Assembly (NCBI RefSeq): GCF_003790525.1
Contig: NZ_CP033635.1
Reading direction: 5' to 3' (one strand)
Source of the DNA: Escherichia coli
Lineage (GTDB): Bacteria > Pseudomonadota > Gammaproteobacteria > Enterobacterales > Enterobacteriaceae
DNA length: 64,000 bases
Part shown: positions 1-64,000 of the stretch, one piece after another
Position numbering within the stretch: the first letter of the stretch is position 1
How the letters are laid out: each line of letters starts with the position of its first letter
The notes under the pieces: model-generated
The model's input: the letters and a program-made list of their open reading frames with translations, nothing else
Told to the model about the DNA's origin: nothing
Database searches by the model: none
Translations under genes and position numbers: made by a program

Positions 1-22
1 AAATATAGGGTAAAAACTTCAT
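1..22 (-). CDS. evgS: sensor kinase EvgS, N-terminal fragment running off the window
   Basis: A minus-strand ATG at 22-20 lies 4 nt after the evgA stop. It reads MKFLPYI, the EvgS N-terminus as I recall it. Synteny with evgA supports the call. Confidence 0.6.
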
Positions 23-26
23 GTGG

Positions 27-641
27 TTAGCCGATTTTGTTACGTTGTGCGAATGTGTAAAGATCCATCAGTGATTTGCATTCTAATTTTTCCATCAAGC
101 GACTTTTATACGTGCTGACAGTTTTGTTGCTGATGAACATTTTTTCAGCAATGTCATTATTATCCTTGCCATCAAGAATATACCGCATGACACTAATTTC
201 TTGTTTCGATAAGGAGTCGAGTTTTTGCTGGTCGGACGTTAAACTTCCAACAAACCGGTTGAGAGAGAAGGGGAAATAGCAGTAGCCATTTTTTGCAGCT
301 TCAATAGCCGCAATGATATTGTTCATGCCTTCTTTTTTACTCACGAAACCATTAGCGCCAGCATCAGCACAATGTTTCCCGTAAAAATGGTCATTTTTAG
401 CGGAGACAATAATAATAATTCCGCTATATTGGCGCTTTCTCAGCGTTTCTAACACCTGGATACCGTTAACTCCGGGGATATCGACATCAATGATGACGAT
501 ATCAGGCTTAAGTGTTTCCACCCGCTGAACGGCACTTCCGCCTTCAGTCAACTCTGCTAAGATTTCAATATCGTTTTTGATCAATAAATTACGAATTGCT
601 GCGATAGCAAGAGGATGGTCATCAATAATTATTGCGTTCAT
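27..641 (-). CDS. evgA: response regulator EvgA (receiver domain plus LuxR-type HTH)
   Basis: The 204-aa ORF begins MNAIIIDDHPLAIAAIRNLL and has a C-terminal LuxR HTH. It is divergent from emrK, as in K-12. Confidence 0.95.
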   Translation of the reverse strand: MNAIIIDDHPLAIAAIRNLLIKNDIEILAELTEGGSAVQRVETLKPDIVIIDVDIPGVNGIQVLETLRKRQYSGIIIIVSAKNDHFYGKHCADAGANGFVSKKEGMNNIIAAIEAAKNGYCYFPFSLNRFVGSLTSDQQKLDSLSKQEISVMRYILDGKDNNDIAEKMFISNKTVSTYKSRLMEKLECKSLMDLYTFAQRNKIG

Positions 642-865
642 AGATTATTCCCTTTGCAATGAAGCATCTCCCTTCTCCCTGTAGTAATACAGACATAAGG
701 CATCATCTCATTTTCTCAATAAAAATAAGAAAATTTGAGCTTCCTTTAAGATAATTCGACAAGTATACCATATAAATAGTCGGCATATATGAAATGTCAA
801 CAATAAAATCAGGGATTGTACCGATGATTTATAGTTTCACATTAGCACTATAAGTCTTCTCACTA

Positions 866-883
866 ATCCTACAGGCGTAAGAA
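866..883. promoter_or_regulatory. candidate EvgA box (18-bp imperfect inverted repeat) in the evgA-emrK intergenic region
   Basis: The reverse complement reads TTCTTACGCCTGTAGGAT. Both half-sites match the recalled EvgA consensus TTCYTACA at 7 of 8 positions. Confidence 0.45.
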
Positions 884-1056
884 TTGTATTGCAAAAGCCA
901 CGGTTTAGTCCTCTGTTGTTTTTTTTGCACCTCATTTAAATTAGGCCTCCAACGTTCCTGGGATAATGTGCAACACATGCACTGTGTTTGATATGAAGAA
1001 TGAATACTCTTTTCATTCAATTCATAAATTTCATCTATGCGAAATGAGAGATAAAA

Positions 1057-2220
1057 GTGGAACAGATTAATTCAAATAAAAAACATTCTGACAGAAAAAA
1101 ATATTTTGCTTTGTTAGCGGTAGTTTTATTTATTGCGTTTTCAGGTGCCTATGCCTATTGGTCAATGGAATTAGAAGACATGATTAGTACAGATGACGCC
1201 TATGTCACGGGAAATGCAGATCCAATTTCTGCACAAGTTTCAGGCAGCGTCACTGTCGTTAATCATAAAGATACGAACTACGTTCGACAGGGTGACATTT
1301 TAGTCTCACTGGATAAGACTGATGCCACTATCGCACTCAATAAAGCTAAAAATAATCTGGCCAATATTGTTCGGCAAACGAATAAACTGTACTTACAGGA
1401 TAAACAATACAGTGCCGAAGTCGCTTCAGCTCGTATTCAGTATCAACAATCTTTAGAAGATTATAACCGTCGTGTACCTTTAGCGAAGCAGGGGGTTATT
1501 TCAAAAGAAACGCTGGAGCATACCAAAGATACGTTAATAAGTAGCAAAGCGGCATTGAATGCTGCTATTCAGGCTTATAAAGCGAATAAAGCTTTAGTAA
1601 TGAACACACCATTAAACCGTCAGCCACAAGTCGTTGAAGCGGCGGATGCAACCAAAGAAGCCTGGTTGGCGCTTAAACGTACGGATATTAAGAGTCCGGT
1701 TACCGGCTATATTGCCCAGCGAAGTGTTCAGGTCGGCGAAACAGTGAGTCCCGGACAATCGTTAATGGCTGTCGTACCGGCACGTCAAATGTGGGTTAAT
1801 GCCAACTTTAAAGAAACACAACTCACGGATGTGCGGATTGGTCAATCGGTCAATATTATTAGCGATCTTTATGGTGAAAATGTTGTGTTTCATGGTCGGG
1901 TGACAGGGATCAATATGGGAACCGGCAATGCGTTCTCCTTATTACCTGCACAAAATGCGACAGGGAATTGGATCAAAATCGTTCAGCGTGTACCGGTTGA
2001 GGTTTCTCTTGATCCAAAAGAACTCATGGAACATCCCTTGCGCATTGGTTTATCGATGACTGCAACTATTGATACCAGGAACGAAGACATTGCCGATATG
2101 CCCGATCTGGCTTCAACCGTGACGTCCATGCCTGCTTATACCAGTAAGGCTTTAATTATCGATACCAGTCCGATAGAAAAAGAAATTAGCAACATTATTT
2201 CGCATAATGGACAACTTTAA
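1057..2220 (+). CDS. emrK: multidrug efflux membrane-fusion protein EmrK
   Basis: The 387-aa ORF begins MEQINSNKKHS, belongs to the HlyD/EmrA family, and its stop overlaps the emrY start. Confidence 0.95.
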   Translation: MEQINSNKKHSDRKKYFALLAVVLFIAFSGAYAYWSMELEDMISTDDAYVTGNADPISAQVSGSVTVVNHKDTNYVRQGDILVSLDKTDATIALNKAKNNLANIVRQTNKLYLQDKQYSAEVASARIQYQQSLEDYNRRVPLAKQGVISKETLEHTKDTLISSKAALNAAIQAYKANKALVMNTPLNRQPQVVEAADATKEAWLALKRTDIKSPVTGYIAQRSVQVGETVSPGQSLMAVVPARQMWVNANFKETQLTDVRIGQSVNIISDLYGENVVFHGRVTGINMGTGNAFSLLPAQNATGNWIKIVQRVPVEVSLDPKELMEHPLRIGLSMTATIDTRNEDIADMPDLASTVTSMPAYTSKALIIDTSPIEKEISNIISHNGQL

Positions 2221-3758
2221 TGGCAATCACTAAATCAACTCCGGCACCATTAACCGGTGGGACGTTATGGTGCGTTACTATTGCATTGTCATTAGCGACG
2301 TTTATGCAAATGTTGGATTCCACTATTTCTAACGTCGCAATACCGACAATATCTGGCTTTCTGGGAGCATCAACAGACGAAGGCACCTGGGTTATCACTT
2401 CGTTTGGCGTAGCAAATGCCATTGCGATCCCTGTTACCGGCAGGCTGGCACAAAGAATAGGCGAATTAAGGTTATTTTTACTTTCAGTCACTTTTTTTTC
2501 GCTGTCTTCCTTAATGTGTAGTTTATCGACCAATCTTGATGTGCTGATATTTTTTAGAGTCGTTCAGGGATTAATGGCGGGGCCGTTAATTCCACTGTCA
2601 CAGAGTTTATTATTAAGGAATTATCCACCAGAAAAAAGAACATTTGCTCTGGCATTATGGTCTATGACCGTGATTATCGCGCCGATATGTGGGCCGATAT
2701 TGGGCGGTTATATTTGTGATAACTTTAGCTGGGGTTGGATATTTTTAATCAATGTCCCTATGGGGATTATCGTCCTGACATTATGCTTAACCTTACTTAA
2801 AGGAAGAGAAACCGAGACTTCACCGGTCAAAATGAATCTACCAGGACTGACCCTGTTAGTGCTCGGTGTTGGTGGCTTGCAAATTATGCTTGATAAAGGG
2901 CGCGATCTGGATTGGTTCAACTCGAGTACAATAATAATACTAACAGTAGTATCAGTTATTTCTCTGATCTCTTTAGTCATTTGGGAGTCGACCTCAGAGA
3001 ACCCGATTCTTGATCTCAGTTTGTTTAAGTCCCGTAATTTCACCATTGGTATTGTGAGTATCACATGCGCGTATTTATTTTACTCTGGAGCGATCGTCCT
3101 TATGCCGCAGTTACTCCAGGAAACGATGGGGTATAATGCGATATGGGCCGGGCTTGCTTATGCGCCCATCGGTATCATGCCGCTATTAATATCACCTTTG
3201 ATAGGACGTTATGGCAACAAAATAGATATGCGGTTGTTGGTGACATTTAGTTTTTTGATGTATGCGGTTTGCTATTACTGGCGTTCTGTGACATTTATGC
3301 CAACGATTGATTTTACAGGCATCATTTTGCCACAGTTTTTTCAGGGATTCGCCGTTGCCTGTTTCTTTTTACCCTTAACAACGATTTCGTTTTCAGGCTT
3401 GCCAGATAATAAATTTGCCAATGCCTCGAGTATGAGTAATTTTTTTCGCACCTTGTCAGGATCAGTTGGTACGTCGTTGACAATGACGCTGTGGGGACGC
3501 CGAGAATCATTACACCATAGTCAGTTGACAGCAACCATCGATCAATTTAACCCCGTGTTTAATTCATCGTCACAAATTATGGATAAATACTATGGTTCGC
3601 TTTCAGGAGTTCTTAATGAAATTAATAATGAAATAACCCAGCAGTCACTTTCTATTTCTGCAAATGAGATTTTCCGTATGGCGGCTATTGCTTTTATCTT
3701 ACTTACGGTTTTGGTTTGGTTTGCGAAACCGCCGTTTACAGCGAAAGGCGTTGGGTGA
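2220..3758 (+). CDS. emrY: MFS multidrug efflux pump EmrY (EmrB family, 14 TMS)
   Basis: The 512-aa hydrophobic ORF is translationally coupled to emrK (ATG overlaps the TAA). Confidence 0.95.
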   Translation: MAITKSTPAPLTGGTLWCVTIALSLATFMQMLDSTISNVAIPTISGFLGASTDEGTWVITSFGVANAIAIPVTGRLAQRIGELRLFLLSVTFFSLSSLMCSLSTNLDVLIFFRVVQGLMAGPLIPLSQSLLLRNYPPEKRTFALALWSMTVIIAPICGPILGGYICDNFSWGWIFLINVPMGIIVLTLCLTLLKGRETETSPVKMNLPGLTLLVLGVGGLQIMLDKGRDLDWFNSSTIIILTVVSVISLISLVIWESTSENPILDLSLFKSRNFTIGIVSITCAYLFYSGAIVLMPQLLQETMGYNAIWAGLAYAPIGIMPLLISPLIGRYGNKIDMRLLVTFSFLMYAVCYYWRSVTFMPTIDFTGIILPQFFQGFAVACFFLPLTTISFSGLPDNKFANASSMSNFFRTLSGSVGTSLTMTLWGRRESLHHSQLTATIDQFNPVFNSSSQIMDKYYGSLSGVLNEINNEITQQSLSISANEIFRMAAIAFILLTVLVWFAKPPFTAKGVG

Positions 3759-3862
3759 TGGTAAAAGCAAGGGGTTATAGCGGGTAAGACCGGGGATCTT
3801 AAGTCTGCGCCATCGGCAGCATCGCTCACCCAGGGAAAGGATGGCGATGCTGCGTTGAAACG

Positions 3863-5194
3863 TTATGAACGGCCTTTTGCCAGATATTGCTCCATCTCTT
3901 CTTCCGGCACCATTCCACCTCCCGTCGCCCACACCAGATGAGTGGCATTATGCAGTTGTTCTGCGCTGAAACCGTGCATCTGTTGGTAACTTACTGATGC
4001 GCACACGCGCTGAGGCCCAGCCATACCCGCCAGTGCCGAAGGTTCAAGACGAATACCTTCTTCCTGCGCCAGCCAGCCAAGCATGTCATACATGGTTTGA
4101 TCGCTAAGGGTATAGAAGCCATCCAGCAGACGCTCCATCGCCCGCCCGACAAAGCCTGATGCGCGACCAACTGCAAGGCCATCCGCTGCGGTAAGGTTGT
4201 CGATACCAATATCCTGAACAGAAATCTGATCGTGTAATCCTGTATGGACGCCTAACAACATACAAGGGGAGTGCGTTGGTTCGGCAAAAAAGCAGTGAAC
4301 ATGATCGCCAAACGCCAGTTTAAGTCCGAATGCGACGCCACCAGGACCACCACCAACACCACACGGCAGATAGACAAACAGAGGGTTATCAGCATCGACG
4401 ATACGACCTTGCTGGGCAAATTGCGCTTTAAGACGCTGGCCAGCGACGGAATACCCAAGGAACAACGTGCGGGAATTCTCGTCATCAATAAAGAAACAGT
4501 TCGGGTCAGACTGCGCTGCTTTACGTCCTTCCTCGACAGCAACACCATAATCTTGCTCATATTCCACGACTGTAACGCCATGGCTGCGCAGTTTCGCTTT
4601 TTTCCACGTCCGGGCATCAGCAGACATATGCACTGTCACCTTAAAGCCAATGCGGGCGCTCATTATGCCGATTGATAACCCCAGATTTCCGGTTGAGCCC
4701 ACAGCAATGCTGTATTGACTAAAGAACTGTTTAAACTCCGGGGAAAGCAGTTTGCTGTAGTCATCTTCAAGCGTCAGCAACCCCGCTTCCAGAGCCAGTT
4801 TTTCTGCATGTGCCAGGACTTCATAAATCCCGCCGCGTGCTTTTATGGAGCCGGAAATGGGCAAATGGCTATCTTTTTTCAGTAGCAGTTGCCCGCTGAT
4901 CGGTTGTTGATATTCCTTTTCCAGCCGTTTTTGCATAGCCGGAATGGCAACCAGTTCTGATTCAATAATCCCCCCAGTAGCAGCAGTTTCAGGAAATGCT
5001 TTTGCCAGATAGGGTGCAAAACGGGATAAGCGCGCATGGGCGTCCTGAACATCCTGTTCGGTCAGGCCAACATAAGGTAAACCTTCAGCCAATGAGGTCG
5101 TGCCAGGATTAAACCAGGTGGTTTCTTGAAGAGCAACCAGATCCTCTACCAACGGATACTGGGCGATGAGCGAATTCATTTTAGCGTTTTCCAT
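3863..5194 (-). CDS. dsdA: D-serine ammonia-lyase (dehydratase)
   Basis: The 443-aa ORF begins [16 protein letters not shown] and contains the PLP motif SGSIKARGG. Confidence 0.95.
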
Positions 5195-5211
5195 AGTACG
5201 TCTCTTTGCGC

Positions 5212-6549
5212 TTAGATGATAAATGACAGCAGGAATGTGCCCGCCAGAGCGACGACCGAAGCGATAAATGTCGCGGTCGTATAGTATTTAAATGTTTCAT
5301 TGAGCGTAGCGCCGCAATATTGCTTCACCAGCCAGAAAAGCGAGTCCGTAACGATCGTGCAGCCAATCGCACCTGAACCGATAGCAATCGCAATAATTTC
5401 CGGGCTGATGTCGGGATACAGCGGCAGCATGGGTGCAACAATTGCCGTTGCCCCCATCATTGCCACCGTAGCGGAGCCCACTGCAGCATGCAGAATAAGT
5501 GCCACCAACCAGGCCAGAAGAATCGGGTGCATATGCATATTGGAGAGAATAACTGCCAGCGTATCAGCGAGACTGCTGCTTTTTAAAATGGCGTTGAATG
5601 CGCCTCCGGCCCCGATAATCAGCAAAATATTAGCAATAGAACCGAAGCCATTTTCCGTATGTGTGAGCATTGTCCCCATGCTCATATGCTGGCGTATACC
5701 CAACACATAATAGGCGACAAACACGGCGATAAACATGGCAGTAATAGGGTTGCCAATAAACTCAAGCAAGGTATACAAACCACTCTCACGCGCCATATTC
5801 AATTCGGCAATCGTTTTAACCAACATCAGCGCAATGGGTAGCAGTATGGTGAATAACGTTGCGCCTAATGACGGTAGTGTTTTTTCATCGCGAACTTTGA
5901 GATCGGCAAACTCTGTGGGTACAGGTTTAAAGGGCAGTCGTTGACCCAGAAATTTAAGGAAAAGTGGGCCACCGATCAGTGATGCCATCAGCCCAACCAG
6001 CAAACCGTAGACGATCACCGAACCGATATCTGCGCCCAGCTTATTGGCAACATATAAAGCAGCCGGATGTGGGGGAACCACGCAGTGCACTGCCATCAAT
6101 GCGGTACATAGCGGAATGGCCAGCTTTAACAATGAGGTATTGGTTTTTTTGGCAATTGAAAAAGCCAGAGGAATCAATAGCACGACGCCCACTTCAACAA
6201 ATAGCGTGATGCCGCAAATCAGGCCAACCAGCACCATAATGACATCAGCTGAAAGCCAGCGACAGCGTTGAAGTGTCAGACCAATTCTTTCTGCGGCCCC
6301 GGATACTTCCATCATTTTTCCCAGTATCGTGCCCAGGCCGATAACCGCAGCAAGGAACCCCAGCGTTCCGCCAATTCCACTTTCAATAGCATTTACCATA
6401 TCCAGTGGTCCCATACCCATCATCGTTCCCACGAAGAAGCTGGCCAGCAACAGCGCCAGAAACGGGTGGAATTTGAACTTCACGATGGTCAGTACAATTA
6501 ACACGATGCTGATAAGCAGCGTGCTCACAACCCAGATTTGAGAGTGCAT
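5212..6549 (-). CDS. dsdX: D-serine transporter (GntP family)
   Basis: The 445-aa polytopic membrane ORF lies immediately upstream of dsdA on the same strand. Confidence 0.93.
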
Positions 6550-6766
6550 ATCTCACCTTCCCCTGTGATTAACCTGATGATATTGGACAAAAAAACAACG
6601 CAGGCTGACAAACGATAAAATTTGCCTTTCACATGAGCTAAATTGCATCAAGGGAGTGATTTACATCTAAAAATGAAGGTGAATTGAGATATGGTTCACT
6701 TTAGCTCACCTTACAGCTGAAATTTTGCCGCTATTTTTTTACACTTAAGAGAAAAATGAGGTGATT

Positions 6767-7714
6767 ATGGAACCCCTTCGTGAAATAAGAAATCGACTGC
6801 TTAACGGCTGGCAACTATCAAAACTGCATACTTTTGAAGTGGCTGCCAGGCATCAGTCCTTCGCCCTTGCGGCAGAGGAATTGTCGCTGAGCCCCAGTGC
6901 GGTAAGTCACCGTATCAATCAGCTGGAAGAAGAATTAGGTATTCAGTTGTTTGTTCGTTCCCATCGCAAAGTGGAATTAACGCACGAGGGGAAACGCGTT
7001 TATTGGGCGCTAAAATCGTCGCTGGATACCCTGAACCAGGAAATTCTTGATATCAAAAATCAGGAATTATCGGGAACGTTAACGCTGTATTCCCGGCCCT
7101 CTATCGCCCAATGCTGGTTGGTGCCCGCATTAGGTGACTTTACACGCCGATATCCGTCTATTTCGCTCACCGTGCTCACTGGTAATGACAATGTCAATTT
7201 GCAACGTGCCGGAATCGATTTGGCGATCTACTTTGATGATGCGCCGTCAGCGCAATTGGCTCATCACTTTCTGATGGATGAAGAAATCTTGCCTGTATGT
7301 AGCCCGGAATACGCTCAAAGACATGCTTTAACCAACCAGGTAATTAACCTGCGCCACTGTACGTTGCTCCATGACAGACAGGCATGGAGCAACGACTCCG
7401 GTACGGATGAATGGCATAGTTGGGCGCAACATTATGCGGTTAATTTGCCGACATCTTCTGGGATTGGCTTTGATCGTTCTGATTTAGCTGTTATCGCTGC
7501 GATGAATCATATTGGGGTAGCGATGGGAAGAAAACGCCTGGTACAAAAAAGGCTTGCCAGTGGTGAGCTCGTCGCGCCGTTTGGCGATATGACGGTGAAA
7601 TGCCATCAGCATTATTACATCACCACATTACCGGGCAGGCAGTGGCCAAAAATTGAGGCATTTATTACTTGGTTAAGAGAACAGGTAAGTCAATATGAAT
7701 GTTATACCTTATAA
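6767..7714 (+). CDS. dsdC: LysR-type activator of dsdXA
   Basis: The ORF opens at 6761, but MEPLREIRNRLLNGWQLSK at 6767 matches the recalled DsdC start. It has a LysR HTH and is divergent from dsdX. Confidence 0.9.
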   Translation: MEPLREIRNRLLNGWQLSKLHTFEVAARHQSFALAAEELSLSPSAVSHRINQLEEELGIQLFVRSHRKVELTHEGKRVYWALKSSLDTLNQEILDIKNQELSGTLTLYSRPSIAQCWLVPALGDFTRRYPSISLTVLTGNDNVNLQRAGIDLAIYFDDAPSAQLAHHFLMDEEILPVCSPEYAQRHALTNQVINLRHCTLLHDRQAWSNDSGTDEWHSWAQHYAVNLPTSSGIGFDRSDLAVIAAMNHIGVAMGRKRLVQKRLASGELVAPFGDMTVKCHQHYYITTLPGRQWPKIEAFITWLREQVSQYECYTL

Positions 7715-8071
7715 TACATTAAATCATCTGGTTCCTAAATAACCTTATTATGCACTGTAAGTGTATGTTGGCTTTATAAATTGCAATTTTTATATGGGAA
7801 TTGTTTTGTCAATAGTTACGAAAAGGATAAATAAAATAACCACATCTTCTTGGCGTCGAATATTGGAGAGCGATAATTTATAGTAAACTAGATTACCAGA
7901 GAAAAGATAAGTGGCAATATATTTGCTGGTGGCATTTTTATTAAATATTATATGTGTTGGTTTGTGACTTTAAAAAAATTAATTTTTAATAAAAAGGTGA
8001 TTTATTTCTCATTTTGATTAATATTGAGGATCCATTATGATTATCAGTTGTATGTCATAAAAATGAGAGGC

Positions 8072-8095
8072 TAAAAGCCTCAATGAATTGAGGCC
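8072..8095 (-). terminator. rho-independent terminator downstream of the ipuB-like gene
   Basis: On the minus strand, the hairpin gcctca-attcat-tgaggc is followed by a TTTT run, 14 nt past the stop. Confidence 0.55.
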
Positions 8096-8108
8096 TTTAG
8101 AACAGGGG

Positions 8109-8678
8109 TTATATCTTCTTTATATCTAACACATCACCCTCCCATACTCGTTTAAATCTTGCTGCATTACTGGCTGTATATAATACCGTATGATGTATAT
8201 TTCTGTGCCCTAAATAATCTTGTATTAGTCTGGTGTCTAACCCTTGATTAGCTAAAGCATACCCACAACCATGCCTAAGCATGTGAGGATGAATATTAAT
8301 ATTCATATTGTGACTATATTTCTTACACATCTTATACACATATTGTCTCGAGATTTTATTTCCTTGACAAGAAAGAAATAAAGAGTCTTCAAAAGGTTTT
8401 TTTACTATGTTATCACGTAGTGCTAGCCATTTTTTTAATAACAGAACAGTTTCTTTTTGCAGGGGATGTACTGTGGATAATCCATTTTTTAAACGCTTGA
8501 TATATATTGCTGACTCTGAAAAGTCAATGTCGCTAATCTTTAGTGCAATAAGCTCGCTTACCCTAAGACCATGTACATATGCCATTTGTAACATGGCTTT
8601 ATCTCTAATTTCATTTTTTGAACCGTTGATGGCTTCAAAAAATAACAACCATTCACTATGAGTAATAAATTTGCGCAT
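8109..8678 (-). CDS. ipuB: FimB/FimE-family tyrosine recombinase (phase-switch recombinase)
   Basis: The 189-aa ORF has the motifs HGLRVSEL, HPHMLRH and GHRNIHHTVLYT, typical of fimbrial switch recombinases. It lies in a low-GC island next to dsdC, like the CFT073 ipu locus. The symbol is assigned by position only. Confidence 0.7.
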   Translation of the reverse strand: MRKFITHSEWLLFFEAINGSKNEIRDKAMLQMAYVHGLRVSELIALKISDIDFSESAIYIKRLKNGLSTVHPLQKETVLLLKKWLALRDNIVKKPFEDSLFLSCQGNKISRQYVYKMCKKYSHNMNINIHPHMLRHGCGYALANQGLDTRLIQDYLGHRNIHHTVLYTASNAARFKRVWEGDVLDIKKI

Positions 8679-9426
8679 AATATTATCGGTTATACTAATT
8701 AAGTTAAAAAATAAACTATAAATACCAGAGCCTGGTATTATTGCTTGTTTTTTATAAGCAAATAATGAGCTGGGGTTTAAATTATGCCACTAAATGGATA
8801 TTCATCAATACCCCGCCAGAGAGATAGTTGCCCAGCGGGCATAGATCATTATTAGTCAACCAATGAGCATAAATAAGCACAAGGAGGTGTGTATTGCGAA
8901 TAGTAATTCAATGACATGCTGGTGGTTTTTTTGTGGTGAAAATATTTGTACCTTTTTGTTTACGGATGAAAAATAAACAGTCATATTATTTTGGTTAATT
9001 GTTGTGTTAGTTTTAACACTCGGTGATGTTTTTTGTTATAGTGCATTAATTTTTAAATAAAAAAATTCATACATTCATGGATGTAATATATACAAGATAC
9101 AATGTTAATTTTAGATAAAATATTAATTGCATTGGATACTTTTTAAATATGCCGATGTTGAGCTTAATTTTATGAGGGAATACTATTTCGGGTTGTAGGA
9201 CTTTTTTATAATCATCTTATAGGGCTCTTTATATTTACAGGAGGGTTTTGAACGATAGTTACATAACGAAGGTTGTTTATATGCGTTTACAAGCGATTAA
9301 TTAGATTAGGTGAATTTTAATAAATTAATCTATAATCATACAGCAACTATATGAATTATATTATTGACTAAATGTAATTCTTTCATCATAGTTGACATGG
9401 TTATTTTATATAAATAGAGGTGATTT

Positions 9427-10056
9427 ATGCAAAACAGAAAATTTTTAACGCATCATGAAATTAATTTACTACTTCAATCTGTAAGACAAAAGAGTTGCTC
9501 TTCACGCGATGTTTGCATGATTTTATTGGCTTATTTTCATGGTCTGCGTGTTAGTGAGCTCTTATCTCTGCAGTTGTCGGATTTAGAACTAACTACAGAA
9601 AAAATATATATTCAACGGATAAAAAATGGATTCAGTACAGTCCATCCACTTCAAAAGGAAGAGGTGATTGCAATAACAAACTGGCTGAATGAAAGGAATT
9701 CATTAAATGTTAAACATTTCAATGATAACCCGTGGTTATTTGTTTCCCGAACAGGAAAACCATTATCGAGACAACGATTTTATAACATAGTTTCTGCTGC
9801 GGGTAAAAATGCAGGTTTAAATATTAAAGTTCATCCACATATGTTACGCCATGCATGTGGTTATTCACTAGCAGATAATGGTGTGGATACCCGTCTTATT
9901 CAGGACTATCTCGGGCATCGTAATATCAGGCATACGGTAATTTATACTGCTTCTAATTCAATGAGATTTGAAAAAATGTGGGGGAGAGGTGACGCAAAAA
10001 AGCAACATTTTGACCCAAAATGTAAACCCAATCTTTGTTTAGAAATTCTCGTATAG
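9427..10056 (+). CDS. ipuA: FimB/FimE-family tyrosine recombinase whose 3' end overlaps the left inverted repeat of the switch
   Basis: The 209-aa ORF has the same catalytic motifs (HGLRVSEL, HPHMLRHACG, GHRNIRHTVIYT). The 7-bp IRL at 10011-10017 lies inside its last 15 codons. Confidence 0.75.
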   Translation: MQNRKFLTHHEINLLLQSVRQKSCSSRDVCMILLAYFHGLRVSELLSLQLSDLELTTEKIYIQRIKNGFSTVHPLQKEEVIAITNWLNERNSLNVKHFNDNPWLFVSRTGKPLSRQRFYNIVSAAGKNAGLNIKVHPHMLRHACGYSLADNGVDTRLIQDYLGHRNIRHTVIYTASNSMRFEKMWGRGDAKKQHFDPKCKPNLCLEILV

Positions 10057-10285
10057 AAAAACATTTTTTTCTATAAAAAACATTAAATTTACTGATTTAG
10101 ATCAATGTGTGACGTCAATCTACACATAAAGAGGTAGGTTTGTCTTCTTTTTAATCTTTGGCGTATAAAGCCAAAATGTAAATAATAATCAAAATTATAT
10201 TCTGAATTAAAATAAATACGCAGGTTTTTTACCTGCGTTTTGTGCTATTTATAGTTAATTAAATTGATGTTGTCAAAATGGGTCA
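10011..10285. promoter_or_regulatory. ipuS: invertible DNA switch (ipuS-like): 261-bp segment flanked by 7-bp inverted repeats TGACCCA / TGGGTCA
   Basis: IRL is tgaccca at 10011-10017 and IRR is tgggtca at 10279-10285. Both are followed by (a/t)3-tgtaaacc. The element sits between a FimB-like recombinase gene and a LuxR regulator/autotransporter operon. Its size agrees with the ~260-bp element described in UPEC. Confidence 0.7.
10218..10242. terminator. symmetric (bidirectional-looking) hairpin terminator inside the invertible segment
   Basis: The hairpin acgcaggt-ttttt-acctgcgt has an A-rich run upstream and tttt downstream. Confidence 0.6.
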
Positions 10286-10373
10286 TTTTGTAAACCTGTG
10301 CCTCAAGGTTTGTCTCCCCCCGGTGTGCAAAGCAAAAGGAAATTGGGAAAGGGGATAACAGGAAATTGATTGC

Positions 10374-10994
10374 ATGGTTTTGATTACGACGACAAAAAAT
10401 ATTTTTATAATTCAAGCAATTAAGAGTATGCGTTGGCGGGGTTTTTCGTACGTGAAAGTCATCGCTGTGGACGACTATTCTTCTCTGATTCGTGATTTTG
10501 GCACATCTTGCTTTCGGGATGAGCAATCGTTGTTGTTACCTGTATTCCCTGATAATGATTCTACTACCTGTATACGCTCACTGTATTTCATTCACCAATG
10601 GCTAAAAAGCCAGCCTGTCAATATTCCGTGCCTGGCATGGGGGGATAATGGTGTAGTTAGTAATAAAGGCATACCTTCCATACCGTGGAAATTAACAGCA
10701 GAGCAATTTTGTTTCTATATAGATAAATTTATCAATGGCTGGAGGTGCAAAAAAAATATTCGCGCGAGTCATAAAGTTTCTTTTTTAGAACGACAATTAT
10801 CCCCGAGGGAGAAAAGTATCTTTATATATACCAAGGAAGGAAAAGATATTGCATGGATCTCTAACACCTTGGGTATATCCAGTAAGACTGTGTGGACGCA
10901 TCGTCGTAGAGCTATGGATAAACTCGGGGTAAAACGTTTACATCAATTTATAAATATTCCGCGTTCCCTTATTAGTGAAAATATTCAATTATAA
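10374..10994 (+). CDS. ipuR: LuxR-family transcriptional regulator (C-terminal HTH)
   Basis: The C-terminus LSPREKSIFIYTKEGKDIAWISNTLGISSKTVWTHRRRAMDKLGV is a LuxR/GerE HTH. The gene lies directly downstream of the switch and upstream of the autotransporter. The true start may be an internal Met. Confidence 0.75.
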   Translation: MVLITTTKNIFIIQAIKSMRWRGFSYVKVIAVDDYSSLIRDFGTSCFRDEQSLLLPVFPDNDSTTCIRSLYFIHQWLKSQPVNIPCLAWGDNGVVSNKGIPSIPWKLTAEQFCFYIDKFINGWRCKKNIRASHKVSFLERQLSPREKSIFIYTKEGKDIAWISNTLGISSKTVWTHRRRAMDKLGVKRLHQFINIPRSLISENIQL

Positions 10995-11018
10995 TGTACG
11001 TTCAAGAGTATTAGTGTT

Positions 11019-14000
11019 ATGAATAAGATATATAAAGTCATTTGGAACCATACAACCCAAAAATGGGATGTTGTTTCAGAATTGACGAGTTGTAGAAAAA
11101 AATGTAAATCAACTCGCTTAGGAATTGCTTTATCAGCAATGGTTCTGGGGGGCGCTATTGCAATTAATTGCAATAACGCAATGGCAGATGTCATATTGTC
11201 ACCAGACTGGCGTCCGGGTACGAATAACTCGGGTGTTGGGGCTGCAACAGTAAGTGGTAAAACCGAATACATCACTGGTCCAAATGTCGTCCAGTCTGGT
11301 GGGTCAGGTCTTATCTGGATGACTGTAGAACAGGCAATTTTAAATGGTTACACCACTGGAGATAATTTATCCGGATTGATTTACGTCAATACCGGAGAAA
11401 AAACAAAAACCATTACAGTGAAGGATGAGGTTACTGGCGCTTATCAAACACTTCAAGTGTTTGATACTGACTCTTTCTCACAACGCGATGCGGGGACTGG
11501 AGGAAATGAAACCATTCCTGGTTTTAGTGGCACTGCAGATTTTTTCAATGCGACACGTTTTGTAACAGCCAATAATGGCGGTACAGCTATTTTGGATGTG
11601 GGTTCACCAGCAATCGGTAATTTTTTTAAAAATACACAGCTTGCTGTAGCTGATGGAGAAGGTTCCTCTGTTGTATGGAACTCGGTCAATGATTTTTATT
11701 TTCAGCCTGGTGCAACCATGCAGGGGGGCGGCGTTACTCAAAAAATCATTGACTCAATGAAATATGCTGGAACAATTACTGATTGGGCGGGAAAAGTACA
11801 CCATATTAACTCTCTTGATGATTTAAAGCAATATAATCAATATTTGATAAAGTCACTAGAGGACAAAACGCTTTCTTATAAGCAGTATGATGCTGAATTT
11901 AATAAGGCCCTTATTGTCACCAAGCATAATTACAATGTGGATATGACCGCTGGGGGACGTATAGACTCAACTCCTTACAAAGAAAATGTAGGGCTGCTTG
12001 CTGTTCTCCATGCAACCAATAACGCACGAGCAATATTAGGTAAAACGGGTAAATTAACTGGAGTTCTTCCTGCCTATGGGAATGGAGGAGGGATCGTTGC
12101 AACTAATGGTGGGACCGGTGTTAATGAAGGGGTCATTGATGCCATTGGTACTGAAATGATTGCCTATCAAGACAGTACCATTGTTAACGATGGTACACTT
12201 TTTGTTTGGGATAATAATGATAAATATGCTCTCCAGGCAGAGGGGATGGTTGCCGGTAGTAATGGTTCTTCAGCCATTAATAATGGTGTTATTAATATTC
12301 GCCCATTTAAAAATGCTTTCGCTCCAGAGGGGATTAACACCGCAATTGTTGTTAGTAATGGGGGCATGGCAACAAATAAAGGCACAATAAATATTACTGC
12401 CGATGCATCAACTAATGATAATAATGGCAAAACACGAGGTGTAAATGTTGGAGCTGGAGGCTCTTTTATTAACTCGGCCTTCGGGAGCATCAATGTAGGT
12501 ATTGCGGAGGATAAAACTGCGACTCATTCGGCTGTGGGTTCTGTTGCGATTGAAGTACAAAATGGTGCAAACAAAGTCGTTAATGAAGGTACTATTTTTT
12601 TGGGCAGGGGGGCTCAGGGGAACTACGGAATCCTGGCAAAGGATGCCGGGAGTGTTGATGTGGTAAATAAAGGGACTATCACTATTGACGGTTATGACAG
12701 TGATGCACCTGCACTGAATGTTGGCATGCTGGCAAATAATAGCTCCGGGATGAAAAACTCCGGGATTATCAATGTTAATGGTCTGAACAGTACCGGGCTA
12801 CAGGTAATCAATGCAGGGCAATTAAATTCTGACGGTACGATAAATGTTGGCGGCGAGGGTATCAGTAGTGGTTTCCGTAACTATGGTGCCTGGGTGGAAG
12901 GTGCCAGAAGCAATGTTAATGTATCCGGAAAAATCAATCTTTCCGGTACTGGTGCTGTGGGGGTTTTTGCCAAAGATGGCGGCAGTCTTACCTTGTCAGG
13001 CAATGGTGCAGTGCTATTTGGCAGCAGCGATCAGATAGGCTTTTATGTCTATGGAAAGGACTCTGCCATTCATAATACCGGAAGCGGTGTTATGGATGTG
13101 TCCACTGAAAACTCAACATTATTCCGTATTGCCAGCGGTGCGACATTCCAGGGAACTGCAGATGCTTCTTCTGCACTTACGGCGTCTGGTAAGAACTCTT
13201 ATGCACTTATTGCCACGGGGAAATCGGATGGCGGTGTGGCCTCGACAGTAACGTCTGGAGGAATGACCATCAACCTGACGGGGGAGGGGGCTACAGCGAC
13301 TTTAATTGAAGGGGGAGCGCAGGGCACAATTGAAAGTAATGCCATTATCAATATGGATAATGCCAGTGCAATAGCCGGTATTGCGGATGGCAATGGCTAT
13401 GATATTTCCGGCAAACTCATTAATCCGAAGGACAAGACCACACTATTAACGGCGGGGGCTCAGTTAAGTTCCACCCAGGATAAAGTGACCGGGTATATCG
13501 CCCGTAATGGGGCCACTCTAAATAATACCGGTAATATCATCTTTACTGGAAAGAATACAGTGGGCGTCCGGGTTGAGGAGGGTGCTGTTGGTACCAACAG
13601 CGGAAATATTACAGTTCAGGATGGTGGTGTGGGACTAATTGCTAATGCCACACAAGATGTTACAACGATTAATAACTCGGGAAATCTCGTTCTCAAGGGG
13701 GGAGATAATGCTAACCGTACAACGGGTATAAAAGCATCTGGTACAACAACAACGGTTAATATGACCGCGGGTACTATATCTTTGCAGGGACAGGGGGCGA
13801 TTGGCGTTGAGGCCAGCAATAAAGGGACTGTTAACCTTGATGGCTCGGCAGTACCGAACTTTGCTTCTGACGGCTCTGGTATTACCGATCAGATTGCTTT
13901 TCGTATTATCGGAGATGGTGCAACCATTAAGACGAATATTGCACCGGGAACTCTGCTGGATGCCAGTGGGGAACGTTCTGTACTTTTCCGTATTGAAGAT

Positions 14001-17000
14001 GGGGCAAAACAGGCCGGCTCTTTGCTGATGAAAACCTCCGGGACAGGCAGCCGTGGTATCTGGGCCACAGGGAAAGGGAGCAATGTCCTGGCTGATGCTG
14101 GCAGTGATTTCCAGATCCTGGGCGCTCAGGCTCAGGGATTATATGTAACTGGTGGTGCGACAGCGACGCTGAAACAGGGGGCATCAGTTAACCTTGTAGG
14201 GGATGGCGCTGTTGTCGCGGAAGTTGACGGAAATGAATACGCTCTGGATGGCAGTATTACACAAACGAATACTGGCTCGGTTATTACCAATGAGGCAGAT
14301 ATCTCTTCGCCGCTGAATAATGCCAAGGGCTTTATTACGCGTAATCAGGGACTGTTGATTAACAGCGGCAACATTGATTTCACTACCGGTACAGATAATA
14401 TCGGCGTCTGGGTTGATAATGGTCGTTTTGAAAATACAGGAAGCCGTATAGCGGTCAATGGCGTTGCATTATTTGTTGAAGGTGAACACGCTCAGATTAC
14501 CAGCACGGGAGGGGATATCGTCGCTGTGGATGGTGAGGCTGCCATTAAGCTGGGGGCGGGCGCGTCACTGAACCTGGCAGGGAGTGGCCTGGGAACGATC
14601 GAAGGTCAGAAAAATGCGCATGGCATCCTGCTGGATACAGGGGCTGTGGGGCTGGTTATTGATGGTGCGAAAATCAATGTTAATGCTGCAGGTGCGGTCG
14701 GTCACGGGATTGAGAACCGTGCAGAAATTGAAGGCATTCAGTTAACCAATACGACTGAAATTAATGTGGCTGATGGCATTGGTGTGCGAACTTCTGCTTC
14801 TCTGGCCAAGACCAACAGCGGCACTATTAATGTAGACGGCAGTGGAATTGCACTGGCGTTCCAGAAAGCTGACGGAAGTGAAACCGATAATAACCTGGAT
14901 ATGTCTGACTCCGGCGGATTAGTCATTAATCTGAAAGGCACGGGCGGCACGGGTATTTTCGCCAACACTAAAGATGGTGCTGTCGTGAAGAGTGGTGCAA
15001 GTGTCAATGTTACACAGGCCGATGGCGGTTCCGCTCTGGTGGTTAACAATGCGGCCAGTGAAGTGGTTCAGAGCGGTAATCTCATCTCTGCTTCTCTGAG
15101 TCATGCCGTAGTGGATGCTTCAAAAGCACAGTCCTTTACCAATAAAGGTCAGATTAAAGCTGCGTCCGCCACCGGGACTGCAATGGCGTTTGATGACGCC
15201 GTGAATACCACCGTACTGAATGACAGCGGTGCTGAAATTCAGGGGGTTGTGGCTCTGAACGGCGGTGATAACACATTCACCAATAAAGGCAGTATTACCG
15301 GAACCGTCAGTGCAAAAGAGGGTAACAATACATTTTTATTTGATGATGGCAGCATACTGACAGGAGAAGTGGCTGCAGGAAATGGCAATAACAATGTAAC
15401 GCTCAATGGTAAGGCTCATGTTGATAAGGTTACTGCCGGTACCGGGAAGAACACCTTCACCATTAAAGGCGAAGGGGCAACCTGGAACCTGCTGGATGGC
15501 GGGCAGGGAGATTCTGATTCCCTGATTTTTGATAACGCCATTCATACGCTGGATTCTGCTGTAAAACTACGGAATTTTGAACATGTCGGGCTGAAGAACA
15601 GTTCGCTTGTCACTCTGAAGGAAGCTCTTGTGCTGACCGATGGGGGGACCGGCCCGGGTTCCGTCGATATTGAATCGGGCAGCGAACTGGCCATTATTCC
15701 CGCAGTTGCAGGCAACTTTACCTTTGATCCACTGTTAACAGGCAAAGGAACACTGTCTGCCCGTCTTGATGCCGACACATCTGCTTTTGAATTCAGCCAT
15801 AACGTCGGGGATCAATTTGCCGGAACTCTGAAGCTGGGTACCAGTAGCTTTGCTCTGGAAGGGCTGAATACGAGCGGGTTAACCCATGCAATGCTGATGT
15901 CTGAAACCGGGAATATCACAACGGTTGGCTCCGGTGTTCAGCAGATTGGCGGTCTTGGGTTCAATGGCGGAACGCTGATTTTTGGTTCCGTTATGCCGGG
16001 CGATACCATTGCCAGCAACAGTATTGAAACCTCTGCTGCAGGTACGCTGGATATCCGGGGGAAAGGCACAATTCAGGTCACCATGCCAGATGAAGTGATT
16101 AATGATATTCCGGCTGTTGATACCCGTAAGAATTTGCTGGAGCAGGATGATGCGCAGACCCTGGTCACACTGGTGAATGCAGCGGGTACCGTCACCGGTA
16201 CTGGCGGGCAACTGCAACTGGTGGATGAAAACGGGCAGGCTATTTCTCACAGTCAGACGTTTGATGTCACTCAGGGCGGTGAAGTTGTAGCTCAGGGAAA
16301 TTATGACTATAAGCTGCTGGGAAGCTCCGACGGTGTTAAAGGTGACGGACTGTACATAGGCTATGGGCTGAAGTCGCTGGATTTACAGGGAACCGGTGAT
16401 AAAGCGCTGGTGCTGACACCGAGAGCGAATGCCCAGGGACTGCAGACAGATCTTGGTGCACAGTTAACGGGGGCAGGGGATCTGGCCATCGAAGCTGCGG
16501 GGCAGGTTGTCACACTGTCTAACGGCGGTAATAACTACACCGGGGATACGCTGGTGCGCAGCGGCACACTGCAGATGGCAAATGATAATGTGCTTGGCGC
16601 TACAGGTAGCCTGAACGTTGCCAGCAATGCCGTCTTCAGAACAGACGGATACAGCCAGACGGTGGGTGCACTGCAGACAGAAACGGGAGCGCACATTCAG
16701 CTTGATAGCGGTAGTGTACTCACGGTCAGCGGCACGCAGCGTCAGCCGGGCGATGATAATGGTGGCATCATTGAAAACAATGTGCTGACCGGAGACGGTA
16801 CGCTGGCTGTCACGGGCAGCAATCTGACGGTACATGGCACCAATATCGGGTTCACCGGTAATGTCAGCCTTACCCGGGGTTCGCTGGTTGAAATGAACGG
16901 CGCACAGGGGCTGGGAAGCCAGGGCTCCATCAGCTTTGAAAGCCTTAATGATCGCCTGGCGATTGATATCGCCGACGGTAGCGGAGTCAGCAGTAACCTG

Positions 17001-18932
17001 AGTAAATCGCTTTCCGGAAAAGGTTCAGTGGGCATACTGAACACCACTGATCTGACACTTTCCGGAGATAACCGTAATTTCAGCGGTGAATTCCGTGTGC
17101 AGAAAGATGCTGCTCTGCGGGCTTCAGATGAAAAACACCTGGGCACCGGGCTGATTGACAGTGATGGTGTCACCTGGCTTACCGCCAGTGGAAACTGGTT
17201 ACTGAAGAATGATATTACTGGCTCCGGCGCTCTGGTGAAACAGGGGGCGGGTAATCTGATCATTAATCATGAGCTGACTTATACCGGTGATACCACGGTT
17301 GAGAATGGCGTTCTGATTGTCGGTGATGATTCAGTCACCCGTGCCGCTGGCGCGACGTTGTCAGGATCCAAAAACATTCATGTTCTTAATGGCGGCACAC
17401 TGAGTGGGCTGGGGACCGTTTCGGGTCAGGTTAATAACCAGGGAACACTGGCATCACTGAATGCTCTCTCAGGTTATGAAACGGCAGAGGCGGGCAATTT
17501 TACCGTTGGCTCACTGACCAATACCGGCGTCATTCGTCTGGCCGGTGGTAAGACAGGAAATACCCTGACCGTAAATGGCGATTACACTGGTGGCGGTACG
17601 TTAATTATCAATACCGTGCTGGGGGATGATACTTCTGCCACTGACAAACTGATTGTCACGGGTAACACCTCCGGTGATACCGGCGTGGTGGTGAATAATG
17701 TCCGGGGCCAGGGGGCTCAGACCGCTGACGGCATTGAGATTGTGCATGTCGGTGGGCAGTCTGACGGTAACTTCAGACTGCAGAACCGTGCGGTGGCAGG
17801 GGCATGGGAATATTTCCTGCATAAAGGTAATGCGGGTGGTACTGACGGTAACTGGTATCTGCGTTCTGAATTGCCGCCAGAACCACAACCGCAGCCGCAG
17901 CCACAACCGCAGCCACAGCCACACCCCACGCCGGATAAACCTGTACAGAAGGTCTATCGTCCGGAAGCGGGCTCTTATATTGCGAACATAGCGGCAGCCA
18001 ACACGCTGTTCAACATCAGAATGCACGATCGTGAGGGGGAAACTTACTATACCGATGTGTTTACTGGTGAGAAGAAAGCAACAAGTATGTGGATGCGTCA
18101 TATCGGCGGTCATAATCGCTGGAAGGACAGCAGTTCACAGCTGAATACGCAAAGTAACCGTTATGTTGTGCAACTGGGTGGCAGCATTGCGCAATGGACT
18201 GACGGTCAGGACCGTCTGCAACTGGGGATTATGGCCGGTTATGGAAATGAGAAGAGTTCCACGACATCCTCGCTTTCGGGATATAAATCTAAAGGTGCGA
18301 TCAATGGATACAGCACCGGTTTATACGGAACGTGGCAGCAGAATGACGGTAATGACAACGGGGCTTATGTCGATACCTGGATCCAGTACGGATGGTTTAA
18401 TAATACCGTTAATGGTGAAAAACTGGCTGCGGAGTCCTGGAAATCCCGTGGATTTACCGGTTCAGTGGAAGCGGGTTATACCTTTAAAGCCGGCGAATTT
18501 ACCGGTAGCCAGGGTAGTCACTATGACTGGTATATTCAGCCGCAGTCCCAGATCACGTGGATGAATGTAAGAGCCAGTGAGCATACGGAGAAGAATGGCA
18601 CGAAAGTTCAGCTCAGCGGAGACGGTAATATCCAGAGTCGTCTGGGCGTCAGAACTTACCTGAAAGGTAAGAGTGCGTCTGATGATAATAAGGCGCATCA
18701 GTTCGAGCCATTTGTGGAAGTTAACTGGATCCATAATACACGGAGCTGGGGTGTCAAAATGGATAATACGGCACTCAGTCAGGACGGAGCTACAAATATT
18801 GCTGAAGTCAAAACGGGTGTTCAGGGTAAATTGTCAGATAACCTGAATGTCTGGGGCAATGTTGGTGTTCAGGCTGGCGATAAAGGGTACAGTGATGCCC
18901 AGGCAATGCTGGGTATTAAATATATATTCTAA
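11019..18932 (+). CDS. upaE: giant AIDA-I-type (type Va) autotransporter adhesin
   Basis: The 2637-aa ORF starts with an ESPR-type extended signal peptide (MNKIYKVIWNHTTQKWDVVSELT). A long Gly/Asn/Thr-rich beta-helical passenger follows, then a PQ linker and a C-terminal beta-barrel ending in KYIF. The symbol follows the ipuR-linked locus of CFT073. Confidence 0.85.
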   Translation: MNKIYKVIWNHTTQKWDVVSELTSCRKKCKSTRLGIALSAMVLGGAIAINCNNAMADVILSPDWRPGTNNSGVGAATVSGKTEYITGPNVVQSGGSGLIWMTVEQAILNGYTTGDNLSGLIYVNTGEKTKTITVKDEVTGAYQTLQVFDTDSFSQRDAGTGGNETIPGFSGTADFFNATRFVTANNGGTAILDVGSPAIGNFFKNTQLAVADGEGSSVVWNSVNDFYFQPGATMQGGGVTQKIIDSMKYAGTITDWAGKVHHINSLDDLKQYNQYLIKSLEDKTLSYKQYDAEFNKALIVTKHNYNVDMTAGGRIDSTPYKENVGLLAVLHATNNARAILGKTGKLTGVLPAYGNGGGIVATNGGTGVNEGVIDAIGTEMIAYQDSTIVNDGTLFVWDNNDKYALQAEGMVAGSNGSSAINNGVINIRPFKNAFAPEGINTAIVVSNGGMATNKGTINITADASTNDNNGKTRGVNVGAGGSFINSAFGSINVGIAEDKTATHSAVGSVAIEVQNGANKVVNEGTIFLGRGAQGNYGILAKDAGSVDVVNKGTITIDGYDSDAPALNVGMLANNSSGMKNSGIINVNGLNSTGLQVINAGQLNSDGTINVGGEGISSGFRNYGAWVEGARSNVNVSGKINLSGTGAVGVFAKDGGSLTLSGNGAVLFGSSDQIGFYVYGKDSAIHNTGSGVMDVSTENSTLFRIASGATFQGTADASSALTASGKNSYALIATGKSDGGVASTVTSGGMTINLTGEGATATLIEGGAQGTIESNAIINMDNASAIAGIADGNGYDISGKLINPKDKTTLLTAGAQLSSTQDKVTGYIARNGATLNNTGNIIFTGKNTVGVRVEEGAVGTNSGNITVQDGGVGLIANATQDVTTINNSGNLVLKGGDNANRTTGIKASGTTTTVNMTAGTISLQGQGAIGVEASNKGTVNLDGSAVPNFASDGSGITDQIAFRIIGDGATIKTNIAPGTLLDASGERSVLFRIEDGAKQAGSLLMKTSGTGSRGIWATGKGSNVLADAGSDFQILGAQAQGLYVTGGATATLKQGASVNLVGDGAVVAEVDGNEYALDGSITQTNTGSVITNEADISSPLNNAKGFITRNQGLLINSGNIDFTTGTDNIGVWVDNGRFENTGSRIAVNGVALFVEGEHAQITSTGGDIVAVDGEAAIKLGAGASLNLAGSGLGTIEGQKNAHGILLDTGAVGLVIDGAKINVNAAGAVGHGIENRAEIEGIQLTNTTEINVADGIGVRTSASLAKTNSGTINVDGSGIALAFQKADGSETDNNLDMSDSGGLVINLKGTGGTGIFANTKDGAVVKSGASVNVTQADGGSALVVNNAASEVVQSGNLISASLSHAVVDASKAQSFTNKGQIKAASATGTAMAFDDAVNTTVLNDSGAEIQGVVALNGGDNTFTNKGSITGTVSAKEGNNTFLFDDGSILTGEVAAGNGNNNVTLNGKAHVDKVTAGTGKNTFTIKGEGATWNLLDGGQGDSDSLIFDNAIHTLDSAVKLRNFEHVGLKNSSLVTLKEALVLTDGGTGPGSVDIESGSELAIIPAVAGNFTFDPLLTGKGTLSARLDADTSAFEFSHNVGDQFAGTLKLGTSSFALEGLNTSGLTHAMLMSETGNITTVGSGVQQIGGLGFNGGTLIFGSVMPGDTIASNSIETSAAGTLDIRGKGTIQVTMPDEVINDIPAVDTRKNLLEQDDAQTLVTLVNAAGTVTGTGGQLQLVDENGQAISHSQTFDVTQGGEVVAQGNYDYKLLGSSDGVKGDGLYIGYGLKSLDLQGTGDKALVLTPRANAQGLQTDLGAQLTGAGDLAIEAAGQVVTLSNGGNNYTGDTLVRSGTLQMANDNVLGATGSLNVASNAVFRTDGYSQTVGALQTETGAHIQLDSGSVLTVSGTQRQPGDDNGGIIENNVLTGDGTLAVTGSNLTVHGTNIGFTGNVSLTRGSLVEMNGAQGLGSQGSISFESLNDRLAIDIADGSGVSSNLSKSLSGKGSVGILNTTDLTLSGDNRNFSGEFRVQKDAALRASDEKHLGTGLIDSDGVTWLTASGNWLLKNDITGSGALVKQGAGNLIINHELTYTGDTTVENGVLIVGDDSVTRAAGATLSGSKNIHVLNGGTLSGLGTVSGQVNNQGTLASLNALSGYETAEAGNFTVGSLTNTGVIRLAGGKTGNTLTVNGDYTGGGTLIINTVLGDDTSATDKLIVTGNTSGDTGVVVNNVRGQGAQTADGIEIVHVGGQSDGNFRLQNRAVAGAWEYFLHKGNAGGTDGNWYLRSELPPEPQPQPQPQPQPQPHPTPDKPVQKVYRPEAGSYIANIAAANTLFNIRMHDREGETYYTDVFTGEKKATSMWMRHIGGHNRWKDSSSQLNTQSNRYVVQLGGSIAQWTDGQDRLQLGIMAGYGNEKSSTTSSLSGYKSKGAINGYSTGLYGTWQQNDGNDNGAYVDTWIQYGWFNNTVNGEKLAAESWKSRGFTGSVEAGYTFKAGEFTGSQGSHYDWYIQPQSQITWMNVRASEHTEKNGTKVQLSGDGNIQSRLGVRTYLKGKSASDDNKAHQFEPFVEVNWIHNTRSWGVKMDNTALSQDGATNIAEVKTGVQGKLSDNLNVWGNVGVQAGDKGYSDAQAMLGIKYIF
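17874..17933 (+). repeat. CCNCAR dinucleotide-codon repeat encoding the (PQ)n linker PPEPQPQPQPQPQPQPHPTP
   Basis: The repeat ccacaaccgcagccgcagccacaaccgcagccacagcc is read directly. It lies between passenger and barrel, as in AIDA-like autotransporters. Confidence 0.9.
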
Positions 18933-18939
18933 TCACACA

Positions 18940-18964
18940 GTGGCAGGAGGGGACCTCCTGCCAC
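18940..18964 (+). other. GC-rich stem-loop between the autotransporter and the skp-like gene, with no T-tract
   Basis: The hairpin gtggcaggagg-gga-cctcctgccac lies 8 nt after the upaE stop and 15 nt before the next start. Confidence 0.6.
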
Positions 18965-18979
18965 CTCAGGGTTGTCATA

Positions 18980-19510
18980 ATGAGTTCTGTAATGAAATTT
19001 TCTGTTGTTAATGCAGTAGTGCTGCTGTTGCTGATTGTACTTACTGGTGTTTTTTATATGAAAAAGTCAAAAGAAATTGCAGTTGTTAATATCGATGCTA
19101 TTTATAATCAGTCTGCCGCCGGAGACATGGCCAGAAAACATCTGAATGAGGTTAAGAGTATTCTTGAAAAAGGATATGAGGATGCGCAAAAAGTATTCGC
19201 AGATAACGCGAATAAAGAGGCGCTGCTTCTTGATGCCAGACAAAAACTGGAACGACAATATGTTATTGAGGAAAATAGCGCAAAAATGGTGTTATCCCGT
19301 GCGATAGATAATGCTATAGGCACATGGAGAAAAGACAATCCTAAAAATATTGCCGTATTGTCTTCAGGTGTTGTGCTTGCGCATAACGAGTCAGCTGATA
19401 TCACCAAAGAAGTCATGACTCTGGTTGAAAAAGAAAATCTGGTTTTTAATAAATTACCCAAAGTGGAAGTGCACAATAAGAATGAAGAGAAACCAGAACA
19501 AAGTAAGTAA
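18980..19510 (+). CDS. Skp/OmpH-like periplasmic chaperone paralog
   Basis: The 176-aa ORF has an N-terminal hydrophobic segment, then IAVVNIDAIYNQS followed by a long charged helical region. This is the OmpH-family pattern. The start could be 18992. Confidence 0.6.
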   Translation: MSSVMKFSVVNAVVLLLLIVLTGVFYMKKSKEIAVVNIDAIYNQSAAGDMARKHLNEVKSILEKGYEDAQKVFADNANKEALLLDARQKLERQYVIEENSAKMVLSRAIDNAIGTWRKDNPKNIAVLSSGVVLAHNESADITKEVMTLVEKENLVFNKLPKVEVHNKNEEKPEQSK

Positions 19511-19947
19511 TCACTAGATTCTGACGATTTCCAGAAGGGAGATTCAGCAGGCCAGCATCTGTAATCATTCAGATTTTCTGGCTTGCTGCTAAATATGGTT
19601 GCTGAGAAAAATAGCAGTCCAGTAATTTATTCAGATTACTGAATATAATAATTTTTCAGGAACGGTTATGCTGAAGGTAGTATGTTTAATCGACACAATT
19701 ATTTGCTGTGTCTAATATGAGGTGACATTTTTATGATCACTGACCAGCAAGACTGACCCGTATTGATTAGCCTGATTATTGGCAACTTATTGGGGTAGTC
19801 ATTTTGACATCGAATGGGGGAGGTTTCCAGTTAAGTTCACGAATGCATGATGATTTGCGTTCACATATCGAAGTGCTGGTTGACTATACTAAGGATTTTA
19901 AGATAACTCACTGATTGTAAGTGGGTTATTGCGAGGGGGATGATAAA

Positions 19948-19966
19948 TGGTGTCCCTGCAGAAATC
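19948..19966. repeat. distal att repeat (degenerate copy of the argW 3' end)
   Basis: tggtgtccc-tgcagaaatc here compares with tggtgtcccctgcaggaatc at 32636-32655. The difference is one 1-nt deletion and one mismatch. Confidence 0.7.
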
Positions 19967-20115
19967 ATCTTAATTATTATTATGTTGATTTATATGTAGT
20001 TTATTTTTGATTTTTTGTTTTTGTACCCGTTTTGTGCCCGTTTTATTCGATTCCCAATTTAAACTTCGATTCTAGAAAGGTGAGTAGGGGAGGTTATCAT
20101 TTCATGTATCATTAT

Positions 20116-20159
20116 TGTAGACACAGAATAATTACTCGCCTATCCTCACTGTAGACACA
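20116..20159. promoter_or_regulatory. direct repeats TGTAGACACA(G/C)AATA x2 upstream of the toxin-antitoxin operon (candidate operator)
   Basis: tgtagacaca occurs at 20116-20125 and 20150-20159, 25-70 nt upstream of the mazE-like start. Confidence 0.45.
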
Positions 20160-20183
20160 CAATAGATACAGGAGTTAACCCAC

Positions 20184-20432
20184 ATGCGCACACAGGTTGT
20201 ATTGCAAAAATGGGGTAATAGCATTGCCCTTCGACTAACGGGAAACCTTAAAACCGTTCCGGGGTTTTCAGTGGGTGATATCGTCAACGTTGAAATTAGT
20301 GAAAAGGGGCTTTTTGTAGAAAAGCCTGCACGCCGTCGCCTGAGTGAAGCCGAATTACTCGCCGGGATAACGCCAGTTACAGCGCACGCGGACGAAATTG
20401 CCACCCCATTCAATGAGGAGGTTGATTACTGA
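20184..20432 (+). CDS. MazE/ChpS-like antitoxin (AbrB/SpoVT fold)
   Basis: The 82-aa ORF contains the motif LQKWGNSIALRL, characteristic of MazE-type antitoxins. It has an acidic C-terminus and a TGATG overlap with the toxin gene. Confidence 0.8.
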   Translation: MRTQVVLQKWGNSIALRLTGNLKTVPGFSVGDIVNVEISEKGLFVEKPARRRLSEAELLAGITPVTAHADEIATPFNEEVDY

Positions 20433-20776
20433 TGTTTGTACCTAAGCGTGGTGATATTTGCTGGCTGGATTTTGAGCCGCAGAAAGGAAAAGAGAGCGGA
20501 AAGTATCGCCCGGCACTCATACTATCCCATGAGCAATATAACCGACTCACCGGGCTTGTCATATGCTGCCCCATAAGTACGAGCATACGAAATGCTCCCA
20601 CAGAAGTTCCGGTAACAAATCTGGACGCCCCCAGCGTGGTAGCAACCACACTCATTCAAACCCTTGACTGGCGTCAGCGGAAAGCGCGCTTAATCACAGA
20701 GGCAGAAGATGGGGTATTTAATGATGTGCTTGAAAGAGTCATTACCCTGATTGGTGGAGAGCATCTGCTTAAGTAA
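20432..20776 (+). CDS. MazF/PemK-family endoribonuclease toxin
   Basis: The 114-aa ORF contains PKRGDICWLDFEPQKGKESGKYRPALILS and VICCPISTS, the MazF/ChpBK pattern. Confidence 0.8.
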   Translation: MFVPKRGDICWLDFEPQKGKESGKYRPALILSHEQYNRLTGLVICCPISTSIRNAPTEVPVTNLDAPSVVATTLIQTLDWRQRKARLITEAEDGVFNDVLERVITLIGGEHLLK

Positions 20777-20779
20777 AAG

Positions 20780-20797
20780 GAGGGCTGAGAAGCCCTC
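20780..20797. terminator. hairpin between the convergent mazF-like and capsid-like genes
   Basis: The hairpin gagggct-gaga-agccctc lies 4 nt after the mazF-like stop. Confidence 0.45.
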
Positions 20798-20819
20798 AAC
20801 GTTACCAGAAATTTCCTTG

Positions 20820-22091
20820 CTATTCTTTCCAGTCAATCCCATCCAGTAAGCACCCTGCCTCATATTGCCCAACAACCCAGTCAAGATTGCAGGACTCATA
20901 GAAAGCGAGGCGATTATACTGTGGCTCGTTTTTTACCAGACCACGAACGGAGCCGCGTTGCCAGTACAGGCACAGATTGGCAAGAGGTGTGATCAGCACA
21001 GCATTGTCCGGGAAAAATGGAACGGTCACAGCCGGAAGATTCCCCAGCACGGGCTTTTTAATGATTTCCTCGTTAAGCAAAATTTCCTGATTCATCTGCG
21101 ATGGATCAAGACGGTTTATCAAAGGCCATTGTTTACGGACCAGAGTATTGTGACTGCATACGGCCACAATGCCTTCCTGCCACTGTTCATCAATCATGGA
21201 TTGCCAGGCATCCAGAACAAGTGCATCTATTGTATGGTGTGTACCGCGTGTATTGCTTGTCGGCGATGAAACAGAAAGACCGCTGATAACCCTTCCCGCT
21301 GCTTCGTTTCGAAACTTCTGCAACCATCCGACGCCGCAATCGTCACGGCCCGGATATGTTTCAGGATCAGATTGATCGGCATAGTGTGTGCCGTTAAAAC
21401 CAATCTGAATTAAATCCAGCCATTTCCGGCGTTCAAAAGCGGCACGGGCGCTTCCTTCAAGACCATTTGCGGACGCGTGAGCATCGACATTGTCGTAGCT
21501 CAACGCAAAATCAAAATTAACCTGCTCGCAGCGGTAGCCTCTTGAAACCAGTGAATGCGCCTGTAGTGGCGAACGGCGCTCGTGAGGTGGCGATGTACGT
21601 GCCAACGGCCGGGAAGCGTCTACCAGCACAACCTGACCTGATATATCCGTAACAGGCACGGGGGTTATTTCAGCAAGGAAATTTGCCTGCCATCCACTGG
21701 CAAGCGTTGCACTCTGGCGGGGAACGGGTTCAACTTCTGACGAATAGCGCGCAGTATCACCGGAAAAGTGCAAATCCTTCGGATGCTTTCCGGTTATCGA
21801 CTCGATAGCGCAATTGAAAACCATCTGAGACTGTTGATTTCGTTGTGATACAACATAATCAGCAGTGCAATTATAACACTCAATGCCGTCGTTATTACCC
21901 CCACCGCTTGCAGTATGCAGGGTGTGAAGCTCAAGCTCACGCTCCAGTTTTTGATATTCATTGTCCAGCGCGCGACGCGTCTCATCGCTTATGCTTGCTG
22001 TGTTTGCTTTCAGGCGATTCCGGGACATTAACTCCCTGAGTCGGCTCACTATATCAGCGCCGTGCAAATGTGAAATATTCAGACCGCCCAT
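20820..22091 (-). CDS. P2 GpN-family major capsid protein homolog with a ~95-aa N-terminal extension (possible fused scaffold domain)
   Basis: The protein is collinear with recalled P2 GpN. CEQVNFDF aligns with CDQINFDF, GWLQKFRNEA with GWLQKYRNEA, GNLPAVTVPFFPDNAVLITPLANL with GNLPAVRVPYFPADAMLITKLENL, and YESCNLDWVVGQYEAGCL with YESMNIDYVVEDYAAGCL. The start was chosen at the TAATG overlap with the upstream gene (MGGLNISH) rather than the ORF-track start at 22232. Confidence 0.8.
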   Translation of the reverse strand: MGGLNISHLHGADIVSRLRELMSRNRLKANTASISDETRRALDNEYQKLERELELHTLHTASGGGNNDGIECYNCTADYVVSQRNQQSQMVFNCAIESITGKHPKDLHFSGDTARYSSEVEPVPRQSATLASGWQANFLAEITPVPVTDISGQVVLVDASRPLARTSPPHERRSPLQAHSLVSRGYRCEQVNFDFALSYDNVDAHASANGLEGSARAAFERRKWLDLIQIGFNGTHYADQSDPETYPGRDDCGVGWLQKFRNEAAGRVISGLSVSSPTSNTRGTHHTIDALVLDAWQSMIDEQWQEGIVAVCSHNTLVRKQWPLINRLDPSQMNQEILLNEEIIKKPVLGNLPAVTVPFFPDNAVLITPLANLCLYWQRGSVRGLVKNEPQYNRLAFYESCNLDWVVGQYEAGCLLDGIDWKE

Positions 22092-22801
22092 TACTGCCAC
22101 CCCCGGCAGAGTTCTCTGCCCTCCGCAAGGTCGCGCATTTTTTCTGGATTCTGTCGCGCCGCGCTCCATTGTACAGGTGAAGGGGCGTTCCTGATTGCGT
22201 GGCTTACCGAATCCGGCAGTTTCTCCGGGCAATAACGAAGCGGATTGGAGGCATCGCTCTCAATATCGTTAATCCGGCCGCGAATCAGCCCGACACTTTC
22301 AACAATATCTGCCATTTTCAGTGTTTCACATATTTTCTTTTCTGCGTTATACAGCGGCTGGCCAAGCAGCTCACATAAACCACGAATCAATAGCAGAGCA
22401 GGGGTCAGCTCGTTAATCAGTCCGGGAAGTGCTTTTGCAAATATCTCTGCCCGCAACTTATTATCAATGCTTTGGTAAGCACAGCCAGCCTCTGCCGCGT
22501 TATAACGACACTCCAGTAACCTGATGCGCGCCTCATCATGCAATACCCGCAGACGCTCAAGATTTTCTCGCGCCACACCCGCCTGAATGCATAATTTTGC
22601 GGAGGCTTCCGTTTTTGCGCCCAGCGCAGACAGGATTGAGTTCTGCCAGTCACGTTCGAGAGACTCCAGCTCCCCTTTCGTCTGTTCGATAGTCGCTTCC
22701 AGATTGGTGATTAATGATTCCTGTTCGCTGAGTTTTGCCATGGCCGTATCAAACTGTGCTTTACATGCCTGATGCCTGGCGCTTGCCTGAGTTATATCCA
22801 T
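22091..22801 (-). CDS. coiled-coil protein, possibly Sid/Psu-like capsid size-determination or decoration factor
   Basis: The 236-aa ORF is predicted helical, with a heptad-rich N-terminus (AKLSEQESLITNLEATIEQTKGELESLERDW). Its size and position (after Ogr/Delta, before the capsid gene) resemble the P4 sid/psu module. An AGGAG RBS is present. Homology is not verified. Confidence 0.45.
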   Translation of the reverse strand: MDITQASARHQACKAQFDTAMAKLSEQESLITNLEATIEQTKGELESLERDWQNSILSALGAKTEASAKLCIQAGVARENLERLRVLHDEARIRLLECRYNAAEAGCAYQSIDNKLRAEIFAKALPGLINELTPALLLIRGLCELLGQPLYNAEKKICETLKMADIVESVGLIRGRINDIESDASNPLRYCPEKLPDSVSHAIRNAPSPVQWSAARQNPEKMRDLAEGRELCRGWQ

Positions 22802-22879
22802 TGTTTGCTCCTGTAATACATTTTTTACTTACGCCCATTTTTTCCATATTGCGTAATACATTCCAGCCGATTTTGTTCT

Positions 22880-22910
22880 CGTAATACGCTCACAATACTG
22901 TTGTATTACG
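22880..22910. promoter_or_regulatory. inverted repeat CGTAATAC-N15-GTATTACG in the divergent promoter region (candidate operator)
   Basis: The repeat is read directly. It lies between the divergent 236-aa gene and the RHH gene. The same 8-mer recurs 8 times between 22813 and 23889. Confidence 0.5.
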
Positions 22911-22965
22911 CTTTCTTATATCGCGGGTGTTAAATCCCGGTATAAGCAATCAGGGAGGCAACACG

Positions 22966-23199
22966 ATGAAAAAACAAAAGAAAATGCGATACGTATTACG
23001 CTGTATTCGTATCCCGCACGAAATCGACCATAAAATAAATCAGATATGTAAGGACAGAGAGATGAACTACTCCCAGTGCGTCAGAATGTTTATCTGTCAG
23101 GGAATTAAGGCCGGGGAAACGCAGGAAGAAGACCGCAACGGGCGCAATGTAGCGGGAGATGTGTGGGCCTGGGCAAATGACCAGAACTACACGACGTAA
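22966..23199 (+). CDS. small ribbon-helix-helix-like DNA-binding protein (hypothetical)
   Basis: The 77-aa ORF starts at the internal ATG preceded by a GGGAGG RBS. The pattern YVLRCIRIPHEIDHKINQICKDREMNYSQCVRMFICQGI fits a strand-helix-helix fold. The assignment is tentative. Confidence 0.45.
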   Translation: MKKQKKMRYVLRCIRIPHEIDHKINQICKDREMNYSQCVRMFICQGIKAGETQEEDRNGRNVAGDVWAWANDQNYTT

Positions 23200-23249
23200 T
23201 ACAGAAATAACGTAGCCGGTTACACTCGCTGGCTGCGTTATACAAATCA

Positions 23250-23432
23250 CTATGAAGTTTTCAACTTCCTGCGCTTAGTGATGCGTACAAACGACTCAAG
23301 CGTACAAAAACAAGCCCCACACTCAATATTACTGCACTGGTAATACGTTTTGTAGATGTTTTGTTCGTGCTCTTCCAACGAACGACTACGGGTTCGGGCT
23401 GAAGCGCCACAGGCCGGGCAAGGGAAAGACAT
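23250..23432 (-). CDS. Ogr/Delta-family zinc-finger late-gene transcriptional activator
   Basis: The 60-aa ORF has CPACG...CSNIECGACF, four Cys with the Ogr/Delta spacing. A GAGGAG RBS is present. Confidence 0.8.
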   Translation of the reverse strand: MSFPCPACGASARTRSRSLEEHEQNIYKTYYQCSNIECGACFCTLESFVRITKRRKLKTS

Positions 23433-23793
23433 ATCACGCTCCTCTTACTGGTGTGAAATTTGACCTATTATATCTCCTGCCGCCCCCTCTGGCTGTATCA
23501 AATAAACCCGCAGCAGTCGCCGCGTATTACGGACGGACGCACCGTTCCCATGCTCACTCGTCACATTCCCCGTATCAGTTCTCTCTTACCGTAAGAACGG
23601 CTCTGGCTGGCGATAAAACTAACCCGGTCGGGCATTCCCGCAGTCTTTAGAGAAAATGTAATTTACCCCCTGAAACGTGGGCTGTTCCCCCGTCACCTGC
23701 GCGCGAAAAACTCACCGTTTTTTGTGCACGCACGAAATCGCCCTCCGGGTGCGCCAGTACTGGGCCGGATGGGCAAAAAGTTACTCTAAAAAA

Positions 23794-23820
23794 TTGTGCA
23801 AATTTGTGCACTTTTGTGCA
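23794..23820. repeat. three helically phased direct repeats of TTGTGCA (exact 10-bp period)
   Basis: ttgtgca occurs at 23794, 23804 and 23814 in non-coding DNA between the iteron field and ogr. Confidence 0.85.
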
Positions 23821-24046
23821 GATGAACAATAGCGTGAAAAAGAGTGCTTTTGAGAGATTTTTTATGGCAACTGCGCCGCGTGTATTACGTTTTTTACCAT
23901 CCCCGCCGCGCATGTACATACTTCATTTTTCTGCCAGACAACAGGGCAACTCCCCGTGACTGACAGCCCCAAAAAATCAATGATTGATGTTGCATTTTTG
24001 TTAAAGGTTAGACCAGTTGTTTTAGGGCTCTGCCTCATAATCCGGT

Positions 24047-24360
24047 GGGGGGTGCGCAAAGCGGTTACAACGGTTACAACACTCAAAAACACCACTTAAC
24101 AGCATGATTTTAATGGATATTGTTTGTAACCGCTTTGCGGTTACACTGCGGTTACAACGGTTACAGGTTTCAAAAAGCACTTTATTATCAATCAATTAAA
24201 AACTTAACCTGTAACCGCCTGTAACCTAACAAAACGGTTACATGTAACCGCGTTGTAACCGCTTTTATAACTCATCGGACCAGTTATAATATATTGATAT
24301 ATAATACAAAAATAAGTAATTTTAAATTTGTAACCGTTGTAACCGCTTTGCGCACCCCCC
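24047..24360. repeat. iteron field (candidate replication origin): 13 copies of GGTTACA/TGTAACC enclosed by 33-bp perfect inverted repeats, with an AT-rich tract
   Basis: The left arm ggggggtgcgcaaagcggttacaacggttacaa (24047-24079) is the exact reverse complement of 24328-24360. The heptamer occurs in both orientations throughout. The AT-rich stretch lies at about 24280-24327. Confidence 0.7.
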
Positions 24361-24611
24361 CCCAAACTTTAGCGCGACCCTTTAAAATGTTAATTAAACT
24401 CACTTACTCTGTATCTCTCTCGTTAACTCTCTGTTATTGAAATGTATCTCTCCACTGTTTCACTCTTTCTGATAATCAGGGGAAGCAAAAAATTGATGGC
24501 GGCACTACTGCAATATGGCCACCATTGCATTGCTGTTACCGTTGGTTCTGGCCAACAAAAAAGGTCAGCGGGAAACTGACCTCTTTTGCTGTGAATGCGG
24601 CGTTCTGCGGG

Positions 24612-25616
24612 TTACTCTGCTGGCTCTTTTTCTTCGGTGATCACTATGTTGGCTACCGGGTTAAATCTCATGGCATCTGCCAGATAATCCGGTGCAAAAT
24701 GTGCGTATGCCATAGTCTGCTGAATTGTCGCATGCCCAAGGATTTTTTGTAGCGCAAGAATGTTGCCACCGTTCATCACAAAGTGACTGGCGAATGTATG
24801 CCGCAATACATGCGCAGCCTGCCCCCTCGGTAAATCGGGTTTTATTTTTTTTAATGCCCGGCAAAACTCTCTGTACTTCACATCAAACAGTCGCCCGGTT
24901 TCTTTTGTTTTTACGGCATCGCATATTTCCTGCGACACAGGCACCGTTCTTTTTCTACCGTTTTTGGTTTCCAGAAACGTTATTCTGTTATGAACTATTT
25001 GCTCTCCATGCAATCTGCTGGCCTCACTCCAGCGGGCTCCGGTACAAAGACACAAGAGCGCAACCCTTCGTTGATCTCCATTCAGCCCGTCAAGCAACAA
25101 TGTGACCTCGTTTTTTGATAAAAAGGCCATTTCCCGCTGCTTTACATAAAGAACAGGAATACCACGAACCGGATGCTCTGCATCCCACAAACCGATCTTT
25201 TTCAGGGCTGTAAACATCCCCGATAATCTGTTCATGTATCTGTTTGCTGAGGACGGCTTTAATCCTTCCGCAATTTTCTGCGATCGCCATGCAATGATTT
25301 TTAATTTGTTGAGTTCTGCCGCAAACATGTCAGCTCCAAGCTCATTAATAATTTTGCCAAGTTGCTGTTTATCCGTGTTTGCCTTTCGCCTGTGCTGACC
25401 GTGATAGACCCACCACAATTCCAGTAAATCGCTAAGCGTTCTCCGGTCGCGATAGCCCTGTATAAACTCGCGCTTTTCGGCGTTCGCTATGATGTACCGT
25501 TCAGTTGCTGTAGCTATCGATTTTTTGTCAAATATTCTTCTGATGCGCTTCCCTTTACGTCCGCATGGCCTGATATCGAGCAGCCACCGCCCATCATGCA
25601 TCTTTCTGATCGGCAT
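24612..25616 (-). CDS. P2-type tyrosine integrase (second recombinase of the island)
   Basis: Residues MPIRKMHDGRWLLDIRPCGRKGKRIRRIFDKKSIA ... LCLCTGARWSEASRL ... HVLRHTFASHF ... LGHATIQQTMAYAHFAP are collinear with recalled P2 Int. The ATG lies 2 nt after the primase stop, with a GGAGGGGAG RBS inside the primase 3' end. Confidence 0.85.
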   Translation of the reverse strand: MPIRKMHDGRWLLDIRPCGRKGKRIRRIFDKKSIATATERYIIANAEKREFIQGYRDRRTLSDLLELWWVYHGQHRRKANTDKQQLGKIINELGADMFAAELNKLKIIAWRSQKIAEGLKPSSANRYMNRLSGMFTALKKIGLWDAEHPVRGIPVLYVKQREMAFLSKNEVTLLLDGLNGDQRRVALLCLCTGARWSEASRLHGEQIVHNRITFLETKNGRKRTVPVSQEICDAVKTKETGRLFDVKYREFCRALKKIKPDLPRGQAAHVLRHTFASHFVMNGGNILALQKILGHATIQQTMAYAHFAPDYLADAMRFNPVANIVITEEKEPAE

Positions 25617-25618
25617 GT

Positions 25619-28288
25619 TTAACTCCCCTCCTTGTAACTGAATATCCGGCATTTCAGTACTTCCGGCTCTCTGGCCTCGGCGACCCCTCTTCCGGCGTTT
25701 GCCTGTCTGGAGACCTCACTACGAATGGTTTTGCGGCCTGTCAAAGGTCGGGAACGTCCGGCTGCGAGCAACTCAATCATTTCGCGGTCAGTTCGGATCT
25801 CCACGCGGTGAATAGCGGCAGCCTGTGCCAGTTGCGGAATACTGATAGCAATCCCCTCGCGGCATCCCTTGCCGTAGTGGTTTACACCGTATTTTGTTAT
25901 GCCGTCCAGATAGTCGAACGCCTCCCAGAACGCTATTACTTCCGGCAAGTCATCCGTTACCGCTTTAACTTGTTCCGCTGCCATTCGTTCCAGTTCCTGG
26001 CATGTGGCATTAAGCCATTCATCCGGGATATCAATAACGCATTTCAGCGCCCTGACCAGCGCAATAAGTTGCGCGTGATTTTTGGCAATACGGGGATGGA
26101 GAATATTTTCGCAACCGCAAAGGCGGGTCGTTTCAGGCTCTGAGAGCGCCAGAAACATTTCCATAATTGCCCGTTCACGGCTGACTGCCCGATGAATAAA
26201 CCCTGACACCTTCTCAACGGGGTAGAGTTCCAGTCGTCTCGCCGCCAGCCGGGTATCAGACGAGTGGCGCTTTTTATCGGTATATATGCGAATCAGTCGC
26301 TCAATAATTGCAAGTGAGGCGTTTACCCTGGCATTCTGTGCAATCACGATAGCGCCCTTAAAATCCGGGTCATAGGTGTTGTTATTGTTGGTCTTAACGC
26401 CACGAACGCCGATACCGCCGCCGTTATAGAGGCTTTTCAGGTTATCGAAGTCAAACGCACCTCTTTTTTGCGCATTGCCTCCCCTGTCTGCTTCAATCAG
26501 AACAACAGGTAATCCGGCGACCTGTCCAAAGGTGCGCTTCCAGCCCGCCTCTGATCCTTTGGTTGGATCAACGCCTTCATAGTTGTCACGACCGCACAAC
26601 CGCCAGCAAAAATCAATCAATGTTGATTTACCCGTTCCGGGCTCCCCGGTGACTTCAAGGAAGGGGAAGGATTCTTCTTTATCCCGGATTTGTTCGCTGA
26701 ACAGGGAGCCCAACCAGAAAGCCAGGGTAATAATTCCTTTTTCACCAAAAGCCAGCCAGAGATCTTCCACCCAGGACTCTGTAAACTCATCCGGTTTTTT
26801 GTAGTTAATCTGTAATGTGGGTTTTTCGCTTAATGGTTTTGCGTTTATGCCATCAATTTCAAAATAATCTTCGTCATTGATTTCATAAGTTTTTCCCTTG
26901 TAAACAGCAATATCATTAAACAGCCATGCCCCAATCGCCTTGTTGTATCCGATAAAATCCTGACCAATAACCTCTTTTATTGCGGGAAGGTCATTTTTTA
27001 TTAATGCGTCAAGGTGCGCAGTTGTTCCGGTATAAATGCCGCCTTTTGCCACATGCAACAGGCGTTTTTTAAATTCAGATGCGGATGTCAATTGTCCTGA
27101 TGTAAAGGTGTTTTTCACCGTAGCACCATCCGGGAACGTAACACGGAAGTAATACCATGCTTCATCCGTGTCATTATTTCTAATGTAATAAAGCGGCGCT
27201 GGGTTACAGTTTGCGATTTCTTTTACTGCGCCAGATTCCTTAAGTGCAATTTTGCGCGCTTCATCCTCATCAACACTTCTCTCATTCTTGGCACGCTCTA
27301 CAGCTTTCATATAGCGCTCAATGTCCAGTTTGAACCAGAAAACACGGTTATCAAAAGTAAAATGAAATTCCTTCCGCTCACGAAAGGAAAATATTATTAG
27401 CGCCTTATCTCTCGGAGATTTCGCCAGCAATAAATCACCGTAATGACGGTATCTTTTCACATCATGGCCACGCAGCTTTCCGGCGATGTGTAAATCATTC
27501 CAGTCGCGTTTATTGTTGTTTTTACCTGGCAACGCCGCTGCCGTTCTCCAGCCGTCTTCGGCGCTGCGTTCTGCATGTTTTTTCGCGTAACGCTCACCCG
27601 CACGCCCGTTATCCAGCGCCCACACAATAACCGGACGGGGATTATCCCCGCACAGCTTCGCCAGCTCTTCCAGCGCCTTATCAGGGTAGTTCACGGCAGA
27701 CATGACAGAAACGGCCGCAATGCCATTCTGGTTAAGGCTGATGGCATCAAAGATGCCCTCACAAATCCAGATTTCTTTGGCCTTGCTTAAATCTGCTCCC
27801 GGATAAGCCCACCACAACCCCTTGTAGCTGCCGGAAAAATTCGCCTTGCGCGCGAAGCGTCCCGGTCGGTCTATGATGCGCTCCCACCACACGCCGTCAG
27901 CCAGCGTAAAACGCACAGTAGCGGCCTGTTCGCCGTTTTCCTTGTCCTGGTATCGCTCCTGAGTAAATGCGCCCTTCAGTGGCCCCACAGCAATATTGCG
28001 CGCCTCCTGAAGATAAGCTGCCACCGCTGCATATGGCTCGTCTTTCGTGCTGATATAACGATCTGACCATGATGAAAACACATCCGGGTAAAGTTCTTTG
28101 GTCAGCAGGTCTGTACCGCATTTATTTTCGCGCCCACAGTGTACGATGTACGGCCTTTCAAGGCTGGTAAACAACTCTTTCTTTCCACATTGCGGACAAA
28201 CACCATACCGGAGGTAGTTATTTTCTTCTTTGAAGTTGTAATCACGGATAAGACGGTTAATAATCTCTTTTCTGATGTCAGATTTCAT
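25619..28288 (-). CDS. P4 alpha-like primase-helicase (Zn finger, Toprim and SF3-type P-loop NTPase)
   Basis: The features are CPQCGKKELF...HCGRENKCG (zinc finger), WICEGIFDAISL (Toprim) and VTGEPGTGKST (Walker A). The start was chosen at MKSDIRKE (28288), which has a GGTGGAG RBS. Confidence 0.85.
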   Translation of the reverse strand: MKSDIRKEIINRLIRDYNFKEENNYLRYGVCPQCGKKELFTSLERPYIVHCGRENKCGTDLLTKELYPDVFSSWSDRYISTKDEPYAAVAAYLQEARNIAVGPLKGAFTQERYQDKENGEQAATVRFTLADGVWWERIIDRPGRFARKANFSGSYKGLWWAYPGADLSKAKEIWICEGIFDAISLNQNGIAAVSVMSAVNYPDKALEELAKLCGDNPRPVIVWALDNGRAGERYAKKHAERSAEDGWRTAAALPGKNNNKRDWNDLHIAGKLRGHDVKRYRHYGDLLLAKSPRDKALIIFSFRERKEFHFTFDNRVFWFKLDIERYMKAVERAKNERSVDEDEARKIALKESGAVKEIANCNPAPLYYIRNNDTDEAWYYFRVTFPDGATVKNTFTSGQLTSASEFKKRLLHVAKGGIYTGTTAHLDALIKNDLPAIKEVIGQDFIGYNKAIGAWLFNDIAVYKGKTYEINDEDYFEIDGINAKPLSEKPTLQINYKKPDEFTESWVEDLWLAFGEKGIITLAFWLGSLFSEQIRDKEESFPFLEVTGEPGTGKSTLIDFCWRLCGRDNYEGVDPTKGSEAGWKRTFGQVAGLPVVLIEADRGGNAQKRGAFDFDNLKSLYNGGGIGVRGVKTNNNNTYDPDFKGAIVIAQNARVNASLAIIERLIRIYTDKKRHSSDTRLAARRLELYPVEKVSGFIHRAVSRERAIMEMFLALSEPETTRLCGCENILHPRIAKNHAQLIALVRALKCVIDIPDEWLNATCQELERMAAEQVKAVTDDLPEVIAFWEAFDYLDGITKYGVNHYGKGCREGIAISIPQLAQAAAIHRVEIRTDREMIELLAAGRSRPLTGRKTIRSEVSRQANAGRGVAEAREPEVLKCRIFSYKEGS

Positions 28289-28336
28289 ATATAAAACTCC
28301 ACCCCACTGCACCTTTTGCCGTGGGGTTTTTATTAA

Positions 28337-28636
28337 TTACTCGTTACTTATTGCTTTGGCAATCCCGGCGGTTTCAGCACTATGCCATGAAAAAATTCCG
28401 CCAGAAGTATGCATTCCTGACTTAATCACTCGTAATTCCCGATAAAGAATGTTAGTTAATGATTCCATTTCATTAATTTGCACTGGCATTCTCTCACTGG
28501 TATTAATTTCACCTGTCAATGCTGAAATGAGCGCAATAACATTTATTACATCTTCAAGATTCTCAATGGAATCTTCCGTGAAAAAACCAGCGTATTCTTT
28601 TTTGTATATATTGCGGATATTCTGATTTTCAGACAT
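28337..28636 (-). CDS. hypothetical protein (satellite early operon)
   Basis: The 99-aa ORF has a GGGGAG RBS, is co-oriented with the operon, and was not recognised. Confidence 0.5.
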   Translation of the reverse strand: MSENQNIRNIYKKEYAGFFTEDSIENLEDVINVIALISALTGEINTSERMPVQINEMESLTNILYRELRVIKSGMHTSGGIFSWHSAETAGIAKAISNE

Positions 28637-28703
28637 AAAAACTCCCCGACCCGTTAAGATCGAAATATAAATTTAATTCAGTTATCAGTTGGTAATTCGG
28701 TAA

Positions 28704-28922
28704 TCAGTCGGAAAGCTGCGTCACCTTCAACGCTTTGAAATGTGTCATTCCCAGCTCTTCCAGCCCTTCGGCTGCGCGGCGTATGGCTTCGCCCGGTCCC
28801 GTTCCGTATACCGTTGCATGTGCATGTTTGGTTAACCCACGTTTATTAACGGCATAACCCAACACAAAGAAACGTTTTTCACCACTGCCATTATTTTTAC
28901 GGGATATTGAACGGCTTTTCAT
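28704..28922 (-). CDS. hypothetical protein (satellite early operon)
   Basis: The 72-aa ORF has an ATGA start/stop overlap with the upstream ORF. Confidence 0.5.
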   Translation of the reverse strand: MKSRSISRKNNGSGEKRFFVLGYAVNKRGLTKHAHATVYGTGPGEAIRRAAEGLEELGMTHFKALKVTQLSD

Positions 28923-29104
28923 TTCTTCACCCTTACCACTGATGCTGTGAGTTCTTCTGGCAATTGATATTTCGGCGCAATTTCTTCCGTATACCTGATA
29001 GCGTCCCTTGCCGCTTTTCCTTTTGATTTATATTTATATGTGGTGCGGTAGTTTTCTTCCTCTCCTGTTACCACATTACGCAATTTTATATGAATCTCGT
29101 ACAT
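28919..29104 (-). CDS. hypothetical protein (satellite early operon)
   Basis: The 61-aa ORF starts at MYEIHIKL. A GGAGGGG RBS is present, and the ATG lies 2 nt after the upstream stop. Confidence 0.5.
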   Translation of the reverse strand: MYEIHIKLRNVVTGEEENYRTTYKYKSKGKAARDAIRYTEEIAPKYQLPEELTASVVRVKK

Positions 29105-29106
29105 CG

Positions 29107-29289
29107 TTACCCCTCCATGATTTTTACTGCGCATTTGTGGGTTAATCGCCCCTGTTTGTCATTGCGGGAATATGCCATACGACAGGTATCACGCCATGCA
29201 TCGTCATAAGTCGGATATTCCCGGGAATGAATCATCTGGCGAACGTCGCCGTTCTGGTAGTTAATCAGGGTGATAAGGAGCTTAAACAT
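29107..29289 (-). CDS. hypothetical protein (satellite early operon)
   Basis: The 60-aa ORF starts at MFKLLITL. Its ATG overlaps the upstream stop (ATGTTTAA). The longer 145-aa ORF-track version was rejected. Confidence 0.45.
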   Translation of the reverse strand: MFKLLITLINYQNGDVRQMIHSREYPTYDDAWRDTCRMAYSRNDKQGRLTHKCAVKIMEG

Positions 29290-29809
29290 GGCACGCCTCC
29301 CGGACACGGATACGGGCAACAAAGACCAGACGGGATGCCGGAAGCAGGGCGCGCGCTTCGCGCTCACTGGCAGCGGTAACGGTATGAAGGCGGATATTTT
29401 TACCGTGGCACTGCATAAAGCGCCAGATAAAATCAGGGCGTGTTGATATAGCCATTTTGGCGGCTCCTTGATTAAGTTTACGGAGTCTCGCCAGCACGCT
29501 GTCAAACATGGTGGCGGGACGTAACAGGGTTGACAGACTGGCAATCAAGGAACCAGCGAGCGCAAAGGCTCCCCCATTACGCCCCGCCATAATACGGGGT
29601 AGGGTGGAATTACGGGCACAAAAAAACCGCATTACGGAAATATAGCGGCTACCCGCTTGATTGTTCAGGCTGTCAAACCCGGCACCCGCTTTATGAGGTG
29701 CGGGCAAACGATACGCCATGACAAAAAAGCGAGTCAAGCAATATTGCAAATTATTTTTGCGCAATTGCGCTGAGTGATTGATTTTTAAGAGTAAAAAAGT
29801 CATAATCAT
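29282..29809 (-). CDS. Ash-family / Icd-like (cell-division-inhibitor-like) protein, possibly a fusion or with a later start
   Basis: The middle segment (AGAGFDSLNNQAGSRYISVM...RIMAGRNGGAFALAGS) resembles Ash-family proteins of P4-like islands. The C-terminus (FIWRFMQCHGKNIRLHTVTAASEREARALLPASRLVFVARI) resembles Icd-like proteins. Confidence 0.55.
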   Translation of the reverse strand: MIMTFLLLKINHSAQLRKNNLQYCLTRFFVMAYRLPAPHKAGAGFDSLNNQAGSRYISVMRFFCARNSTLPRIMAGRNGGAFALAGSLIASLSTLLRPATMFDSVLARLRKLNQGAAKMAISTRPDFIWRFMQCHGKNIRLHTVTAASEREARALLPASRLVFVARIRVREACHV

Positions 29810-29815
29810 TTCTGC

Positions 29816-30067
29816 CTATTGTTTCTTATTGTTGATTTCAGGTGCACTAAATGCACATCCTTGACTGGTTGGCTCGCTGGCTTTAGCGAGCTTCTTTTTT
29901 GCTCTGCTGCCAATACCCGGCCTCCTTCCCTCACATGTAGTCATGTGCTCATTCCAGTCAGGTGGATAATGCTGTATTACCGGACATCCGGTTATGATGT
30001 TTAAAGCGTTTGTTTGTTTATGCCACGTGGAGAATATACCCCCACCGCCATTACTTGTATTTATCAT
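29816..30067 (-). CDS. hypothetical protein (first ORF after alpA)
   Basis: The 83-aa ORF ends 6 nt before the next start and was not recognised. Confidence 0.4.
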   Translation of the reverse strand: MINTSNGGGGIFSTWHKQTNALNIITGCPVIQHYPPDWNEHMTTCEGRRPGIGSRAKKKLAKASEPTSQGCAFSAPEINNKKQ

Positions 30068-30362
30068 AACAGTTCACCCAATTCGGTTAATGTAACCGGA
30101 ATAACTCAATTTCATACACTGTAAATAAATGCTGATTTTAAACTTAGCTCCTTGGAATATATTTCTTACGTGTGACGCACAGGTGAAAATATCCCTCTGA
30201 TAGTCCATTTTCTTTTATTTTGTCACATCTGTTTACTCCGGTTCCCTTAACAAGGGTAGAGCATCTTTTAAACCATGAATGCATCTTCGGTTAAGTGATG
30301 TTTCTTATTGTATGAAATATTTAGGCGCATATCGCGCCATGCTGACTATAAAATGAAAATAA

Positions 30363-30584
30363 TTAAGCCTGAAAACGTTGTTGTTTTCTTTCTTCTATCC
30401 AGTCGATAATTTCCTCTTCAACCCATGCAACCGCGCGAGGGCCTATTTTTATTGGTTTGGGGAATATATCAGATTTTATATCTTCGTAAATTCGAGCTCT
30501 TGATCTCCCTGTGATTTCAATGACTCTGGGGAGTCTTATTAATTTTTGAATCCGCCTTTCGCTGGTCTGTGAGTATGCTGACAT
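30363..30584 (-). CDS. alpA: AlpA/Vis-family phage transcriptional regulator or excisionase (MerR-like HTH)
   Basis: The 73-aa ORF contains LIRLPRVIEITGRSRARIYEDIKSDIFPKPIKIGPRAVAWVEEEIIDWI, the AlpA signature. Confidence 0.85.
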   Translation of the reverse strand: MSAYSQTSERRIQKLIRLPRVIEITGRSRARIYEDIKSDIFPKPIKIGPRAVAWVEEEIIDWIEERKQQRFQA

Positions 30585-30939
30585 ATTGGCCTCCTGTATA
30601 TGCTGACATTTTACGTTAGCTCACAGCGGGAGCATGTAAGATCTCGCGGTCGTCTGCGGGACGAGAAAAATCATAAACAACGAAAAGCGGATTTGTAAAT
30701 CAGGTCGATTTTCAGGCGGGGTTGACATGGACAGTGAGATTTGTTCCATGTGTGCAATATACATTTTAGGACCACTTTAAGCCACTTTAAACCGCCAGAA
30801 AGCGACAAAGAATAACAAGTTAGTGCCAGAAAGGTTTGCTGACTTACCCTTTTAGGTACCAGAAAAAGCCCTTTCAGGTCGGTGTAATGCTTGTGAACGC
30901 TGAAATAGTGGTTTCTGAAAACAAAAAAAGAATTGAAAA

Positions 30940-30955
30940 TGTGATAAATATCACA
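30940..30955. promoter_or_regulatory. perfect 16-bp palindrome TGTGATAAATATCACA (CRP-consensus half-sites with 6-bp spacer)
   Basis: aaaatgtgataaatatcacaaaat is read directly. It lies in the 610-bp non-coding region between int and alpA. Confidence 0.55.
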
Positions 30956-31112
30956 AAATAATATCGATAAAATAGTTTGATTTTTTTGTTTTTATTAAAA
31001 GCACTGGTTAATTGTAAAAAATTAATTATAAATCAAATGGATATATCTGTTTTTTTAGGGTAAAAATCACTAGGTGCTTTTAGCAGTATCTTATTCTATT
31101 GATTTTAAAAGA

Positions 31113-31147
31113 TAAAAAAATCGGCGTGTCCACATATTGTCCACGCC
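31113..31147 (-). terminator. rho-independent terminator of the island integrase, with two GTGGACA direct repeats in the hairpin
   Basis: On the minus strand, ggcgtg-gacaatatgtgga-cacgcc is followed by gattttttt, about 48 nt after the int stop. Confidence 0.65.
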
Positions 31148-31194
31148 TTGAGTTTAATTCAGCCGCTTGGGATAGTTTAGTTTGTTGAGTTGAT

Positions 31195-32457
31195 TCAGTC
31201 TGTTTCGTTAGTCCATTTAAAATCATAGGGGGAAATATATGCCGCCTTGCAGGTGTCGAGATAATCAGCCCACCATTGCAACATTCGGCGGCGTTCCTGC
31301 ATATGTTCAGCTCTGTGAACGTATGCAGCCCGGACACTGCCTCTTTCCCTGTGACTCATCTGAAGCTCAACGGCTTCTCTTGTCCACCTGCCTGACTCTG
31401 TCAGCGCCGAACAGGCCATGGTCCTGAATCCGTGACCACAAATATCTTTTTTTGTGTCGTATCCCATGTGGCGTAATGCCTTGTTAATGGTGTTTTCGCT
31501 CATTGGTTTTATCTGGTAATGGTCGCTGGGGAAAATAAACACTTCATCACCGGATATATTTCTTATATCGTCAAGAAGCTGCATGGCCTGAGTGGGTAAA
31601 GGGATGGCGTGAGGGGTTCCCATTTTCGTTCCACGATATGAATATTTTACGCCTTCTATTTTTTCGCGTTCTGCTGGTATTACCCACATTGATTTATCAA
31701 AGTCAATTTCATTCCAACGAGCAAAACGCAATTCACTTGAGCGAATAAAAATTAATAAATTTAATTTTAGTGCAAATTGCGTTAATAACCGTCCATTCAT
31801 CTTATGGTGGTAATCATTTATTTTGCCAAGTAATTCAGGTAATCGCTCAAGGGGAAGAGCGGGGCGATGTTTGGTTTTATTAGTTTCGATTGCACCGTTC
31901 AGTTCCTGCGCTGGATTGTATTTAATCATTCCATTCTGTACAGCGTAGCGCATAATGGCGTTCATTCGCTGCTTGTTACGTGATGCTGTCTCAAGCACTC
32001 CTTTGTCTTCCATTTTGCGTAAAGGAATCAGTAGATCCATGGTTGTGATCTCGTTAATTGGCCTTTTACCAAGAATGGGGAAGATGTGGTTTTCCAGGTC
32101 TTTTAAGACTTTTTGCGCGTGCAATTCGCTCCAGCCCTTTTTCCGGCTGTGCCATTCTCTGGCAACGTCTTCAAAAAGCACTATTTGAGGTTTTGGTGTG
32201 TGCAGTGGGTCAATGCCTTTAGCCAGGCTCGCCAGATATTCATCACGAGCGTTCCTTGCCTGTGCAAGTGTTACGGCAGGATAAATGCCTAAAGCTCGGG
32301 TCGTTTCTTTACCGTTGATAACCTTGCGAAAGCGCCAGTATTTTGAGCCGTTGGGGTGAACATAGAGATACAGGCCTTTCCCGTCACGAAGTTTTTTAAT
32401 TTTATTGTTGTCCTTATCTGGTTTGGCGTTACGTACAGCTATATCAGTCAGTTTCAT
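31195..32457 (-). CDS. P4-type (DUF4102 N-terminal arm-binding domain) tyrosine integrase
   Basis: The ORF has MKLTDIAVRNAKPDKD...GKGLYLYVHPNGSKYWRFR, and C-terminal HGFRTMA and Y in VRAAYVHRAEH. The start at 32457 has a GGAGGA RBS. The gene lies directly downstream of, and co-oriented with, tRNA-Arg. Confidence 0.9.
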   Translation of the reverse strand: MKLTDIAVRNAKPDKDNNKIKKLRDGKGLYLYVHPNGSKYWRFRKVINGKETTRALGIYPAVTLAQARNARDEYLASLAKGIDPLHTPKPQIVLFEDVAREWHSRKKGWSELHAQKVLKDLENHIFPILGKRPINEITTMDLLIPLRKMEDKGVLETASRNKQRMNAIMRYAVQNGMIKYNPAQELNGAIETNKTKHRPALPLERLPELLGKINDYHHKMNGRLLTQFALKLNLLIFIRSSELRFARWNEIDFDKSMWVIPAEREKIEGVKYSYRGTKMGTPHAIPLPTQAMQLLDDIRNISGDEVFIFPSDHYQIKPMSENTINKALRHMGYDTKKDICGHGFRTMACSALTESGRWTREAVELQMSHRERGSVRAAYVHRAEHMQERRRMLQWWADYLDTCKAAYISPYDFKWTNETD

Positions 32458-32635
32458 TATGTTGATCCTCCAGACGGGTACAAATAAAAATCGAACCAAG
32501 CATACCCGCTTTTATACCCATTTTAATATGGGCTTCAGGCAAATTTAACGAGAGAAAATGAGACAATGGGAGATGTTTAACTCATTGAAAGTAAATGGAT
32601 AATGGTTTTTTCTGAGAGGTTGCAAGAAGTTGCGA

Positions 32636-32710
32636 TGGTGTCCCCTGCAGGAATCGAACCTGCAATTAGCCCTTAGGAGGGGCTCGTTATATCCATTTAA
32701 CTAAGAGGAC
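32636..32710 (-). tRNA. argW: tRNA-Arg (anticodon CCU)
   Basis: The reverse complement reads GTCCTCTTAGTTAAATGGATATAACGAGCCCCTCCTAAGGGCTAATTGCAGGTTCGATTCCTGCAGGGGACACCA. It forms a cloverleaf with a CCT anticodon in CTCCTAAGG and an encoded CCA end. Confidence 0.93.
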
Positions 32711-32785
32711 AATGCGGCATGAGTATACCCGCTAATGGACTGCGGGGTAAGTACACTGCCGCTCGATTGCTTAAACCCTCGCCAT

Positions 32786-33718
32786 TTATGCCGGGTTTTT
32801 ATCATTTTTCTTAATGTTTTCCGCACGTTCTGCTTTTTGGCGTGCTTCTGCTTTGCGCTTGTTGCTCATGTCGTTACGAATCTGTGCATGACTCATTAAC
32901 GCGAAGATAAAGGTGCCGCCGCAGATGTTCCCCGCTAAAGTAGGTAGTGCGAAGGGCCAGATGAAATCGCTCCAGTGCAGCGTACCGTTAAACACCAGAT
33001 AGAGGATTTCAACAGAACCGACAACGATGTGAGTGGTGTCACCCAGGGCAATAAGCCAGGTCATCAATATAATCACCACAATCTTTGCCGCACCCGCTGC
33101 AGGAAACATCCATACCATAGTGGCGATCAGCCAGCCGGAAATGATCGCGTTGGCAAACATCTCGCTGGGGGTGTTCTTCATCACATCCATGCCGATTTTG
33201 ACAAATGCATCGCGAGTTTCTTCATTGAAGATTGGCATATATTCAAATGCCCACGCCGCAATACCTGTCCCGAGAATATTACCCAGCAGCACGACGCCCC
33301 ATAACCGCATAAGTAAGCCAACGTTGCTCATTGTCGGTTTTTGCATGACAGGTAGTACCGCAGTCACGGTATTTTCGGTAAATAATTGCTGGCGGGCCAT
33401 AATGACGATAATAAAACCAAAGGTATAACCGAGATTCTCCAGCAAGAAGCTGCCCGGCACACCTTCCAGTTCGACATGAAATATCCCTTTTGCCAGTAAT
33501 GAAGCGCCCATCGACAGACCCGCCGCAATGGCTGACCACAGTAGTGCCATTGCGTCGCGTTCCAGCTCTTTTTCACCATCCTGGCGGATATGCTCATGAA
33601 TTGCCATCGCCCGGGAGGGGAGTCGATCTTCATCTATTTCTATTTTTTTGCCGCGCTCTTTTTCTTCACTCTCAACTTCAATTTCGTCGCTGTGTTGATC
33701 AATTTTGTCGTTGTCCAT
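32786..33718 (-). CDS. yfdC: formate/nitrite transporter family inner-membrane protein
   Basis: The 310-aa ORF is polytopic and lies between argW and mlaA, as in K-12. Confidence 0.88.
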   Translation of the reverse strand: MDNDKIDQHSDEIEVESEEKERGKKIEIDEDRLPSRAMAIHEHIRQDGEKELERDAMALLWSAIAAGLSMGASLLAKGIFHVELEGVPGSFLLENLGYTFGFIIVIMARQQLFTENTVTAVLPVMQKPTMSNVGLLMRLWGVVLLGNILGTGIAAWAFEYMPIFNEETRDAFVKIGMDVMKNTPSEMFANAIISGWLIATMVWMFPAAGAAKIVVIILMTWLIALGDTTHIVVGSVEILYLVFNGTLHWSDFIWPFALPTLAGNICGGTFIFALMSHAQIRNDMSNKRKAEARQKAERAENIKKNDKNPA

Positions 33719-34011
33719 GGTCTCTTCTCTTGAATTAGCACGTATAGCTAAAGCGTAGCGGCTTTTTTGCTCGCAACTGGCGGGAGTTACTCTGAAAATG
33801 TAGAAAAGGCCGCGTTTGCCTTTTTCTGTTTCTATAGAATCAAGTAGCCTACAGGGCGGCGATTACCAGGCTATGATCAAATCAGCAAATCAGGGCGTCT
33901 GGACATCAGTTGACGTGCTGTTACAATCGCCCACACCTAAACAGGCGGATACGGTATCGTTCCGTCATGGATGGCAAACTGCATAAGCCATAAAAAAACA
34001 GGGAGACATTT

Positions 34012-34767
34012 ATGAAGCTTCGCCTGTCGGCGCTTGCTCTGGGAACTACGCTTCTGGTGGGGTGTGCGAGTTCCGGTACAGATCAGCAAGGGCGTTCTGA
34101 CCCGTTAGAAGGGTTCAACCGCACCATGTACAACTTCAACTTCAATGTATTAGACCCGTATATTGTTCGACCGGTCGCTGTCGCCTGGCGTGATTATGTT
34201 CCGCAACCGGCGCGTAACGGTTTGAGCAACTTTACTGGCAACCTTGAAGAACCTGCGGTGATGGTTAACTACTTCTTGCAGGGCGACCCTTATCAGGGGA
34301 TGGTCCACTTTACCCGCTTTTTCCTGAACACCATTTTGGGGATGGGCGGCTTTATTGATGTTGCAGGGATGGCGAACCCGAAACTGCAACGGACTGAACC
34401 TCACCGCTTCGGTAGTACGCTTGGTCATTATGGTGTGGGTTATGGGCCATACGTTCAGTTACCGTTCTACGGTAGCTTCACGCTGCGTGATGACGGTGGT
34501 GATATGGCGGATGGTCTTTACCCGGTTCTTTCCTGGCTGACCTGGCCGATGTCTGTGGGTAAATGGACGCTTGAAGGGATAGAAACTCGTGCGCAGTTGT
34601 TGGATTCCGATGGTCTGCTGCGTCAGTCGTCCGATCCTTATATTATGGTGCGCGAAGCGTACTTCCAGCGTCATGATTTCATCGCTAATGGCGGCGAACT
34701 CAAACCGCAGGAAAATCCGAACGCGCAAGCGATTCAGGATGATTTAAAAGATATCGATTCTGAATAA
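34012..34767 (+). CDS. mlaA: outer-membrane lipoprotein MlaA (VacJ), phospholipid asymmetry maintenance
   Basis: The 251-aa ORF has the lipobox LLVGCAS and the sequence DPLEGFNRTMYNFNFNVLDPY. Confidence 0.95.
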   Translation: MKLRLSALALGTTLLVGCASSGTDQQGRSDPLEGFNRTMYNFNFNVLDPYIVRPVAVAWRDYVPQPARNGLSNFTGNLEEPAVMVNYFLQGDPYQGMVHFTRFFLNTILGMGGFIDVAGMANPKLQRTEPHRFGSTLGHYGVGYGPYVQLPFYGSFTLRDDGGDMADGLYPVLSWLTWPMSVGKWTLEGIETRAQLLDSDGLLRQSSDPYIMVREAYFQRHDFIANGGELKPQENPNAQAIQDDLKDIDSE

Positions 34768-34779
34768 GAAACAAATAAA

Positions 34780-34808
34780 AAAGGTGAGTCACAAAACTCA
34801 CCTTTTTT
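34780..34808 (+). terminator. rho-independent terminator after mlaA
   Basis: The hairpin ggtgagt-cacaaa-actcacc is followed by tttttt. Confidence 0.8.
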
Positions 34809-34945
34809 GTTGTTATCCCTCAATTACCCCAAGTAAAAGAAGATAAACCGACAATGACCTGGACATAATTATGTAAAAATACTGATGTTCGTCATTGTCT
34901 GTTTCCGATATTCAGACGTTGAAAAATCAAAAAAACTGGACAATT

Positions 34946-36193
34946 TTAATTATCATCAAAATTAACATCCAATGCAGATAGTTGATTAATTTCATTTTGA
35001 TATTTAGCCTGGCGATTTTGAAGCCTTTTTTCAACTTTATCTTCGATTTCCTTAAAGTGGTCATATTTATTTTGAGAACGGTCAACTTCGTTATCGACTA
35101 AAGTAGAAATTATTTCTTTTACATTATCGCGTCTAAATTTTGCATCGTCCACTTGAAAATTATATCTTATTGCTCGACCTAAACGTTTAAAAACTTCGTT
35201 TGGCTCTCTCAGTCTTTCCCCGTTGAGCTCGTTTACAACCTGATGATCGGAACCTGTTGCAAATGATTCTGCCATGATAGCTTTACTGCTTTCAAACCAC
35301 GCTGAAGCATTCCTGGCTTTTTCACTACAATATTGGGTGAGACTATCACCATTAATACGAATTCCTCTTTGAATGTGGTAGTCGTCCTGATCATAGTAAC
35401 CGAGAGATAAGTAATCATTTCCGTTTTTATTTTTAATTACAATAGCGAGAGAATCGCCTTTTTTATCTTTACCGTACCAGGTAAATAAGTCCGTTGGTTC
35501 GCTTTTCCCATTCTCATCAAATTCCGTTATCGTATGTCTGAGTTTTTGTGATATCTTATCGAAGATAAAACCAGGATCTCCATCATATATTTCTTTTAAT
35601 GCGCTGAAGATCATTTCCTTCTTATTGATATCATGAGTATTCTCTACTACATTTTCATGGATGATGGTTTGGCCGACTTTTTTGTTTTCATCGTTCGTAG
35701 GTGATTTTATTGGTTCTTGATTATAGATACCACTAGTAATATCGGCTGTATCATTGGAGTCAATAGCACCCTCATTACCACTAACAACGATACTACCATC
35801 AGTAAAGTCAGCATTATTTATATCATCATGAGTCTTCTCAACTATGTTGTCATTAATGATAGCACGGACGAGTTCTTTGTCTTTATAGCTCGCAAGTAAT
35901 TTTATTGTTTCTTGGTTATCGATACCAATAGTAATATAGTCTGTATCATTGGAGCCAATATCAATATAAGTAACTGAGGAATTATTAATATTAAATCTAT
36001 CAGGATTGTCGTTTCCTCGTATGGCGTTTTTTATAAGCGCAAGTAGATGTTTAACACAGGTGCTTATTCCTTGCTTACCATTAAAAAGGTTTTTGAGCTC
36101 TTGTACTAATATATTAACTTCATCATTGTTATTTTCATTGATGGATTCTGTGTAAGCTGCGCTGGTATTGTTGATTGAAATAGATGGTAGCAT
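34946..36193 (-). CDS. yfdF: uncharacterised low-GC protein YfdF with an internal ~65-aa repeat
   Basis: The 415-aa ORF begins MLPSISINNTSAAY and lies between mlaA and fadL, as in K-12. It is Asn/Asp/Ile-rich. Confidence 0.8.
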   Translation of the reverse strand: MLPSISINNTSAAYTESINENNNDEVNILVQELKNLFNGKQGISTCVKHLLALIKNAIRGNDNPDRFNINNSSVTYIDIGSNDTDYITIGIDNQETIKLLASYKDKELVRAIINDNIVEKTHDDINNADFTDGSIVVSGNEGAIDSNDTADITSGIYNQEPIKSPTNDENKKVGQTIIHENVVENTHDINKKEMIFSALKEIYDGDPGFIFDKISQKLRHTITEFDENGKSEPTDLFTWYGKDKKGDSLAIVIKNKNGNDYLSLGYYDQDDYHIQRGIRINGDSLTQYCSEKARNASAWFESSKAIMAESFATGSDHQVVNELNGERLREPNEVFKRLGRAIRYNFQVDDAKFRRDNVKEIISTLVDNEVDRSQNKYDHFKEIEDKVEKRLQNRQAKYQNEINQLSALDVNFDDN

Positions 36194-36514
36194 GATTTTA
36201 TTCCATGTTGATTGATTTGTTACAAATATATATTACCTAATAAAATAGACTATCAAAAAACGCTCATTTATTTAGACCCTATCTTTAATTTGAGTGTATG
36301 AGCGCACAATAGCCAGGGTGGTTTGAGTATCCTGGAAATTCAGAAAAGTAAACTCTTTGAGAAAGACGAGCAGAACGCCTGAAAATATGCCTTTCCCTTC
36401 AGGTTTGTCTGTGGATACCACTTAATGATTTGAAAGGGCAAGCTACCATCAGGCTGTTTGCAAAACTCAGGAGGCAAGCAATGAGGAAACAACTTTCGTT
36501 GAAGTGTGGGAGTT

Positions 36515-36541
36515 AAAGTCACCTGCATAGCAGGTGACTTT
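36515..36541 (-). terminator. hairpin downstream of fadL
   Basis: The hairpin aaagtcacctgc-ata-gcaggtgacttt lies 19 nt past the fadL stop. The T-run is weak. Confidence 0.5.
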
Positions 36542-36559
36542 ATCCAGGCGAACGCGTTA

Positions 36560-37900
36560 TCAGAACGCGTAGTTAAAGTTAGTACCGAACAGCCAGGCTT
36601 TACCTTCAGACTCGAACTGGTATGGGCCTTCGTTAATTTTCACGCTCTGACCGTGCATATAAGAAACACCAACATCGACTGAAGCATCTTTATTAAATGC
36701 GTAAGTCGTACCTGCACTCAGCCAGAAACGGTCCTGGTCCGGAATGGAGATAGAACGATTCTGTGCCGGAACTGGGCTGTCATCAAAGGCGATACCGGTA
36801 CGGAAGGTCCAGTTATCATCGTAGTAATAAGTGGTTCCCAACGCGATGCGGTAAGCATCTTTAAAGCCTTCATGTTTCTGGAACAGCGTGTCGCCACTCG
36901 TTGAGGTCGCTTTCAGCTGCTGGAACTGACTCCAGCTGGTGTAAGCCAGGCTATAGTGAATTGCCCACTGCGGATCAACACGGTTATAACCCGACACTTC
37001 CCACATTTCAGGCAGGTTCAGCGTCAGATAACCCGACTGCGTTGCGCCACCTGTCGCGGTAGGAATTGGCAAACCGTAGTTATTAAAAGCCGGGTTAAGA
37101 TCGCTGCTGTAGTTACCCTTGAAGTCAATTTTCACTTCAGAGCGGTAGGTCAATGCGTAGCGGTTGTTTTTATCCAGTTCGTACAGGATCCCGGCGTTCC
37201 AGCCAAAGCCCCACTGGTTACCGTTCAGGTGAGCGATTTTGGTATTACTGTCGATGCCGTTGGCGGTAGCTGCTAATGCTTGCCCCTGAGGAGTCTGCCT
37301 GGCAGGAGATTGCATAATCTGACCAGCAACCAGCTGCCCCAGATCGCCTGCGAAACGTTCAATTTTCGCGCGAGCGTAGACGGCGTTGAAACCAAGACCA
37401 AAGCTCCATGCATTATTTAAGCGATACGCACCGCTTAAGTTCAGGTTCATGGTTTCAAGGTCGGTTGTACCCCCGACAGAGCCGCCTGCATAAGTATCGT
37501 TAAACTCTGTTGCCAGGCCATAGTTAGAGGTAATAGAAGCGCCCCAACCAAATTGGTCGTTAATCGGTGCAACAAAGTGCATGTTCGGAACCCATGCCGT
37601 AGGTGCGATGTTATCGGCTTTCAGGCTACGGCCAGATGGAGACGTTCCGCTGATATTTACATCCGGATCAATATAAACCGCACCCGCAGAAAATGTCGGG
37701 CGGTCAAACATGGTAATCAATGCGGGGTTACGGCTAACGTTACCTGCATCATCGGCAATTGCGCCTTCCCCTGAATAAGCCCGGCCCAGGCCAGAGGAAG
37801 AAAATTCGTTTAACTGAAAGCCTGCCGACCAGGCCTGGGTGGAGATAAGTGCCACTGCGACTGCGAGAGCAGACTTTGTAAACAGGGTTTTCTGGCTCAT
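36560..37900 (-). CDS. fadL: long-chain fatty acid outer-membrane channel FadL
   Basis: The ORF begins [42 protein letters not shown], and the beta-barrel ends in NYAF. The start was set at the third codon of the ORF. Confidence 0.95.
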
Positions 37901-38271
37901 GACCATAACCTCAATGATTTATTTTTATACAAACTATGTTACGTGCTGTAACAGGAGCGCGAAGTGTAGGGTCTGAGGTACATCTTAGAAATCAGACCAG
38001 TGGCGAGAGTATAGGTCGGACCAGCTGGAATGTTGCAAGTATGTTTCTATCTTTTTTCAAATATGATCTAAGAAACGCGATCCAGCTGGCAAAATTTGGA
38101 GGTGGCGCACTCATGGATTCGGGTGAATTTTGTTTTAGATCATTTTTAAGTGTGATTTCGGTCACTTATCCGATTTTGCAGAATTAACAACTGGAGCAGC
38201 ACTTTCCGGAAGCGTAAAATATCCACAACGTTTATCTGGCACCTTGGGTGCACATACAGAGGAAATCAACG

Positions 38272-38556
38272 ATGAGTAAATGTAGTGCTGATGAAACCCC
38301 GGTTTGCTGCTGTATGGATGTTGGCACCATTATGGACAACTCCGACTGCACCGCGTCTTATAGCCGCGTGTTTGCAAACCGCGCAGAAGCAGAACAAACG
38401 CTGGCGGCGCTGACTGAAAAAGCCCGTAGCGTGGAATCCGAACCGTGCAAAATCACCCCGACTTTCACTGAAGAGTCTGACGGTGTGCGCCTGGATATCG
38501 ATTTCACTTTTGCCTGCGAAGCTGAAATGCTGATCTTCCAGCTGGGTCTGCGTTAA
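38272..38556 (+). CDS. yfcZ: UPF0381 family protein YfcZ
   Basis: The 94-aa ORF begins MSKCSADETPVCCCMDVGTIMDN, starting at an internal ATG. Confidence 0.9.
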   Translation: MSKCSADETPVCCCMDVGTIMDNSDCTASYSRVFANRAEAEQTLAALTEKARSVESEPCKITPTFTEESDGVRLDIDFTFACEAEMLIFQLGLR

Positions 38557-38736
38557 TTCCTCTCGGGTATATACGCCCCTGTCAGTTCCTGGCGGGGGCG
38601 TTTTATTTTCTCTTCTACTTTTCTCTCTGTGTCATAGCTCCCACTTTCCCTTTTCTCCACTTGGCTAAATGTAAAAAAATGGTTAAGACTATGATCAGGT
38701 CAGACCACTTTATTTATTATTTTACAGGGGAGTGTT

Positions 38737-40047
38737 ATGGGTCAGGTTTTACCGCTGGTTACCCGCCTGGGCGATCGTATCGCCATTGTTAGCGGTTTAC
38801 GTACGCCTTTTGCCCGCCAGGCGACGGCTTTTCATGGCATTCCCGCGGTTGATTTAGGGAAGATGGTGGTAGGCGAACTACTAGCACGCAGCGAAATTCC
38901 CGCCGAAGTGATTGAACAACTGGTCTTTGGTCAGGTCGTTCAGATGCCGGAAGCCCCCAACATTGCGCGTGAAATTGTTCTTGGCACCGGAATGAATGTC
39001 CATACCGATGCTTACAGCGTCAGCCGCGCTTGCGCTACCAGTTTCCAGGCGATTGCAAACGTCGCAGAAAGTCTGATGGCGGGAACTATTCGCGCGGGGA
39101 TTGCCGGTGGGGCCGATTCCTCTTCCGTATTGCCCATTGGCGTTAGCAAAAAACTGGCGCGCGTGCTGGTTGATGTCAACAAAGCCCGCACAATGAGCCA
39201 GCGCCTGAAACTTTTTTCTCGCTTACGTTTGCGTGACTTAATGCCCGTACCGCCTGCGGTAGCAGAATATTCTACCGGCTTGCGGATGGGGGACACCGCA
39301 GAGCAAATGGCGAAAACCTACGGCATCACCCGAGAACAGCAAGATGCATTAGCGCACCGTTCGCATCAGCGAGCCGCTCAGGCGTGGTCAGACGGTAAAC
39401 TCAAAGAAGAGGTGATGACTGCCTTTATCCCTCCTTATAAACAACCGCTTGCCGAAGACAACAATATTCGCGGTAATTCCACGCTTGCTGATTACGCAAA
39501 GCTGCGTCCGGCGTTTGATCGCAAACACGGGACGGTAACGGCAGCAAACAGTACACCGCTGACCGATGGCGCGGCAGCGGTGATCCTGATGACTGAATCG
39601 CGGGCGAAAGAATTAGGGCTGGTACCGCTGGGGTATCTGCGCAGTTACGCATTTACTGCGATAGATGTCTGGCAGGACATGTTGCTCGGTCCGGCCTGGT
39701 CAACGCCGCTGGCGCTGGAACGGGCCGGATTGACGATGAGCGATCTGACCTTGATCGATATGCACGAAGCCTTTGCAGCTCAGACACTGGCGAATATTCA
39801 GTTGCTGGGTAGCGAACGTTTTGCTCGTGATGTACTGGGGCGTGCACATGCCACTGGCGAAGTGGACGATAGCAAATTTAACGTGCTTGGCGGTTCGATT
39901 GCTTACGGGCATCCCTTCGCGGCGACCGGCGCGCGGATGATTACCCAGACATTGCATGAACTTCGCCGTCGCGGCGGTGGATTTGGTTTAGTGACCGCCT
40001 GTGCTGCGGGTGGGCTTGGCGCGGCAATGGTTGTGGAGGCGGAATAA
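38737..40047 (+). CDS. fadI: 3-ketoacyl-CoA thiolase (anaerobic beta-oxidation)
   Basis: The 436-aa ORF has a thiolase fold and the active-site context [12 protein letters not shown]. Confidence 0.95.
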
Positions 40048-42191
40048 TGGAAATGGCATCAGCGTTTACTCTTAATGTTCGTCTGGACAACATTGCTATC
40101 ATCACCATCGACGTACCGGGTGAGAAAATGAATACCCTGAAGGCGGAATTTGCCTCGCAGGTACGCGCCATTATTAAGCAACTCCGTGAAAACAAAGAGT
40201 TGCGTGGCGTGGTGTTTGTCTCCGCGAAACCAGACAACTTCATTGCTGGCGCAGACATCAACATGATCGGCAACTGCAAAACGGCGCAAGAAGCGGAAGT
40301 ACTGGCGCGGCAGGGGCAACAGTTAATGGCGGAGATTCATGCTTTGCCCGTTCCGGTTATCGCGGCTATTCATGGCGCTTGCCTGGGCGGTGGTCTGGAG
40401 TTGGCGCTGGCGTGCCACGGTCGCGTGTGTACTGATGATGCTAAAACGGTGCTCGGTTTGCCTGAAGTACAACTTGGATTATTACCCGGTTCAGGCGGCA
40501 CCCAGCGTTTACCGCGCCTGATAGGTGTCAGCACAGCATTGGAGATGATCCTCACTGGAAAACAACTTCGGGCGAAACAGGCATTAAAGCTGGGGCTGGT
40601 GGATGACGTCGTTCCGCAATCCATTTTACTGGAAGCCGCTGTTGAGCTGGCAAAGCAGGATCGTCCATCTTCACGCCCTCTACCTGTACGCGAGCGTATT
40701 CTGGCGGGGCCGTTAGGTCGTGCGCTGCTGTTCAAAATGGTCGGCAAGAAAACAGAACACAAAACTCAGGGTAACTATCCGGCGACAGAACGCATCCTGG
40801 AGGTTGTCGAAACGGGATTAGCGCAGGGCACCAGTAGCGGCTATGACGCTGAAGCACGGGCGTTTGGCGAACTGGCGATGACGCCGCAATCGCAGGCGCT
40901 GCGCAATATCTTTTTTGCCAGTACGGAAGTGAAGAAAGATTCCGGCAGTGATGCGCCGCCTGCGCCATTAAACAGCGTGGGGATTCTCGGTGGTGGCTTG
41001 ATGGGCGGCGGTATTGCTTATGTCACTGCTTGTAAAGCGGGGCTTTCGGTCAGAATTAAAGATATCAACCCGCAGGGCATAAATCATGCGCTGAAGTACA
41101 GTTGGGATCAGCTGGAGGGCAAAGTTCGCCGTCGTCATCTCAAAGCCAGCGAACGTGACAAACAGCTGGCTTTAATCTCCGGAACGACGGACTATTGCGG
41201 CTTTGCCCATCGCGATCTGATTATTGAAGCGGTGTTTGAAAATCTCGAATTAAAACAACAGATGGTGGCGGAAGTGGAGCAAAATTGCGCTACTCATACC
41301 ATCTTTGCTTCGAACACGTCATCTTTACCGATTGGCGATATCGCCGCTCACGCCGCGCGACCTGAGCAAGTTATTGGCCTGCATTTCTTCAGTCCGGTGG
41401 AAAAAATGCCGCTGGTGGAGATTATTCCTCATGCGAGTACATCGGCGCAAACCATCGCCACCACGGTAAAACTGGCGAAAAAACAGGGCAAAACGCCAAT
41501 TGTCGTGCGTGACAAAGCCGGGTTTTACGTCAATCGCATCTTAGCGCCTTACATCAATGAAGCTATCCGCATGTTGACCGAAGGCGAGCGTATTGAGCAT
41601 ATCGATGCCGCGCTGGTGAAATTTGGTTTTCCGGTAGGCCCAATCCAACTTTTGGATGAGGTAGGAATCGACACCGGGACTAAAATTATTCCTGTACTGG
41701 AAGCCGCTTATGGAGAACGTTTTAGCGCGCCTGCAAATGTTGTTTCTTCAATTTTGAACGACGATCGCAAAGGCAGAAAAAATGGTCGGGGTTTCTATCT
41801 TTATGGTCAGAAAGGGCGTAAAAGCAAAAAACAGGTCGATCCCGCCATTTACCCGCTCATTGGCGCACAAGGGCAGGGGCGACTCTCCGCACCGCAGGTT
41901 GCTGAACGGTGTGTGATGTTGATGCTGAATGAAGCAGTACGTTGTCTGGACGAGCAGGTTATCCGTAGCGTACGTGACGGGGATATTGGCGCGGTATTTG
42001 GCATTGGTTTTCCGCCATTTCTCGGTGGACCGTTCCGCTATATCGATTCTCTCGGCGCAGGCGAAGTGGTTGCAATAATGCAACGACTGGCCACGCAGTA
42101 TGGTTCCCGTTTTACCCCTTGCGAGCGTTTAGTCGAGATGAGCAAGCGTGGGGAAAGTTTTTGGAAAACAACTGCAACTGACCTGCAATAA
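40047..42191 (+). CDS. fadJ: multifunctional enoyl-CoA hydratase/3-hydroxyacyl-CoA dehydrogenase/epimerase
   Basis: The 714-aa ORF has crotonase and HCDH domains and is translationally coupled to fadI. Confidence 0.95.
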
Positions 42192-42393
42192 GCAGGTCAA
42201 AGCTATATGAATCCGCGCTGAATGGCGGAGTGTTGCTCAAAATGTAAACGCATATTGACTATACTTACGCCATTGAGGTAAAAAACAGCGTTTCATTCGG
42301 TGAATGGATAAGGCACAATGCCGGCCACCGTTTTCTTTCTCTGGTTTCAGATGAAAGAAAACGGGCGAATCTGGTTAACAAAAGCGGTGCAAT

Positions 42394-42879
42394 ATGCAAG
42401 TTTTTATCATGCGTCACGGCGACGCAGCCCTCGATGCCGCCAGTGATTCGGTTCGTCCTCTGACTACTAACGGTTGTGACGAATCTCGCCTGATGGCGAA
42501 CTGGCTGAAAGGTCAAAAAGTGGAAATCGAACGCGTTCTGGTGAGCCCGTTCCTGCGAGCCGAGCAAACACTTGAAGAAGTAGGGGATTGTCTGAACCTG
42601 CCTTCCAGTGCAGAAGTTCTGCCGGAGTTAACACCCTGCGGCGATGTTGGTCTGGTCAGTGCCTATTTGCAGGCGTTGACCAATGAAGGTGTTGCTTCGG
42701 TACTGGTGATCTCCCACTTACCCTTAGTCGGGTATCTGGTTGCCGAGTTATGTCCGGGCGAAACGCCGCCTATGTTTACCACGTCAGCGATTGCCAGCGT
42801 AACGCTTGATGAAAGCGGAAAAGGCCAATTCAACTGGCAAATGAGCCCTTGTAATTTGAAGATGGCAAAAGCAATTTAA
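42394..42879 (+). CDS. sixA: phosphohistidine phosphatase SixA
   Basis: The 161-aa ORF begins MQVFIMRHGDAALDAASD, which contains the RHG motif. Confidence 0.95.
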   Translation: MQVFIMRHGDAALDAASDSVRPLTTNGCDESRLMANWLKGQKVEIERVLVSPFLRAEQTLEEVGDCLNLPSSAEVLPELTPCGDVGLVSAYLQALTNEGVASVLVISHLPLVGYLVAELCPGETPPMFTTSAIASVTLDESGKGQFNWQMSPCNLKMAKAI

Positions 42880-43446
42880 GCAATCAATGCCCGGTTGCGT
42901 GCGCGTACACCGGGCAGTTTCTCCGTCATACAATCATTCTTTTTCTTGTCTAAATGTTGTTAATATTTAACAACTCTCGATAGTTATTATATTTTCCCAT
43001 TATTGAATCCCGTAATAAAATAAAGAAGATAATGGTTTTGTGTCTTGAATATATATTTATTGATTTAATTAATATTAAATTTTAGCAATAAATGATGGTA
43101 AGGTCATTATAATTTTTTTTAGTGTGCTTTATAAGCAATTCATTTTTGTTGATTATAATAGTTTGTTTTTTTGTTGATAATTCGCATGTTTTTTTGTTGG
43201 AAAGTGGTGAAAGTATTTTGTAGATGTATTAATTAATAAAATCTACATAAAGTGTTTAAGTATTACTAAATTGAGTTTTTTTATAGATAAGACCAACATA
43301 CAGACACACCAGAGAATACTTGTTTACATTCTATGATTATATTGGAGTGTATATGTTCAATGGCTAACTATAAATATCGGGCATAATATATATTAATTTT
43401 ATGTCAGGTGTTTATATTATAACTCTTAATGATTTAAGGACAAATA

Positions 43447-44013
43447 ATGAGTAAGTTTGCCAAAACAGCCATTGCTGCGGCGATGGTCATGGGCGCAGTT
43501 GTTTCCAGTTCTGCATTTGCAGCAGGCAACAACGGTACCGCGCGCTTCTACGGCACCATTGAAGACTCCCCGTGCTCTATCGTTCCAGACGATCACAAAC
43601 TGGAAGTCGATATGGGTGACATCGGTGCGGCTAAACTGACCGGCGGTGGCACCACCACACCGAAAGATTTCCAGATCCGTTTACAGGACTGCGTGTTTTC
43701 CACTGAAACAAACATGGAGACCACGTTCACCGGTACTAACTACGCGGGGCCAGCCAACACAGATAACTATGCGTTATTCAACGTTGACAGCGGTGTTGCC
43801 ATGAAGAATGTGAGCCTGGTGATCGGCGATACCCATGGCAAAGGTTATAAAGTGGGCGAAAAGATTGTTCAGCCAATCGTGATGGATGCTTCAACCAGCA
43901 AAGGTAAAGACAAGCAAACGCTGAACTTTAAAGCCTGGCTGGTGGGTGAAACCGAAGCGCCGGATCTCGGCCAGTTCGAAACCCTGACCACATTCCAGAT
44001 TACCTATCTCTGA
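43447..44013 (+). CDS. yfcV: chaperone-usher fimbrial major subunit
   Basis: The 188-aa ORF has a signal peptide and the fimbrillin C-terminal strand TFQITYL. It is preceded by a 570-bp AT-rich region. Confidence 0.85.
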   Translation: MSKFAKTAIAAAMVMGAVVSSSAFAAGNNGTARFYGTIEDSPCSIVPDDHKLEVDMGDIGAAKLTGGGTTTPKDFQIRLQDCVFSTETNMETTFTGTNYAGPANTDNYALFNVDSGVAMKNVSLVIGDTHGKGYKVGEKIVQPIVMDASTSKGKDKQTLNFKAWLVGETEAPDLGQFETLTTFQITYL

Positions 44014-44020
44014 TGTGACA

Positions 44021-44049
44021 ACCCCACAGCGTTCTGCTGTGGGGTTTTT
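44021..44049 (+). terminator. intra-operon attenuator/terminator hairpin after the major subunit gene
   Basis: The hairpin ccccacagc-gttct-gctgtgggg is followed by ttttt. Confidence 0.75.
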
Positions 44050-44087
44050 CAACACGCAACAGATTTACGACTGTTTCACAAACGGAT

Positions 44088-46742
44088 ATGTGTATGCCTA
44101 ATCACTCAAATTTTCGGCTGCGGGGAATCGCCTGCTATATTGCGCTGGCAATCTCAGGTGGATCAGTCAATGCATGGGCTGATGATTCCATTCAATTTGA
44201 CCCCCGTTTCCTTGAGTTAAAGGGCGACACGAAAATTGATCTCGGTAAGTTTTCAAAAAAAGGGTATGTCGACGCGGGAAAATATAATTTACGTGTATTT
44301 ATAAATAAACAACCCCTTTCTGATGAATACGACATTAACTGGTATGTTTCTGAAAACGATCCAACAAAAACGTATGCCTGCCTGACACCTGAGTTAGTGG
44401 CGGCGCTGGGGCTGAAAGAAGGGATAGCAAAAAGCCTGCAGTGGACGCACAACGATGAATGCCTTAAACCGGGGCAATTAGATGGGATGGAAGTCGAGAA
44501 TGATTTAAGCCAGTCGGCGTTGCTGCTGACAGTGCCACAGGCTTATCTCGAATATACCAGCAGCGACTGGGACCCACCCTCACGCTGGGACGACGGTATT
44601 CCTGGCCTGATTGCCGACTACAGCCTCAATGCGCAAACCCGCCACCAGGAGCAGGGTGGCGAGGACTCACATGATATCAGCGGCAACGGTACCGTTGGGG
44701 CGAACCTGGGGGCATGGCGTTTCCGCGCAGACTGGCAAAGTGATTATCAGCACACCCGCAGCAACGATGACGACGATGACAGCAGTAACAGTACAACGAG
44801 CAAAAACTGGGACTGGAGCCGTTATTACGCCTGGCGGGCCTTACCCTCTTTAAAAGCGAAGCTGTCGCTGGGGGAAGATTATCTCAATTCCGATATTTTC
44901 GACGGCTTTAACTATATTGGCAGCAGCGTCAGCACCGATGACCAGATGCTGCCGCCCAACCTGCGCGGCTATGCGCCGGATGTCTCCGGCGTGGCGCACA
45001 GCAGTGCAAAAGTCACCATTAGCCAGATGGGCCGGGTACTTTACGAAACCCAGGTTCCCGCCGGGCCATTCCGCATTCAGGATATCGGCGACTCCGTCTC
45101 CGGCACACTGCACGTCCGCGTTGAAGAACAGAATGGTCAGGTGCAGGAATATGACGTTACGACCGCATCTATGCCATTCCTCACGCGCCAGGGGCAGGTG
45201 CGTTACAAAGTGATGATGGGGCGTCCGGAAGACTGGAACCACAAGACCGAAGGCGGCTTTTTCTCCGGCGGAGAAGCGTCATGGGGGGTGGCAGATGGCT
45301 GGTCGCTCTACGGTGGCGCGCTGGCAGATGAACACTACCAGTCGGCGGCGATGGGGGTGGGGCGCGACCTCGCACAGTTTGGCGCGCTGGCGTTCGATGT
45401 GACTCACTCGCACGTCAACCTGGATCATGACAGCGCATACGGCAAAGGAAAACTGGACGGCAACTCCTTTCGCGTGAGCTATGCCAAAGACTTTGACGAA
45501 CTCAACAGCCGCGTCACCTTTGCAGGCTACCGTTTTTCTGAAAAGAACTTCATGACCATGAGCGAGTATCTGGACGCGAACCAGTCGGACATGGCGCGGA
45601 CCGGTAACGACAAAGAGATGTATACGATCACCTATAACCAGAACTTTGCCGCTGCGGGTGTCTCGATCTATCTCAACTACTCCCATCGTACTTACTGGGA
45701 TCGCCCGGAACAGACAAACTATAACCTGATGTTTTCCCACTATTTTAATATGGGGAGCATTCGCAACGTGAGCATCTCGGTGACCGGCTATCGCTACGAA
45801 TATGACGATAACGCGGATAAGGGGATGTACCTCAGCATGAGCATTCCGTGGAGCGACAGCAGCACCGTGACCTACAACGGTTCCTACGGCAGCGGGTCGG
45901 ACAGCAGCCAGGTCGGTTACTTTAAGCGCGTTGATGACGCAACGCACTACCAGGTTAACGTCGGTACCAGCGAACAGCACGGCAGCGTGGATGGTTATCT
46001 GAGTCACGACGGCTCGCTGGCGAAGGTTGATCTCAGCGCCAACTACCATGAGGGGGAATACCGCTCGGCGGGGATCGCCTTACAGGGCGGGGCAACGCTG
46101 ACCGCGCATGGTGGGGCGCTGCATCGCACTCAAAGCATGGGCGGTACGCGCCTGCTGATTGACGCCGACGGGATTGCCAATGTGCCGGTCGAAAGCAACG
46201 GCGCGCCGGTGTACACCAATATGTTTGGCAAGGCGGTGGTCGCCGATATTAACAACTACTATCGCAATCAGGCGTATATCGATTTAAACAACCTGCCAGA
46301 AGATGCGGAAGCCACCCAGTCGGTGGTACAGGCAACCCTGACGGAAGGTGCAATTGGCTATCGCAAATTCAAAGTGATCAGCGGGCAAAAAGCGATGGCG
46401 GTACTGCGGTTGCGTGACGGCAGCTACCCGCCGTTTGGCGCGGAAGTGAAAAACGACGAGCAGCAGCAGGTTGGCATTGTGGATGATGAAGGCAATGTCT
46501 ATCTGGCGGGAGTCAATGCGGGTGAGCATATGACGGTGTTCTGGGAAGGCAGCGCACAATGCGAGATCGTATTGCCGAAGCCGCTACCTGCCGATCTGTT
46601 CAGCGGCCTGTTGTTGCCGTGTGAACAAAAGGGAACGGCAGCCCCTGATTCTTCAGCGCCAGAAATTAAGCCTGTTATTCAGGACCAGACGCGGCAAGTC
46701 ACACCAACGGAAGCGCCGACGTCAATTTCAGCTACTCAATAA
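44088..46742 (+). CDS. yfcU: fimbrial outer-membrane usher (apparently intact)
   Basis: The 884-aa ORF is uninterrupted and matches the usher family in size and position. Confidence 0.85.
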   Translation: MCMPNHSNFRLRGIACYIALAISGGSVNAWADDSIQFDPRFLELKGDTKIDLGKFSKKGYVDAGKYNLRVFINKQPLSDEYDINWYVSENDPTKTYACLTPELVAALGLKEGIAKSLQWTHNDECLKPGQLDGMEVENDLSQSALLLTVPQAYLEYTSSDWDPPSRWDDGIPGLIADYSLNAQTRHQEQGGEDSHDISGNGTVGANLGAWRFRADWQSDYQHTRSNDDDDDSSNSTTSKNWDWSRYYAWRALPSLKAKLSLGEDYLNSDIFDGFNYIGSSVSTDDQMLPPNLRGYAPDVSGVAHSSAKVTISQMGRVLYETQVPAGPFRIQDIGDSVSGTLHVRVEEQNGQVQEYDVTTASMPFLTRQGQVRYKVMMGRPEDWNHKTEGGFFSGGEASWGVADGWSLYGGALADEHYQSAAMGVGRDLAQFGALAFDVTHSHVNLDHDSAYGKGKLDGNSFRVSYAKDFDELNSRVTFAGYRFSEKNFMTMSEYLDANQSDMARTGNDKEMYTITYNQNFAAAGVSIYLNYSHRTYWDRPEQTNYNLMFSHYFNMGSIRNVSISVTGYRYEYDDNADKGMYLSMSIPWSDSSTVTYNGSYGSGSDSSQVGYFKRVDDATHYQVNVGTSEQHGSVDGYLSHDGSLAKVDLSANYHEGEYRSAGIALQGGATLTAHGGALHRTQSMGGTRLLIDADGIANVPVESNGAPVYTNMFGKAVVADINNYYRNQAYIDLNNLPEDAEATQSVVQATLTEGAIGYRKFKVISGQKAMAVLRLRDGSYPPFGAEVKNDEQQQVGIVDDEGNVYLAGVNAGEHMTVFWEGSAQCEIVLPKPLPADLFSGLLLPCEQKGTAAPDSSAPEIKPVIQDQTRQVTPTEAPTSISATQ

Positions 46743-46761
46743 TCTGATTAAGGAACGATCA

Positions 46762-47514
46762 ATGTCTTATAAATTATCCAGTTCAATGGTCGTCAGCACG
46801 GCGCTGGCGGCACTGCTTTCCACCGTCAGCCTGGCGGCGCACGCCTCGGTCACCCCGGACCGCACCCGTCTGGTGTTTAACGAAAGCGATAAATCGATCA
46901 GCGTGACGTTGCGTAACAACAACGAAAAGCTGCCTTACCTGGCGCAAAGCTGGCTGGAAGACGAGAAGGGCAACAAAATCACCTCGCCGCTGGCGGTACT
47001 GCCGCCGGTGCAGCGTATTGACGCCATGATGAACGGCCAGGTGAAGATTCAGGCGCTGCCGGACATTCACACGCTGCCATCTGACCGTGAAAGCCTGTTC
47101 TACTACAACGTGCGTGAGATCCCGCCAAAGACCGGGAAAGCCAACACCCTGCAAATTGCCCTGCAAACGCGCATCAAGCTGTTCTGGCGACCAAAGGCGC
47201 TGGAGAAGATTGACATGAGAAAACCGTGGCAGTTTAAGGTGACGCTCACGCGCAGCGGCCAGGACTATACCGTCAATAACCCGACGCCATACCACGTCAT
47301 CATCAGCGATGCCAGCACACAGAAGAAAGGGCCGACCGCAGCCGGGTTTAAACCGCTGGTGATGTCGCCGAAAACGTCACAGCCGTTAAAGGCAAAAATG
47401 GACAGCGCCCCGGTGCTGACCTACATCAACGACTACGGCGCGCGCCTGCCGCTGATCTTCCGCTGTGAAGGGGACACCTGCAAGGTGGATGAAGATCAAA
47501 GCAGCAAAGGCTGA
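46762..47514 (+). CDS. yfcS: periplasmic fimbrial chaperone (PapD-like)
   Basis: The start at MSYKLSSSMVV has an AAGGAA RBS. The ORF contains the motifs RLVFNESDKSISVTLRN and LFYYNVREIPP. Confidence 0.85.
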   Translation: MSYKLSSSMVVSTALAALLSTVSLAAHASVTPDRTRLVFNESDKSISVTLRNNNEKLPYLAQSWLEDEKGNKITSPLAVLPPVQRIDAMMNGQVKIQALPDIHTLPSDRESLFYYNVREIPPKTGKANTLQIALQTRIKLFWRPKALEKIDMRKPWQFKVTLTRSGQDYTVNNPTPYHVIISDASTQKKGPTAAGFKPLVMSPKTSQPLKAKMDSAPVLTYINDYGARLPLIFRCEGDTCKVDEDQSSKG

Positions 47515-47530
47515 TAACGGGAGAGCCAGG

Positions 47531-48022
47531 ATGAAAGGATCGTGGGCGTGGTTGCTGGTGGGCTGCATCGGTAGTTGCTCCGTGACGGCAGGGAGCAAAT
47601 CGGTGGATATGATTTTACGGGTGCTTGTTGATGCTCCGCCTCCTTGTACGGTAACGGGCGCGGAGGTGGAGTTCGGTAATGTTGTCATTACCAGAATTGG
47701 TGGCGTGAATTATAAGCGCCCCATTGATTACAAGCTTGTCTGTAACAACCTGGCCATGGATGACCTGCGTCTACAGATGCAGGCGGCAACGGTCGTGATT
47801 AACGGTGAAACGGTGATCAGCACGGGGATTCCTGGGTTTGGTATTCGGATTCAGAAGGCCAGCGATAGTTCGATACTCGACTTAACGTCTGGCGCATGGC
47901 TGCCGTTTAATTTCTCCTCGGGCGCACCAGCGCTGGAAGCGGTTCCGGTGAAACAGAGCGGCACGTCGTTAACGGCGGCGGAATTTAGCGCCAGCGCCAC
48001 CATTGTGGTGGATTACCAATGA
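47531..48022 (+). CDS. yfcR: fimbrial minor subunit
   Basis: The 163-aa ORF starts at an internal ATG, has a signal peptide, and has the C-terminal strand ATIVVDYQ. Confidence 0.75.
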   Translation: MKGSWAWLLVGCIGSCSVTAGSKSVDMILRVLVDAPPPCTVTGAEVEFGNVVITRIGGVNYKRPIDYKLVCNNLAMDDLRLQMQAATVVINGETVISTGIPGFGIRIQKASDSSILDLTSGAWLPFNFSSGAPALEAVPVKQSGTSLTAAEFSASATIVVDYQ

Positions 48023-48489
48023 AACGGATCTCACTTCTTATGCTGTGGGGCTTTTGCTCCATGGCGCTCTCAAATGTCACTTTTCACGGTTATTTAGTGC
48101 AGCCGCCTAACTGCACCATTAGCGACGGTGAAACCATTGAATTAACCTTTCAGGACGTGAATATCGACGACATTAACGGCAGTAATTATGAGCAAATCGT
48201 GCCGTATCGCATTACTTGCGATACACCGGTTCGTGACCCTTTACTGGAAATGACCTTGAGCTGGAGCGGCACGCAGAGCGACTTTGACGATGCGGCGGTA
48301 AGCACGGACATCGCAGGCCTGGGGATTCGGCTTAAACAGGCAGGGCAGAGCTTTAAGCTGAATACGCCACTGGTGGTGGATGAAACGGCTTTGCCGGCGT
48401 TAACGGCGGTACCGGTCAAAAAGAGCGGCGTCGATTTGCCTGAGGCCAACTTTGAAGCCTGGGCTACGTTACAGGTGGATTACCAATGA
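48019..48489 (+). CDS. yfcQ: fimbrial minor subunit
   Basis: The 156-aa ORF has the C-terminus ATLQVDYQ and overlaps the upstream stop. Confidence 0.75.
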   Translation: MKRISLLMLWGFCSMALSNVTFHGYLVQPPNCTISDGETIELTFQDVNIDDINGSNYEQIVPYRITCDTPVRDPLLEMTLSWSGTQSDFDDAAVSTDIAGLGIRLKQAGQSFKLNTPLVVDETALPALTAVPVKKSGVDLPEANFEAWATLQVDYQ

Positions 48490-49010
48490 CGAAAAAACAT
48501 GCGTTGGTTTTTATCAGCAGTCTGCTGTTACTGTGCAGCAGTACTGCTCCGGCGGTCGACAACCTGCACTTCACCGGCAATCTGCTCGGTAAATCCTGTA
48601 CACCGGTGATCAACGGTAGTCTGCTGGCGGAGGTGCAATTTCCTACCATTGCCGCCAGCGATTTAATGCATCTTGGGCAGTCAGATCGAGTGCCGCTGGT
48701 CTTTCAGTTGAAGGATTGCAAAAGCTCTACGCTGTTTAGCGTCAGAGTGACGCTGGCGGGAACGGAAGACAGCGAACTGCCCGGATTTCTGGCTATAGAC
48801 GCCTCATCGTCAGCGTCCGGGGTCGGGATTGGTATTGAAACGGCGGCGGGCGCAGCGGTGCCTATCAACGACACGACGGGCGTGACGTTCCCGCTGAATC
48901 AGGGCAGTAACACTCTCAACTTCAATGCCTGGTTACAGACAAAAAGTGGGCGGGATGTGACGCCCGGTGATTTCAGCGCCACGGCGACGGCAACCTTTGA
49001 GTATTTTTAA
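48486..49010 (+). CDS. yfcP: fimbrial minor subunit
   Basis: The 174-aa ORF has a signal peptide and the C-terminus ATATFEYF. Confidence 0.75.
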   Translation: MTKKHALVFISSLLLLCSSTAPAVDNLHFTGNLLGKSCTPVINGSLLAEVQFPTIAASDLMHLGQSDRVPLVFQLKDCKSSTLFSVRVTLAGTEDSELPGFLAIDASSSASGVGIGIETAAGAAVPINDTTGVTFPLNQGSNTLNFNAWLQTKSGRDVTPGDFSATATATFEYF

Positions 49011-49011
49011 G

Positions 49012-49851
49012 ATGAAAAAATGGATGATGTTTTTCGCGAGCCTGATATTGCTCGTAATGAGTGTAGGTACGCCAAAGAGTTATGCCAGGGATAAACTCAC
49101 CAGCGCAACTTTTGATAGTGTGAAAATTTACTATGGGATGGGGAGAGCAGGTTTCACCACAGGAGCCTTACATGTCACTGTGTTAACCCCAGGCGAGGTT
49201 GCCTATGGGGTATACAATACTACCGGGTATATAGGCACTGACGCGAGGGTCGTTTCATGGACGGGGTCTGGCCCTGCGCCAACGTTGACTCTTGTTGACT
49301 ATAGTAGCACTGATAACTCGTTTTGCCCTGGGATAAATACGACGCTGTTTCGATGCGCATATGAGACATTTAAAGTTACCGTTCAATCTGACAATTATGG
49401 CTGTCCGTGGATCGCCTCTTTTTATGAGGTATCAGATCAACATGCATATGGAATATATACTGGCCCAACGGATCATGCTACGGCATGCCCAACGATTCCG
49501 GTGACTTCATTTGATATTTCGTGGAATGAGAATTATGTCAGCCATAGTAAAGCGTTGCAGTTACAGTCCAATGGCTCGACCATCACCACCACGCTTTCGA
49601 CCTACCTGATGCAAGACGGCAAACTCTGTGATGGCAGCGTTTTTGATAACAGAGGAGCATACTGCCGCGTGGTCTCGGAACTGTTAACCTTTACCTCTTA
49701 CGGTTGCGATAAATCGACAGTAACGGTTTCCCCTACACGTCATCCAGTAACGGATAAACAACTGCACGATATTGTGGTGAAGGTGAATACCAGTAGCCGA
49801 CAACCGATTGATTCTACGTGTCGTTTTCAGTATGTATTGAATGAATTGTAG
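49012..49851 (+). CDS. yfcO: fimbrial tip protein / putative adhesin
   Basis: The 279-aa ORF starts at MKKWMMFFASLILL, is Cys-rich, and is the last gene of the operon. Confidence 0.7.
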   Translation: MKKWMMFFASLILLVMSVGTPKSYARDKLTSATFDSVKIYYGMGRAGFTTGALHVTVLTPGEVAYGVYNTTGYIGTDARVVSWTGSGPAPTLTLVDYSSTDNSFCPGINTTLFRCAYETFKVTVQSDNYGCPWIASFYEVSDQHAYGIYTGPTDHATACPTIPVTSFDISWNENYVSHSKALQLQSNGSTITTTLSTYLMQDGKLCDGSVFDNRGAYCRVVSELLTFTSYGCDKSTVTVSPTRHPVTDKQLHDIVVKVNTSSRQPIDSTCRFQYVLNEL

Positions 49852-49861
49852 TGACTCTGGT

Positions 49862-49888
49862 ACGGATGGTCGGGTATCGGCCATCCGT
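49862..49888. terminator. hairpin between convergent yfcO and the HNH gene
   Basis: The hairpin is acggatgg-tcgggtatcgg-ccatccgt. Confidence 0.45.
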
Positions 49889-49892
49889 TATG

Positions 49893-50552
49893 TCATGCGG
49901 TCATCCAGTTTTTTAGAATATTCGCCACCACGGGAGCGAAAGGTGCCAGATAACCGTCGACGGGGGTGAGTAATTCGTCGATAACCGCTTGCAGCAGGTC
50001 GTCATCCTCAAGCCCCTCTGAAGGGTCAATGCCATTAGCCCACAGAAGGCTGTCGGAAAGCTGCTTACGTTTTTCAATCAATGCCCGATTATTACGTTCA
50101 CTATCGCCAAGGTTGAGTACCTTAATCGCATCGATAGCTCTCGGCGTCGTCCCTTCAATTCGACCACTGATCTTGAAGATAAACTCGGTTTCACATTCCG
50201 GCATAAGCGGCGTTAACAGCAATGGCTGGTTCTTATGCGAGTCGTCACACTGGCCTTTTGTTTTGCAGCTTGCAACGATATTCGTGAATTCCAGACTGCG
50301 AGCAGGAGCTAAATCCCTGGCTTCGACATGTTCATTAACGGTATCGCGGTTTGTACCTGTCACGCGATCGCAGCAATAAGCACAGAGATAAAATTGCTCC
50401 TGAGCGCACTGCTGGCTGAGATCGCCAACGATATCCCATTTTTTTTGCGCATAAAGTTCCTGAAACCACTGATTGGCATTTTTATCCCGTGGTTTTGCTC
50501 TCACCCACTGTTGCAAACTGGCCGGCGGTTGCCCTTTAGTTATTTCGCGCAT
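49893..50552 (-). CDS. ptuB: HNH-type nuclease, TIGR02646-like (Septu PtuB-like)
   Basis: The 219-aa ORF contains FYLCAYCCDRV...NEHVEARD...ASCKTKGQCDDSHKN, with HNH/Cys-cluster spacing. It overlaps the upstream ATPase gene by 17 nt. Confidence 0.7.
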   Translation of the reverse strand: MREITKGQPPASLQQWVRAKPRDKNANQWFQELYAQKKWDIVGDLSQQCAQEQFYLCAYCCDRVTGTNRDTVNEHVEARDLAPARSLEFTNIVASCKTKGQCDDSHKNQPLLLTPLMPECETEFIFKISGRIEGTTPRAIDAIKVLNLGDSERNNRALIEKRKQLSDSLLWANGIDPSEGLEDDDLLQAVIDELLTPVDGYLAPFAPVVANILKNWMTA

Positions 50553-51894
50553 GTTTAATTTCCTGTTTGCGCAGAAGCATTCTGGCTTTCACCAGTTCAA
50601 GATGGTTTTCAGGAAGTTCCAGGCTTAGCGTATTCAGAAGAGCGTTAGCGTTGATAAAGTCGTTTTTCTGAATCAGATCCAAAAGATCGTTAAGTTTTTC
50701 TGCCACTGTCGCATTGCGAATATCCGTATCCATCACATTCAAAAGCACAGTATTCGCATCTTGCCCATACAGAGACGGGAGCTGCGTTAATTCGCCATTA
50801 TCCAGAGAATAAACCAGCACATCTTTGTAATCACTGATCACTAAAGGAGAGTGGGTTGTTAAGACAAACTGGCAATGTGGGAATGTTGTCGTCAGACGCT
50901 GGATGATTGTACGCTGCCATGTTGGATGCAGGTGCATGTCCACTTCATCAATTAATACAATTCCCTCGCCGTTTAGCGGGTTTTCTAACATCGGGTTCAT
51001 CATTGCCAGGCGGCGAGCAATATCGCCGACTAACGCCATCAGTGATTTTTCACCCTGCGATAATTGCAGCACATTCAGTGTCTGGCCATTTTTATCAATC
51101 GACATATGCAGGCGAGGTTTACGCCTGACGCGTAAGTTGCTGAACCCTGGCATAAAGCGACTAATGGCCGTTCTGACGGCGGTCAACTGGCGATCCCGGG
51201 ACGAGGCCATGATTGCCGTTAATGCATTTAAGACGGTGTTATCGAGATCTATCCTGGTACTGAGCTTATCCAGAACGTCTTGGGGTAAGCCCGATTCATT
51301 TTCTGCATCTTCGCGATTGCGAAACCACTCAAAGAAACGGCGGAAATCAATACCCTGATTCAGGGCGTTATCGTAGCCATCCAGTTGCAAAAAATTATGA
51401 CGTTCTTTTATTTTCAACGGCACATCCAGCACGACACGTTCTACGGGATAGAAGGCGATAAGCGGGAAGGATGCCCCGCTATTCTGGGTGTATTGATCTC
51501 GATAAAACGCAGCCAATTGGCTGGCCTCTTGCAGGCTGGAGGCGGTGGTCGATTTTTTCCCACTGGCCGTTCTGGCAAGCAACCAACGGTAGGGCGTAGC
51601 GGCCTCCGTCGCTGGATGCGTATTCAGTACCTGAAGTTCAATTGTCGCCGAACTCCTACCGTTCAGAATAGCGTCTTCAGGAATAGGGCTACCGTTACCT
51701 TTTTCAGTACGAACTCGGGCAACGAACCAACTCAGGCTGGTTGCCAACGATTTTAATATTGATGTTTTACCTGCACCATTATTACCAATAAAAACGGTCA
51801 CATTGCTCTTGAACTCCTCCACTGGAGCCAGATGAACTTCAAGTTCTTCAAACCGCCCCAGATTAGTGAGCTTAAGCGTGCGGATATTCATCAT
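50536..51894 (-). CDS. ptuA: AAA_15/AAA_21 ABC-type ATPase (Septu PtuA-like)
   Basis: The 452-aa ORF has Walker A GNNGAGKTS and Walker B/D-loop LIDEVDMHLHP. It also has LSQGEKSLMAL (signature-like) and VLTTHSPLV (H-loop). Confidence 0.75.
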   Translation of the reverse strand: MMNIRTLKLTNLGRFEELEVHLAPVEEFKSNVTVFIGNNGAGKTSILKSLATSLSWFVARVRTEKGNGSPIPEDAILNGRSSATIELQVLNTHPATEAATPYRWLLARTASGKKSTTASSLQEASQLAAFYRDQYTQNSGASFPLIAFYPVERVVLDVPLKIKERHNFLQLDGYDNALNQGIDFRRFFEWFRNREDAENESGLPQDVLDKLSTRIDLDNTVLNALTAIMASSRDRQLTAVRTAISRFMPGFSNLRVRRKPRLHMSIDKNGQTLNVLQLSQGEKSLMALVGDIARRLAMMNPMLENPLNGEGIVLIDEVDMHLHPTWQRTIIQRLTTTFPHCQFVLTTHSPLVISDYKDVLVYSLDNGELTQLPSLYGQDANTVLLNVMDTDIRNATVAEKLNDLLDLIQKNDFINANALLNTLSLELPENHLELVKARMLLRKQEIKHARNN

Positions 51895-51979
51895 TGAGTG
51901 CCCTGCGTTGAGTTCTGTTTGGATAATCTTACACTTAACCGTCGACGTCTGTCAGTGAAAGCGTATGCCCGTCATGATG

Positions 51980-52531
51980 TCAGGGCAATTCCGGCGGCAG
52001 CCACTCATCCACTTCTATCAACACCAGCAATGCCGCATCACCACCGTACTCTTTCGGTGCCTGATGAAATGCCATTACATGGGGATGTTGCGCCAGCCAC
52101 AGTGGCGTTTGCTGCTTCAAAATATGCTTACCATGACCATGCATCACACAGGCGCAAAACACATGTTCGCGGCGACAGGCGGCAATCAATGCGCCTAACT
52201 CCTGCTTGGCTTGCAGCTGCGTCAAACCGTGCAAATCCAAAAACAGCTCCGGTGAATAATCACCGCGCCGCAGTTTCTTCGCTTCAAAATGGCTGACATC
52301 CGGGCGAACATATTTCACCGGACCTTCGGTATTTAATAATGGTTGAAACTCATCGGAGAAATAATGGCTGGCATCGGCCTGCTCCTGAATCAACCGCTTG
52401 ACCGGCACTTCGCTGATTTTTTTACGCTGCGGTCGGTGGACAATCGTGTCCTGCTTAATCTTGCGAGTCCCCGCCATCAACTGGCGAAACAGCGCCTGGT
52501 CCTCCTCGCTAAGTGTTGTTTTCTTTTTCAT
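51980..52531 (-). CDS. smrB: ribosome-rescue endonuclease SmrB (Smr domain)
   Basis: The 183-aa ORF begins [29 protein letters not shown] and contains LDLHGLT. Confidence 0.93.
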
Positions 52532-52696
52532 TTATCTGTCTCTATTTTTAATTTTCCTACAGTTTACCCGACTCACCGTACAATCGATCGCTTAAAACGT
52601 ATTTTTCCTCACTCACCGCGCGTGAATGCTGATTTATCGTCATCTTCATGGCAAACTAGCCGCCGAAATTATTGCGATCATGCCCTGGAGGAATAC

Positions 52697-53629
52697 GTGG
52701 ATAAAATTTTCGTTGATGAAGCAGTAAATGAGCTGCAAACCATTCAGGACATGTTGCGCTGGTCGGTGAGCCGCTTCAGCGCGGCGAATATCTGGTACGG
52801 CCACGGCACTGATAACCCGTGGGATGAAGCCGTGCAACTGGTGTTGCCTTCACTCTACCTGCCGCTGGATATCCCGGAAGACATGCGCACCGCGCGTCTG
52901 ACCTCCAGCGAAAAACACCGTATTGTTGAGCGCGTGATCCGCCGCGTCAACGAACGCATTCCGGTGGCTTACCTGACCAACAAAGCCTGGTTCTGCGGTC
53001 ATGAATTTTACGTCGATGAACGCGTGCTGGTGCCGCGCTCGCCGATTGGTGAACTGATCAACAATAAATTTGCCGGACTCATCAGCAAGCAACCGCAGCA
53101 CATTTTAGATATGTGTACCGGTAGCGGCTGCATCGCCATTGCCTGTGCTTATGCCTTCCCGGATGCAGAAGTCGACGCGGTTGATATCTCTCCCGACGCG
53201 CTGGCGGTTGCCGAACAGAATATCGAAGAACACGGTCTGATCCACAACGTCATTCCGATTCGCTCCGACTTGTTCCGTGATTTACCGAAAGTGCAGTACG
53301 ACCTGATTGTCACTAACCCGCCGTATGTCGATGCGGAAGATATGTCCGACCTGCCAAACGAATACCGCCACGAGCCGGAACTGGGCCTGGCATCTGGCAC
53401 CGACGGCCTGAAACTGACGCGTCGCATTCTCGGAAACGCGGCAGATTACCTCGCTGATGATGGCGTGCTGATTTGTGAAGTCGGCAACAGCATGGTACAT
53501 CTTATGGAACAATATCCGGATGTTCCGTTCACCTGGCTGGAGTTTGATAACGGCGGCGATGGTGTGTTTATGCTCACCAAAGAGCAGCTGCTGGCGGCCC
53601 GTGAACATTTCGCGATTTATAAAGATTAA
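52697..53629 (+). CDS. prmB: ribosomal protein uL3 glutamine methyltransferase
   Basis: A GTG start gives [22 protein letters not shown] (310 aa), with the NPPY motif in TNPPYV. The long ORF-track N-terminus overlaps smrB antisense and was rejected. Confidence 0.9.
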
Positions 53630-53663
53630 GTAAACACGCAAACACAACAATAACGGAGCCGTG

Positions 53664-54749
53664 ATGGCTGGAAACACAATTGGACAACTCTTTCGCGTAA
53701 CCACCTTCGGCGAATCGCACGGGCTGGCGCTCGGCTGCATCGTCGATGGTGTTCCGCCAGGCATTCCGCTGACGGAAGCGGACCTGCAACATGACCTCGA
53801 CCGTCGTCGCCCTGGGACATCGCGCTATACCACCCAGCGTCGTGAGCCGGATCAGGTCAAAATTCTCTCCGGTGTTTTTGAAGGCGTTACTACCGGCACC
53901 AGCATCGGATTGTTGATCGAAAATACCGACCAGCGTTCTCAGGATTATAGTGCGATTAAGGACGTTTTCCGTCCAGGTCATGCCGATTACACTTACGAAC
54001 AAAAATACGGCCTGCGCGATTATCGCGGCGGCGGGCGCTCTTCCGCCCGAGAAACCGCCATGCGCGTGGCGGCAGGGGCGATTGCCAAAAAATATCTCGC
54101 CGAGAAATTTGGTATTGAAATCCGCGGCTGCCTGACCCAGATGGGTGACATTCCGCTGGAAATCAAAGACTGGTCGCAGGTCGAGCAAAATCCGTTTTTC
54201 TGCCCGGACCCGGACAAAATCGACGCGTTAGATGAACTGATGCGCGCGCTGAAAAAAGAGGGCGACTCCATCGGCGCGAAAGTCACCGTTGTTGCCAGTG
54301 GCGTCCCCGCCGGACTTGGCGAGCCGGTCTTTGATCGCCTGGATGCCGACATCGCCCATGCGCTGATGAGCATCAACGCGGTGAAAGGCGTAGAAATTGG
54401 TGATGGTTTTGACGTGGTAGCGCTGCGTGGCAGCCAGAACCGCGACGAAATCACCAAAGACGGATTCCAGAGCAACCATGCGGGCGGCATTCTTGGCGGT
54501 ATCAGCAGCGGGCAGCAAATCATTGCCCATATGGCGCTGAAGCCAACCTCCAGTATTACCGTGCCGGGGCGCACCATTAACCGCTTTGGCGAAGAAGTTG
54601 AGATGATCACCAAAGGTCGTCACGATCCTTGTGTTGGGATCCGCGCGGTGCCGATCGCGGAAGCGATGCTAGCGATCGTTTTAATGGATCACCTGTTACG
54701 GCAACGGGCGCAAAATGCCGATGTGAAGACTGATATTCCACGCTGGTAA
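53664..54749 (+). CDS. aroC: chorismate synthase
   Basis: The ORF begins [20 protein letters not shown] and is 361 aa long. Confidence 0.95.
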
Positions 54750-54752
54750 AAA

Positions 54753-55577
54753 ATGAACAAAACCGCGATTGCGCTGCTGGCCCTGCTTGCCAGTAGCGCC
54801 AGCCTGGCAGCGACGCCGTGGCAAAAAATAACCCAACCTGTGCCGGGTAGCGCACAATCGATAGGCAGTTTTTCCAATGGTTGTATCGTCGGCGCTGACA
54901 CGCTGCCGATACAGTCCGAGCATTATCAGGTCATGCGTACCGATCAGCGTCGCTATTTCGGGCACCCGGATCTGGTGATGTTTATCCAGCGTCTGAGTCG
55001 CCAGGTGAGCAATCTGGGCATGGGTACGGTGCTGATTGGCGATATGGGGATGCCCGCTGGTGGTCGTTTCAACGGCGGTCACGCCAGCCACCAGACCGGA
55101 CTGGATGTCGATATCTTCCTGCAACTGCCGAAAACACGCTGGACCTCCGCGCAGCTCTTGCGCCCGCAAGCTCTGGACTTAGTTTCCCGCGACGGTAAAC
55201 ACGTTGTCCCCGCGCTGTGGAAGCCAGAAATTTTCAGCTTGATCAAACTCGCCGCCCAGGACAAAGACGTCACGCGCATTTTTGTTAATCCGGCGATTAA
55301 ACAACAACTTTGCCTTGATGCGGGCACCGATCGCGACTGGTTACGTAAAGTGCGACCCTGGTTCCAGCATCGCGCGCATATGCATGTACGATTACGTTGT
55401 CCTGCCGATAGTCTGGAGTGTGAAGATCAACCTTTACCGCCACCAGGCGATGGTTGCGGGGCAGAACTGCAAAGCTGGTTTGAACCACCAAAACCGGGAA
55501 CAACAAAGCCTGAGAAGAAGACACCGCCTCCGTTGCCGCCTTCCTGCCAGGCGCTACTGGATGAGCACGTGATCTAA
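54753..55577 (+). CDS. mepA: murein DD-endopeptidase MepA
   Basis: The 274-aa ORF has a signal peptide and the motifs [12 protein letters not shown] and HRAHMHVRL. Confidence 0.93.
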
Positions 55578-56386
55578 TGGAAACGTTTAATAGCCTGTTT
55601 ATGGTTTCCCCGCTGTTGCTGGGAGTTCTCTTTTTTGTCGCCATGCTGGCGGGATTTATCGACTCGATTGCCGGTGGCGGTGGGTTACTCACCATTCCGG
55701 CATTGATGGCGGCGGGGATGTCTCCGGCTAACGCGCTGGCAACTAATAAACTGCAAGCCTGCGGCGGCTCTATTTCCGCCACTATCTACTTTATTCGGCG
55801 CAAAGTGGTTAGCTTAAGCGATCAGAAACTCAATATCGCCATGACCTTTGTCGGCTCAATGAGCGGCGCGCTGTTGGTGCAGTATGTTCAGGCCGATGTC
55901 TTACGGCAGATTTTACCGATCCTGGTGATTTGTATCGGCCTCTATTTTTTGCTGATGCCAAAACTGGGAGAAGAAGATCGCCAGCGCCGGATGTATGGAC
56001 TGCCATTTGCGCTGGTGGCGGGGGGCTGCGTCGGTTTTTACGATGGATTCTTTGGCCCGGCTGCTGGGTCGTTTTACGCGCTGGCCTTTGTTACGCTGTG
56101 CGGATTCAACCTCGCCAAAGCCACGGCCCACGCCAAATTACTCAACGCAACGTCAAACATCGGTGGTTTGCTGCTGTTTATTCTCGGCGGCAAAGTGATT
56201 TGGGCGACAGGATTTGTGATGTTGGTAGGACAGTTCCTCGGCGCGCGCATGGGGTCAAGACTGGTGTTGAGCAAAGGACAAAAGCTGATCCGCCCGATGA
56301 TCGTTATCGTCTCGGCGGTGATGAGTGCCAAATTACTTTACGATAGCCACGGACAGGAGATCCTCCACTGGTTGGGGATGAACTAA
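55577..56386 (+). CDS. yfcA: TauE/SafE-family inner-membrane protein
   Basis: The 269-aa polytopic ORF is coupled to mepA. Confidence 0.9.
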   Translation: METFNSLFMVSPLLLGVLFFVAMLAGFIDSIAGGGGLLTIPALMAAGMSPANALATNKLQACGGSISATIYFIRRKVVSLSDQKLNIAMTFVGSMSGALLVQYVQADVLRQILPILVICIGLYFLLMPKLGEEDRQRRMYGLPFALVAGGCVGFYDGFFGPAAGSFYALAFVTLCGFNLAKATAHAKLLNATSNIGGLLLFILGGKVIWATGFVMLVGQFLGARMGSRLVLSKGQKLIRPMIVIVSAVMSAKLLYDSHGQEILHWLGMN

Positions 56387-56934
56387 TGAACAGTACACAC
56401 CACTATGAGCAGTTGATTGAGATTTTTAATAGCTGCTTTGCCGATGAATTTAATACCCGTCTGATTAAAGGCGACGACGAACCGATCTATCTTCCTGCTG
56501 ATGCGGAAGCACCGTATAACAGAATCGTCTTCGCTCATGGCTTTTATGCCAGCGCCATCCACGAGATTTCGCACTGGTGTATTGCCGGGAAAGCGCGCCG
56601 TGAGCTGGTTGATTTCGGTTACTGGTATTGCCCGGACGGACGCGATGCCCAAACGCAAAGCCAGTTTGAAGATGTTGAAGTGAAGCCGCAGGCGCTGGAC
56701 TGGTTGTTCTGCGTGGCGGCGGGATATCCGTTTAATGTTAGCTGCGACAATCTGGAAGGGGATTTCGAACCGGATCGTGTGGTGTTTCAACGGCGGGTAC
56801 ATGCGCAGGTGATGGATTATCTGGCAAACGGCATTCCCGAACGTCCGGCACGCTTCATTAAAGCACTACAAAATTATTATCACACGCCGGAACTTACGGC
56901 GGAACAGTTCCCGTGGCCGGAAGCGCTCAACTGA
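56386..56934 (+). CDS. epmC: EF-P beta-lysyl-lysine hydroxylase
   Basis: The 182-aa ORF begins MNSTHHYEQLIEIFNSCFADEFNTRLIKG. Confidence 0.9.
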   Translation: MNSTHHYEQLIEIFNSCFADEFNTRLIKGDDEPIYLPADAEAPYNRIVFAHGFYASAIHEISHWCIAGKARRELVDFGYWYCPDGRDAQTQSQFEDVEVKPQALDWLFCVAAGYPFNVSCDNLEGDFEPDRVVFQRRVHAQVMDYLANGIPERPARFIKALQNYYHTPELTAEQFPWPEALN

Positions 56935-56967
56935 AGCCAGCGCCACGTTTTACAATGAGGAAAGAAG

Positions 56968-57246
56968 ATGATCGCGGAGTTTGAATCACGCATTCTGGCA
57001 TTAATCGACGGTATGGTTGACTATGCCAGTGATGATGAGTTGTTTGCCAGTGGGTATTTGCGTGGCCACCTGACATTAGCCATCGCAGAACTGGAAAGTG
57101 GTGACGACCACTCCGCTCAGGCGGTACATACAACCGTTAGCCAGAGTCTGGAAAAAGCTATTGGTGCCGGTGAATTGTCGCCGCGTGACCAGGCGCTGGT
57201 GACCGATATGTGGGAACACCTGTTTCAGCAGGCGTCACAGCAGTAA
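56968..57246 (+). CDS. yfcL: uncharacterised protein YfcL
   Basis: The 92-aa ORF begins [18 protein letters not shown]. Confidence 0.88.
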
Positions 57247-57253
57247 GTAATGT

Positions 57254-57283
57254 GCCGGATGCGGCGTTCACGCCATATCCGGC
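57254..57283. repeat. REP (palindromic unit) element
   Basis: gccggatgcggcgttcacgccatatccggc lies between convergent yfcL and mnmC. Confidence 0.8.
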
Positions 57284-57301
57284 AAGCAATGCCAGAGCAG
57301 A

Positions 57302-59374
<2,073 letters not shown>

Positions 59375-59466
59375 CTATTAATTGGCTGATCGGACTTGTT
59401 CGGCGTACAAGTGTACGCTATTGTGCATGCGAAACTTACTCTATGTGCGACTTACAGAGGTATTGA

Positions 59467-60687
59467 ATGAAACGTGCAGTGATTACTGGCCTGGGCATTG
59501 TTTCCAGCATCGGTAATAACCAGCAGGAAGTCCTGGCATCTCTGCGTGAAGGACGTTCAGGGATCACTTTCTCTCAGGAGCTGAAGGATTCCGGCATGCG
59601 TAGCCACGTCTGGGGCAACGTAAAACTGGATACCACTGGCCTCATTGACCGCAAAGTTGTGCGCTTTATGAGCGACGCATCCATTTATGCATTCCTTTCT
59701 ATGGAGCAGGCAATTGCAGATGCTGGCCTCTCCCCGGAAGCTTACCAGAATAACCCGCGCGTTGGCCTGATTGCAGGTTCCGGCGGCGGTTCCCCGCGTT
59801 TCCAGGTTTTCGGCGCTGACGCAATGCGCGGCCCGCGAGGCCTGAAAGCGGTTGGCCCGTATGTGGTCACCAAAGCGATGGCATCCGGCGTTTCTGCCTG
59901 CCTCGCCACGCCGTTTAAAATTCACGGCGTTAACTACTCCATCAGCTCCGCGTGTGCGACTTCCGCACACTGTATCGGTAACGCAGTAGAGCAGATCCAA
60001 CTGGGCAAACAGGACATCGTGTTTGCTGGCGGCGGCGAAGAGCTGTGCTGGGAAATGGCTTGCGAATTCGACGCGATGGGTGCGCTGTCTACTAAATACA
60101 ACGACACCCCGGAAAAAGCCTCCCGTACTTACGACGCTCACCGTGACGGTTTCGTTATCGCTGGCGGTGGCGGTATGGTAGTGGTTGAAGAGCTGGAACA
60201 CGCGCTGGCGCGTGGTGCTCACATCTATGCTGAAATCGTTGGCTACGGCGCAACCTCTGATGGCGCAGACATGGTTGCTCCGTCTGGCGAAGGTGCAGTG
60301 CGCTGCATGAAGATGGCGATGCACGGTGTTGATACCCCAATCGACTACCTGAACTCTCATGGTACTTCGACTCCGGTTGGCGACGTGAAAGAACTGGCAG
60401 CTATCCGTGAAGTGTTCGGCGATAAGAGCCCGGCGATTTCTGCAACCAAAGCAATGACCGGTCACTCACTGGGCGCTGCTGGCGTACAGGAAGCTATCTA
60501 CTCTCTGCTGATGCTGGAACACGGTTTTATCGCCCCGAGCATCAACATTGAAGAGCTGGACGAGCAGGCTGCGGGTCTGAACATCGTGACCGAAACGACC
60601 GATCGCGAACTGACCACCGTTATGTCTAACAGCTTCGGCTTCGGCGGCACTAACGCCACGCTGGTAATGCGCAAGCTGAAAGATTAA
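59467..60687 (+). CDS. fabB: 3-oxoacyl-ACP synthase I
   Basis: The 406-aa ORF begins [33 protein letters not shown]. Confidence 0.97.
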
Positions 60688-60730
60688 TTCGGAGTGGTTA
60701 CGCACCAATGCGGCCTCCGGCACTAACGCA

Positions 60731-60757
60731 AAAGGGAACCCGATGGTTCCCTTTTTC
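60731..60757 (+). terminator. rho-independent terminator of fabB
   Basis: The hairpin aagggaacc-cgat-ggttccctt is followed by ttt. Confidence 0.8.
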
Positions 60758-60915
60758 ACATCATTGACAATCGCCGCCAGTTCCAGGCAAACTTCCCGCT
60801 TTGTCGATATCCTGCTAAAAAGACGTATGCGTTAAATCCTGCCAACGCACCGTAACCCTGAAACCAGAGAGATGAGACGGGGATACTCCTCGCCTTGCGC
60901 TGCATTCTGGAGTAA

Positions 60916-63089
<2,174 letters not shown>

Positions 63090-63187
63090 TACGTATCCTT
63101 ATACCTGAAATCTTCGCAAGTATGCCTGGCCGCGAGATTATGGCACACTTGTCCGGTTAACTCTCGTCTCATACAGGTAACACAAAC

Positions 63188-64000
63188 GTGAAAATCCTTG
63201 TTGATGAAAATATGCCTTATGCCCGCGACTTATTTAGCCGTTTGGGTGAGGTGACCGCGGTTCCCGGGCGTCCAATTCCCGTCGCTCAACTGGCCGACGC
63301 GGATGCGCTGATGGTGCGTTCGGTCACGAAAGTGAATGAATCTTTGCTGGCAGGAAAACCCATTAAATTTGTTGGCACTGCCACAGCGGGGACCGACCAT
63401 GTCGATGAAGCGTGGTTAAAGCAGGCGGGAATTGGTTTTTCCGCTGCACCTGGCTGTAATGCGATTGCGGTGGTGGAATATGTTTTCTCCTCCCTGCTGA
63501 TGCTTGCCGAACGCGATGGATTTTCACTGCACGAGCGTACCGTGGGGATCGTGGGCGTTGGTAACGTTGGTCGCCGTTTACAGGCACGACTGGAAGCGTT
63601 AGGGATTAAAACCTTACTTTGCGATCCGCCTCGCGCCGACCGTGGAGATGAGGGTGATTTCCGCTCGCTGGATGAATTAGTTCAGCATGCGGATATTCTG
63701 ACTTTCCATACGCCACTCTTTAAAGACGGGCCGTACAAAACGCTGCATCTGGCGGATGAAAAACTGATCCGCAGCCTGAAACCAGGAGCGATTCTGATTA
63801 ACGCCTGCCGTGGCGCAGTTGTCGATAATACCGCCCTGCTGACCTGCCTGAACGAAGGCCAGAAGTTAAGCGTAGTGCTGGATGTCTGGGAAGGCGAACC
63901 GGAACTTAACGTGGAATTGCTGAAAAAAGTGGATATCGGCACGCCGCATATCGCAGGCTATACCCTGGAAGGTAAAGCACGCGGTACTACGCAAGTGTTT
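63188..64000 (+). CDS. pdxB: erythronate-4-phosphate dehydrogenase, N-terminal 271 codons (runs off the window)
   Basis: A GTG start gives (M)[29 protein letters not shown]. The frame stays open to the window end. The ORF is absent from the ORF track because it has no stop in the window. Confidence 0.9.

Follow-up and report, generated by a model that had tools for sequence, protein, structure and literature searches.

The ipuS promoter-inversion switch of Escherichia coli in its OFF orientation, with a symmetric hairpin predicted to stop transcription in both directions

Described switches and the identity of the locus

The invertible element ipuS was defined in E. coli CFT073 by Battaglioli et al. 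(2018, mBio; PMC6083910), who mapped its 7-bp inverted repeats by Sanger sequencing, and its breakpoints were re-sequenced and confirmed by Russell et al. (2019, mSphere; PMC6458436). The distal repeat resides inside the recombinase gene ipuA, such that the OFF orientation encodes full-length IpuA and the ON orientation a protein lacking the 11 C-terminal residues (PMC6083910). Both the long and the short protein invert ipuS. A transcription start site is seen only in the ON orientation and is located inside full-length ipuA, and the putative sigma-70 promoter has four of six matches in each hexamer. OFF cells yield neither an ipuR 5'RACE product nor a lacZ signal, and the ON state leads to greater adherence and kidney colonization (all PMC6083910). 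The element is inverted by all five Fim-type recombinases, with OFF-to-ON inversion performed best by IpuB and FimE and ON-to-OFF inversion best by IpuA, and switching raises expression of ipuR ~1600-fold and that of upaE ~33-fold (PMC6458436).

Two other switches of E. coli provide useful comparisons. Like ipuS, fimS is a promoter-carrying element of ~300 bp that is served by the same recombinase family, and in both systems the recombinase gene reads into the element, which bears a terminator for that gene (in ipuS, a predicted one). However, fimS has its left repeat beyond the recombinase gene, starting ~48 bp downstream of the fimE stop codon, so that inversion leaves the protein unchanged, whereas the ipuS repeat lies inside ipuA. 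The fimE terminator in fimS, as its description is relayed in PMC9993118, is Rho-dependent, detachable and active in one orientation only (Joyce & Dorman 2002; Hinde et al. 2005). The hyxS (FimX) switch of uropathogenic E. coli (UPEC) is a third switch in the same recombinase network and also governs a LuxR-type regulator, but has 16-bp repeats (PMC6083910, PMC6458436).

We analysed a 64,000-nucleotide stretch of an E. coli chromosome (contig NZ_CP033635.1 of assembly GCF_003790525.1), hereafter called the window. Many E. coli chromosomes in RefSeq match its positions 9300-11100 with 100% identity, and in them the corresponding genes are labelled tyrosine-type DNA invertase IpuA, helix-turn-helix regulator and phase-variable autotransporter adhesin UpaE. 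The genes occur in the order ipuB / ipuA / ipuS / ipuR / upaE, beside dsdCXA, with the same RefSeq annotation in window-identical genomes (Table 1). The invertible element is 98.2% identical to CFT073 ipuS over 275 bp and 100% identical to its counterpart in other E. coli strains. CFT073 resembles the window in locus, gene order, 7-bp repeats, 261-bp spacing, PacI site and the long and short forms of IpuA, and differs from it by five bases within ipuS and by two amino acids in IpuA (R20K and R187I). The CFT073 papers state a length of ‘260 bp’, whereas the cores are separated by 261 bp in CFT073 and in the window alike. The original prediction, made from the letters of the window alone, had proposed a CFT073-type ipuS element and had called for an alignment with CFT073; the identification is borne out by the sequence identity, the gene order, the RefSeq names and the published 7-bp repeats.

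We consider it highly probable (roughly 90%) that this region is the published ipuS switch, a promoter-inversion element known from extraintestinal pathogenic E. coli, present in the OFF orientation. Representatives of the element are found in 236 of 5426 complete E. coli genomes. The element itself, the placement of a repeat within ipuA and the resulting tail change are already known, and the window is thus a correct rediscovery, one that adds nothing basic to the understanding of a switch that governs the UpaE adhesin and affects kidney colonization by UPEC. The sole unreported detail in ipuS is a predicted two-way transcription stop signal.

Table 1. Positions of genes, recombination sites and other sequence features at the ipuS locus of the window.
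Feature	Position	Strand	Description	Evidence
ipuB	8109..8678	-	Fim-type tyrosine recombinase, 189 aa	ORF; Pfam Phage_integrase E 7e-46; annotated IpuB in identical genome XH992
ipuA	9427..10056	+	Fim-type tyrosine recombinase, full-length 209-aa OFF-state form	ORF; Pfam Phage_integrase E 1e-49; RefSeq IpuA
Left recombination site	10005..10023		Quasi-palindrome ACATTTTG-ACC-CAAAATGT around IRL; two presumed recombinase half-sites	
IRL, core repeat TGACCCA	10011..10017		7 bp, ipuA codons 195-197 of 209	Published breakpoint; break point of natural ON contigs
ipuS invertible interior	10018..10278		261 bp, 27% G+C, OFF orientation here	
Candidate P(ipuS) hexamers	10045..10077	-	OFF: leftward, antisense into ipuA; inverted: toward ipuR	Relaxed scan of simulated ON form
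A/T palindrome TATAGAAAAA-CATT-TTTTTCTATA	10052..10075		Perfect 10-bp; overlaps ipuA stop codon and candidate promoter	
Pseudo half-site CCAAAATGTAAA	10171..10182		Internal direct copy of IRL inner flank (10015-10026)	
Symmetric G+C-rich hairpin ACGCAGGT-TTTTT-ACCTGCGT	10218..10238		Predicted bidirectional intrinsic terminator; A-run 10210-10217 and T-run 10239-10242 included	
PacI site TTAATTAA	10255..10262		Single, asymmetric in ipuS	Used in published orientation assays (PMC6083910, PMC6458436)
IRR, core repeat TGGGTCA	10279..10285		7 bp, inside right quasi-palindrome GTTGTCAAAATG-GGT-CATTTTGTAAAC 10269-10295	
ipuR	10374..10994	+	LuxR-type regulator, 206 codons, first gene of switched operon	ORF; Pfam GerE E 5e-12; literature
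upaE	11019..18932	+	Phase-variable autotransporter adhesin, 2637 aa	ORF; Pfam ESPR, PATR, AC_1 (type V secretion domains); RefSeq name

Recombination sites, orientation and natural inversion

The TGACCCA/TGGGTCA repeats that the original prediction placed between ipuA and the ipuR-upaE operon have all their coordinates correct, including the 261 bp between them, and IRL indeed falls within the last 15 codons of ipuA, 13 codons before the stop codon; IRR lies 88 bp before the ipuR ORF. On its own, a perfect inverted repeat of 7 bp carries no significance: the window has 1150 perfect 7-mer inverted pairs at spacings of 200-400 bp. The significance of the repeats is instead carried by their identity with CFT073, by the quasi-palindromic sites, by the reproduced ON form of IpuA and by natural inverted contigs. 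A quasi-palindrome surrounding each core is expected of a tyrosine-recombinase site with two binding half-sites, and the presumed presence of two half-sites per recombination site follows what PMC6083910 and PMC6458436 relate of fimS. The extended left site occurs only once in the window. The A/T palindrome, if folded as an RNA hairpin, is weak (-6.7 to -8.8 kcal/mol).

The orientation of the element, which the original prediction had left undecided, can now be settled as OFF. We simulated inversion in silico by taking the reverse complement of exactly positions 10018-10278. The operation converts the 209-aa IpuA, which ends in ...FDPKCKPNLCLEILV, to a 198-aa protein ending KKQHFDPF-stop. This short form is 11 aa shorter and carries a terminal K-to-F change, matching the published ON form (PMC6083910), and the window must therefore be OFF. 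For the new last residue the main text of that paper gives K-L and its figure legend K-to-F; the change derived from sequence is K to F and agrees with the legend. The Phage_integrase match in IpuA (Pfam) spans residues 5-178, upstream of the variable tail. The simulation confirms the earlier proposal that inversion rewrites the C-terminus of the recombinase, an effect already described by Battaglioli et al. (2018; PMC6083910), and the comparison of the two C-terminal variants that was then recommended is likewise published, with both variants active (PMC6083910). A simple rule for reading orientation from sequence results: a 209-aa IpuA denotes OFF, and a 198-aa IpuA ending in PF denotes ON.

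A search of 5426 complete E. coli genomes with a 117-nt ON-junction query found the ON junction in none of the 236 that carry the locus, and the OFF junction was fully covered in all 236. A degenerate pattern fitting both states recovered 23 metagenome contigs with the left junction, every one of them OFF, and the exact ON junction had no match in metagenome contigs. By contrast, an exact-sequence look-up of the simulated 198-aa IpuA found public representatives of the ON form, with seven contigs for the window allele and six for the CFT073 allele, against at least 1000 public contigs for the 209-aa form of each allele. Four of the ON contigs were compared with the simulated ON form over the equivalent of positions 9900-10400. 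One (L113) carries the window allele base for base and matches at 501/501 positions, two (L111 and L112) match at 499/501 and one (L116) at 493/501, the differences being point substitutions. Another three contigs stop within or just past the switch, as assemblies of a mixed population would be expected to do. Contig L117 has an ON-oriented element with a 153-bp deletion between the direct copies at 10015-10026 and 10171-10182.

Because the natural ON contigs equal the simulated inversion, the assigned breakpoints are right. The original prediction had allowed that no inversion might be detectable or that the true repeats might lie elsewhere; instead, public contigs break exactly at these cores. 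Natural inversion thus takes place at exactly these repeats, as observed in public data from sources other than the window strain, and the census describes a switch whose assemblies are nearly always OFF, with rare ON assemblies. It is very improbable that the repeats are relics in this strain and that the element is effectively locked OFF without inversion: the absence of the ON junction from the complete genomes and metagenome contigs agrees with such a state, but both repeats, the flanking sites and the recombinase genes are intact, the window allele itself exists in the ON form, and assemblies report the majority orientation of a switch. The rarity of ON among assemblies also fits the published bias of IpuA, which favours ON-to-OFF inversion (PMC6458436).

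The working of the switch is shown by the literature and the present checks taken together. Fim-type recombinases exchange strands within the TGACCCA/TGGGTCA cores and thereby flip the 261-bp interior. The enzymes are the neighbouring IpuA and IpuB, together with FimE, FimX and, weakly, FimB, which are encoded elsewhere in the genome. In the OFF orientation, a weak sigma-70-type promoter would adjoin IRL and be aimed back into ipuA. In the ON orientation, the same promoter would adjoin IRR and transcribe ipuR-upaE, such that the UpaE adhesin would be made. Inversion also exchanges the tail of the recombinase, since IRL forms ipuA codons 195-197.

Promoter mapping inside the segment had been proposed from the outset. 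The published promoter is missed by a standard promoter scan at 9/12 or more matches, and only a relaxed 8/12 scan placed candidates at the expected position. These candidate P(ipuS) hexamers are TTTATA-16-TATACG and TAGAAA-17-GAGAAT, each with 4/6 + 4/6 matches. We rejected the promoter-like matches on the + strand of OFF ipuS (10158-10186 and 10228-10255), since CFT073 does not conserve them and the scan as a whole gave fewer matches than expected by chance.

Left repeats within recombinase genes of related switches

We scanned IpuA against one genome per bacterial species and obtained 80 Fim-type recombinase loci. The closest relative is found in Escherichia whittamii (L007; 64% identity), which, like ipuS, has TGACCCA/TGGGTCA cores, in this case 262 bp apart, a left core inside the recombinase gene and a LuxR-type gene downstream. 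Erwinia (L026), Serratia (L029/L079), Citrobacter (L080) and Xenorhabdus (L020/L052) likewise have the left repeat within the recombinase ORF, and in three Serratia loci (L048, L065 and L073) and a locus labelled Pseudomonas lundensis (L037) it overlaps the recombinase stop codon. Most relatives precede fimbrial operons, whereas ipuS precedes an autotransporter gene.

In the E. whittamii, Erwinia, Citrobacter and L029/L079 Serratia loci, the left repeat is located 20-72 nt before the stop codon, and the motif that it encodes, (F/L)(D/G)P, is common to them. When the six IpuA-like loci were inverted in silico, every short form ended in (D/G)PF-stop, and the long tails range from 2 to 23 residues and are conserved in neither length nor sequence. 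In our reading, the DNA to which the recombinase binds dictates both reading-frame outcomes and the long tail is dispensable, in keeping with the activity reported for the long and the short IpuA (PMC6083910). Because a repeat within the gene and a short form ending in PF recur across genera while the long tails are unconserved, the comparison suggests that the tail swap is a by-product of site position and not a selected feature. Of the two differences between ipuS and fimS, namely the site inside the gene and a hairpin of intrinsic-terminator type, the former is both published and recurrent.

A symmetric hairpin between ipuA and ipuR

The second difference concerns the G+C-rich hairpin within the invertible interior. 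Its stem comprises 8 bp, five of which are G-C pairs, and it is preceded by the A-rich sequence AAATAAAT and followed by TTTG to position 10242. The predicted folding energies, -14.8 kcal/mol (+ strand) and -13.0 kcal/mol (- strand), have z-scores of -4.40 and -4.34. Among 20,000 dinucleotide-preserving shuffles of the 261-bp element (27% G+C), none gave a stem of 8 bp or more containing five or more G-C pairs, and the hairpin is thus beyond chance. A consensus scan (criterion of at least 5 T in 8) scored it as terminator-like on both strands, although its T-tracts are imperfect, that of the + strand (UUUGUGCU) being short and reading UUUG and that of the - strand (AUUUAUUUUA) being interrupted. 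Across the whole region the terminator scan found 2 instances against 1.0 +/- 1.2 expected, which is no enrichment by itself. The original prediction of a strong, nearly symmetric hairpin terminator at 10218-10242 therefore stands with respect to the hairpin and its terminator-like form on both strands, whereas termination is only predicted.

The stem is unchanged in five alleles from genomes, and of 21 metagenome contigs covering it, 20 have it unaltered; the flanking bases vary. The remaining metagenome allele (L102) has a single uncompensated G-to-T change in the stem, and ON contigs L111 and L112 share one uncompensated change in mid-stem. No covariation is obtainable from alleles that are 97-100% identical and whose stem is essentially invariant. 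An Rfam search returned no family in or near ipuS, and the arms of the hairpin are not repeated in the window except for one isolated 8-mer at 47763. The word ‘terminator’ is absent from both ipuS papers (PMC6083910, PMC6458436). In fimS, a check for an intrinsic-terminator-like hairpin found none; the ipuS hairpin is intrinsic in form, symmetric and predicted to be active both ways, whereas the fimS terminator is Rho-dependent and one-way. As judged from these comparisons and from those with related switches, such a symmetric hairpin of intrinsic type is peculiar to ipuS of E. coli, and it is unreported.

The position of the hairpin is informative in both orientations. In the OFF orientation it lies 161 nt past the ipuA stop codon, before IRR. 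In the simulated ON orientation it lies 34 nt past the new stop codon, and the promoter in its new place is ~130 bp downstream of the hairpin. Thus, in either orientation the hairpin resides between ipuA and P(ipuS)/ipuR. We give even chances to the proposal that it serves as an intrinsic terminator working in either orientation, one that would keep ipuA transcription from reaching ipuR-upaE. The hairpin is predicted to act both ways because it is symmetric, with a T-rich tail following the stem in either direction. If so, ipuA transcripts would end at the hairpin in OFF and ON alike, and ipuR-upaE would be shielded from ipuA read-through, such that its expression would be set only by the direction of P(ipuS). 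The lack of an ipuR 5'RACE product and of a lacZ signal in OFF cells (PMC6083910) agrees with the proposal, but a silent OFF state could equally come from a weak ipuA promoter.

A simpler explanation is that the hairpin is an ordinary ipuA terminator that happens to sit in the invertible segment and plays no part in how the switch works. Terminators that are symmetric and look bidirectional occur commonly, and the succession of A-tract, stem and T-tract seen here is usual in many intrinsic terminators. Furthermore, the E. whittamii homologue lacks a G+C-rich symmetric hairpin, as do most of the 20 other candidate elements of Fim type that we examined, and none of the Erwinia, Citrobacter and L029/L079 Serratia loci described above has the ipuS hairpin, which argues that it is not a conserved part of such switches. 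However, the hairpin separates ipuA from ipuR both ways, and insulation would be automatic if termination happens at all. In addition, Serratia-type elements, alone among those examined, carry an unrelated symmetric hairpin with one compensatory change at a similar relative position. On balance we regard an ordinary terminator devoid of any such role as rather unlikely.

The palindrome might alternatively be a protein-binding or DNA-structural element, for example an accessory-factor site that shapes the synapse. Fim-type inversion needs DNA-bending accessory proteins within the element (IHF and Lrp in fimS; Fis in PMC9993118), and a perfect 8-bp palindrome could serve as a dimer site. We find this improbable for an element that presents an A-run, a G+C-rich stem and a T-run on both strands of DNA with 27% G+C. 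That combination is the classic signature of an intrinsic terminator, and known binding sites for IHF, Lrp and Fis are A/T-rich and look different. The hairpin itself is genuine and its predicted role is sensible, and it merits an annotation line but not a study of its own.

A terminator that works in both orientations could be part of a more elaborate arrangement, in which ipuS would be more than an ON/OFF promoter and would route transcription two ways with this terminator at its centre, both the level and the isoform of the recombinase depending on orientation. In the OFF orientation, P(ipuS) would fire antisense over the 3' end of ipuA and so lower IpuA. In the ON orientation, ipuA would be relieved of antisense transcription and would have a short 3' untranslated region ending 34 nt downstream at the hairpin. 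We hold such routing to be a doubtful prospect. If true, it would constitute an intrinsic-terminator counterpart of fimE ‘orientational control’ and could account for the strong OFF bias in assemblies. On the antisense strand, the scan detected no terminator over ~1.3 kb, up to a weak symmetric hairpin at 8721-8739. Transcripts from P(ipuS) in the OFF orientation would meet that hairpin before ipuB, and their continuation into ipuB is a speculation of low probability.

Left repeats at the 3ʹ ends of recombinase genes

A left inverted repeat that falls within, or overlaps, the 3ʹ end of its recombinase gene recurs in Fim-type switches from several genera. Examples come from Erwinia (L026), Serratia (L029, L079, L048, L065 and L073), Citrobacter (L080), Escherichia whittamii (L007) and Xenorhabdus (L020 and L052), as well as from a locus labelled Pseudomonas lundensis (L037). 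Switches with an IpuA-like recombinase have a left repeat whose sequence codes for (F/L)(D/G)P, and their inverted form ends in ...PF-stop in every case. For IpuA itself, the published description gives the terminal substitution as K-L in the main text and as K-to-F in a figure legend (PMC6083910), and the sequence gives K to F, in agreement with the legend. The same report gives the length of ipuS as 260 bp, whereas the interior between the 7-bp cores measures 261 bp both in CFT073 (L002) and in the window.

Coordinates of ipuS, of other features of the window and of related elements (window positions unless a locus is named)
Feature	Position	Sequence
Hairpin upstream of ipuB	8721-8739	AATACCAG-AGC-CTGGTATT
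ipuS interior	10018-10278	
Direct copies at the L117 deletion endpoints	10015-10026, 10171-10182	TTTACATTTTGG
A/T palindrome at the ipuA end	10052-10075	TATAGAAAAA-CATT-TTTTTCTATA
IS200C insertion point (window equivalent)	~10217/10218	
Stem change in L111 and L112 (window equivalent)	10222	A to G
Insertion relative to XH992	19967-32634	
C4 antisense RNA, isrK	29507-29701	
tRNA-Arg(CCT), minus strand	32636-32710	
IS200C copy in ipuS, TUM1586	L005 1700-2420	
ON-oriented ipuS with deletion	L117 1431-1545	
Serratia-type hairpin (L037, L048, L065, L073)	~223-246 of ~314 in the element	AAAACACCAT-CC-ATGGTGTTTT
Right-site palindrome, E. whittamii	L007 3104-3144	ATCTGTTGTTGTCAAAATG-GGT-CATTTTGACAACAACAGAT

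Hairpins and variant copies of the switch

Four Serratia-type switches carry a symmetric hairpin that differs in sequence from the ipuS hairpin but occupies a similar relative position, and comparison of L037 with L048 reveals one compensatory T-A to A-T change. In the homologous switch of E. whittamii, the right recombination site lies inside a palindrome whose arms each have 19 paired positions, which makes it far longer than its counterpart in E. coli ipuS.

In ipuS itself, two ON-oriented contigs (L111 and L112, from GCA_052497125.1 and SRR30349935), which may derive from one strain, share a mid-stem A-to-G change on the window strand that creates an A.C mismatch in the ON transcript read from ipuA. 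In strain TUM1586 (NZ_CP135712.1), an IS200C copy with tnpA on the minus strand interrupts ipuS exactly where the hairpin begins on its 5ʹ side, which extends the repeat-to-repeat distance to ~970 bp. Another ON-oriented copy (L117, Logan SRR34861436) has lost the promoter end of ipuS through a 153-bp deletion. Its endpoints are two copies of a 12-nt sequence, direct in the ON orientation, that correspond to the inner flank of the left repeat and an internal look-alike half-site. This deletion may be an artefact, because the contig is short and has Illumina adaptor sequence at its end.

Other features of the window

A perfect 10-bp A/T palindrome, whose run lengths differ between alleles, overlaps both the stop codon of ipuA and the candidate hexamers of the switch promoter P(ipuS), and might be an operator bound by a regulator such as the LuxR-type IpuR. 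A further symmetric hairpin, flagged as terminator-like on both strands, separates a promoter-like site from the start codon of ipuB.

Relative to strain XH992, the window carries a 12.7-kb insertion that adjoins tRNA-Arg(CCT) with a duplication of ~20 bp. This insertion resembles a phage satellite, or a cryptic prophage, located at argW. Beside the tRNA is the gene for a P4-type integrase; the insertion also codes for another integrase, a Toprim primase-like protein and a P2-family capsid-like protein, and includes Rfam matches to C4 antisense RNA and isrK.

Follow-up and report, generated by a model that had tools for sequence, protein, structure and literature searches.

In P4, attP is flanked by int and alpha, and the int-psu interval holds the cargo and cos. 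Packaging in PICIs is redirected by Rpp/TerS-type proteins together with capsid-morphogenesis genes, and other helpers are used. The cf-PICIs encode a portal, protease, head-tail adaptor, connector and TerS/TerL, and take only tails from the helper (PMC10085698). Among P4-like elements, de Sousa et al. reported Type C subfamilies in Escherichia and Salmonella, in which the missing genes were unexplained (PMC10085698).

Here we analyzed an island of ~12.7 kb in a window of 64,000 nt (the whole stretch of E. coli DNA under study, from contig NZ_CP033635.1 of assembly GCF_003790525.1). We consider it probable, at roughly 0.7, that this island is a helper-dependent satellite of P2-family phages and a member of a conserved lineage. 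The lineage appears to be P4-related, rearranged and capsid-encoding, and the island looks intact. In the literature we found no description of a P4-related, rearranged satellite lineage with a capsid gene. The combination of its own capsid protein with a copy of a helper integrase may represent a way of hijacking phages for which we likewise found no description.

Borders, early operon and replication module

The borders are the tRNA-Arg(CCT) gene argW and a degenerate repeat of its 3′ end. The features involved in integration, immunity and replication are:

32636-32710, minus strand: tRNA-Arg(CCT) gene, argW (ARAGORN, sole tRNA found; Rfam tRNA)
31195-32457, minus strand: int1, P4-type tyrosine integrase
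30363-30584, minus strand: AlpA/Vis-type excisionase-regulator (Pfam Phage_AlpA, E 5.5e-17)
29620-29701, minus strand: isrK-like leader RNA (RF01394)
29507-29594, minus strand: C4/CI-type antisense immunity RNA (Rfam RF01695, full length)
29282-29809, minus strand: Icd-like ORF
28337-29289, minus strand: four small early-operon ORFs of 99, 72, 71 and 60 aa (ORF list; RefSeq annotation of homologues)
25619-28294, minus strand: primase-helicase of phrog_1139 type, ~890 aa
24044-24363, no strand assigned: iteron field, candidate origin of replication
19948-19966, no strand assigned: distal att repeat, degenerate tRNA-Arg 3′ end

The att core lies in the argW 3′ end (32636-32655, TGGTGTCCCCTGCAGGAATC), which int1 targets. 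The distal repeat, TGGTGTCCCTGCAGAAATC, differs from it by one absent C and one mismatch, and homology to the island begins at window positions 19941-19948 in 18 other E. coli genomes. int1 has Arm-DNA-bind_3, Phage_int_M and Phage_integrase domains and is 53% identical to P4 Int over 417 aa; Arm-DNA-bind_3 is the new name for DUF4102. AlpA is 34% identical to P4 ORF88/Vis.

The C4/CI RNA scored 74.6 bits (gathering score 45), as compared to 74.9 bits for the CI RNA region of P4 itself. The isrK-like leader scored 50.6 bits (gathering score 50), and RF03163 gave a sub-threshold 30.8 bits at the same place. The two RNAs occur in the same order as in P4 (Rfam), with a candidate C4 target region a1/b1 at 29662-29714. 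An earlier note on this DNA, made from the sequence alone, did not include them. It had placed six small ORFs between alpA and the primase, one of them Ash/Icd-like. We count five, and the Icd assignment held in part: PHROGs for Icd and repressors match the C-terminal third alone (residues 121-175) of an ORF whose RefSeq homologue is named "host cell division inhibitor Icd-like", while its 5′ part overlaps the two RNA genes. Pfam, PHROG and PADLOC returned no matches for the other four ORFs. The 99-aa ORF is located where relatives have a "Derepression" (epsilon-family) gene; homology between the two was undetectable, and we detected no epsilon-type derepressor among the ORFs of this copy.

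The primase contains zinc-ribbon and Toprim domains (the latter by Pfam), a weak D5-like NTPase match and the Walker A motif GEPGTGKS. It matches phrog_1139 end to end (E 2.4e-297), is 51% identical to the primase of Evevirus ESSI2_ev239, and is 41-45% identical to primases in Ralstonia, Pseudomonas and other phage records. BLASTP against P4 alpha gave short local matches only (E 0.003). The description of this protein as alpha-like is apt for its domains, which are common to alpha, yet it belongs to another family and is no orthologue. Primases of the phrog_1139 type are also seen in Peduoviridae.

Of the 18 GGTTACA copies in the window, a number reached in no shuffle, 13 fall within 24063-24344, in both orientations. 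The field has an AT-rich center and is flanked by a terminal inverted repeat of 36 nt. In relatives, iteron fields specific to each lineage directly follow the primase, with or without int2, and 24044-24363 is probably the origin of replication.

Late module and sequences resembling helper phages

The remaining features are:

24612-25622, minus strand: int2, tyrosine integrase of P88_4B11 type, ORF-only copy
23655-23821, minus strand: cos-like packaging region, copy from P88-like (Xuanwuvirus-type) P2-family phages
23250-23432, minus strand: Ogr/Delta zinc-finger late-gene activator, 60 aa (Pfam Ogr_Delta, E 2.3e-11)
22966-23199, plus strand: ribbon-helix-helix (RHH)-like regulator, 77 aa
22852-23000, no strand assigned: divergent control region with four CGTAATAC/GTATTACG operator-like motifs
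22091-22801, minus strand: Sid-like protein, 236 aa, candidate external size-determining scaffold
20820-22091, minus strand: divergent P2-family (GpN-type) major capsid protein, 423 aa
20184-20776, plus strand: MazE/MazF (PemK) toxin-antitoxin pair

The cos-like region, of ~170 bp, is 81% identical to non-coding DNA beside the portal gene of P88-like phages. The copy spans the whole phage region, with its three phased TGCACAA repeats and a candidate 19-nt cohesive-end core, GGTGACGGGGGAACAGCCC (23679-23697), which occurs once in the window. We found this core in at least 120 contigs of IMG/VR; none was a satellite, and 114 had a P88-like portal or terminase nearby. All conserved phage cos blocks are kept in satellites of E. 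coli, Salmonella and Erwinia, and the phage-type version occurs at 60-90% identity in ~1,100 E. coli genomes. Cohesive ends were not found in the literature on P88-like phages. We infer a cos function for 23655-23821 from its position and conservation. The region was absent from the earlier reading of the island.

int2 is 48% identical to P2 Int and considerably closer to Int of the Xuanwuvirus phages P88_4B11, Chuche, PhiR44_2 and Shae_phiSM (81% at the amino acid and 74% at the nucleotide level). Its homology to the phage gene stops ~60 nt short of the stop codon, and as RefSeq annotates a homologous island, the start of int2 and the primase stop share 4 nt. Near int2 we found no GTCCACG repeats, presumed to be the arm-type repeats of the phage; the adjoining DNA had no attB-like matches and matched other copies of the element only. 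The Klebsiella member has an int with 92% nucleotide identity to that of the local Reipivirus Kp4845-1, with which it also shares the cos core and ogr region. On these observations, int2 is an ORF-only copy, without attP, of the integrase of the local helper lineage, and the E. coli and Klebsiella elements seem to have acquired their copies in separate events. A P2-type second integrase had been proposed as part of what sets the family apart; it is present here and is not family-wide, as it lies in a variable region and relatives in Salmonella, Pectobacterium and Erwinia do not have it.

The closest protein to the island Ogr was the homologue from P88_4B11 (44% identity, vs. 30% for P2 Ogr and P4 Delta in our alignment). 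No canonical Ogr box (TGT-N12-ACA) was found upstream of the late operon. The gene for the RHH-like regulator points away from the Sid-like/capsid operon and retains its position and sequence in all relatives examined, including an N-terminal RxxRxPxExD motif, and weakly matches CopG_antitoxin (E 0.086). The earlier note had not listed this plus-strand gene. All seven copies of the operator-like motif in the 64-kb window are located in 22852-23889 (chance expectation 1.15; no shuffle reached 7), and the GTAATAC motif is also found upstream of the Sid-like gene in Salmonella relative L017.

Profile-profile comparison (hhalign) aligned the Sid-like protein with the Sid family over 94 collinear columns (probability 77%, E 2e-5). 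Phrog_6165, which P4 Sid matches at 6e-116, was matched by 10 of 13 members of the Sid-like family, with E 0.059 for the island protein itself. The best two PDB matches of its AF2 model (pLDDT 92.8) in Foldseek were P4 Psu and P4 Sid, at a non-significant E of ~0.1; BFVD and P2 gpO gave no matches. We therefore retain the previous call of a Sid/Psu-like coiled coil as that of a probable distant Sid homologue, with remote homology as its sole basis. The capsid protein matches Pfam Phage_cap_P2 over residues 133-420 (E 1.6e-73), is 34-35% identical to P2 N and P88 N, and has a clade-specific N-terminal extension of ~85 aa that is absent from phage GpN in the alignment. It belongs to a clade of capsids from satellite-like islands (41-52% identity) that stands apart from phage capsids (262-389 vs. 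at most 216 bits). RefSeq places the capsid start directly at the Sid-like stop in a homologous island, and the ORFs in the window overlap likewise, suggesting that the two genes are translationally coupled.

The MazEF pair, named from RefSeq annotation of homologous islands and a match to the MazF-like phrog_1936 (E 6e-27), is cargo at the att-distal end, a position that holds other cargo in relatives. RefSeq annotation, Pfam and PHROG gave no matches to portal, terminase, tail or lysis families among the island ORFs. Most of the earlier reading was thus borne out: the tRNA-Arg and repeat borders, the DUF4102-type integrase, AlpA, the iteron field, the Ogr/Delta zinc finger, the P2-type integrase, the GpN-like capsid gene, the opposite-strand MazEF pair and the lack of terminase, portal, tail and lysis genes. 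Its claim that the P4 hallmark functions are carried applies to Int, Vis, C4/isrK, Delta/Ogr and a remote Sid, and not to Psu, epsilon and alpha; Psu and epsilon were sought in the island and not found.

Distribution, proposed life cycle and alternative explanations

The late module and gene order are shared with islands in Salmonella, Klebsiella, Erwinia and Pectobacterium, making five genera with Escherichia. The conserved module consists of Ogr, the reverse RHH gene, the Sid-like gene and the capsid gene, with iterons following the primase. At 93% identity or more, the Sid-like/capsid module occurs in 56 of 5,426 complete E. coli genomes, some of which carry two. Metagenome contigs of ~13 kb were chromosomal fragments, with no packaged genomes among them. 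At the DNA level, a phage collection had only the cos segment and the tRNA in common with the island, and BLASTP with P4 proteins matched only Int, Vis and Delta. The block 20100-29940, including int2, has a counterpart of 96% identity between hpt and gcd in E. coli. Because this core is also found at a second site behind another outer integrase, we read the island as one element rather than two in tandem.

The idea that the island represents a distinct satellite family rather than a P4 variant is supported by gene order and a capsid clade that recur across five genera. Two observations named in advance as counting against it were not made: we found neither an end-to-end alignment with a characterized satellite nor independent att junctions for the int-to-primase and int2-to-capsid halves. 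As the element is clearly P4-related (Int, Vis/AlpA, C4/isrK, Delta/Ogr, remote Sid), the choice between "distinct family" and "divergent P4-like subfamily" is a question of definition.

On the sequence evidence, the P4-type integrase would insert the island into the argW 3′ end and AlpA/Vis would drive excision. The C4/CI antisense RNA in the early-operon leader would silence the operon, as in P4; the operon would run icd, small ORFs, primase, int2. After activation, the primase-helicase would replicate the circle from the neighboring iteron origin. The Ogr homologue would activate helper late genes and possibly those of the satellite, whose Sid-like/capsid operon would also be controlled by the RHH regulator at GTAATAC operators. 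The Sid-like protein and the satellite's own capsid protein may then form small capsids with helper portal, gpO, terminase, head-completion proteins and tails; we give even odds to small capsids being built from the satellite's own protein. Helper terminase would package the satellite via the copied ~170-bp cos region, and int2, acquired without attP, presumably works in trans on helper att sites. The cos copy, the closest Ogr and the 81% identity of int2 point to helpers of P88/Xuanwuvirus type. These phages are 35.8-37.1 kb, and the satellite/helper size ratio of 0.34-0.35 equals that of P4 (11.6 kb) to P2 (33.6 kb).

Alternatively, the island may be an ordinary P4-like satellite, for example one of the "Type C" variants already detected by SatelliteFinder, in which the capsid gene and int2 are incidental P2-like cargo without a role in hijacking. 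The P4-type Int, Vis, C4/isrK RNAs, Delta, remote Sid homologue, P2-family cos region and P4-like size would all be expected, Type C subfamilies exist in Escherichia and Salmonella (PMC10085698), and the patchy occurrence of int2 fits cargo. However, the capsid gene is not variable cargo, being Sid-coupled in every relative examined in five genera, and its clade is old, with low identity to helper capsids and its own N-terminal extension. Furthermore, the genes are not arranged in the conserved P4 order, searches for Psu and epsilon were negative, and in place of alpha there is a primase family seen in Peduoviridae. We consider this explanation unlikely. One could also envision a decayed composite, immobile as a unit, of a P4-like island in tandem with a P2-like prophage remnant, given two integrases of different families, the P2-family relatives of int2, cos, ogr and capsid, and the IS insertions in the copies of some strains. 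This is very improbable: we found no internal att junction, the DNA beside int2 matches element copies only and is devoid of phage arm sites, the whole core relocates behind a different outer integrase, all ORFs of the island are intact, and gene order is maintained from genus to genus. The sequence int2, ori, cos, ogr, sid-like, capsid differs from the P2 order, and an identity of 34-35% to phage capsids is too low for a recent remnant.

Helper processes are the target of four parts of the island, namely the capsid, the Sid-like protein, the cos copy and the helper-type Int, as would also be expected if it were chiefly an anti-phage defense island. Here the capsid and Sid-like proteins would poison helper capsid assembly, Int and the cos decoy would sequester helper functions, MazEF would abort infection, and self-transfer would be inefficient. 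Variable regions of relatives carry the defense genes AIPR, GmrSD with type I R-M, and HicAB, and P4-like satellites are known defense hotspots (PMC9122126). Nevertheless, interference and transfer coexist in known satellites, and the occurrence of nearly identical cores at different sites and in many lineages points to horizontal transfer that is still going on. The complete replication module and full-length cos copy are packaging needs, and PADLOC recognized no defense system in this copy. We regard a chiefly defensive island as quite improbable, and favor the helper-dependent satellite.

Comparison with PICIs, P1/P7 and P4

Classical Gram-negative PICIs (e.g., EcCICFT073) resemble the island in their int, alpA, primase order beside att and in helper dependence. 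Pfam and PHROG identified no Rpp/TerS-type or capsid-morphogenesis genes of PICIs among the island ORFs, and the island differs in having a cos copy, Ogr and a Sid-like protein. With cf-PICIs (e.g., EcCIEDL933) it shares the int, alpA, primase layout and a major capsid protein of its own in a clade apart from phage capsids. However, it has the capsid, of the P2 GpN family, and the Sid-like protein only, and would therefore also have to borrow portal, scaffold/protease and terminase. In the immI region of P1/P7 (c4 RNA, icd, ant), too, a single transcript holds a C4 antisense RNA and then an Icd-like ORF, whereas in the island no Ant homologue was identified and the setting is, as for P4, the early operon of a satellite.

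The likeness to P4 (helper P2/186) is the most extensive. Both have a same-family tyrosine integrase in a tRNA 3′ end, Vis/AlpA, a C4/CI antisense RNA and isrK-like leader ahead of the early operon, and a large zinc-finger/Toprim/P-loop primase followed by iterons, which in relatives of the island resemble the P4 GGTGAACA repeat. They further share an Ogr/Delta activator and a protein of the Sid family, and in each the cos region was copied from a P2-family helper, the genome is roughly a third as long as that of the helper, and cargo and defense genes lie close to one end. The P4 map given in the earlier note agreed with the P4 genome order, and the island layout is indeed different: attP and int are upstream of alpA rather than downstream of alpha, the late genes are co-directional with the early operon, and the replication and late modules are separated by cos. 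The island primase is of another family (phrog_1139, as in Evevirus and other phage records), Psu and a detectable epsilon are missing from this copy, and Ogr is single-length as opposed to the duplicated Delta. In addition, the island encodes a P2-family capsid protein of its own, whose gene is coupled to that for the Sid-like protein, and an RHH regulator with dedicated operators; it carries an orphan helper-type integrase, and its cos and Ogr are of P88 type rather than P2/186 type.

Extent and gene content of the argW island

The window belongs to the E. coli chromosome, with dsdC, yfdC and mlaA annotated around the island in homologous genomes. An earlier note had bounded the island by a tRNA-Arg gene and a degenerate repeat of its 3′ end. 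The only tRNA found by ARAGORN is argW, whose 3′ end (TGGTGTCCCCTGCAGGAATC) recurs as an imperfect copy (TGGTGTCCCTGCAGAAATC) at 19948-19966, and homology to the island starts at window position 19941-19948 in 18 other complete genomes. The att repeat and this common starting point indicate that the boundaries were placed correctly, giving an element of ~12.7 kb with the features below.

Features of the island (window coordinates, strand, identification)
32636-32710, minus: tRNA-Arg(CCT), argW (ARAGORN)
31195-32457, minus: int1, P4-type integrase, 53% identical to P4 Int
30363-30584, minus: AlpA/Vis (Pfam Phage_AlpA)
29620-29701, minus: isrK-like RNA (Rfam)
29507-29594, minus: C4 antisense RNA (Rfam)
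28337-29809, minus: Icd-like ORF and four small ORFs (ORF list, RefSeq homologues, PHROGs)
25619-28294, minus: primase-helicase, ~890 aa (Pfam, PHROGs)
24612-25622, minus: int2, second integrase; start overlaps the primase stop in a homologous island's annotation
24044-24363: iteron field
23655-23821, minus: cos-like region (match to P88-like phage DNA)
23250-23432, minus: Ogr (Pfam Ogr_Delta)
22966-23199, plus: putative regulator, 77 aa (family conservation)
22091-22801, minus: Sid-like protein cc236, 236 aa (phrog_6165 in its family, hhalign)
20820-22091, minus: P2-family capsid protein (Pfam); start abuts the Sid-like stop
20184-20776, plus: MazEF (homologue annotation, PHROGs)

Among the island ORFs, RefSeq homologue annotation, Pfam and PHROGs gave no matches to portal, terminase, scaffold/protease, tail or lysis families, which bears out the earlier claim that terminase, portal, tail and lysis genes are missing. 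A 90-aa ORF (23647-23919, minus strand) lies over the conserved cos-like region and is a "hypothetical protein" in RefSeq homologues; similar small "hypothetical" ORFs occur at the cos-like region in records of P88-like phages. This ORF is probably a spurious gene call. The C4 RNA (29507-29594) and the isrK-like RNA (within 29620-29714, minus strand) both fall within the 175-aa "Icd-like" ORF that was called mechanically, as does a sub-threshold c4-a1b1 target match within 29620-29714, and the 5′ two thirds of this ORF are probably non-coding.

The earlier note had considered that the two halves of the island might have independent att junctions, as expected of two tandem degraded elements. 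No such junctions were found. The block 20100-29940, from MazEF to the Icd-like ORF and including int2, is found again at 96% identity in other E. coli strains, where it lies between hpt and gcd and follows an outer integrase and a regulator that differ from those of the island. Even at E values up to 10, the DNA flanking int2 has no match in 5,426 E. coli genomes except in other copies of the element. The Sid-like/capsid module occurs at ≥93% identity in 56 of these 5,426 complete genomes, some of which have two copies. The movement of the core as a block, the int2 flanks and the distribution of the module all argue against two tandem degraded elements. Island copies in other strains (H1-H3 and H21) are broken by IS21, IS5/IS903B or IS100, indicating that some copies are decaying.

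Outside the island, ~12 kb (8109-19510) separate dsdC (6761-7714) from the att repeat. This stretch encodes a 2637-aa autotransporter (ESPR signal, PATR, AC_1 autochaperone) and an OmpH-like ORF, and is missing in HNSQ2209, where dsdC adjoins the island. At 19000-20000 the GC content drops to 37%. The 8109-19510 stretch may be a separate insertion; no additional att repeat was identified.

A capsid-encoding lineage with a Sid-like protein

Homologues of the island capsid protein form two groups. The first (41-52% identity, 262-389 bits) comes from Salmonella, Klebsiella, Erwinia, Pectobacterium, Symbiopectobacterium and E. coli, whereas the second consists of ordinary P2-like phage capsids (≤38% identity, ≤216 bits). 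Five loci of the first group were examined for gene plan, and all five have the same arrangement. A P4-type integrase (where the locus extends far enough upstream) and AlpA or another HTH gene come first, followed by Ash or small ORFs and the primase gene (711-896 aa). After a variable stretch come Ogr, a gene on the reverse strand (59-77 aa), a Sid-like gene (~240 aa), the capsid gene and cargo. None of the five contains portal, terminase or tail genes. In E. coli and Klebsiella the variable stretch is occupied by int2; Salmonella has HicAB there, and Pectobacterium an AIPR protein. Cargo 3′ of the capsid gene includes MazEF, or GmrSD with a type I restriction-modification system; PADLOC recognized no defence systems in the island copy of the window. 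In the Erwinia relative, the primase is preceded by Derepression and DUF5375 ORFs, the families of P4 epsilon and ORF106. Alignment with phage GpN shows that the satellite capsids are extended at the N-terminus by a stretch containing a conserved helical motif, and that the C-terminal tail of the phage protein is missing from them. The lineage is present in ~1% of complete E. coli genomes as well as in Salmonella, Klebsiella, Erwinia and Pectobacterium, and carries toxin-antitoxin and defence cargo.

The protein encoded immediately upstream of the capsid, cc236, had no BLASTP match to P4 Sid. Its own match to phrog_6165, the PHROG that P4 Sid matches at 6e-116, has an E value of 0.059, and 10 of 13 members of the cc236 family match this PHROG, the best at 8e-5. 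A full HMMER scan recovered about a dozen distant relatives of ~240 aa. When the cc236 family was compared with a 17-member Sid alignment by hhalign, the probability was 77% (E 2e-5), over 94 collinear columns confined to the N-terminal half. The AF2 model of cc236 reached a pLDDT of 92.8 with an MSA and was poor (54) from the single sequence. The best two PDB matches of this model in Foldseek were P4 Psu (3rx6) and P4 Sid (7jw1_E, TM 0.48), at a non-significant E of ~0.1, and a BFVD fold search returned generic coiled-coil matches only. A gpO-type internal scaffold was rejected as an assignment for cc236 (hhalign probability 0.2%), and hhalign of the family against Psu gave a probability of 0.3%. 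Membership of cc236 in the Sid family is therefore probable, not proven.

The control region of this late module contains a repeated octamer, CGTAATAC. All seven copies in the 64-kb window lie within 22852-23889, including four in the interval separating the Sid-like gene from the divergent 77-aa gene; of the others, one is upstream of ogr and another near cos. The same motif is found upstream of the Sid-like gene in the Salmonella relative (L017). The 77-aa protein is conserved across the lineage and has a ribbon-helix-helix-like N-terminus, suggesting that it represses or otherwise regulates the late operon. The canonical Ogr/Delta box TGT-N12-ACA is missing from the late control region, and its count in the window is at chance level. 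A TGT-N15-ACA spacing fits both the island and the P/O promoter of phage P88, but at chance frequency, and so is a weak hint only. A 14-mer, CTTACAACAAAAGC, following CTGGCC, is exact upstream of the Sid-like gene in the Klebsiella, Pectobacterium and Erwinia relatives (L019, L021, L022). It also occurs in the divergent P/O late-promoter region of P88 (14213-14245 of locus L008) and may be a late-promoter element common to these relatives and P88; the window has only a degenerate version, GAGAACAAAATC.

Sequences shared with P88-like phages

A non-coding segment of ~170 bp in the island is 81% identical to portal-adjacent DNA of P88-like phages (Xuanwuvirus and relatives), the position that cos occupies in P2. 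Within it, the candidate cos core GGTGACGGGGGAACAGCCC is unique in the window and, by our own count, shares 13 of its 19 positions with the P2 cohesive end of 19 nt. A consensus built from 103 distinct phage copies (103 unique IMG/VR contigs) has three TGCACAA repeats at 10-bp phase, a fourth (TGCACAAAAAA) ~75 bp away, and then GCGCGCA and the 19-nt core. This region lies at 10903-11062 in the P88 locus (L008) and also at the ends of locus L007. All of its conserved blocks are retained in the E. coli, Salmonella and Erwinia satellites, while the flanks have diverged. We found no published description of this architecture. The phage-type version is present in ~1,100 of 5,426 E. coli genomes, which indicates that candidate helpers are common. 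The island Ogr is closest to that of P88_4B11 (44%). At 12.7 kb, the island is 0.34-0.35 times the length of P88-type genomes (35.8-37.1 kb), the same ratio as P4 to P2, and this would fit packaging into a small capsid.

The core was found in at least 120 IMG/VR contigs, with P88-like portal or terminase genes nearby in 114 and none from a satellite, so the search for packaged satellite genomes in IMG/VR gave no candidate. Metagenome contigs of ~13 kb were also considered as packaged genomes; one of them, L146, was checked over its whole length and terminates in chromosomal flank, not at cos.

The second integrase points to the same phages. With the Int of P88_4B11, Chuche, PhiR44_2 and Shae_phiSM, int2 shares 81% identity at the protein level and 74% at the DNA level, and these phages also share the cos region with the island. 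The DNA homology is restricted to the ORF and stops ~60 nt short of the stop codon; the presumed arm-type repeats TGTCCACG, just past the phage int, are missing from the island. An attachment site for int2 was rejected on the grounds of these missing repeats and of flanks that match only element copies. The iterons were ruled out as arm sites because equivalent primase-adjacent iterons occur in relatives that lack int2. In Klebsiella, the satellite int2 matches the integrase of Klebsiella Reipivirus Kp4845-1 at 94.5% protein and 92% DNA identity, again over the ORF only, and this phage and the satellite also have the cos core and ogr region in common. Identity between the int2 proteins of the E. 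coli and Klebsiella satellites is only 46%, yet it reaches 81% and 94.5% with the respective phage counterparts; the simplest reading is that the gene for the local helper's integrase has been captured repeatedly, without attP.

Relation to known satellites and proposed parasitism

The island was compared with four classes of element. P4-like satellites have seven core components (Moura de Sousa & Rocha, PMC8628076 / PMC10085698). Three of the seven are clearly present here (Int, AlpA, Delta), two are not (Psu, epsilon), and Sid and alpha fall in neither group. int1 is 53% identical to P4 Int over 417 aa (Pfam Arm-DNA-bind_3, Phage_int_M, Phage_integrase), AlpA/Vis matches Phage_AlpA at E 5.5e-17 and is 34% identical to P4 ORF88, and Ogr matches Ogr_Delta at E 2.3e-11, although P4 Delta is a tandem duplication and the island protein a single 60-aa unit. 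The island also shares with P4 the pair of C4 (RF01695, 74.6 bits) and isrK-like (RF01394, 50.6 bits) RNAs, both of which Rfam finds in the same order in the P4 CI region; the C4-type CI RNA is a hallmark of P4, yet it lies outside the SatelliteFinder markers. Further shared traits are iterons adjoining the primase and, at the sequence level, a helper-type cos, here the ~170-bp P88-type copy. Each relative has its own iteron family next to the primase (GGTGTAACA, GTGGGAACA, GGGTAACA, CGTTACA or 21-bp TGGGACAAC repeats; L017 6570-6800, L019 5148-5370, L022 7604-7806, L021 5793-5928, L023 6621-6725), and several resemble the P4 type I repeat GGTGAACA, though the primases are not alpha orthologues by BLAST.

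On the other side, no island ORF matches phrog_6366, the family of P4 Psu, and the small ORFs have no match to Pfam Derepression or to any PHROG. A 99-aa ORF upstream of the primase was rejected as epsilon because Pfam gave no match and BLASTP no similarity to the Derepression protein of a relative; this protein is present in the Pectobacterium and Erwinia relatives, and a Phage_ASH protein in several. The primase has the domain plan of P4 alpha, with short BLASTP matches only (E 0.003 over 27 aa, 0.057 over 98 aa). It matches phrog_1139 end to end and is 51% identical to the primase of Evevirus ESSI2_ev239 and 41-45% identical to primases of Ralstonia, Pseudomonas and other phage records. Gene order differs as well. 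The conserved P4-like order is a psu-delta-sid operon, after which come alpA, epsilon and alpha, with int beside alpha across attP (PMC8628076 / PMC10085698). P4 has attP and int after alpha, a divergent late operon, and cargo and cos between int and psu. The island instead runs int, alpA, RNAs, primase, int2, ori, cos, ogr, sid-like and capsid, with int and attP before alpA, ori and cos after the replication genes, and co-directional late genes.

Capsid-forming PICIs (cf-PICIs) combine the capsid gene with portal, protease, head-tail adaptor, connector, TerS and TerL, whereas the island has the capsid gene and no other head or packaging match in Pfam or PHROGs, outside the definition of that class. 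With classical Gram-negative PICIs (int, alpA, pri-rep and an Rpp/TerS/Ppi-type gene) it shares int, alpA and primase, and falls outside the class for want of any TerS, Rpp or Ppi-like match in the same databases. A P2-like (Peduoviridae) prophage would have portal, terminase, scaffold, tail and lysis genes, all missing here, and the remaining P2-family genes are out of P2 order.

The PICI-like layout described in the earlier note holds for int, alpA and primase. Its attribution of the P4 hallmark functions stands for Int, AlpA and Ogr/Delta, is limited to short local similarity for the primase, and does not extend to Psu or epsilon. The suggestion of a distinct family rather than a P4 variant agrees with the recurrent gene plan and the separate capsid group, but Int, Vis, the RNAs and Delta/Ogr keep the lineage related to P4. 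The "Type C" P4-like subfamilies of Escherichia and Salmonella, for which the SatelliteFinder paper mentions no capsid gene (PMC10085698), may include it. Full-text literature searches returned no description of a P2-helper satellite with a GpN-type capsid, and nothing relevant on Xuanwuvirus satellites or the cos core sequence. Given the class tests and this outcome, we place the island in a P4-related, capsid-encoding lineage of satellites. Present-day classifiers probably overlook this lineage or record it as an incomplete P4-like element.

We tentatively propose, at a probability of roughly 0.3, that these satellites practise an undescribed form of parasitism on P2-family phages, with their own capsid protein and Sid-like scaffold and a captured helper integrase used in trans. 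Our statements on excision, replication and cos cleavage, like those on capsid size, int2's role and helper identity, are read from sequence. The satellite would bring a co-evolved capsid protein together with the Sid-like scaffold. If so, small capsids would no longer depend on a helper capsid protein that stays sensitive to Sid. In P2, "sir" mutations in gene N provide an escape from P4, and a satellite-encoded capsid would bypass escape of this kind. The satellite would also repeatedly take the integrase ORF, and not the attP, of its local P2-like helper. Expressed with the replication genes, the captured enzyme may act in trans on helper att sites and alter the helper's integration state. 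P2 int is poorly expressed from the prophage, and a satellite could thus plausibly supply Int to excise a helper prophage whose own int is silent. Alternatively, since the substrate of P2 terminase is a monomeric circle, driving helper circles to re-integrate could plausibly take away the competing substrate and leave satellite DNA alone for packaging. An orphan helper-type integrase, apparently captured independently in two genera, points to an unstudied satellite/helper interaction in integration and excision, and matched capsid/scaffold pairs, if confirmed, would offer a natural system for the setting of capsid size.

To our knowledge, known satellites either remodel capsids made entirely of helper proteins (P4, SaPIs, PLE) or encode a nearly complete head (cf-PICIs). 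A satellite that supplies the capsid subunit and an external scaffold and borrows portal, protease, terminase and tail would represent an intermediate strategy between the two.

Follow-up and report, generated by a model that had tools for sequence, protein, structure and literature searches.

In the present work, we examine a pair of small genes at one end of a P4-like phage satellite, an element of ~12.7 kb located at tRNA-Arg(CCU) (argW) in an Escherichia coli chromosome. The pair is probably (at roughly 60%, in our estimate) a functional type II MazE/MazF (PemI/PemK) operon that works as an autoregulated addiction module and is a long-term resident of the att-distal end of the satellite. 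This reading is built on the family membership of the two proteins, the anatomy of the operon, the purifying selection acting on it, the conservation of a promoter motif and the comparative distribution of the pair. On this basis, MazE would bind the operator, and the operon would have a stabilising role for the satellite.

The stretch of DNA that was analysed, called the window in the following, is 64 kb long, and all positions refer to it. It is E. coli chromosome, the part at 19600-20900 showing 99.7% identity to strain GF60. The chromosomal order before the island is dsdX-dsdC-ipuB-ipuA-upaE-OmpH-like, after which come the island and then tRNA-Arg(CCT). The limits of the island follow from the copy of the tRNA end on its distal side, from the homology with other argW islands, which begins at 19941-19948, and from the flank at 19600-19940, which is common chromosome and is found in 286 genomes. 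Together, these observations give the size of ~12.7 kb and place MazEF at the att-distal end. The features discussed below are:

19948..19966, no strand assigned: distal att repeat, an imperfect copy (TGGTGTCCC-TGCAGAAATC) of the tRNA-Arg(CCT) 3' end at 32636-32659, read directly
19967..20096, no strand assigned: AT-rich att-arm region that accompanies the argW integrase module; unrelated sequence takes its place in hpt-gcd islands
20107..20169, + strand: putative promoter/operator region made up of a pair of 29-nt direct repeats (20107-20135; 20141-20169), with TGTAGACACA in each of them
20118..20146, + strand: predicted sigma-70-like promoter (TAGACA, 17 nt, TATCCT), from a consensus scan only, with 9/12 matches
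20184..20432, + strand: mazE-like antitoxin gene, 82 aa, with an AbrB/SpoVT-type N-terminal domain and an acidic C-terminal tail (ADEIATPFNEEVDY)
20432..20776, + strand: predicted mazF/pemK-like endoribonuclease toxin gene, 114 aa
20780..20797, - strand: GC-rich intrinsic terminator hairpin (GAGGGCT-gaga-AGCCCTC) that adjoins the mazF stop codon
20820..22091, - strand: satellite-encoded P2-family major capsid homologue, 423 aa, convergent with the MazEF pair
22091-22801: 236-aa coiled-coil protein
24612-25652: second tyrosine recombinase
25619-28312: P4 alpha-like Toprim primase
31195-32499: integrase, at tRNA-Arg
32636-32710: tRNA-Arg(CCT)

The island contains, in addition, an AlpA gene with a C4 antisense RNA/isrK-Icd immunity region, and an ogr/delta zinc-finger gene. 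With this gene content, the view of the initial annotation that MazEF forms the terminal module of a phage satellite is borne out, and so is the position that it gave for the pair, between the capsid gene and the att repeat. It had also called the pair the only opposite-strand operon at the distal end. This is correct, and nearly all island genes do lie on the - strand, but another small + strand ORF, at about 22927-23199, is annotated in related islands.

The downstream protein matches the Pfam family of MazF, PemK_toxin (PF02452), with E=1.1e-24 and 87.1 bits, compared to a cut-off of 23.1, and its residues 5-105 are aligned with positions 1-107 of the 109 in the profile. It also matches 28 solved MazF/Kid/EndoA chains, with E-values of 3.7e-20 for solved MazF structures and 3e-17 for E. 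coli MazF. The NCBIfam model for MazF (NF007386) is matched with 1.1e-26, yet the score of 92.9 bits is lower than the equivalog cut-off of 120, and the equivalog cut-off for ChpB (NF007320) is not reached either (51.3 vs 129 bits). The toxin belongs to a distinct subfamily, and ACA specificity is not to be assumed for it. The antitoxin is likewise below the NCBIfam MazE equivalog cut-off (20.9 vs 113 bits), and with both proteins in this range, neither specificity nor partners are transferable from E. coli MazEF.

In the alignment to 5ck9/1ub4, residues R26, S49 and E21 of the toxin correspond to R29, T52 and E24 of MazF, respectively. The serine, in place of the threonine of characterised MazF enzymes, is a conservative change in which the hydroxyl is kept, and all three residues are invariant in six homologues, from E. 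coli, plasmid, Salmonella and Photorhabdus. Zorzini et al. are said to have reported in 2016 that R29 and T52 of E. coli MazF are catalytic. The dN/dS of mazF relative to the plasmid copy described below is 0.019, while in the comparison with Salmonella dS is saturated and dN is 0.15. These substitution patterns indicate that the toxin is under strong purifying selection. From the homology, MazF would be expected to have RNase activity and MazE to neutralise it.

As a single sequence, MazE gives weak matches (NCBIfam MazE 3.5e-4, Pfam 0.1, PDB 8.7e-5), and the MazE of the window is below the threshold of PF04014 (13 bits vs 24.7). A profile of the family, made from 12 MazE sequences, matches solved MazE structures, namely 7d2n with 2e-10 and both 1mvf and 1ub4 with about 1.3e-9, and 10 of the 12 aligned members match PF04014 (MazE_antitoxin), the best E-value being 1.1e-10. 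At the level of the profile, an AbrB-type N-terminal domain of the MazE / AbrB-SpoVT family is recognisable in the antitoxin, and the acidic tail is as expected for the toxin-binding part. The PGAP names for identical antitoxin proteins also refer to the AbrB/MazE/SpoVT family, and the PGAP annotation of both genes is already correct.

The stop codon of mazE and the start codon of mazF overlap by 1 nt (TGATG), and each gene has a Shine-Dalgarno sequence, AGGAG at 20170-20174 for mazE and GAGGAGG at 20415-20421 for mazF. The locus thereby has the marks of a type II toxin-antitoxin (TA) operon: a small antitoxin gene is located directly upstream of the toxin gene, the two are translationally coupled, and the pair is conserved together, mazE and mazF occurring side by side in E. 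coli, Salmonella, Photorhabdus, Vibrio and plasmid loci. A MazEF-like toxin-antitoxin had been proposed here at the outset, and the PemK_toxin match of the toxin and the match of the MazE family profile to solved MazE are in agreement with a pair of this type.

Compared to the known systems, the satellite pair has the same folds and families (PemK_toxin; AbrB-type MazE) as E. coli MazE-MazF (chpA) and ChpS-ChpBK, and it shares with them the antitoxin-first overlapping operon. Its repeated promoter sites are consistent with autoregulation, as for MazE-MazF. There are, however, a number of differences from E. coli MazEF. The alignment between the two toxins (E=3e-17) covers only residues 2-88, T52 corresponds to a Ser in the satellite toxin, and this toxin has APTEV in place of the YPFEV loop. 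Furthermore, the operator sequence is another one, and the pair is found on a satellite instead of downstream of relA. With the plasmid systems PemI-PemK and Kis-Kid (parD) it has in common the toxin superfamily (Kid match 3.9e-07) and a proposed role in post-segregational stabilisation, the difference being that the satellite pair is integrated in the chromosome.

A MazF that is 93% identical is present on 14 E. coli plasmids. The one plasmid that was inspected, pEGY2, is a conjugative IncK2/Z plasmid in which the TA pair comes just after the relaxase gene. Copies with 67% identity occur on Vibrio plasmids. The 93% plasmid copy differs from the satellite pair in its MazE, which is only 76% identical, and in its promoter, which has one direct and one inverted motif together with a GGTGATT-A-AATCACC palindrome.

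We now consider the promoter region. The 10-nt sequence TGTAGACACA is found exactly at 20116-20125 and at 20150-20159, with no further exact copies in the 64-kb window, and the two 29-nt direct repeats that contain it match at 23/29 positions. The first copy of the motif contains the predicted -35 element, and the second begins 4 nt past the -10 element, over the start region. It is important to bear in mind that a 10-nt repeat appears in 3-7% of shuffles of the AT-rich 218-bp leader. Taken on its own, apart from comparative data, the repeat is therefore only suggestive of an operator role, and the case for an operator has to be made from the phylogenetic footprint.

In five diverged Salmonella orthologous promoters, TGTAGACAC(A) is present twice, with TATCCT between the copies, and TATCCT is kept in most orthologous promoters. 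The spacer between the motifs in Salmonella is unrelated to that in E. coli, and the copy-to-copy distance goes from 34 to 39 bp. The conservation of the motif pair and of TATCCT while the spacer diverges supports a cis-regulatory role, and the pair is, judging from this pattern, the phylogenetic footprint of a cis-element. The proximal site is the near-palindromic TGTGTATACA in the IncK plasmid and in one Salmonella copy (L029), and in Photorhabdus this half-site forms a perfect palindrome, GTATCTACT-T-AGTAGATAC. By likeness to the autoregulation of MazE and Kis, the cis-element would be the MazE operator. The repeated operator-like sequence pointed out in the initial annotation is thus present in two exact copies, and as a motif pair it is also conserved in the Salmonella orthologues.

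As to the distribution in E. coli, MazEF (20100-20800) is present in 56/5,426 complete genomes, and the capsid gene, searched with both megablast and sensitive blastn, is likewise found in 56/5,426. All eight of the inspected type-A islands have MazEF and the capsid gene, with both TA ORFs intact. These islands occupy two chromosomal sites, argW and hpt-gcd; their integrases are only 24% identical and their att arms are different. In the alignment of argW with hpt-gcd islands, the homology resumes at the TA promoter, at about 20097. The nucleotide identity among islands is 98-100% for mazE + mazF, compared to 92.6-95.4% for the capsid gene, 90-95% for the gene of the 236-aa protein and 89.5-95% for alpha. 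MazEF is hence the most conserved module of the island. Alternatively, this very high conservation at the nucleotide level could be the result of recent recombinational spread.

Outside E. coli, the family is a small one, MazE forming only 21 clusters in a collection of 5.8 billion proteins (E. coli, Salmonella, Photorhabdus, Sodalis). The Salmonella copies are 67-71% (MazE) and 79-82% (MazF) identical to the E. coli satellite pair. They too form the end of a satellite of this kind, in convergent orientation to a Phage_cap_P2 gene and immediately 3' of it. In these satellites, capsid identity is no more than 46-54% and that of the 236-aa protein 31-33%, and the primase has in some cases been replaced. 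That the Salmonella satellites keep MazEF beside the capsid gene despite this divergence indicates that the TA-capsid junction is old and stable. One Salmonella island has the TA pair and no capsid gene, and in Photorhabdus the pair stands alone in the chromosome.

Other members of the clade, namely the Klebsiella satellites, type C and the types bearing Hok/Gef, are without MazEF. In one E. coli satellite, whose capsid is 43% identical, the capsid gene is followed by Hok/Gef, and islands with a relocated capsid module have Hok/Gef and an ORF of no assigned function at the terminus. Hok/Gef is the classic plasmid-killer family. The Hok/Sok type I system is thus comparable to MazEF in being a classic maintenance module that is found, in sister satellites, at this same att-distal end, while its mechanism is unrelated, with a membrane toxin under antisense RNA control. 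In the Klebsiella satellites and in E. coli KCJ3K291, the slot between capsid and att is empty. Finally, a relative with a 48% identical capsid (L033) retains an intact mazE (96% identical), and its mazF has an internal deletion and its operator motifs are mutated, the combination of intact antitoxin and deleted toxin being a typical decay state of TA pairs. A search of genome contigs with the capsid protein yielded a single close Escherichia locus, along with six capsids of true peduoviruses at 35-37% identity, and was uninformative on cargo.

The comparison of related islands thus goes against the idea, contained in the initial annotation, that the position is a variable cargo slot, since it is fixed in the inspected type-A islands and retained in Salmonella. 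The content of the slot varies only at the deep family level, where it is MazEF, decayed MazEF, Hok/Gef or nothing.

A related suggestion was that the position is analogous to the cargo/defence hotspot of P4. That hotspot lies between psu and int, adjoins cos and is hyper-variable (Rousset et al. 2022, PMC9122126). There is a likeness to it (gop-beta-cII and others) in that MazEF, in the circular form, is located between the last late gene and att-int. No Psu domain was found among the island proteins scanned. MazE and MazF have no match to any defence model in PADLOC-DB 2.0 at E<=0.1, although this library may lack a MazEF model, and no meaningful PADLOC match was obtained for the capsid, for the 236-aa protein or for the alternative terminal genes.

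The cos site was also considered. The P2/P4 cos 19-mer GGCGAGGCGGGGAAAGCAC has no match when up to 3 mismatches are allowed, and P2 itself was rejected as the helper on this ground. There is instead an unannotated cos-like segment at 23655-23821, ~3 kb from MazEF. Sequences about 83% identical to it are present in ~430 E. coli genomes, phage P88 and relatives match it at 78-81%, and in two inspected P2-like prophages its counterpart lies in the non-coding region beside the portal gene. Through this homology to P88-like prophages, the segment is likely to be the cos region of the satellite. The interval where close relatives differ in gene content is the one between ogr and the recombinase, with small hypotheticals, HicB, a HigBA-like pair and DUF4238. 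As these variable genes surround the cos-like segment, the P4-like hotspot of the clade is probably there and not at MazEF. What survives of the analogy is that an accessory toxin-type module is carried by a P4-like satellite; with psu lacking, the cos-like segment ~3 kb away and no hyper-variability, the rest of it is not supported.

These results bear directly on the alternative that MazEF is anti-phage cargo, like gop-beta-cII. Here, the shut-off of host transcription/translation by a phage would deplete MazE, and free MazF would then cleave RNA and abort infection by non-helper phages. TA modules on mobile elements have repeatedly proved to be phage-defence systems. E. coli mazEF has a limiting effect on P1, as hok/sok has on T4, and anti-MazF measures are known from phages, all of which counts in favour of abortive infection. 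[quoted passage not shown] We nevertheless regard this alternative as possible but unlikely. There is no variation of the locus within the lineage, and its conservation extends from E. coli to Salmonella, which sets it apart from a hotspot with fast turnover. It is also away from cos, with the variable slot elsewhere. The slot holds TA-type modules only, as opposed to the diverse systems that are typical of hotspots. Neither protein matches the PADLOC models, and the closest homologues are on plasmids, while none above 44% identity is present in 50,697 phage records, where the best one, at 44%, is from a Pantoea phage. The comparative data lean toward stabilisation over abortive infection.

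The junction between mazF and the capsid operon raises another alternative. The T-run of the hairpin at 20780..20797 is on the - strand, which identifies it as the terminator of the convergent capsid operon. In the Salmonella loci the hairpin is kept with a changed stem (GGGGCT-ttaac-AGCCCC), and there is an A-run before it on the + strand. Between E. coli and Salmonella, whose capsids are only ~50% identical, this convergent layout, in which mazF abuts the capsid terminator, is strictly conserved, and MazEF is the island's most conserved module. Both points could be accommodated by a role in the life cycle of the satellite, in which late convergent capsid transcription would disturb mazEF and free MazF, with the result that host or helper translation is shut down or that satellite genes are favoured. 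MazEF would then be a co-opted switch, either with the capsid junction coupling helper-induced late transcription to the release of MazF, or with MazF selectively crippling the expression of the helper or a competitor.

We consider such a switch quite improbable, as there are satellites of the same clade without MazEF (Klebsiella, type C, Hok/Gef types), mazF has been lost in one relative, and the same TA pair is found on plasmids and alone in the Photorhabdus chromosome. The capsid terminator should also stop read-through into mazF. In addition, the satellite genes show no depletion of the cleavage motifs ACA, ACU, ACG, UAH, UACA, UACAU and AAU, and in an unbiased scan of 3-5-mers no depletion was detected in these genes beyond the usual TAG/CTAG. 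Avoidance of the cleavage motifs was rejected as an argument for a selective sparing of the satellite genes from MazF.

The option that the pair is an inactive remnant, a decaying TA kept by linkage alone, finds a precedent in L033 but is highly improbable for the present locus, as both ORFs are intact here and in 8/8 of the inspected type-A islands, the catalytic residues are conserved, dN/dS is far below 1, and the ribosome-binding sites, the gene overlap and the operator motifs are all intact.

The addiction module is the reading that best accounts for the homologues on plasmids, the lack of a close phage or PADLOC match, the absence of motif avoidance, the presence of Hok/Gef as the alternative occupant of the slot, and the decay in which the toxin is the first to go. 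In the mechanism that we propose, the AbrB-type MazE, with its DNA-binding N-terminal domain and acidic tail, would neutralise the MazF endoribonuclease. MazE alone, or the MazE-MazF complex, would repress its own promoter by means of the two TGTAGACAC(A) sites over the -35 element and the transcription start. If the satellite is lost, the labile MazE would be lost with it and MazF would inhibit the cell, that is, a post-segregational growth arrest. Abortive infection directed against other phages may be a by-product. The hosts of the module would be a clade of P4-like satellites with their own capsid, which probably parasitise P88-like peduoviruses.

According to this best reading, MazEF stabilises the satellite, or it simply persists selfishly with the att-proximal end. 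Persistence is to be expected from the selfish nature of TA modules, with or without a benefit to the island.

It should be noted that TA modules on satellites and the biology of MazEF are already well known, and that the MazEF pair is in other respects ordinary. In the open-access literature searched, no report was found of MazEF in P4-like satellites, nor of the present capsid-bearing P4-like subtype. The modestly new elements are the putative conserved operator motif, the long-term linkage of MazEF and capsid gene in a clade of P4-like satellites that encode a capsid, and the finding that the terminus hosts maintenance-type toxins only, with the variable slot elsewhere.

The results mean that not all accessory modules at the edge of satellites are defence cargo with fast turnover. 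Across this P4-like clade, the att-distal slot is either empty or occupied by a toxin module of the maintenance type (MazEF, Hok/Gef). The operon offers a small, defined promoter with a motif (TGTAGACAC) for an uncharacterised MazEF subfamily, and in the satellites that carry it, the question of whether integrated satellites are stabilised by TA modules can be addressed in a clean natural setting.

In the initial annotation, the slot of the MazEF toxin-antitoxin (TA) pair, between the capsid gene and the distal att repeat, was likened to the cargo/defence hotspots of P4-like satellites. The P4 hotspot is the highly variable psu-int interval adjoining cos. The comparison with loci carrying related islands (L-handles, each with its own coordinates) suggests a different placement. 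The features concerned are:

L037-L039 (Klebsiella) 1600-3900; L003 17462-17821; L024 11843-11965; L023 12104-12788: variable recombinase-ogr/delta interval
L033 (E. coli GCA_020005525.1, hpt site) 7459-7778: decayed copy of the MazEF TA
L011 7032-8496; L016 4507-5890; L018 4410-5881; L035 8034-8174: Hok/Gef type I toxin loci of sister satellites

The recombinase-ogr/delta interval, which adjoins the cos-like region, was found to differ in gene content among the first group of loci, among them DUF4238, HicB, a HigBA-like pair, unknown proteins of 210-347 aa and small hypotheticals. It is this interval and not the TA slot that behaves like the P4 hotspot.

At the att-distal terminus itself, a Hok/Gef type I toxin is found in L011, L016, L018 and L035, whereas the window has MazEF. 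In the first three of these, an unannotated ORF of 142-169 aa lies beside the toxin, and the capsid module is relocated to the AlpA-Icd interval. In L033, mazE is intact and 96% identical to that of the window, while mazF lacks a large internal stretch, and the two operator motifs are mutated to TGTAAACACA and CGTTGACACA; the capsid adjoining this decayed pair is only 48% identical to the window capsid.

In the window, the following features of the satellite and its flank were considered:

8109-10056 and 11019-18932: UpaE flank with IpuA and IpuB
20820-22801, - strand: P2-family capsid homologue and 236-aa coiled-coil protein
23655-23821: cos-like segment, ~165 bp, unannotated, homologous to E. 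coli genomes and P88-like phages
24040-24350: dense GGTTACA / TGTAACC(GC) repeat array, both orientations
24612-25652, - strand: second tyrosine recombinase (Int_N and Phage_integrase)
29507-29714, - strand: C4 antisense RNA and isrK matches

The satellite encodes its own capsid homologue of 423 aa, with an N-terminal extension of ~130 aa that its match to the Pfam P2 capsid domain does not cover, and the coiled-coil protein gene precedes it. Satellite capsids of this kind form a separate clade, with 41-52% identity (Salmonella, Klebsiella, Erwinia, Pectobacterium) and 38% or less to true peduovirus capsids. No Psu domain was found in the scanned proteins of the satellite, and no description of this capsid-encoding P4-like subtype in the open-access papers searched.

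C4 antisense RNA is matched at 74.6 bits and isrK at 50.6 bits, either inside the Icd-like gene region or upstream of it, and this segment is, as judged from the two matches, a P1/P4-type RNA immunity module. The second recombinase gene is additional to the att-side integrase, lies directly downstream of the primase gene, and is kept at the same position in most inspected family members, including those of Salmonella and Klebsiella.

The host flank encodes UpaE, an autotransporter adhesin of 2,637 aa that is phase-variable, and, upstream of it, the invertases IpuA and IpuB. The island of strain GF60 carries an additional IS21 copy, absent from the window island.

The repeat array, flanked by the cos-like segment on one side and the recombinase gene on the other, looks like a set of replication-origin iterons for the alpha-type primase. 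The cos-like segment has ~83% identity to copies in about 430 E. coli genomes, its counterpart lying within the non-coding region that adjoins the portal gene in the two P2-like prophages inspected, and P88-like peduoviruses (Xuanwuvirus) match it at 78-81%. It is probably the satellite cos site, copied from the helper, and such an origin would indicate P88-like phages as the helpers.

Follow-up and report, generated by a model that had tools for sequence, protein, structure and literature searches.

The window analysed here, a stretch of 64,000 nucleotides from Escherichia coli (contig NZ_CP033635.1), carries an element of ~12.5 kb located at a tRNA-Arg gene, between about 20.1 and 32.7 kb. 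The element and its flank contain the following features:

20184..20776, plus strand: MazE/MazF-type toxin-antitoxin pair (Pfam PemK_toxin), in the variable cargo position 3' of the capsid gene
20820..22091, minus strand: satellite capsid-protein gene, 423 aa plus stop (ORF, Pfam, BLASTP, AlphaFold2, Foldseek, dN/dS)
21837..22091, minus strand: codons 1-85 of that gene, the N-terminal extension (secondary structure and pLDDT of the model, conservation in the clade)
22091..22801, minus strand: Sid-like gene, 236 aa (hhalign, AlphaFold2, Foldseek)
22802..22926, minus strand: upstream region of the operon, with 'GTAATAC' repeats and a 'ATACAACAG' element
22927..23199, plus strand: small divergent ORF between ogr and the Sid-like gene, without a Pfam match
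23250..23432, minus strand: Ogr/Delta-family zinc-finger late activator, 60 aa (Pfam PF04606, E 2.3e-11)
23667..23834, minus strand: conserved non-coding block, probable cos of P88-like type (sequence identity, position, record ends)
24063..24338, no strand assigned: probable replication origin (13 GGTTACA copies in both orientations, with flanking G-rich inverted repeats)
24612..25652, minus strand: second tyrosine recombinase, directly 3' of the primase (Pfam Int_N and Phage_integrase)
25619..28312, minus strand: Toprim primase/replication protein, 897 aa (Pfam Toprim_2/3; phrog_1139, E 2e-297)
29507-29594, minus strand: C4-type antisense immunity RNA (Rfam RF01695, 74.6 bits)
29620-29701, minus strand: isrK-like RNA (Rfam RF01394, 50.6 bits)
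30363..30584, minus strand: AlpA-family regulator (Pfam PF05930, E 5.5e-17)
31195..32499, minus strand: P4-type integrase, 53% identical to P4 Int (Pfam arm-binding and catalytic domains)
32636-32710: tRNA-Arg(CCT), adjoining the integrase

A P4-like satellite with a capsid gene

The host element is a P4-like satellite, as it possesses the integrase, AlpA-type regulator, primase, Delta/Ogr activator and Sid homologue by which such elements are recognised. Elements of this family measure 12.5-12.8 kb against 35.8 kb for phage P88, a ratio equal to that of P4 to P2. The primase is not of the P4 alpha family (tblastn aligns only 27 aa, E 0.002), and the second recombinase is kept in related loci L015-L017. 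At the position of the MazE/MazF pair, relatives carry GmrSD with a type I restriction-modification system, Hok/Gef, or UDG. A search for att direct repeats with a 12-nt seed returned none. No ORF of the window has a Pfam match to Ash/epsilon, present in relatives L016 and L018. The search for Psu-family proteins was likewise negative, and the slot following the Sid-like gene is taken by the capsid gene.

The capsid gene is an intact 423-aa ORF on the minus strand (ATG at 22091, stop at 20820); RefSeq labels nearly identical copies from other E. coli genomes 'P2 family phage major capsid protein'. The initial annotation had described the C-terminal ~330 aa as collinear with P2 GpN and the N-terminus as having no GpN counterpart; both descriptions hold, with residues 86-419 aligning to GpN residues 3-340 (BLASTP, 34% identity, E 2e-66) and residues 1-85 making up the unmatched part. 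The Pfam profile Phage_cap_P2 (PF05125) matches residues 132-419 with 248.1 bits (E 1.6e-73), above its gathering cut-off of 27 bits, while the equivalog level of NCBIfam TIGR01551 is not reached (135 bits vs a cut-off of 219.65). Judged by these profile scores, the protein is a divergent P2-family subfamily and not an equivalog, and its identity to both P88-like and P2 capsid proteins is only ~35%.

An AlphaFold2 model of the capsid protein (pLDDT 81) is superimposable on the HK97 fold of GpN (Foldseek vs 7JW1_B, E 4e-29), with target-normalised TM-scores of 0.73-0.80 against 7JW1 and 7OZ4 chains, and the prediction includes the N-arm, E-loop, P-domain and A-domain. Alignment and model agree that residues 86-419 form what is predicted to be a complete P2-family (GpN) HK97-fold capsid protein. 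This body is under strong purifying selection (dN/dS 0.04 over codons 86-423), and the reading frame is preserved in 55 of the 56 E. coli genomes with the window's variant. The GpN 'sir loop', which is the binding place of Sid (PMC7552001), has a satellite equivalent that a pairwise alignment shows to be shorter than the P2 GpN loop by 7 residues; it contains a motif, 'RVISGLSV', that is conserved within the satellite clade. The sequence of this region ('RVISGLSVSS') is closer to P88-like GpN ('RVMNDVTLTS') than to P2.

The N-terminal extension and the question of GpO descent

In the AlphaFold2 model the extension begins as a helical hairpin, with helices at residues 11-29 and 36-60, and leads into a disordered linker rich in Gly and Asn (62-84); a sequence pattern is conserved clade-wide ('DF..RIK.LI.RN … SPE.R..IE.EN.KLE.EL'). 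Its dN/dS is ~0.28 in the L018/L022 comparison. One sub-clade (L024-L027, P0018 and P0014) is entirely without the N-terminal helices, and therefore self-scaffolding cannot be essential to the module, nor the extension to its action. The predicted arrangement of a helical N-terminal domain, a flexible linker and the N-arm of an HK97 fold is similar in architecture to that of HK97-type capsid proteins with a delta domain.

A separate scaffold/protease, GpO, is the normal arrangement in P2-family phages. The initial annotation proposed to derive the extension from the extreme C-terminus of this protein, and it had given the P2 GpO C-terminus (…SKATGGGGDALMTNC) correctly. The likeness that it saw there ("TASGGG…CYNC") turned out to be neither significant nor conserved in relatives, and the derivation is not supported as it was put. 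GpO 225-278 pairs with satellite residues 17-67 at a BLASTP E of 1.8 and a Smith-Waterman score of 36 (single-pair E ~0.06), a score reached by 5 of 100 shuffles. The Gly-run and Cys motif has already gone from close relatives, with 'IERYNC' in the copy of E. coli strain FDAARGOS_1299 (L001) and 'NGIERYNR' in the 94%-identical P0001; a look-alike of the conserved GpO tail 'R-P-x-A-T-G-G … T-D-C' occurs only in the window's sub-lineage and is absent or degraded in other clade members. The 85-aa extension has no region corresponding to the GpO serine-protease domain (GpO residues 1-141), and the Pfam profile Phage_GPO (PF05929), which scores P2 GpO itself at 5.6e-110, gives no match to residues 1-134 even at E ≤ 10.

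A different register offers a weak but recurrent signal. The first helix aligns with GpO 180-197 at hhalign P values of 0.01-0.03 (0 of 200 column shuffles reach the score) and a best pairwise E of ~5e-4, and independent satellite/GpO pairs repeatedly place satellite residues 2-5 at GpO 179-187, among them P0005 against phage 186 GpO 182-218 (11/36 identical, ungapped, score 54) and 'NFADRIKEIL' against 'NFADSIKRLF' of phiRSA1. The search for P2 GpO homologues gave only close relatives (at least 78% identical), and diverse GpO sequences were taken from phage records and viral contigs; 4 of 23 GpO ORFs stood within the first 33 non-self HMMER matches among 4969 ORFs. The order of helix, helix, Gly-rich tail and GpN residue 1 moreover parallels the O-then-N gene order. 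These alignments are suggestive of homology without amounting to proof, and they would be expected if the extension were a true descendant of the GpO scaffold region (about residues 180-284), i.e. a GpO-C-terminus::GpN self-scaffolding fusion of the kind initially proposed, which could have arisen when an ancestor took up N with the 3' portion of O, fused them into one ORF and lost the coiled coil by internal deletion. However, no single test reaches significance after correction, HMMER searches of satellite N-termini with the GpO C-terminal HMM give non-significant scores of 0-7 bits in inconsistent registers, and a reversed profile still scores 13.3, compared with 18.1 in the true direction. 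Larger GpO and satellite profiles gave no better hhalign P value, and a profile search of 5.8 billion proteins with the extension recovered only fragments of its own family and no GpO. With Phage_GPO silent and the GpO-like C-terminal motif limited to one sub-lineage, we regard descent from GpO as possible but doubtful.

The Sid-like partner, gene order and cos-position block

The ATG of the capsid gene overlaps the TAA stop of the upstream 236-aa ORF by one base (TAATG) and is preceded immediately 5' by a Shine-Dalgarno-like GGGGTGG run. This overlap had been pointed out in the initial annotation, and the two genes are tightly coupled across the family. The description of the partner as Sid/Psu-like also finds support: the Sid-like family (18 clusters) aligns with P4 Sid by hhalign (E 5e-5, probability 67%, columns 49-141 vs Sid 52-144), and the two top PDB matches of its AlphaFold2 model (pLDDT 92.8) in Foldseek are P4 Psu (3RX6) and P4 Sid (7JW1_E), with weak E values of 0.09 and 0.12, respectively. 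Comparison of the family with Psu by hhalign was negative, and Pfam, NCBIfam and PHROGs assign the protein to no family. Profile alignment and predicted fold thus identify the partner as a distant Sid homologue.

In relatives, the region 5' of the Sid-like gene contains 'TCTGGCC…CTTACAACAAAAGC', identical to the P88 P-O late-promoter region at 22 of 26 bases (counted by eye). This clear late-promoter motif is absent from the window's copy, as is a canonical Ogr site (TGT-N12-ACA) 5' of its Sid-like gene. An ORF similar in size and orientation to the divergent one at 22927..23199 occurs in related elements.

The initial annotation had called for a survey of GpN homologues next to ogr/psu-like genes outside full P2 prophages, and 12 satellite-class loci were compared, in Escherichia, Klebsiella, Enterobacter, Erwinia, Izhakiella, Kluyvera and Apirhabdus. 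The order Ogr/Delta – Sid-like (~240 aa) – capsid holds in 12/12, with Ogr itself seen in the 11 loci that include that flank (in L026 it falls beyond the sequenced stretch). Genes or fragments of P, Q, O, M and L are missing within 9 kb in all 12 satellite-class loci, whereas Q-P-O-N-M-L is present in 10/10 phage-class loci; besides the capsid and Sid-like genes, the satellite-class loci have no head genes. This agrees with the proposal of a satellite-encoded GpN-family capsid protein, and the flanking P, Q, M or L fragments that would mark a truncated O-N operon were not found. The satellite capsid clade is monophyletic and deep-branching, with an internal identity of 39-49%.

The non-coding block at 23667..23834 is 70-81% identical in four distant satellites. 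P88-like (Xuanwuvirus) phages have a counterpart, ~80% identical over ~170 bp, in their cos-position region; this counterpart adjoins the portal gene in P88, and the ends of the record NC_049391 fall within it. From its position and these record ends, the block is a probable cos of P88-like type. The P2/P4 cos 19-mer is absent when up to 3 mismatches are allowed, and blastn-short with the P4 and P2 ends gave nothing meaningful. Since the satellite shares this block with P88-like phages, its helper is probably one of these and not P2 itself. The cos-region block of P88-like prophages, the likely helpers, occurs in 1152 of 5426 complete E. coli genomes, about a fifth; two copies of it are present in strains that carry the satellite, MIN10 and ETEC4071 among them.

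Possible functions and relation to known systems

Our preferred reading is that the gene's product is a functional major capsid protein of the P2/GpN family, specific to the satellite, expressed in a single operon together with a co-evolved external scaffold of Sid type and used with a P88-like helper; we give this reading about an even chance of being correct. It starts from what is directly supported, namely the identity and fold of both proteins, their pairing and context, the purifying selection, the satellite anatomy and the match to the P88-like cos-position region. Upon helper induction, an Ogr/Delta-type activator of the satellite or of the helper would turn on the Sid-like/capsid operon. 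The satellite capsid protein would then form small procapsids, probably T=4, with a Sid-like cage guiding assembly from outside and the N-terminal helical hairpin aiding it from inside as a tethered, delta-domain-like scaffold. Portal, GpO protease, terminase, head-completion protein and tail would be provided by the helper, whose protease would cut off the extension together with the N-arm and whose terminase would package the satellite via the P88-type cos site. Here we infer the make-up of the particle, its T number, the cleavage and what the extension does, and an identity of only ~35% to the P88-like and P2 capsid proteins speaks against taking compatibility with the helper's portal and protease for granted. 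Against this reading also stand the sub-clade without the N-terminal helices, the lack of the clear late-promoter motif and of a recognisable Ash/epsilon homologue in the window, and the TIGR01551 score below the equivalog level. A satellite with a capsid protein of its own would redirect size beyond the reach of 'sir'-type escape mutations of the helper.

Other functions have to be weighed against this one. The satellite protein could co-assemble, supplying specific capsomers (e.g. pentamers, or the subset of hexamers bound by the Sid-like protein) to a lattice made mainly of helper GpN and thereby forcing a small capsid, much in the manner of SaPIbov5 Ccm with phage φ12. Pentamer occupation by a satellite-encoded homologue of a capsid protein is indeed on record (PMC8569155), every other head protein must still come from the helper, and a sir loop nearer to P88-like GpN than to P2 makes mixed lattices and shared binding by the Sid-like protein conceivable. 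Sid-type cages bind hexamers, however (PMC7552001), the satellite capsid sequence bears no pentamer-only mark, and a co-evolved Sid-like/capsid pair is more simply understood as a self-contained shell system, so that we consider co-assembly unlikely. Helper suppression is common among satellites, and the gene adjoins the defence/toxin-antitoxin cargo hotspot; the protein might accordingly be an anti-phage or helper-suppressing factor and no structural part of transducing particles, a decoy that poisons helper head assembly through dead-end complexes with helper GpN, GpO or portal. Its first helix is weakly similar to GpO 180-197, at the edge of the proposed portal-binding region/scaffold domain, and could compete with GpO. 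A pure inhibitor, though, would need neither a whole HK97 fold held at dN/dS 0.04 nor a cross-genus pairing with a Sid-like scaffold and a probable helper-type cos, and we judge this role improbable. The element is a chromosomal island, some copies of which carry IS21 interruptions elsewhere, as might be expected of a decaying, functionless remnant of a P2-like prophage head operon, but we reject this reading as having next to no probability in view of the intact ORF in nearly all carriers, the strong constraint and the cross-genus two-gene module free of P/Q/O/M/L fragments.

The preferred reading of a satellite-specific capsid has a bolder extension, which we put forward only tentatively: an undescribed P4-like satellite lineage, independent of the helper capsid protein, that would be self-scaffolding via a GpO-descended module and, aided by a co-evolved Sid-like cage, build its own small capsids around a P88-like portal. 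In either form the pair points to a new means by which a satellite might make or remodel the capsids that carry it. It would also offer a natural experiment on the co-evolution of external scaffolds and capsid proteins, a possible escape route for satellites from helper resistance (sir-type mutations), and a defined test of P2-type capsid scaffolding by a tethered N-terminal domain. The defence and toxin-antitoxin cargo makes these satellites relevant to horizontal transfer.

Compared with P2 GpN (PDB 7JW1; PF05125), with which it shares the HK97 fold and a collinear sequence 34% identical over ~335 residues, the satellite capsid protein differs in its 85-aa N-terminal helical extension, in a sir loop that is shorter in pairwise alignment and whose sequence is kept within the satellite clade, and in the location of its gene, in a satellite that has none of O, P, Q, M and L. 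P4 is the textbook satellite, with no structural genes of its own and a helper capsid reshaped by Sid alone. The present family is similar to it in its P4-type integrase at a tRNA gene, AlpA, C4-type immunity RNA, primase, Ogr/Delta activator, Sid-fold protein, probable helper-type cos region, cargo hotspot and size of ~12 kb. Unlike P4 (sid–delta–psu), however, it has a capsid gene, a primase of another family and a second recombinase, lacks Psu, and carries a cos-position block that fits P88-like phages and not P2.

SaPIbov5 of Staphylococcus aureus encodes Ccm, a satellite homologue of the helper's HK97-fold capsid protein that redirects capsid size (PMC8569155). The present protein is likewise a satellite homologue of such a helper protein, but the two are unrelated in sequence lineage and host, and Ccm works without an external Sid-like scaffold. 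In cf-PICIs such as EcCIEDL933, the element's own capsid protein forms capsids that receive tails from the helper (PMC10085698). These elements additionally encode portal, protease, head-tail adaptors and terminase, none of which is present in our element, with its capsid protein and external scaffold only. No description of a Sid-like protein combined with an own capsid protein was found in the open-access papers searched. Such a pairing, with a GpN-type capsid and in a widespread sister lineage of P4, would constitute a third strategy between 'redirect' and 'build your own', and, if the bolder reading is true, the lineage would be an evolutionary intermediate between capsid-redirecting (P4) and capsid-forming (cf-PICI) satellites.

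A GpN-type capsid gene in a P4-like element

The 423-aa protein had been proposed in the initial annotation to be a relative of GpN, the P2 major capsid protein, and this identity is fully confirmed by sequence and structural comparisons. Residues 86–419 are collinear with residues 3–340 of GpN (34% identity, E = 2e-66), matches to Pfam Phage_cap_P2 (248 bits) and phrog_70 (262 bits) were obtained, the AlphaFold2 model has a full HK97 fold (pLDDT 81, pTM 0.70), and in the PDB it comes closest to GpN of the P4 procapsid (7JW1, E = 4e-29) and to the phiRSA1 capsid. The score against TIGR01551 is only 135 bits, below the equivalog cut-off of 219.65. Other E. coli genomes share the same start, with the RefSeq name "P2 family phage major capsid protein". 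The previously noted TAATG overlap is present in the sequence, the capsid ATG and the TAA of the upstream 236-aa ORF having one base in common, and a GGGGTGG run lies just 5' of this ATG.

The gene resides in an element of ~12.5 kb adjoining tRNA-Arg(CCT). From the tRNA end, in minus-strand order, the element comprises a P4-type integrase (53% identity to P4 Int), AlpA, a C4-type antisense RNA and an isrK-like RNA with an Icd-like ORF, a Toprim primase, a second recombinase, 13 GGTTACA iterons, Ogr/Delta, a small divergent ORF, the Sid-like gene, the capsid gene and MazEF. Features discussed here are:

20184–20776: MazE/MazF-type toxin-antitoxin pair, at the satellite cargo position
20820–22091, minus strand: capsid gene, 423-aa ORF (ATG 22091, stop 20820)
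22813–22993: five copies of GTAATAC/GTATTAC, in the intergenic region that separates the Sid-like gene from the divergent small plus-strand ORF
23667–23834: non-coding block with three TGCACAA repeats and "GCGCGCAGGTGACGGGGGAACAGCCC"
24063–24338: GGTTACA heptamers in both orientations (13 of the window's 18), flanked by inverted "GGGGGGGTGCGCAAAGCGGTTACA" arms
24612–25652: second tyrosine recombinase (Int_N and Phage_integrase), overlapping the primase gene end
29507–29714: C4 antisense RNA, isrK and C4 target a1b1 (Rfam: 74.6 bits for C4, 50.6 bits for isrK)

The heptamer array is probably the replication origin for the adjoining primase, the C4/isrK segment points to an RNA immunity region of the P1/P4 type overlapping the Icd-like ORF, and the GTAATAC/GTATTAC cluster may be an operator for some regulator. 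Multimer resolution is one possible role of the second recombinase, which occupies the same internal position in three compared loci (L015–L017) and is absent in L018. The same core is found with a different integrase at another chromosomal site, between hpt and gcd, in E. coli FDAARGOS_1299. Klebsiella, Erwinia and other E. coli have it too, and there the capsid gene is followed by cargo of the defence or toxin-antitoxin type. Because relatives bear differing genes at this position (GmrSD with type I RM, Hok/Gef, or a UDG-family gene), it behaves like the P4 defence hotspot.

The tRNA-Arg (argW) island adjoining the satellite contains a 2637-aa autotransporter (11019–18932), which carries the name UpaE, a phase-variable adhesin, in the annotation of a near-identical genome (there with invertase genes ipuA and ipuB upstream), followed by an OmpH-like ORF (18980–19510).

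Distribution of satellite and phage capsid genes

Homologues of the capsid protein fall into two groups, a satellite clade scoring at least 262 bits (393–497 aa; E. coli, Salmonella, Klebsiella, Erwinia and Pectobacterium) and ordinary phage GpN at no more than 200 bits. A neighbour-joining tree recovers the satellite clade as monophyletic, with all sampled phage GpN as its sister group. We surveyed 22 loci (12 satellite-class, 10 phage-class) for head-gene homologues within 9 kb, and the division was absolute: all 12 satellite-class loci combine Ogr/Delta, a Sid-like ORF (236–264 aa) and the capsid gene (in L026 Ogr falls beyond the sequenced stretch), and the order Q-P-O-N-M-L was found in 10/10 phage-class loci.

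The initial annotation had described the gene as satellite-encoded, the alternative being a truncated remnant of a P2-like O-N operon. We reject the latter, as homologues of GpO, P, Q, M and L are absent within 9 kb in all 12 satellite-class loci, the capsid body has a dN/dS of 0.04 (at dS 0.27), and of the 56 complete E. coli genomes with this variant, 55 have an intact Sid-like and capsid module, always on the chromosome.

The Sid-like partner and the N-terminal extension

The 236-aa product of the upstream gene has no family in Pfam, NCBIfam or PHROG and belongs to a small group (18 clusters among 1.8 billion representatives). Its profile aligns in register with Sid, the P4 external size-determining scaffold (hhalign E = 5e-5, probability 67%, 49–141 against 52–144). 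The AlphaFold2 model (pLDDT 92.8) is made up of long helices, and among 350,000 PDB chains P4 Psu and P4 Sid (TM 0.48 over 242 columns) were its two best Foldseek matches, at weak E values of 0.09 and 0.12. Profile match, helical model and Foldseek ranking tie the protein to P4 Sid; by sequence it gave no match to Psu. In GpN the binding site for Sid is the "sir loop", residues 183–224 (PMC7552001). The equivalent segment of the satellite capsid protein carries an "RVISGLSV" motif kept clade-wide and, in the pairwise alignment, has 7 residues fewer than that of P2 GpN, which would fit a co-evolving pair.

Capsid residues 1–85 have no counterpart in GpN. This extension is translated and constrained (dN/dS ~0.28, L018 vs L022); it is modelled as helices 11–29 and 36–60 (pLDDT 80–94) and a disordered linker (62–84) leading into a GpN-like N-arm. 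Conserved across the clade are helix 1 (DF..RIK.LI.RN) and helix 2 (SPE.R..IE.EN.KLE.EL); the Gly/Asn/Ser-rich linker that comes after them varies in length. The extension is missing in one sub-clade (L024–L027 and P0018; P0014 keeps a vestige), the protein there being ~360 aa. One contig fragment (P0260, 115 aa predicted) has a Sid-like C-terminus in frame with the capsid extension ("…CKGLSQGGLTMNPLDRARALF…"), and is either a natural fusion or an artefact of assembly or gene calling.

The extension had been likened to the C-terminus of the P2 scaffold/protease GpO. The C-terminal sequence cited for GpO is correct; its alignment to the extension is not significant (BLASTP E = 1.8; Smith-Waterman score 36, equalled by 5/100 shuffles), and the Gly-run and Cys motif taken as GpO-like is already degraded in 94–96%-identical relatives. 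Pfam Phage_GPO did not match the extension, HMMER tests against GpO gave no significant match, and a search with its profile among 5.8 billion proteins returned only the extension's own family. Comparison with diverse GpO proteins, first 11 and then 27 of them, produced one recurring signal, helix 1 against GpO 180–197 (hhalign score 18.1, P 0.01–0.03), reached by 0/200 column shuffles (highest 13.6) and not by the reversed profile (13.3). Several independent sequence pairs gave the same register, including P0005 against phage 186 GpO 182–218 (11/36 identical, ungapped, single-pair E ~5e-4) and satellite NFADRIKEIL against phiRSA1 GpO NFADSIKRLF. We regard descent of the extension from GpO as possible, though less likely than not; such ancestry, if real, involves a different segment from that originally cited.

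Probable cos site, likely helper and proposed role

The non-coding block at 23667–23834 is 70–81% identical among otherwise diverged satellites and ~80% identical to P88-like (Xuanwuvirus) phages. In P88 it directly adjoins the portal gene, the cos position of P2-like genomes, and the ends of the linear record NC_049391 lie inside it; the P2/P4 cos 19-mer was not found in the window. On the strength of this conservation and portal-adjoining location, the block is probably the cos site, and we infer P88-like phages to be the likely helpers. P88-type blocks occur in 1152/5426 complete E. coli genomes, mostly at 80–83% identity to the satellite copy, with two copies in satellite-bearing strains such as MIN10 and ETEC4071, implying that potential helpers, in the form of P88-like prophages, are very common. 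In the region preceding the Sid-like gene, several relatives carry "TCTGGCC…CTTACAACAAAAGC", matching the P88 P-O late-promoter region at 22/26 bases (hand count), and the window copy only "ATACAACAG"; the module is presumably a late operon.

We suggest, as the best-supported reading, that the Sid-like and capsid genes form a satellite-specific capsid module. The GpN-type protein would build small procapsids caged by its Sid-like partner, and the size ratio of satellite to helper (12.5 vs 35.8 kb) is the same as that of P4 to P2. The helper would provide portal, protease, terminase (acting on the common cos) and tail. The N-terminal hairpin could serve as an internal scaffold on a tether, or for recruitment, and the helper protease would cut it off together with the N-arm. 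Alternatively, it may be that the satellite protein co-assembles into the helper lattice in a Ccm-like manner, for which SaPIbov5 offers a precedent (PMC8569155), or that it purely interferes with helper head assembly.

In the open-access papers searched on P4-like satellites (PMC8628076, PMC10085698, PMC13586616, PMC13612085, PMC7552001 and full-text searches) we found neither P4-like satellites encoding a GpN homologue nor satellites of P88-like phages. Phage satellites that manipulate capsid assembly are a known kind; relative to the papers searched, a P4-like satellite with a GpN homologue of its own is new.
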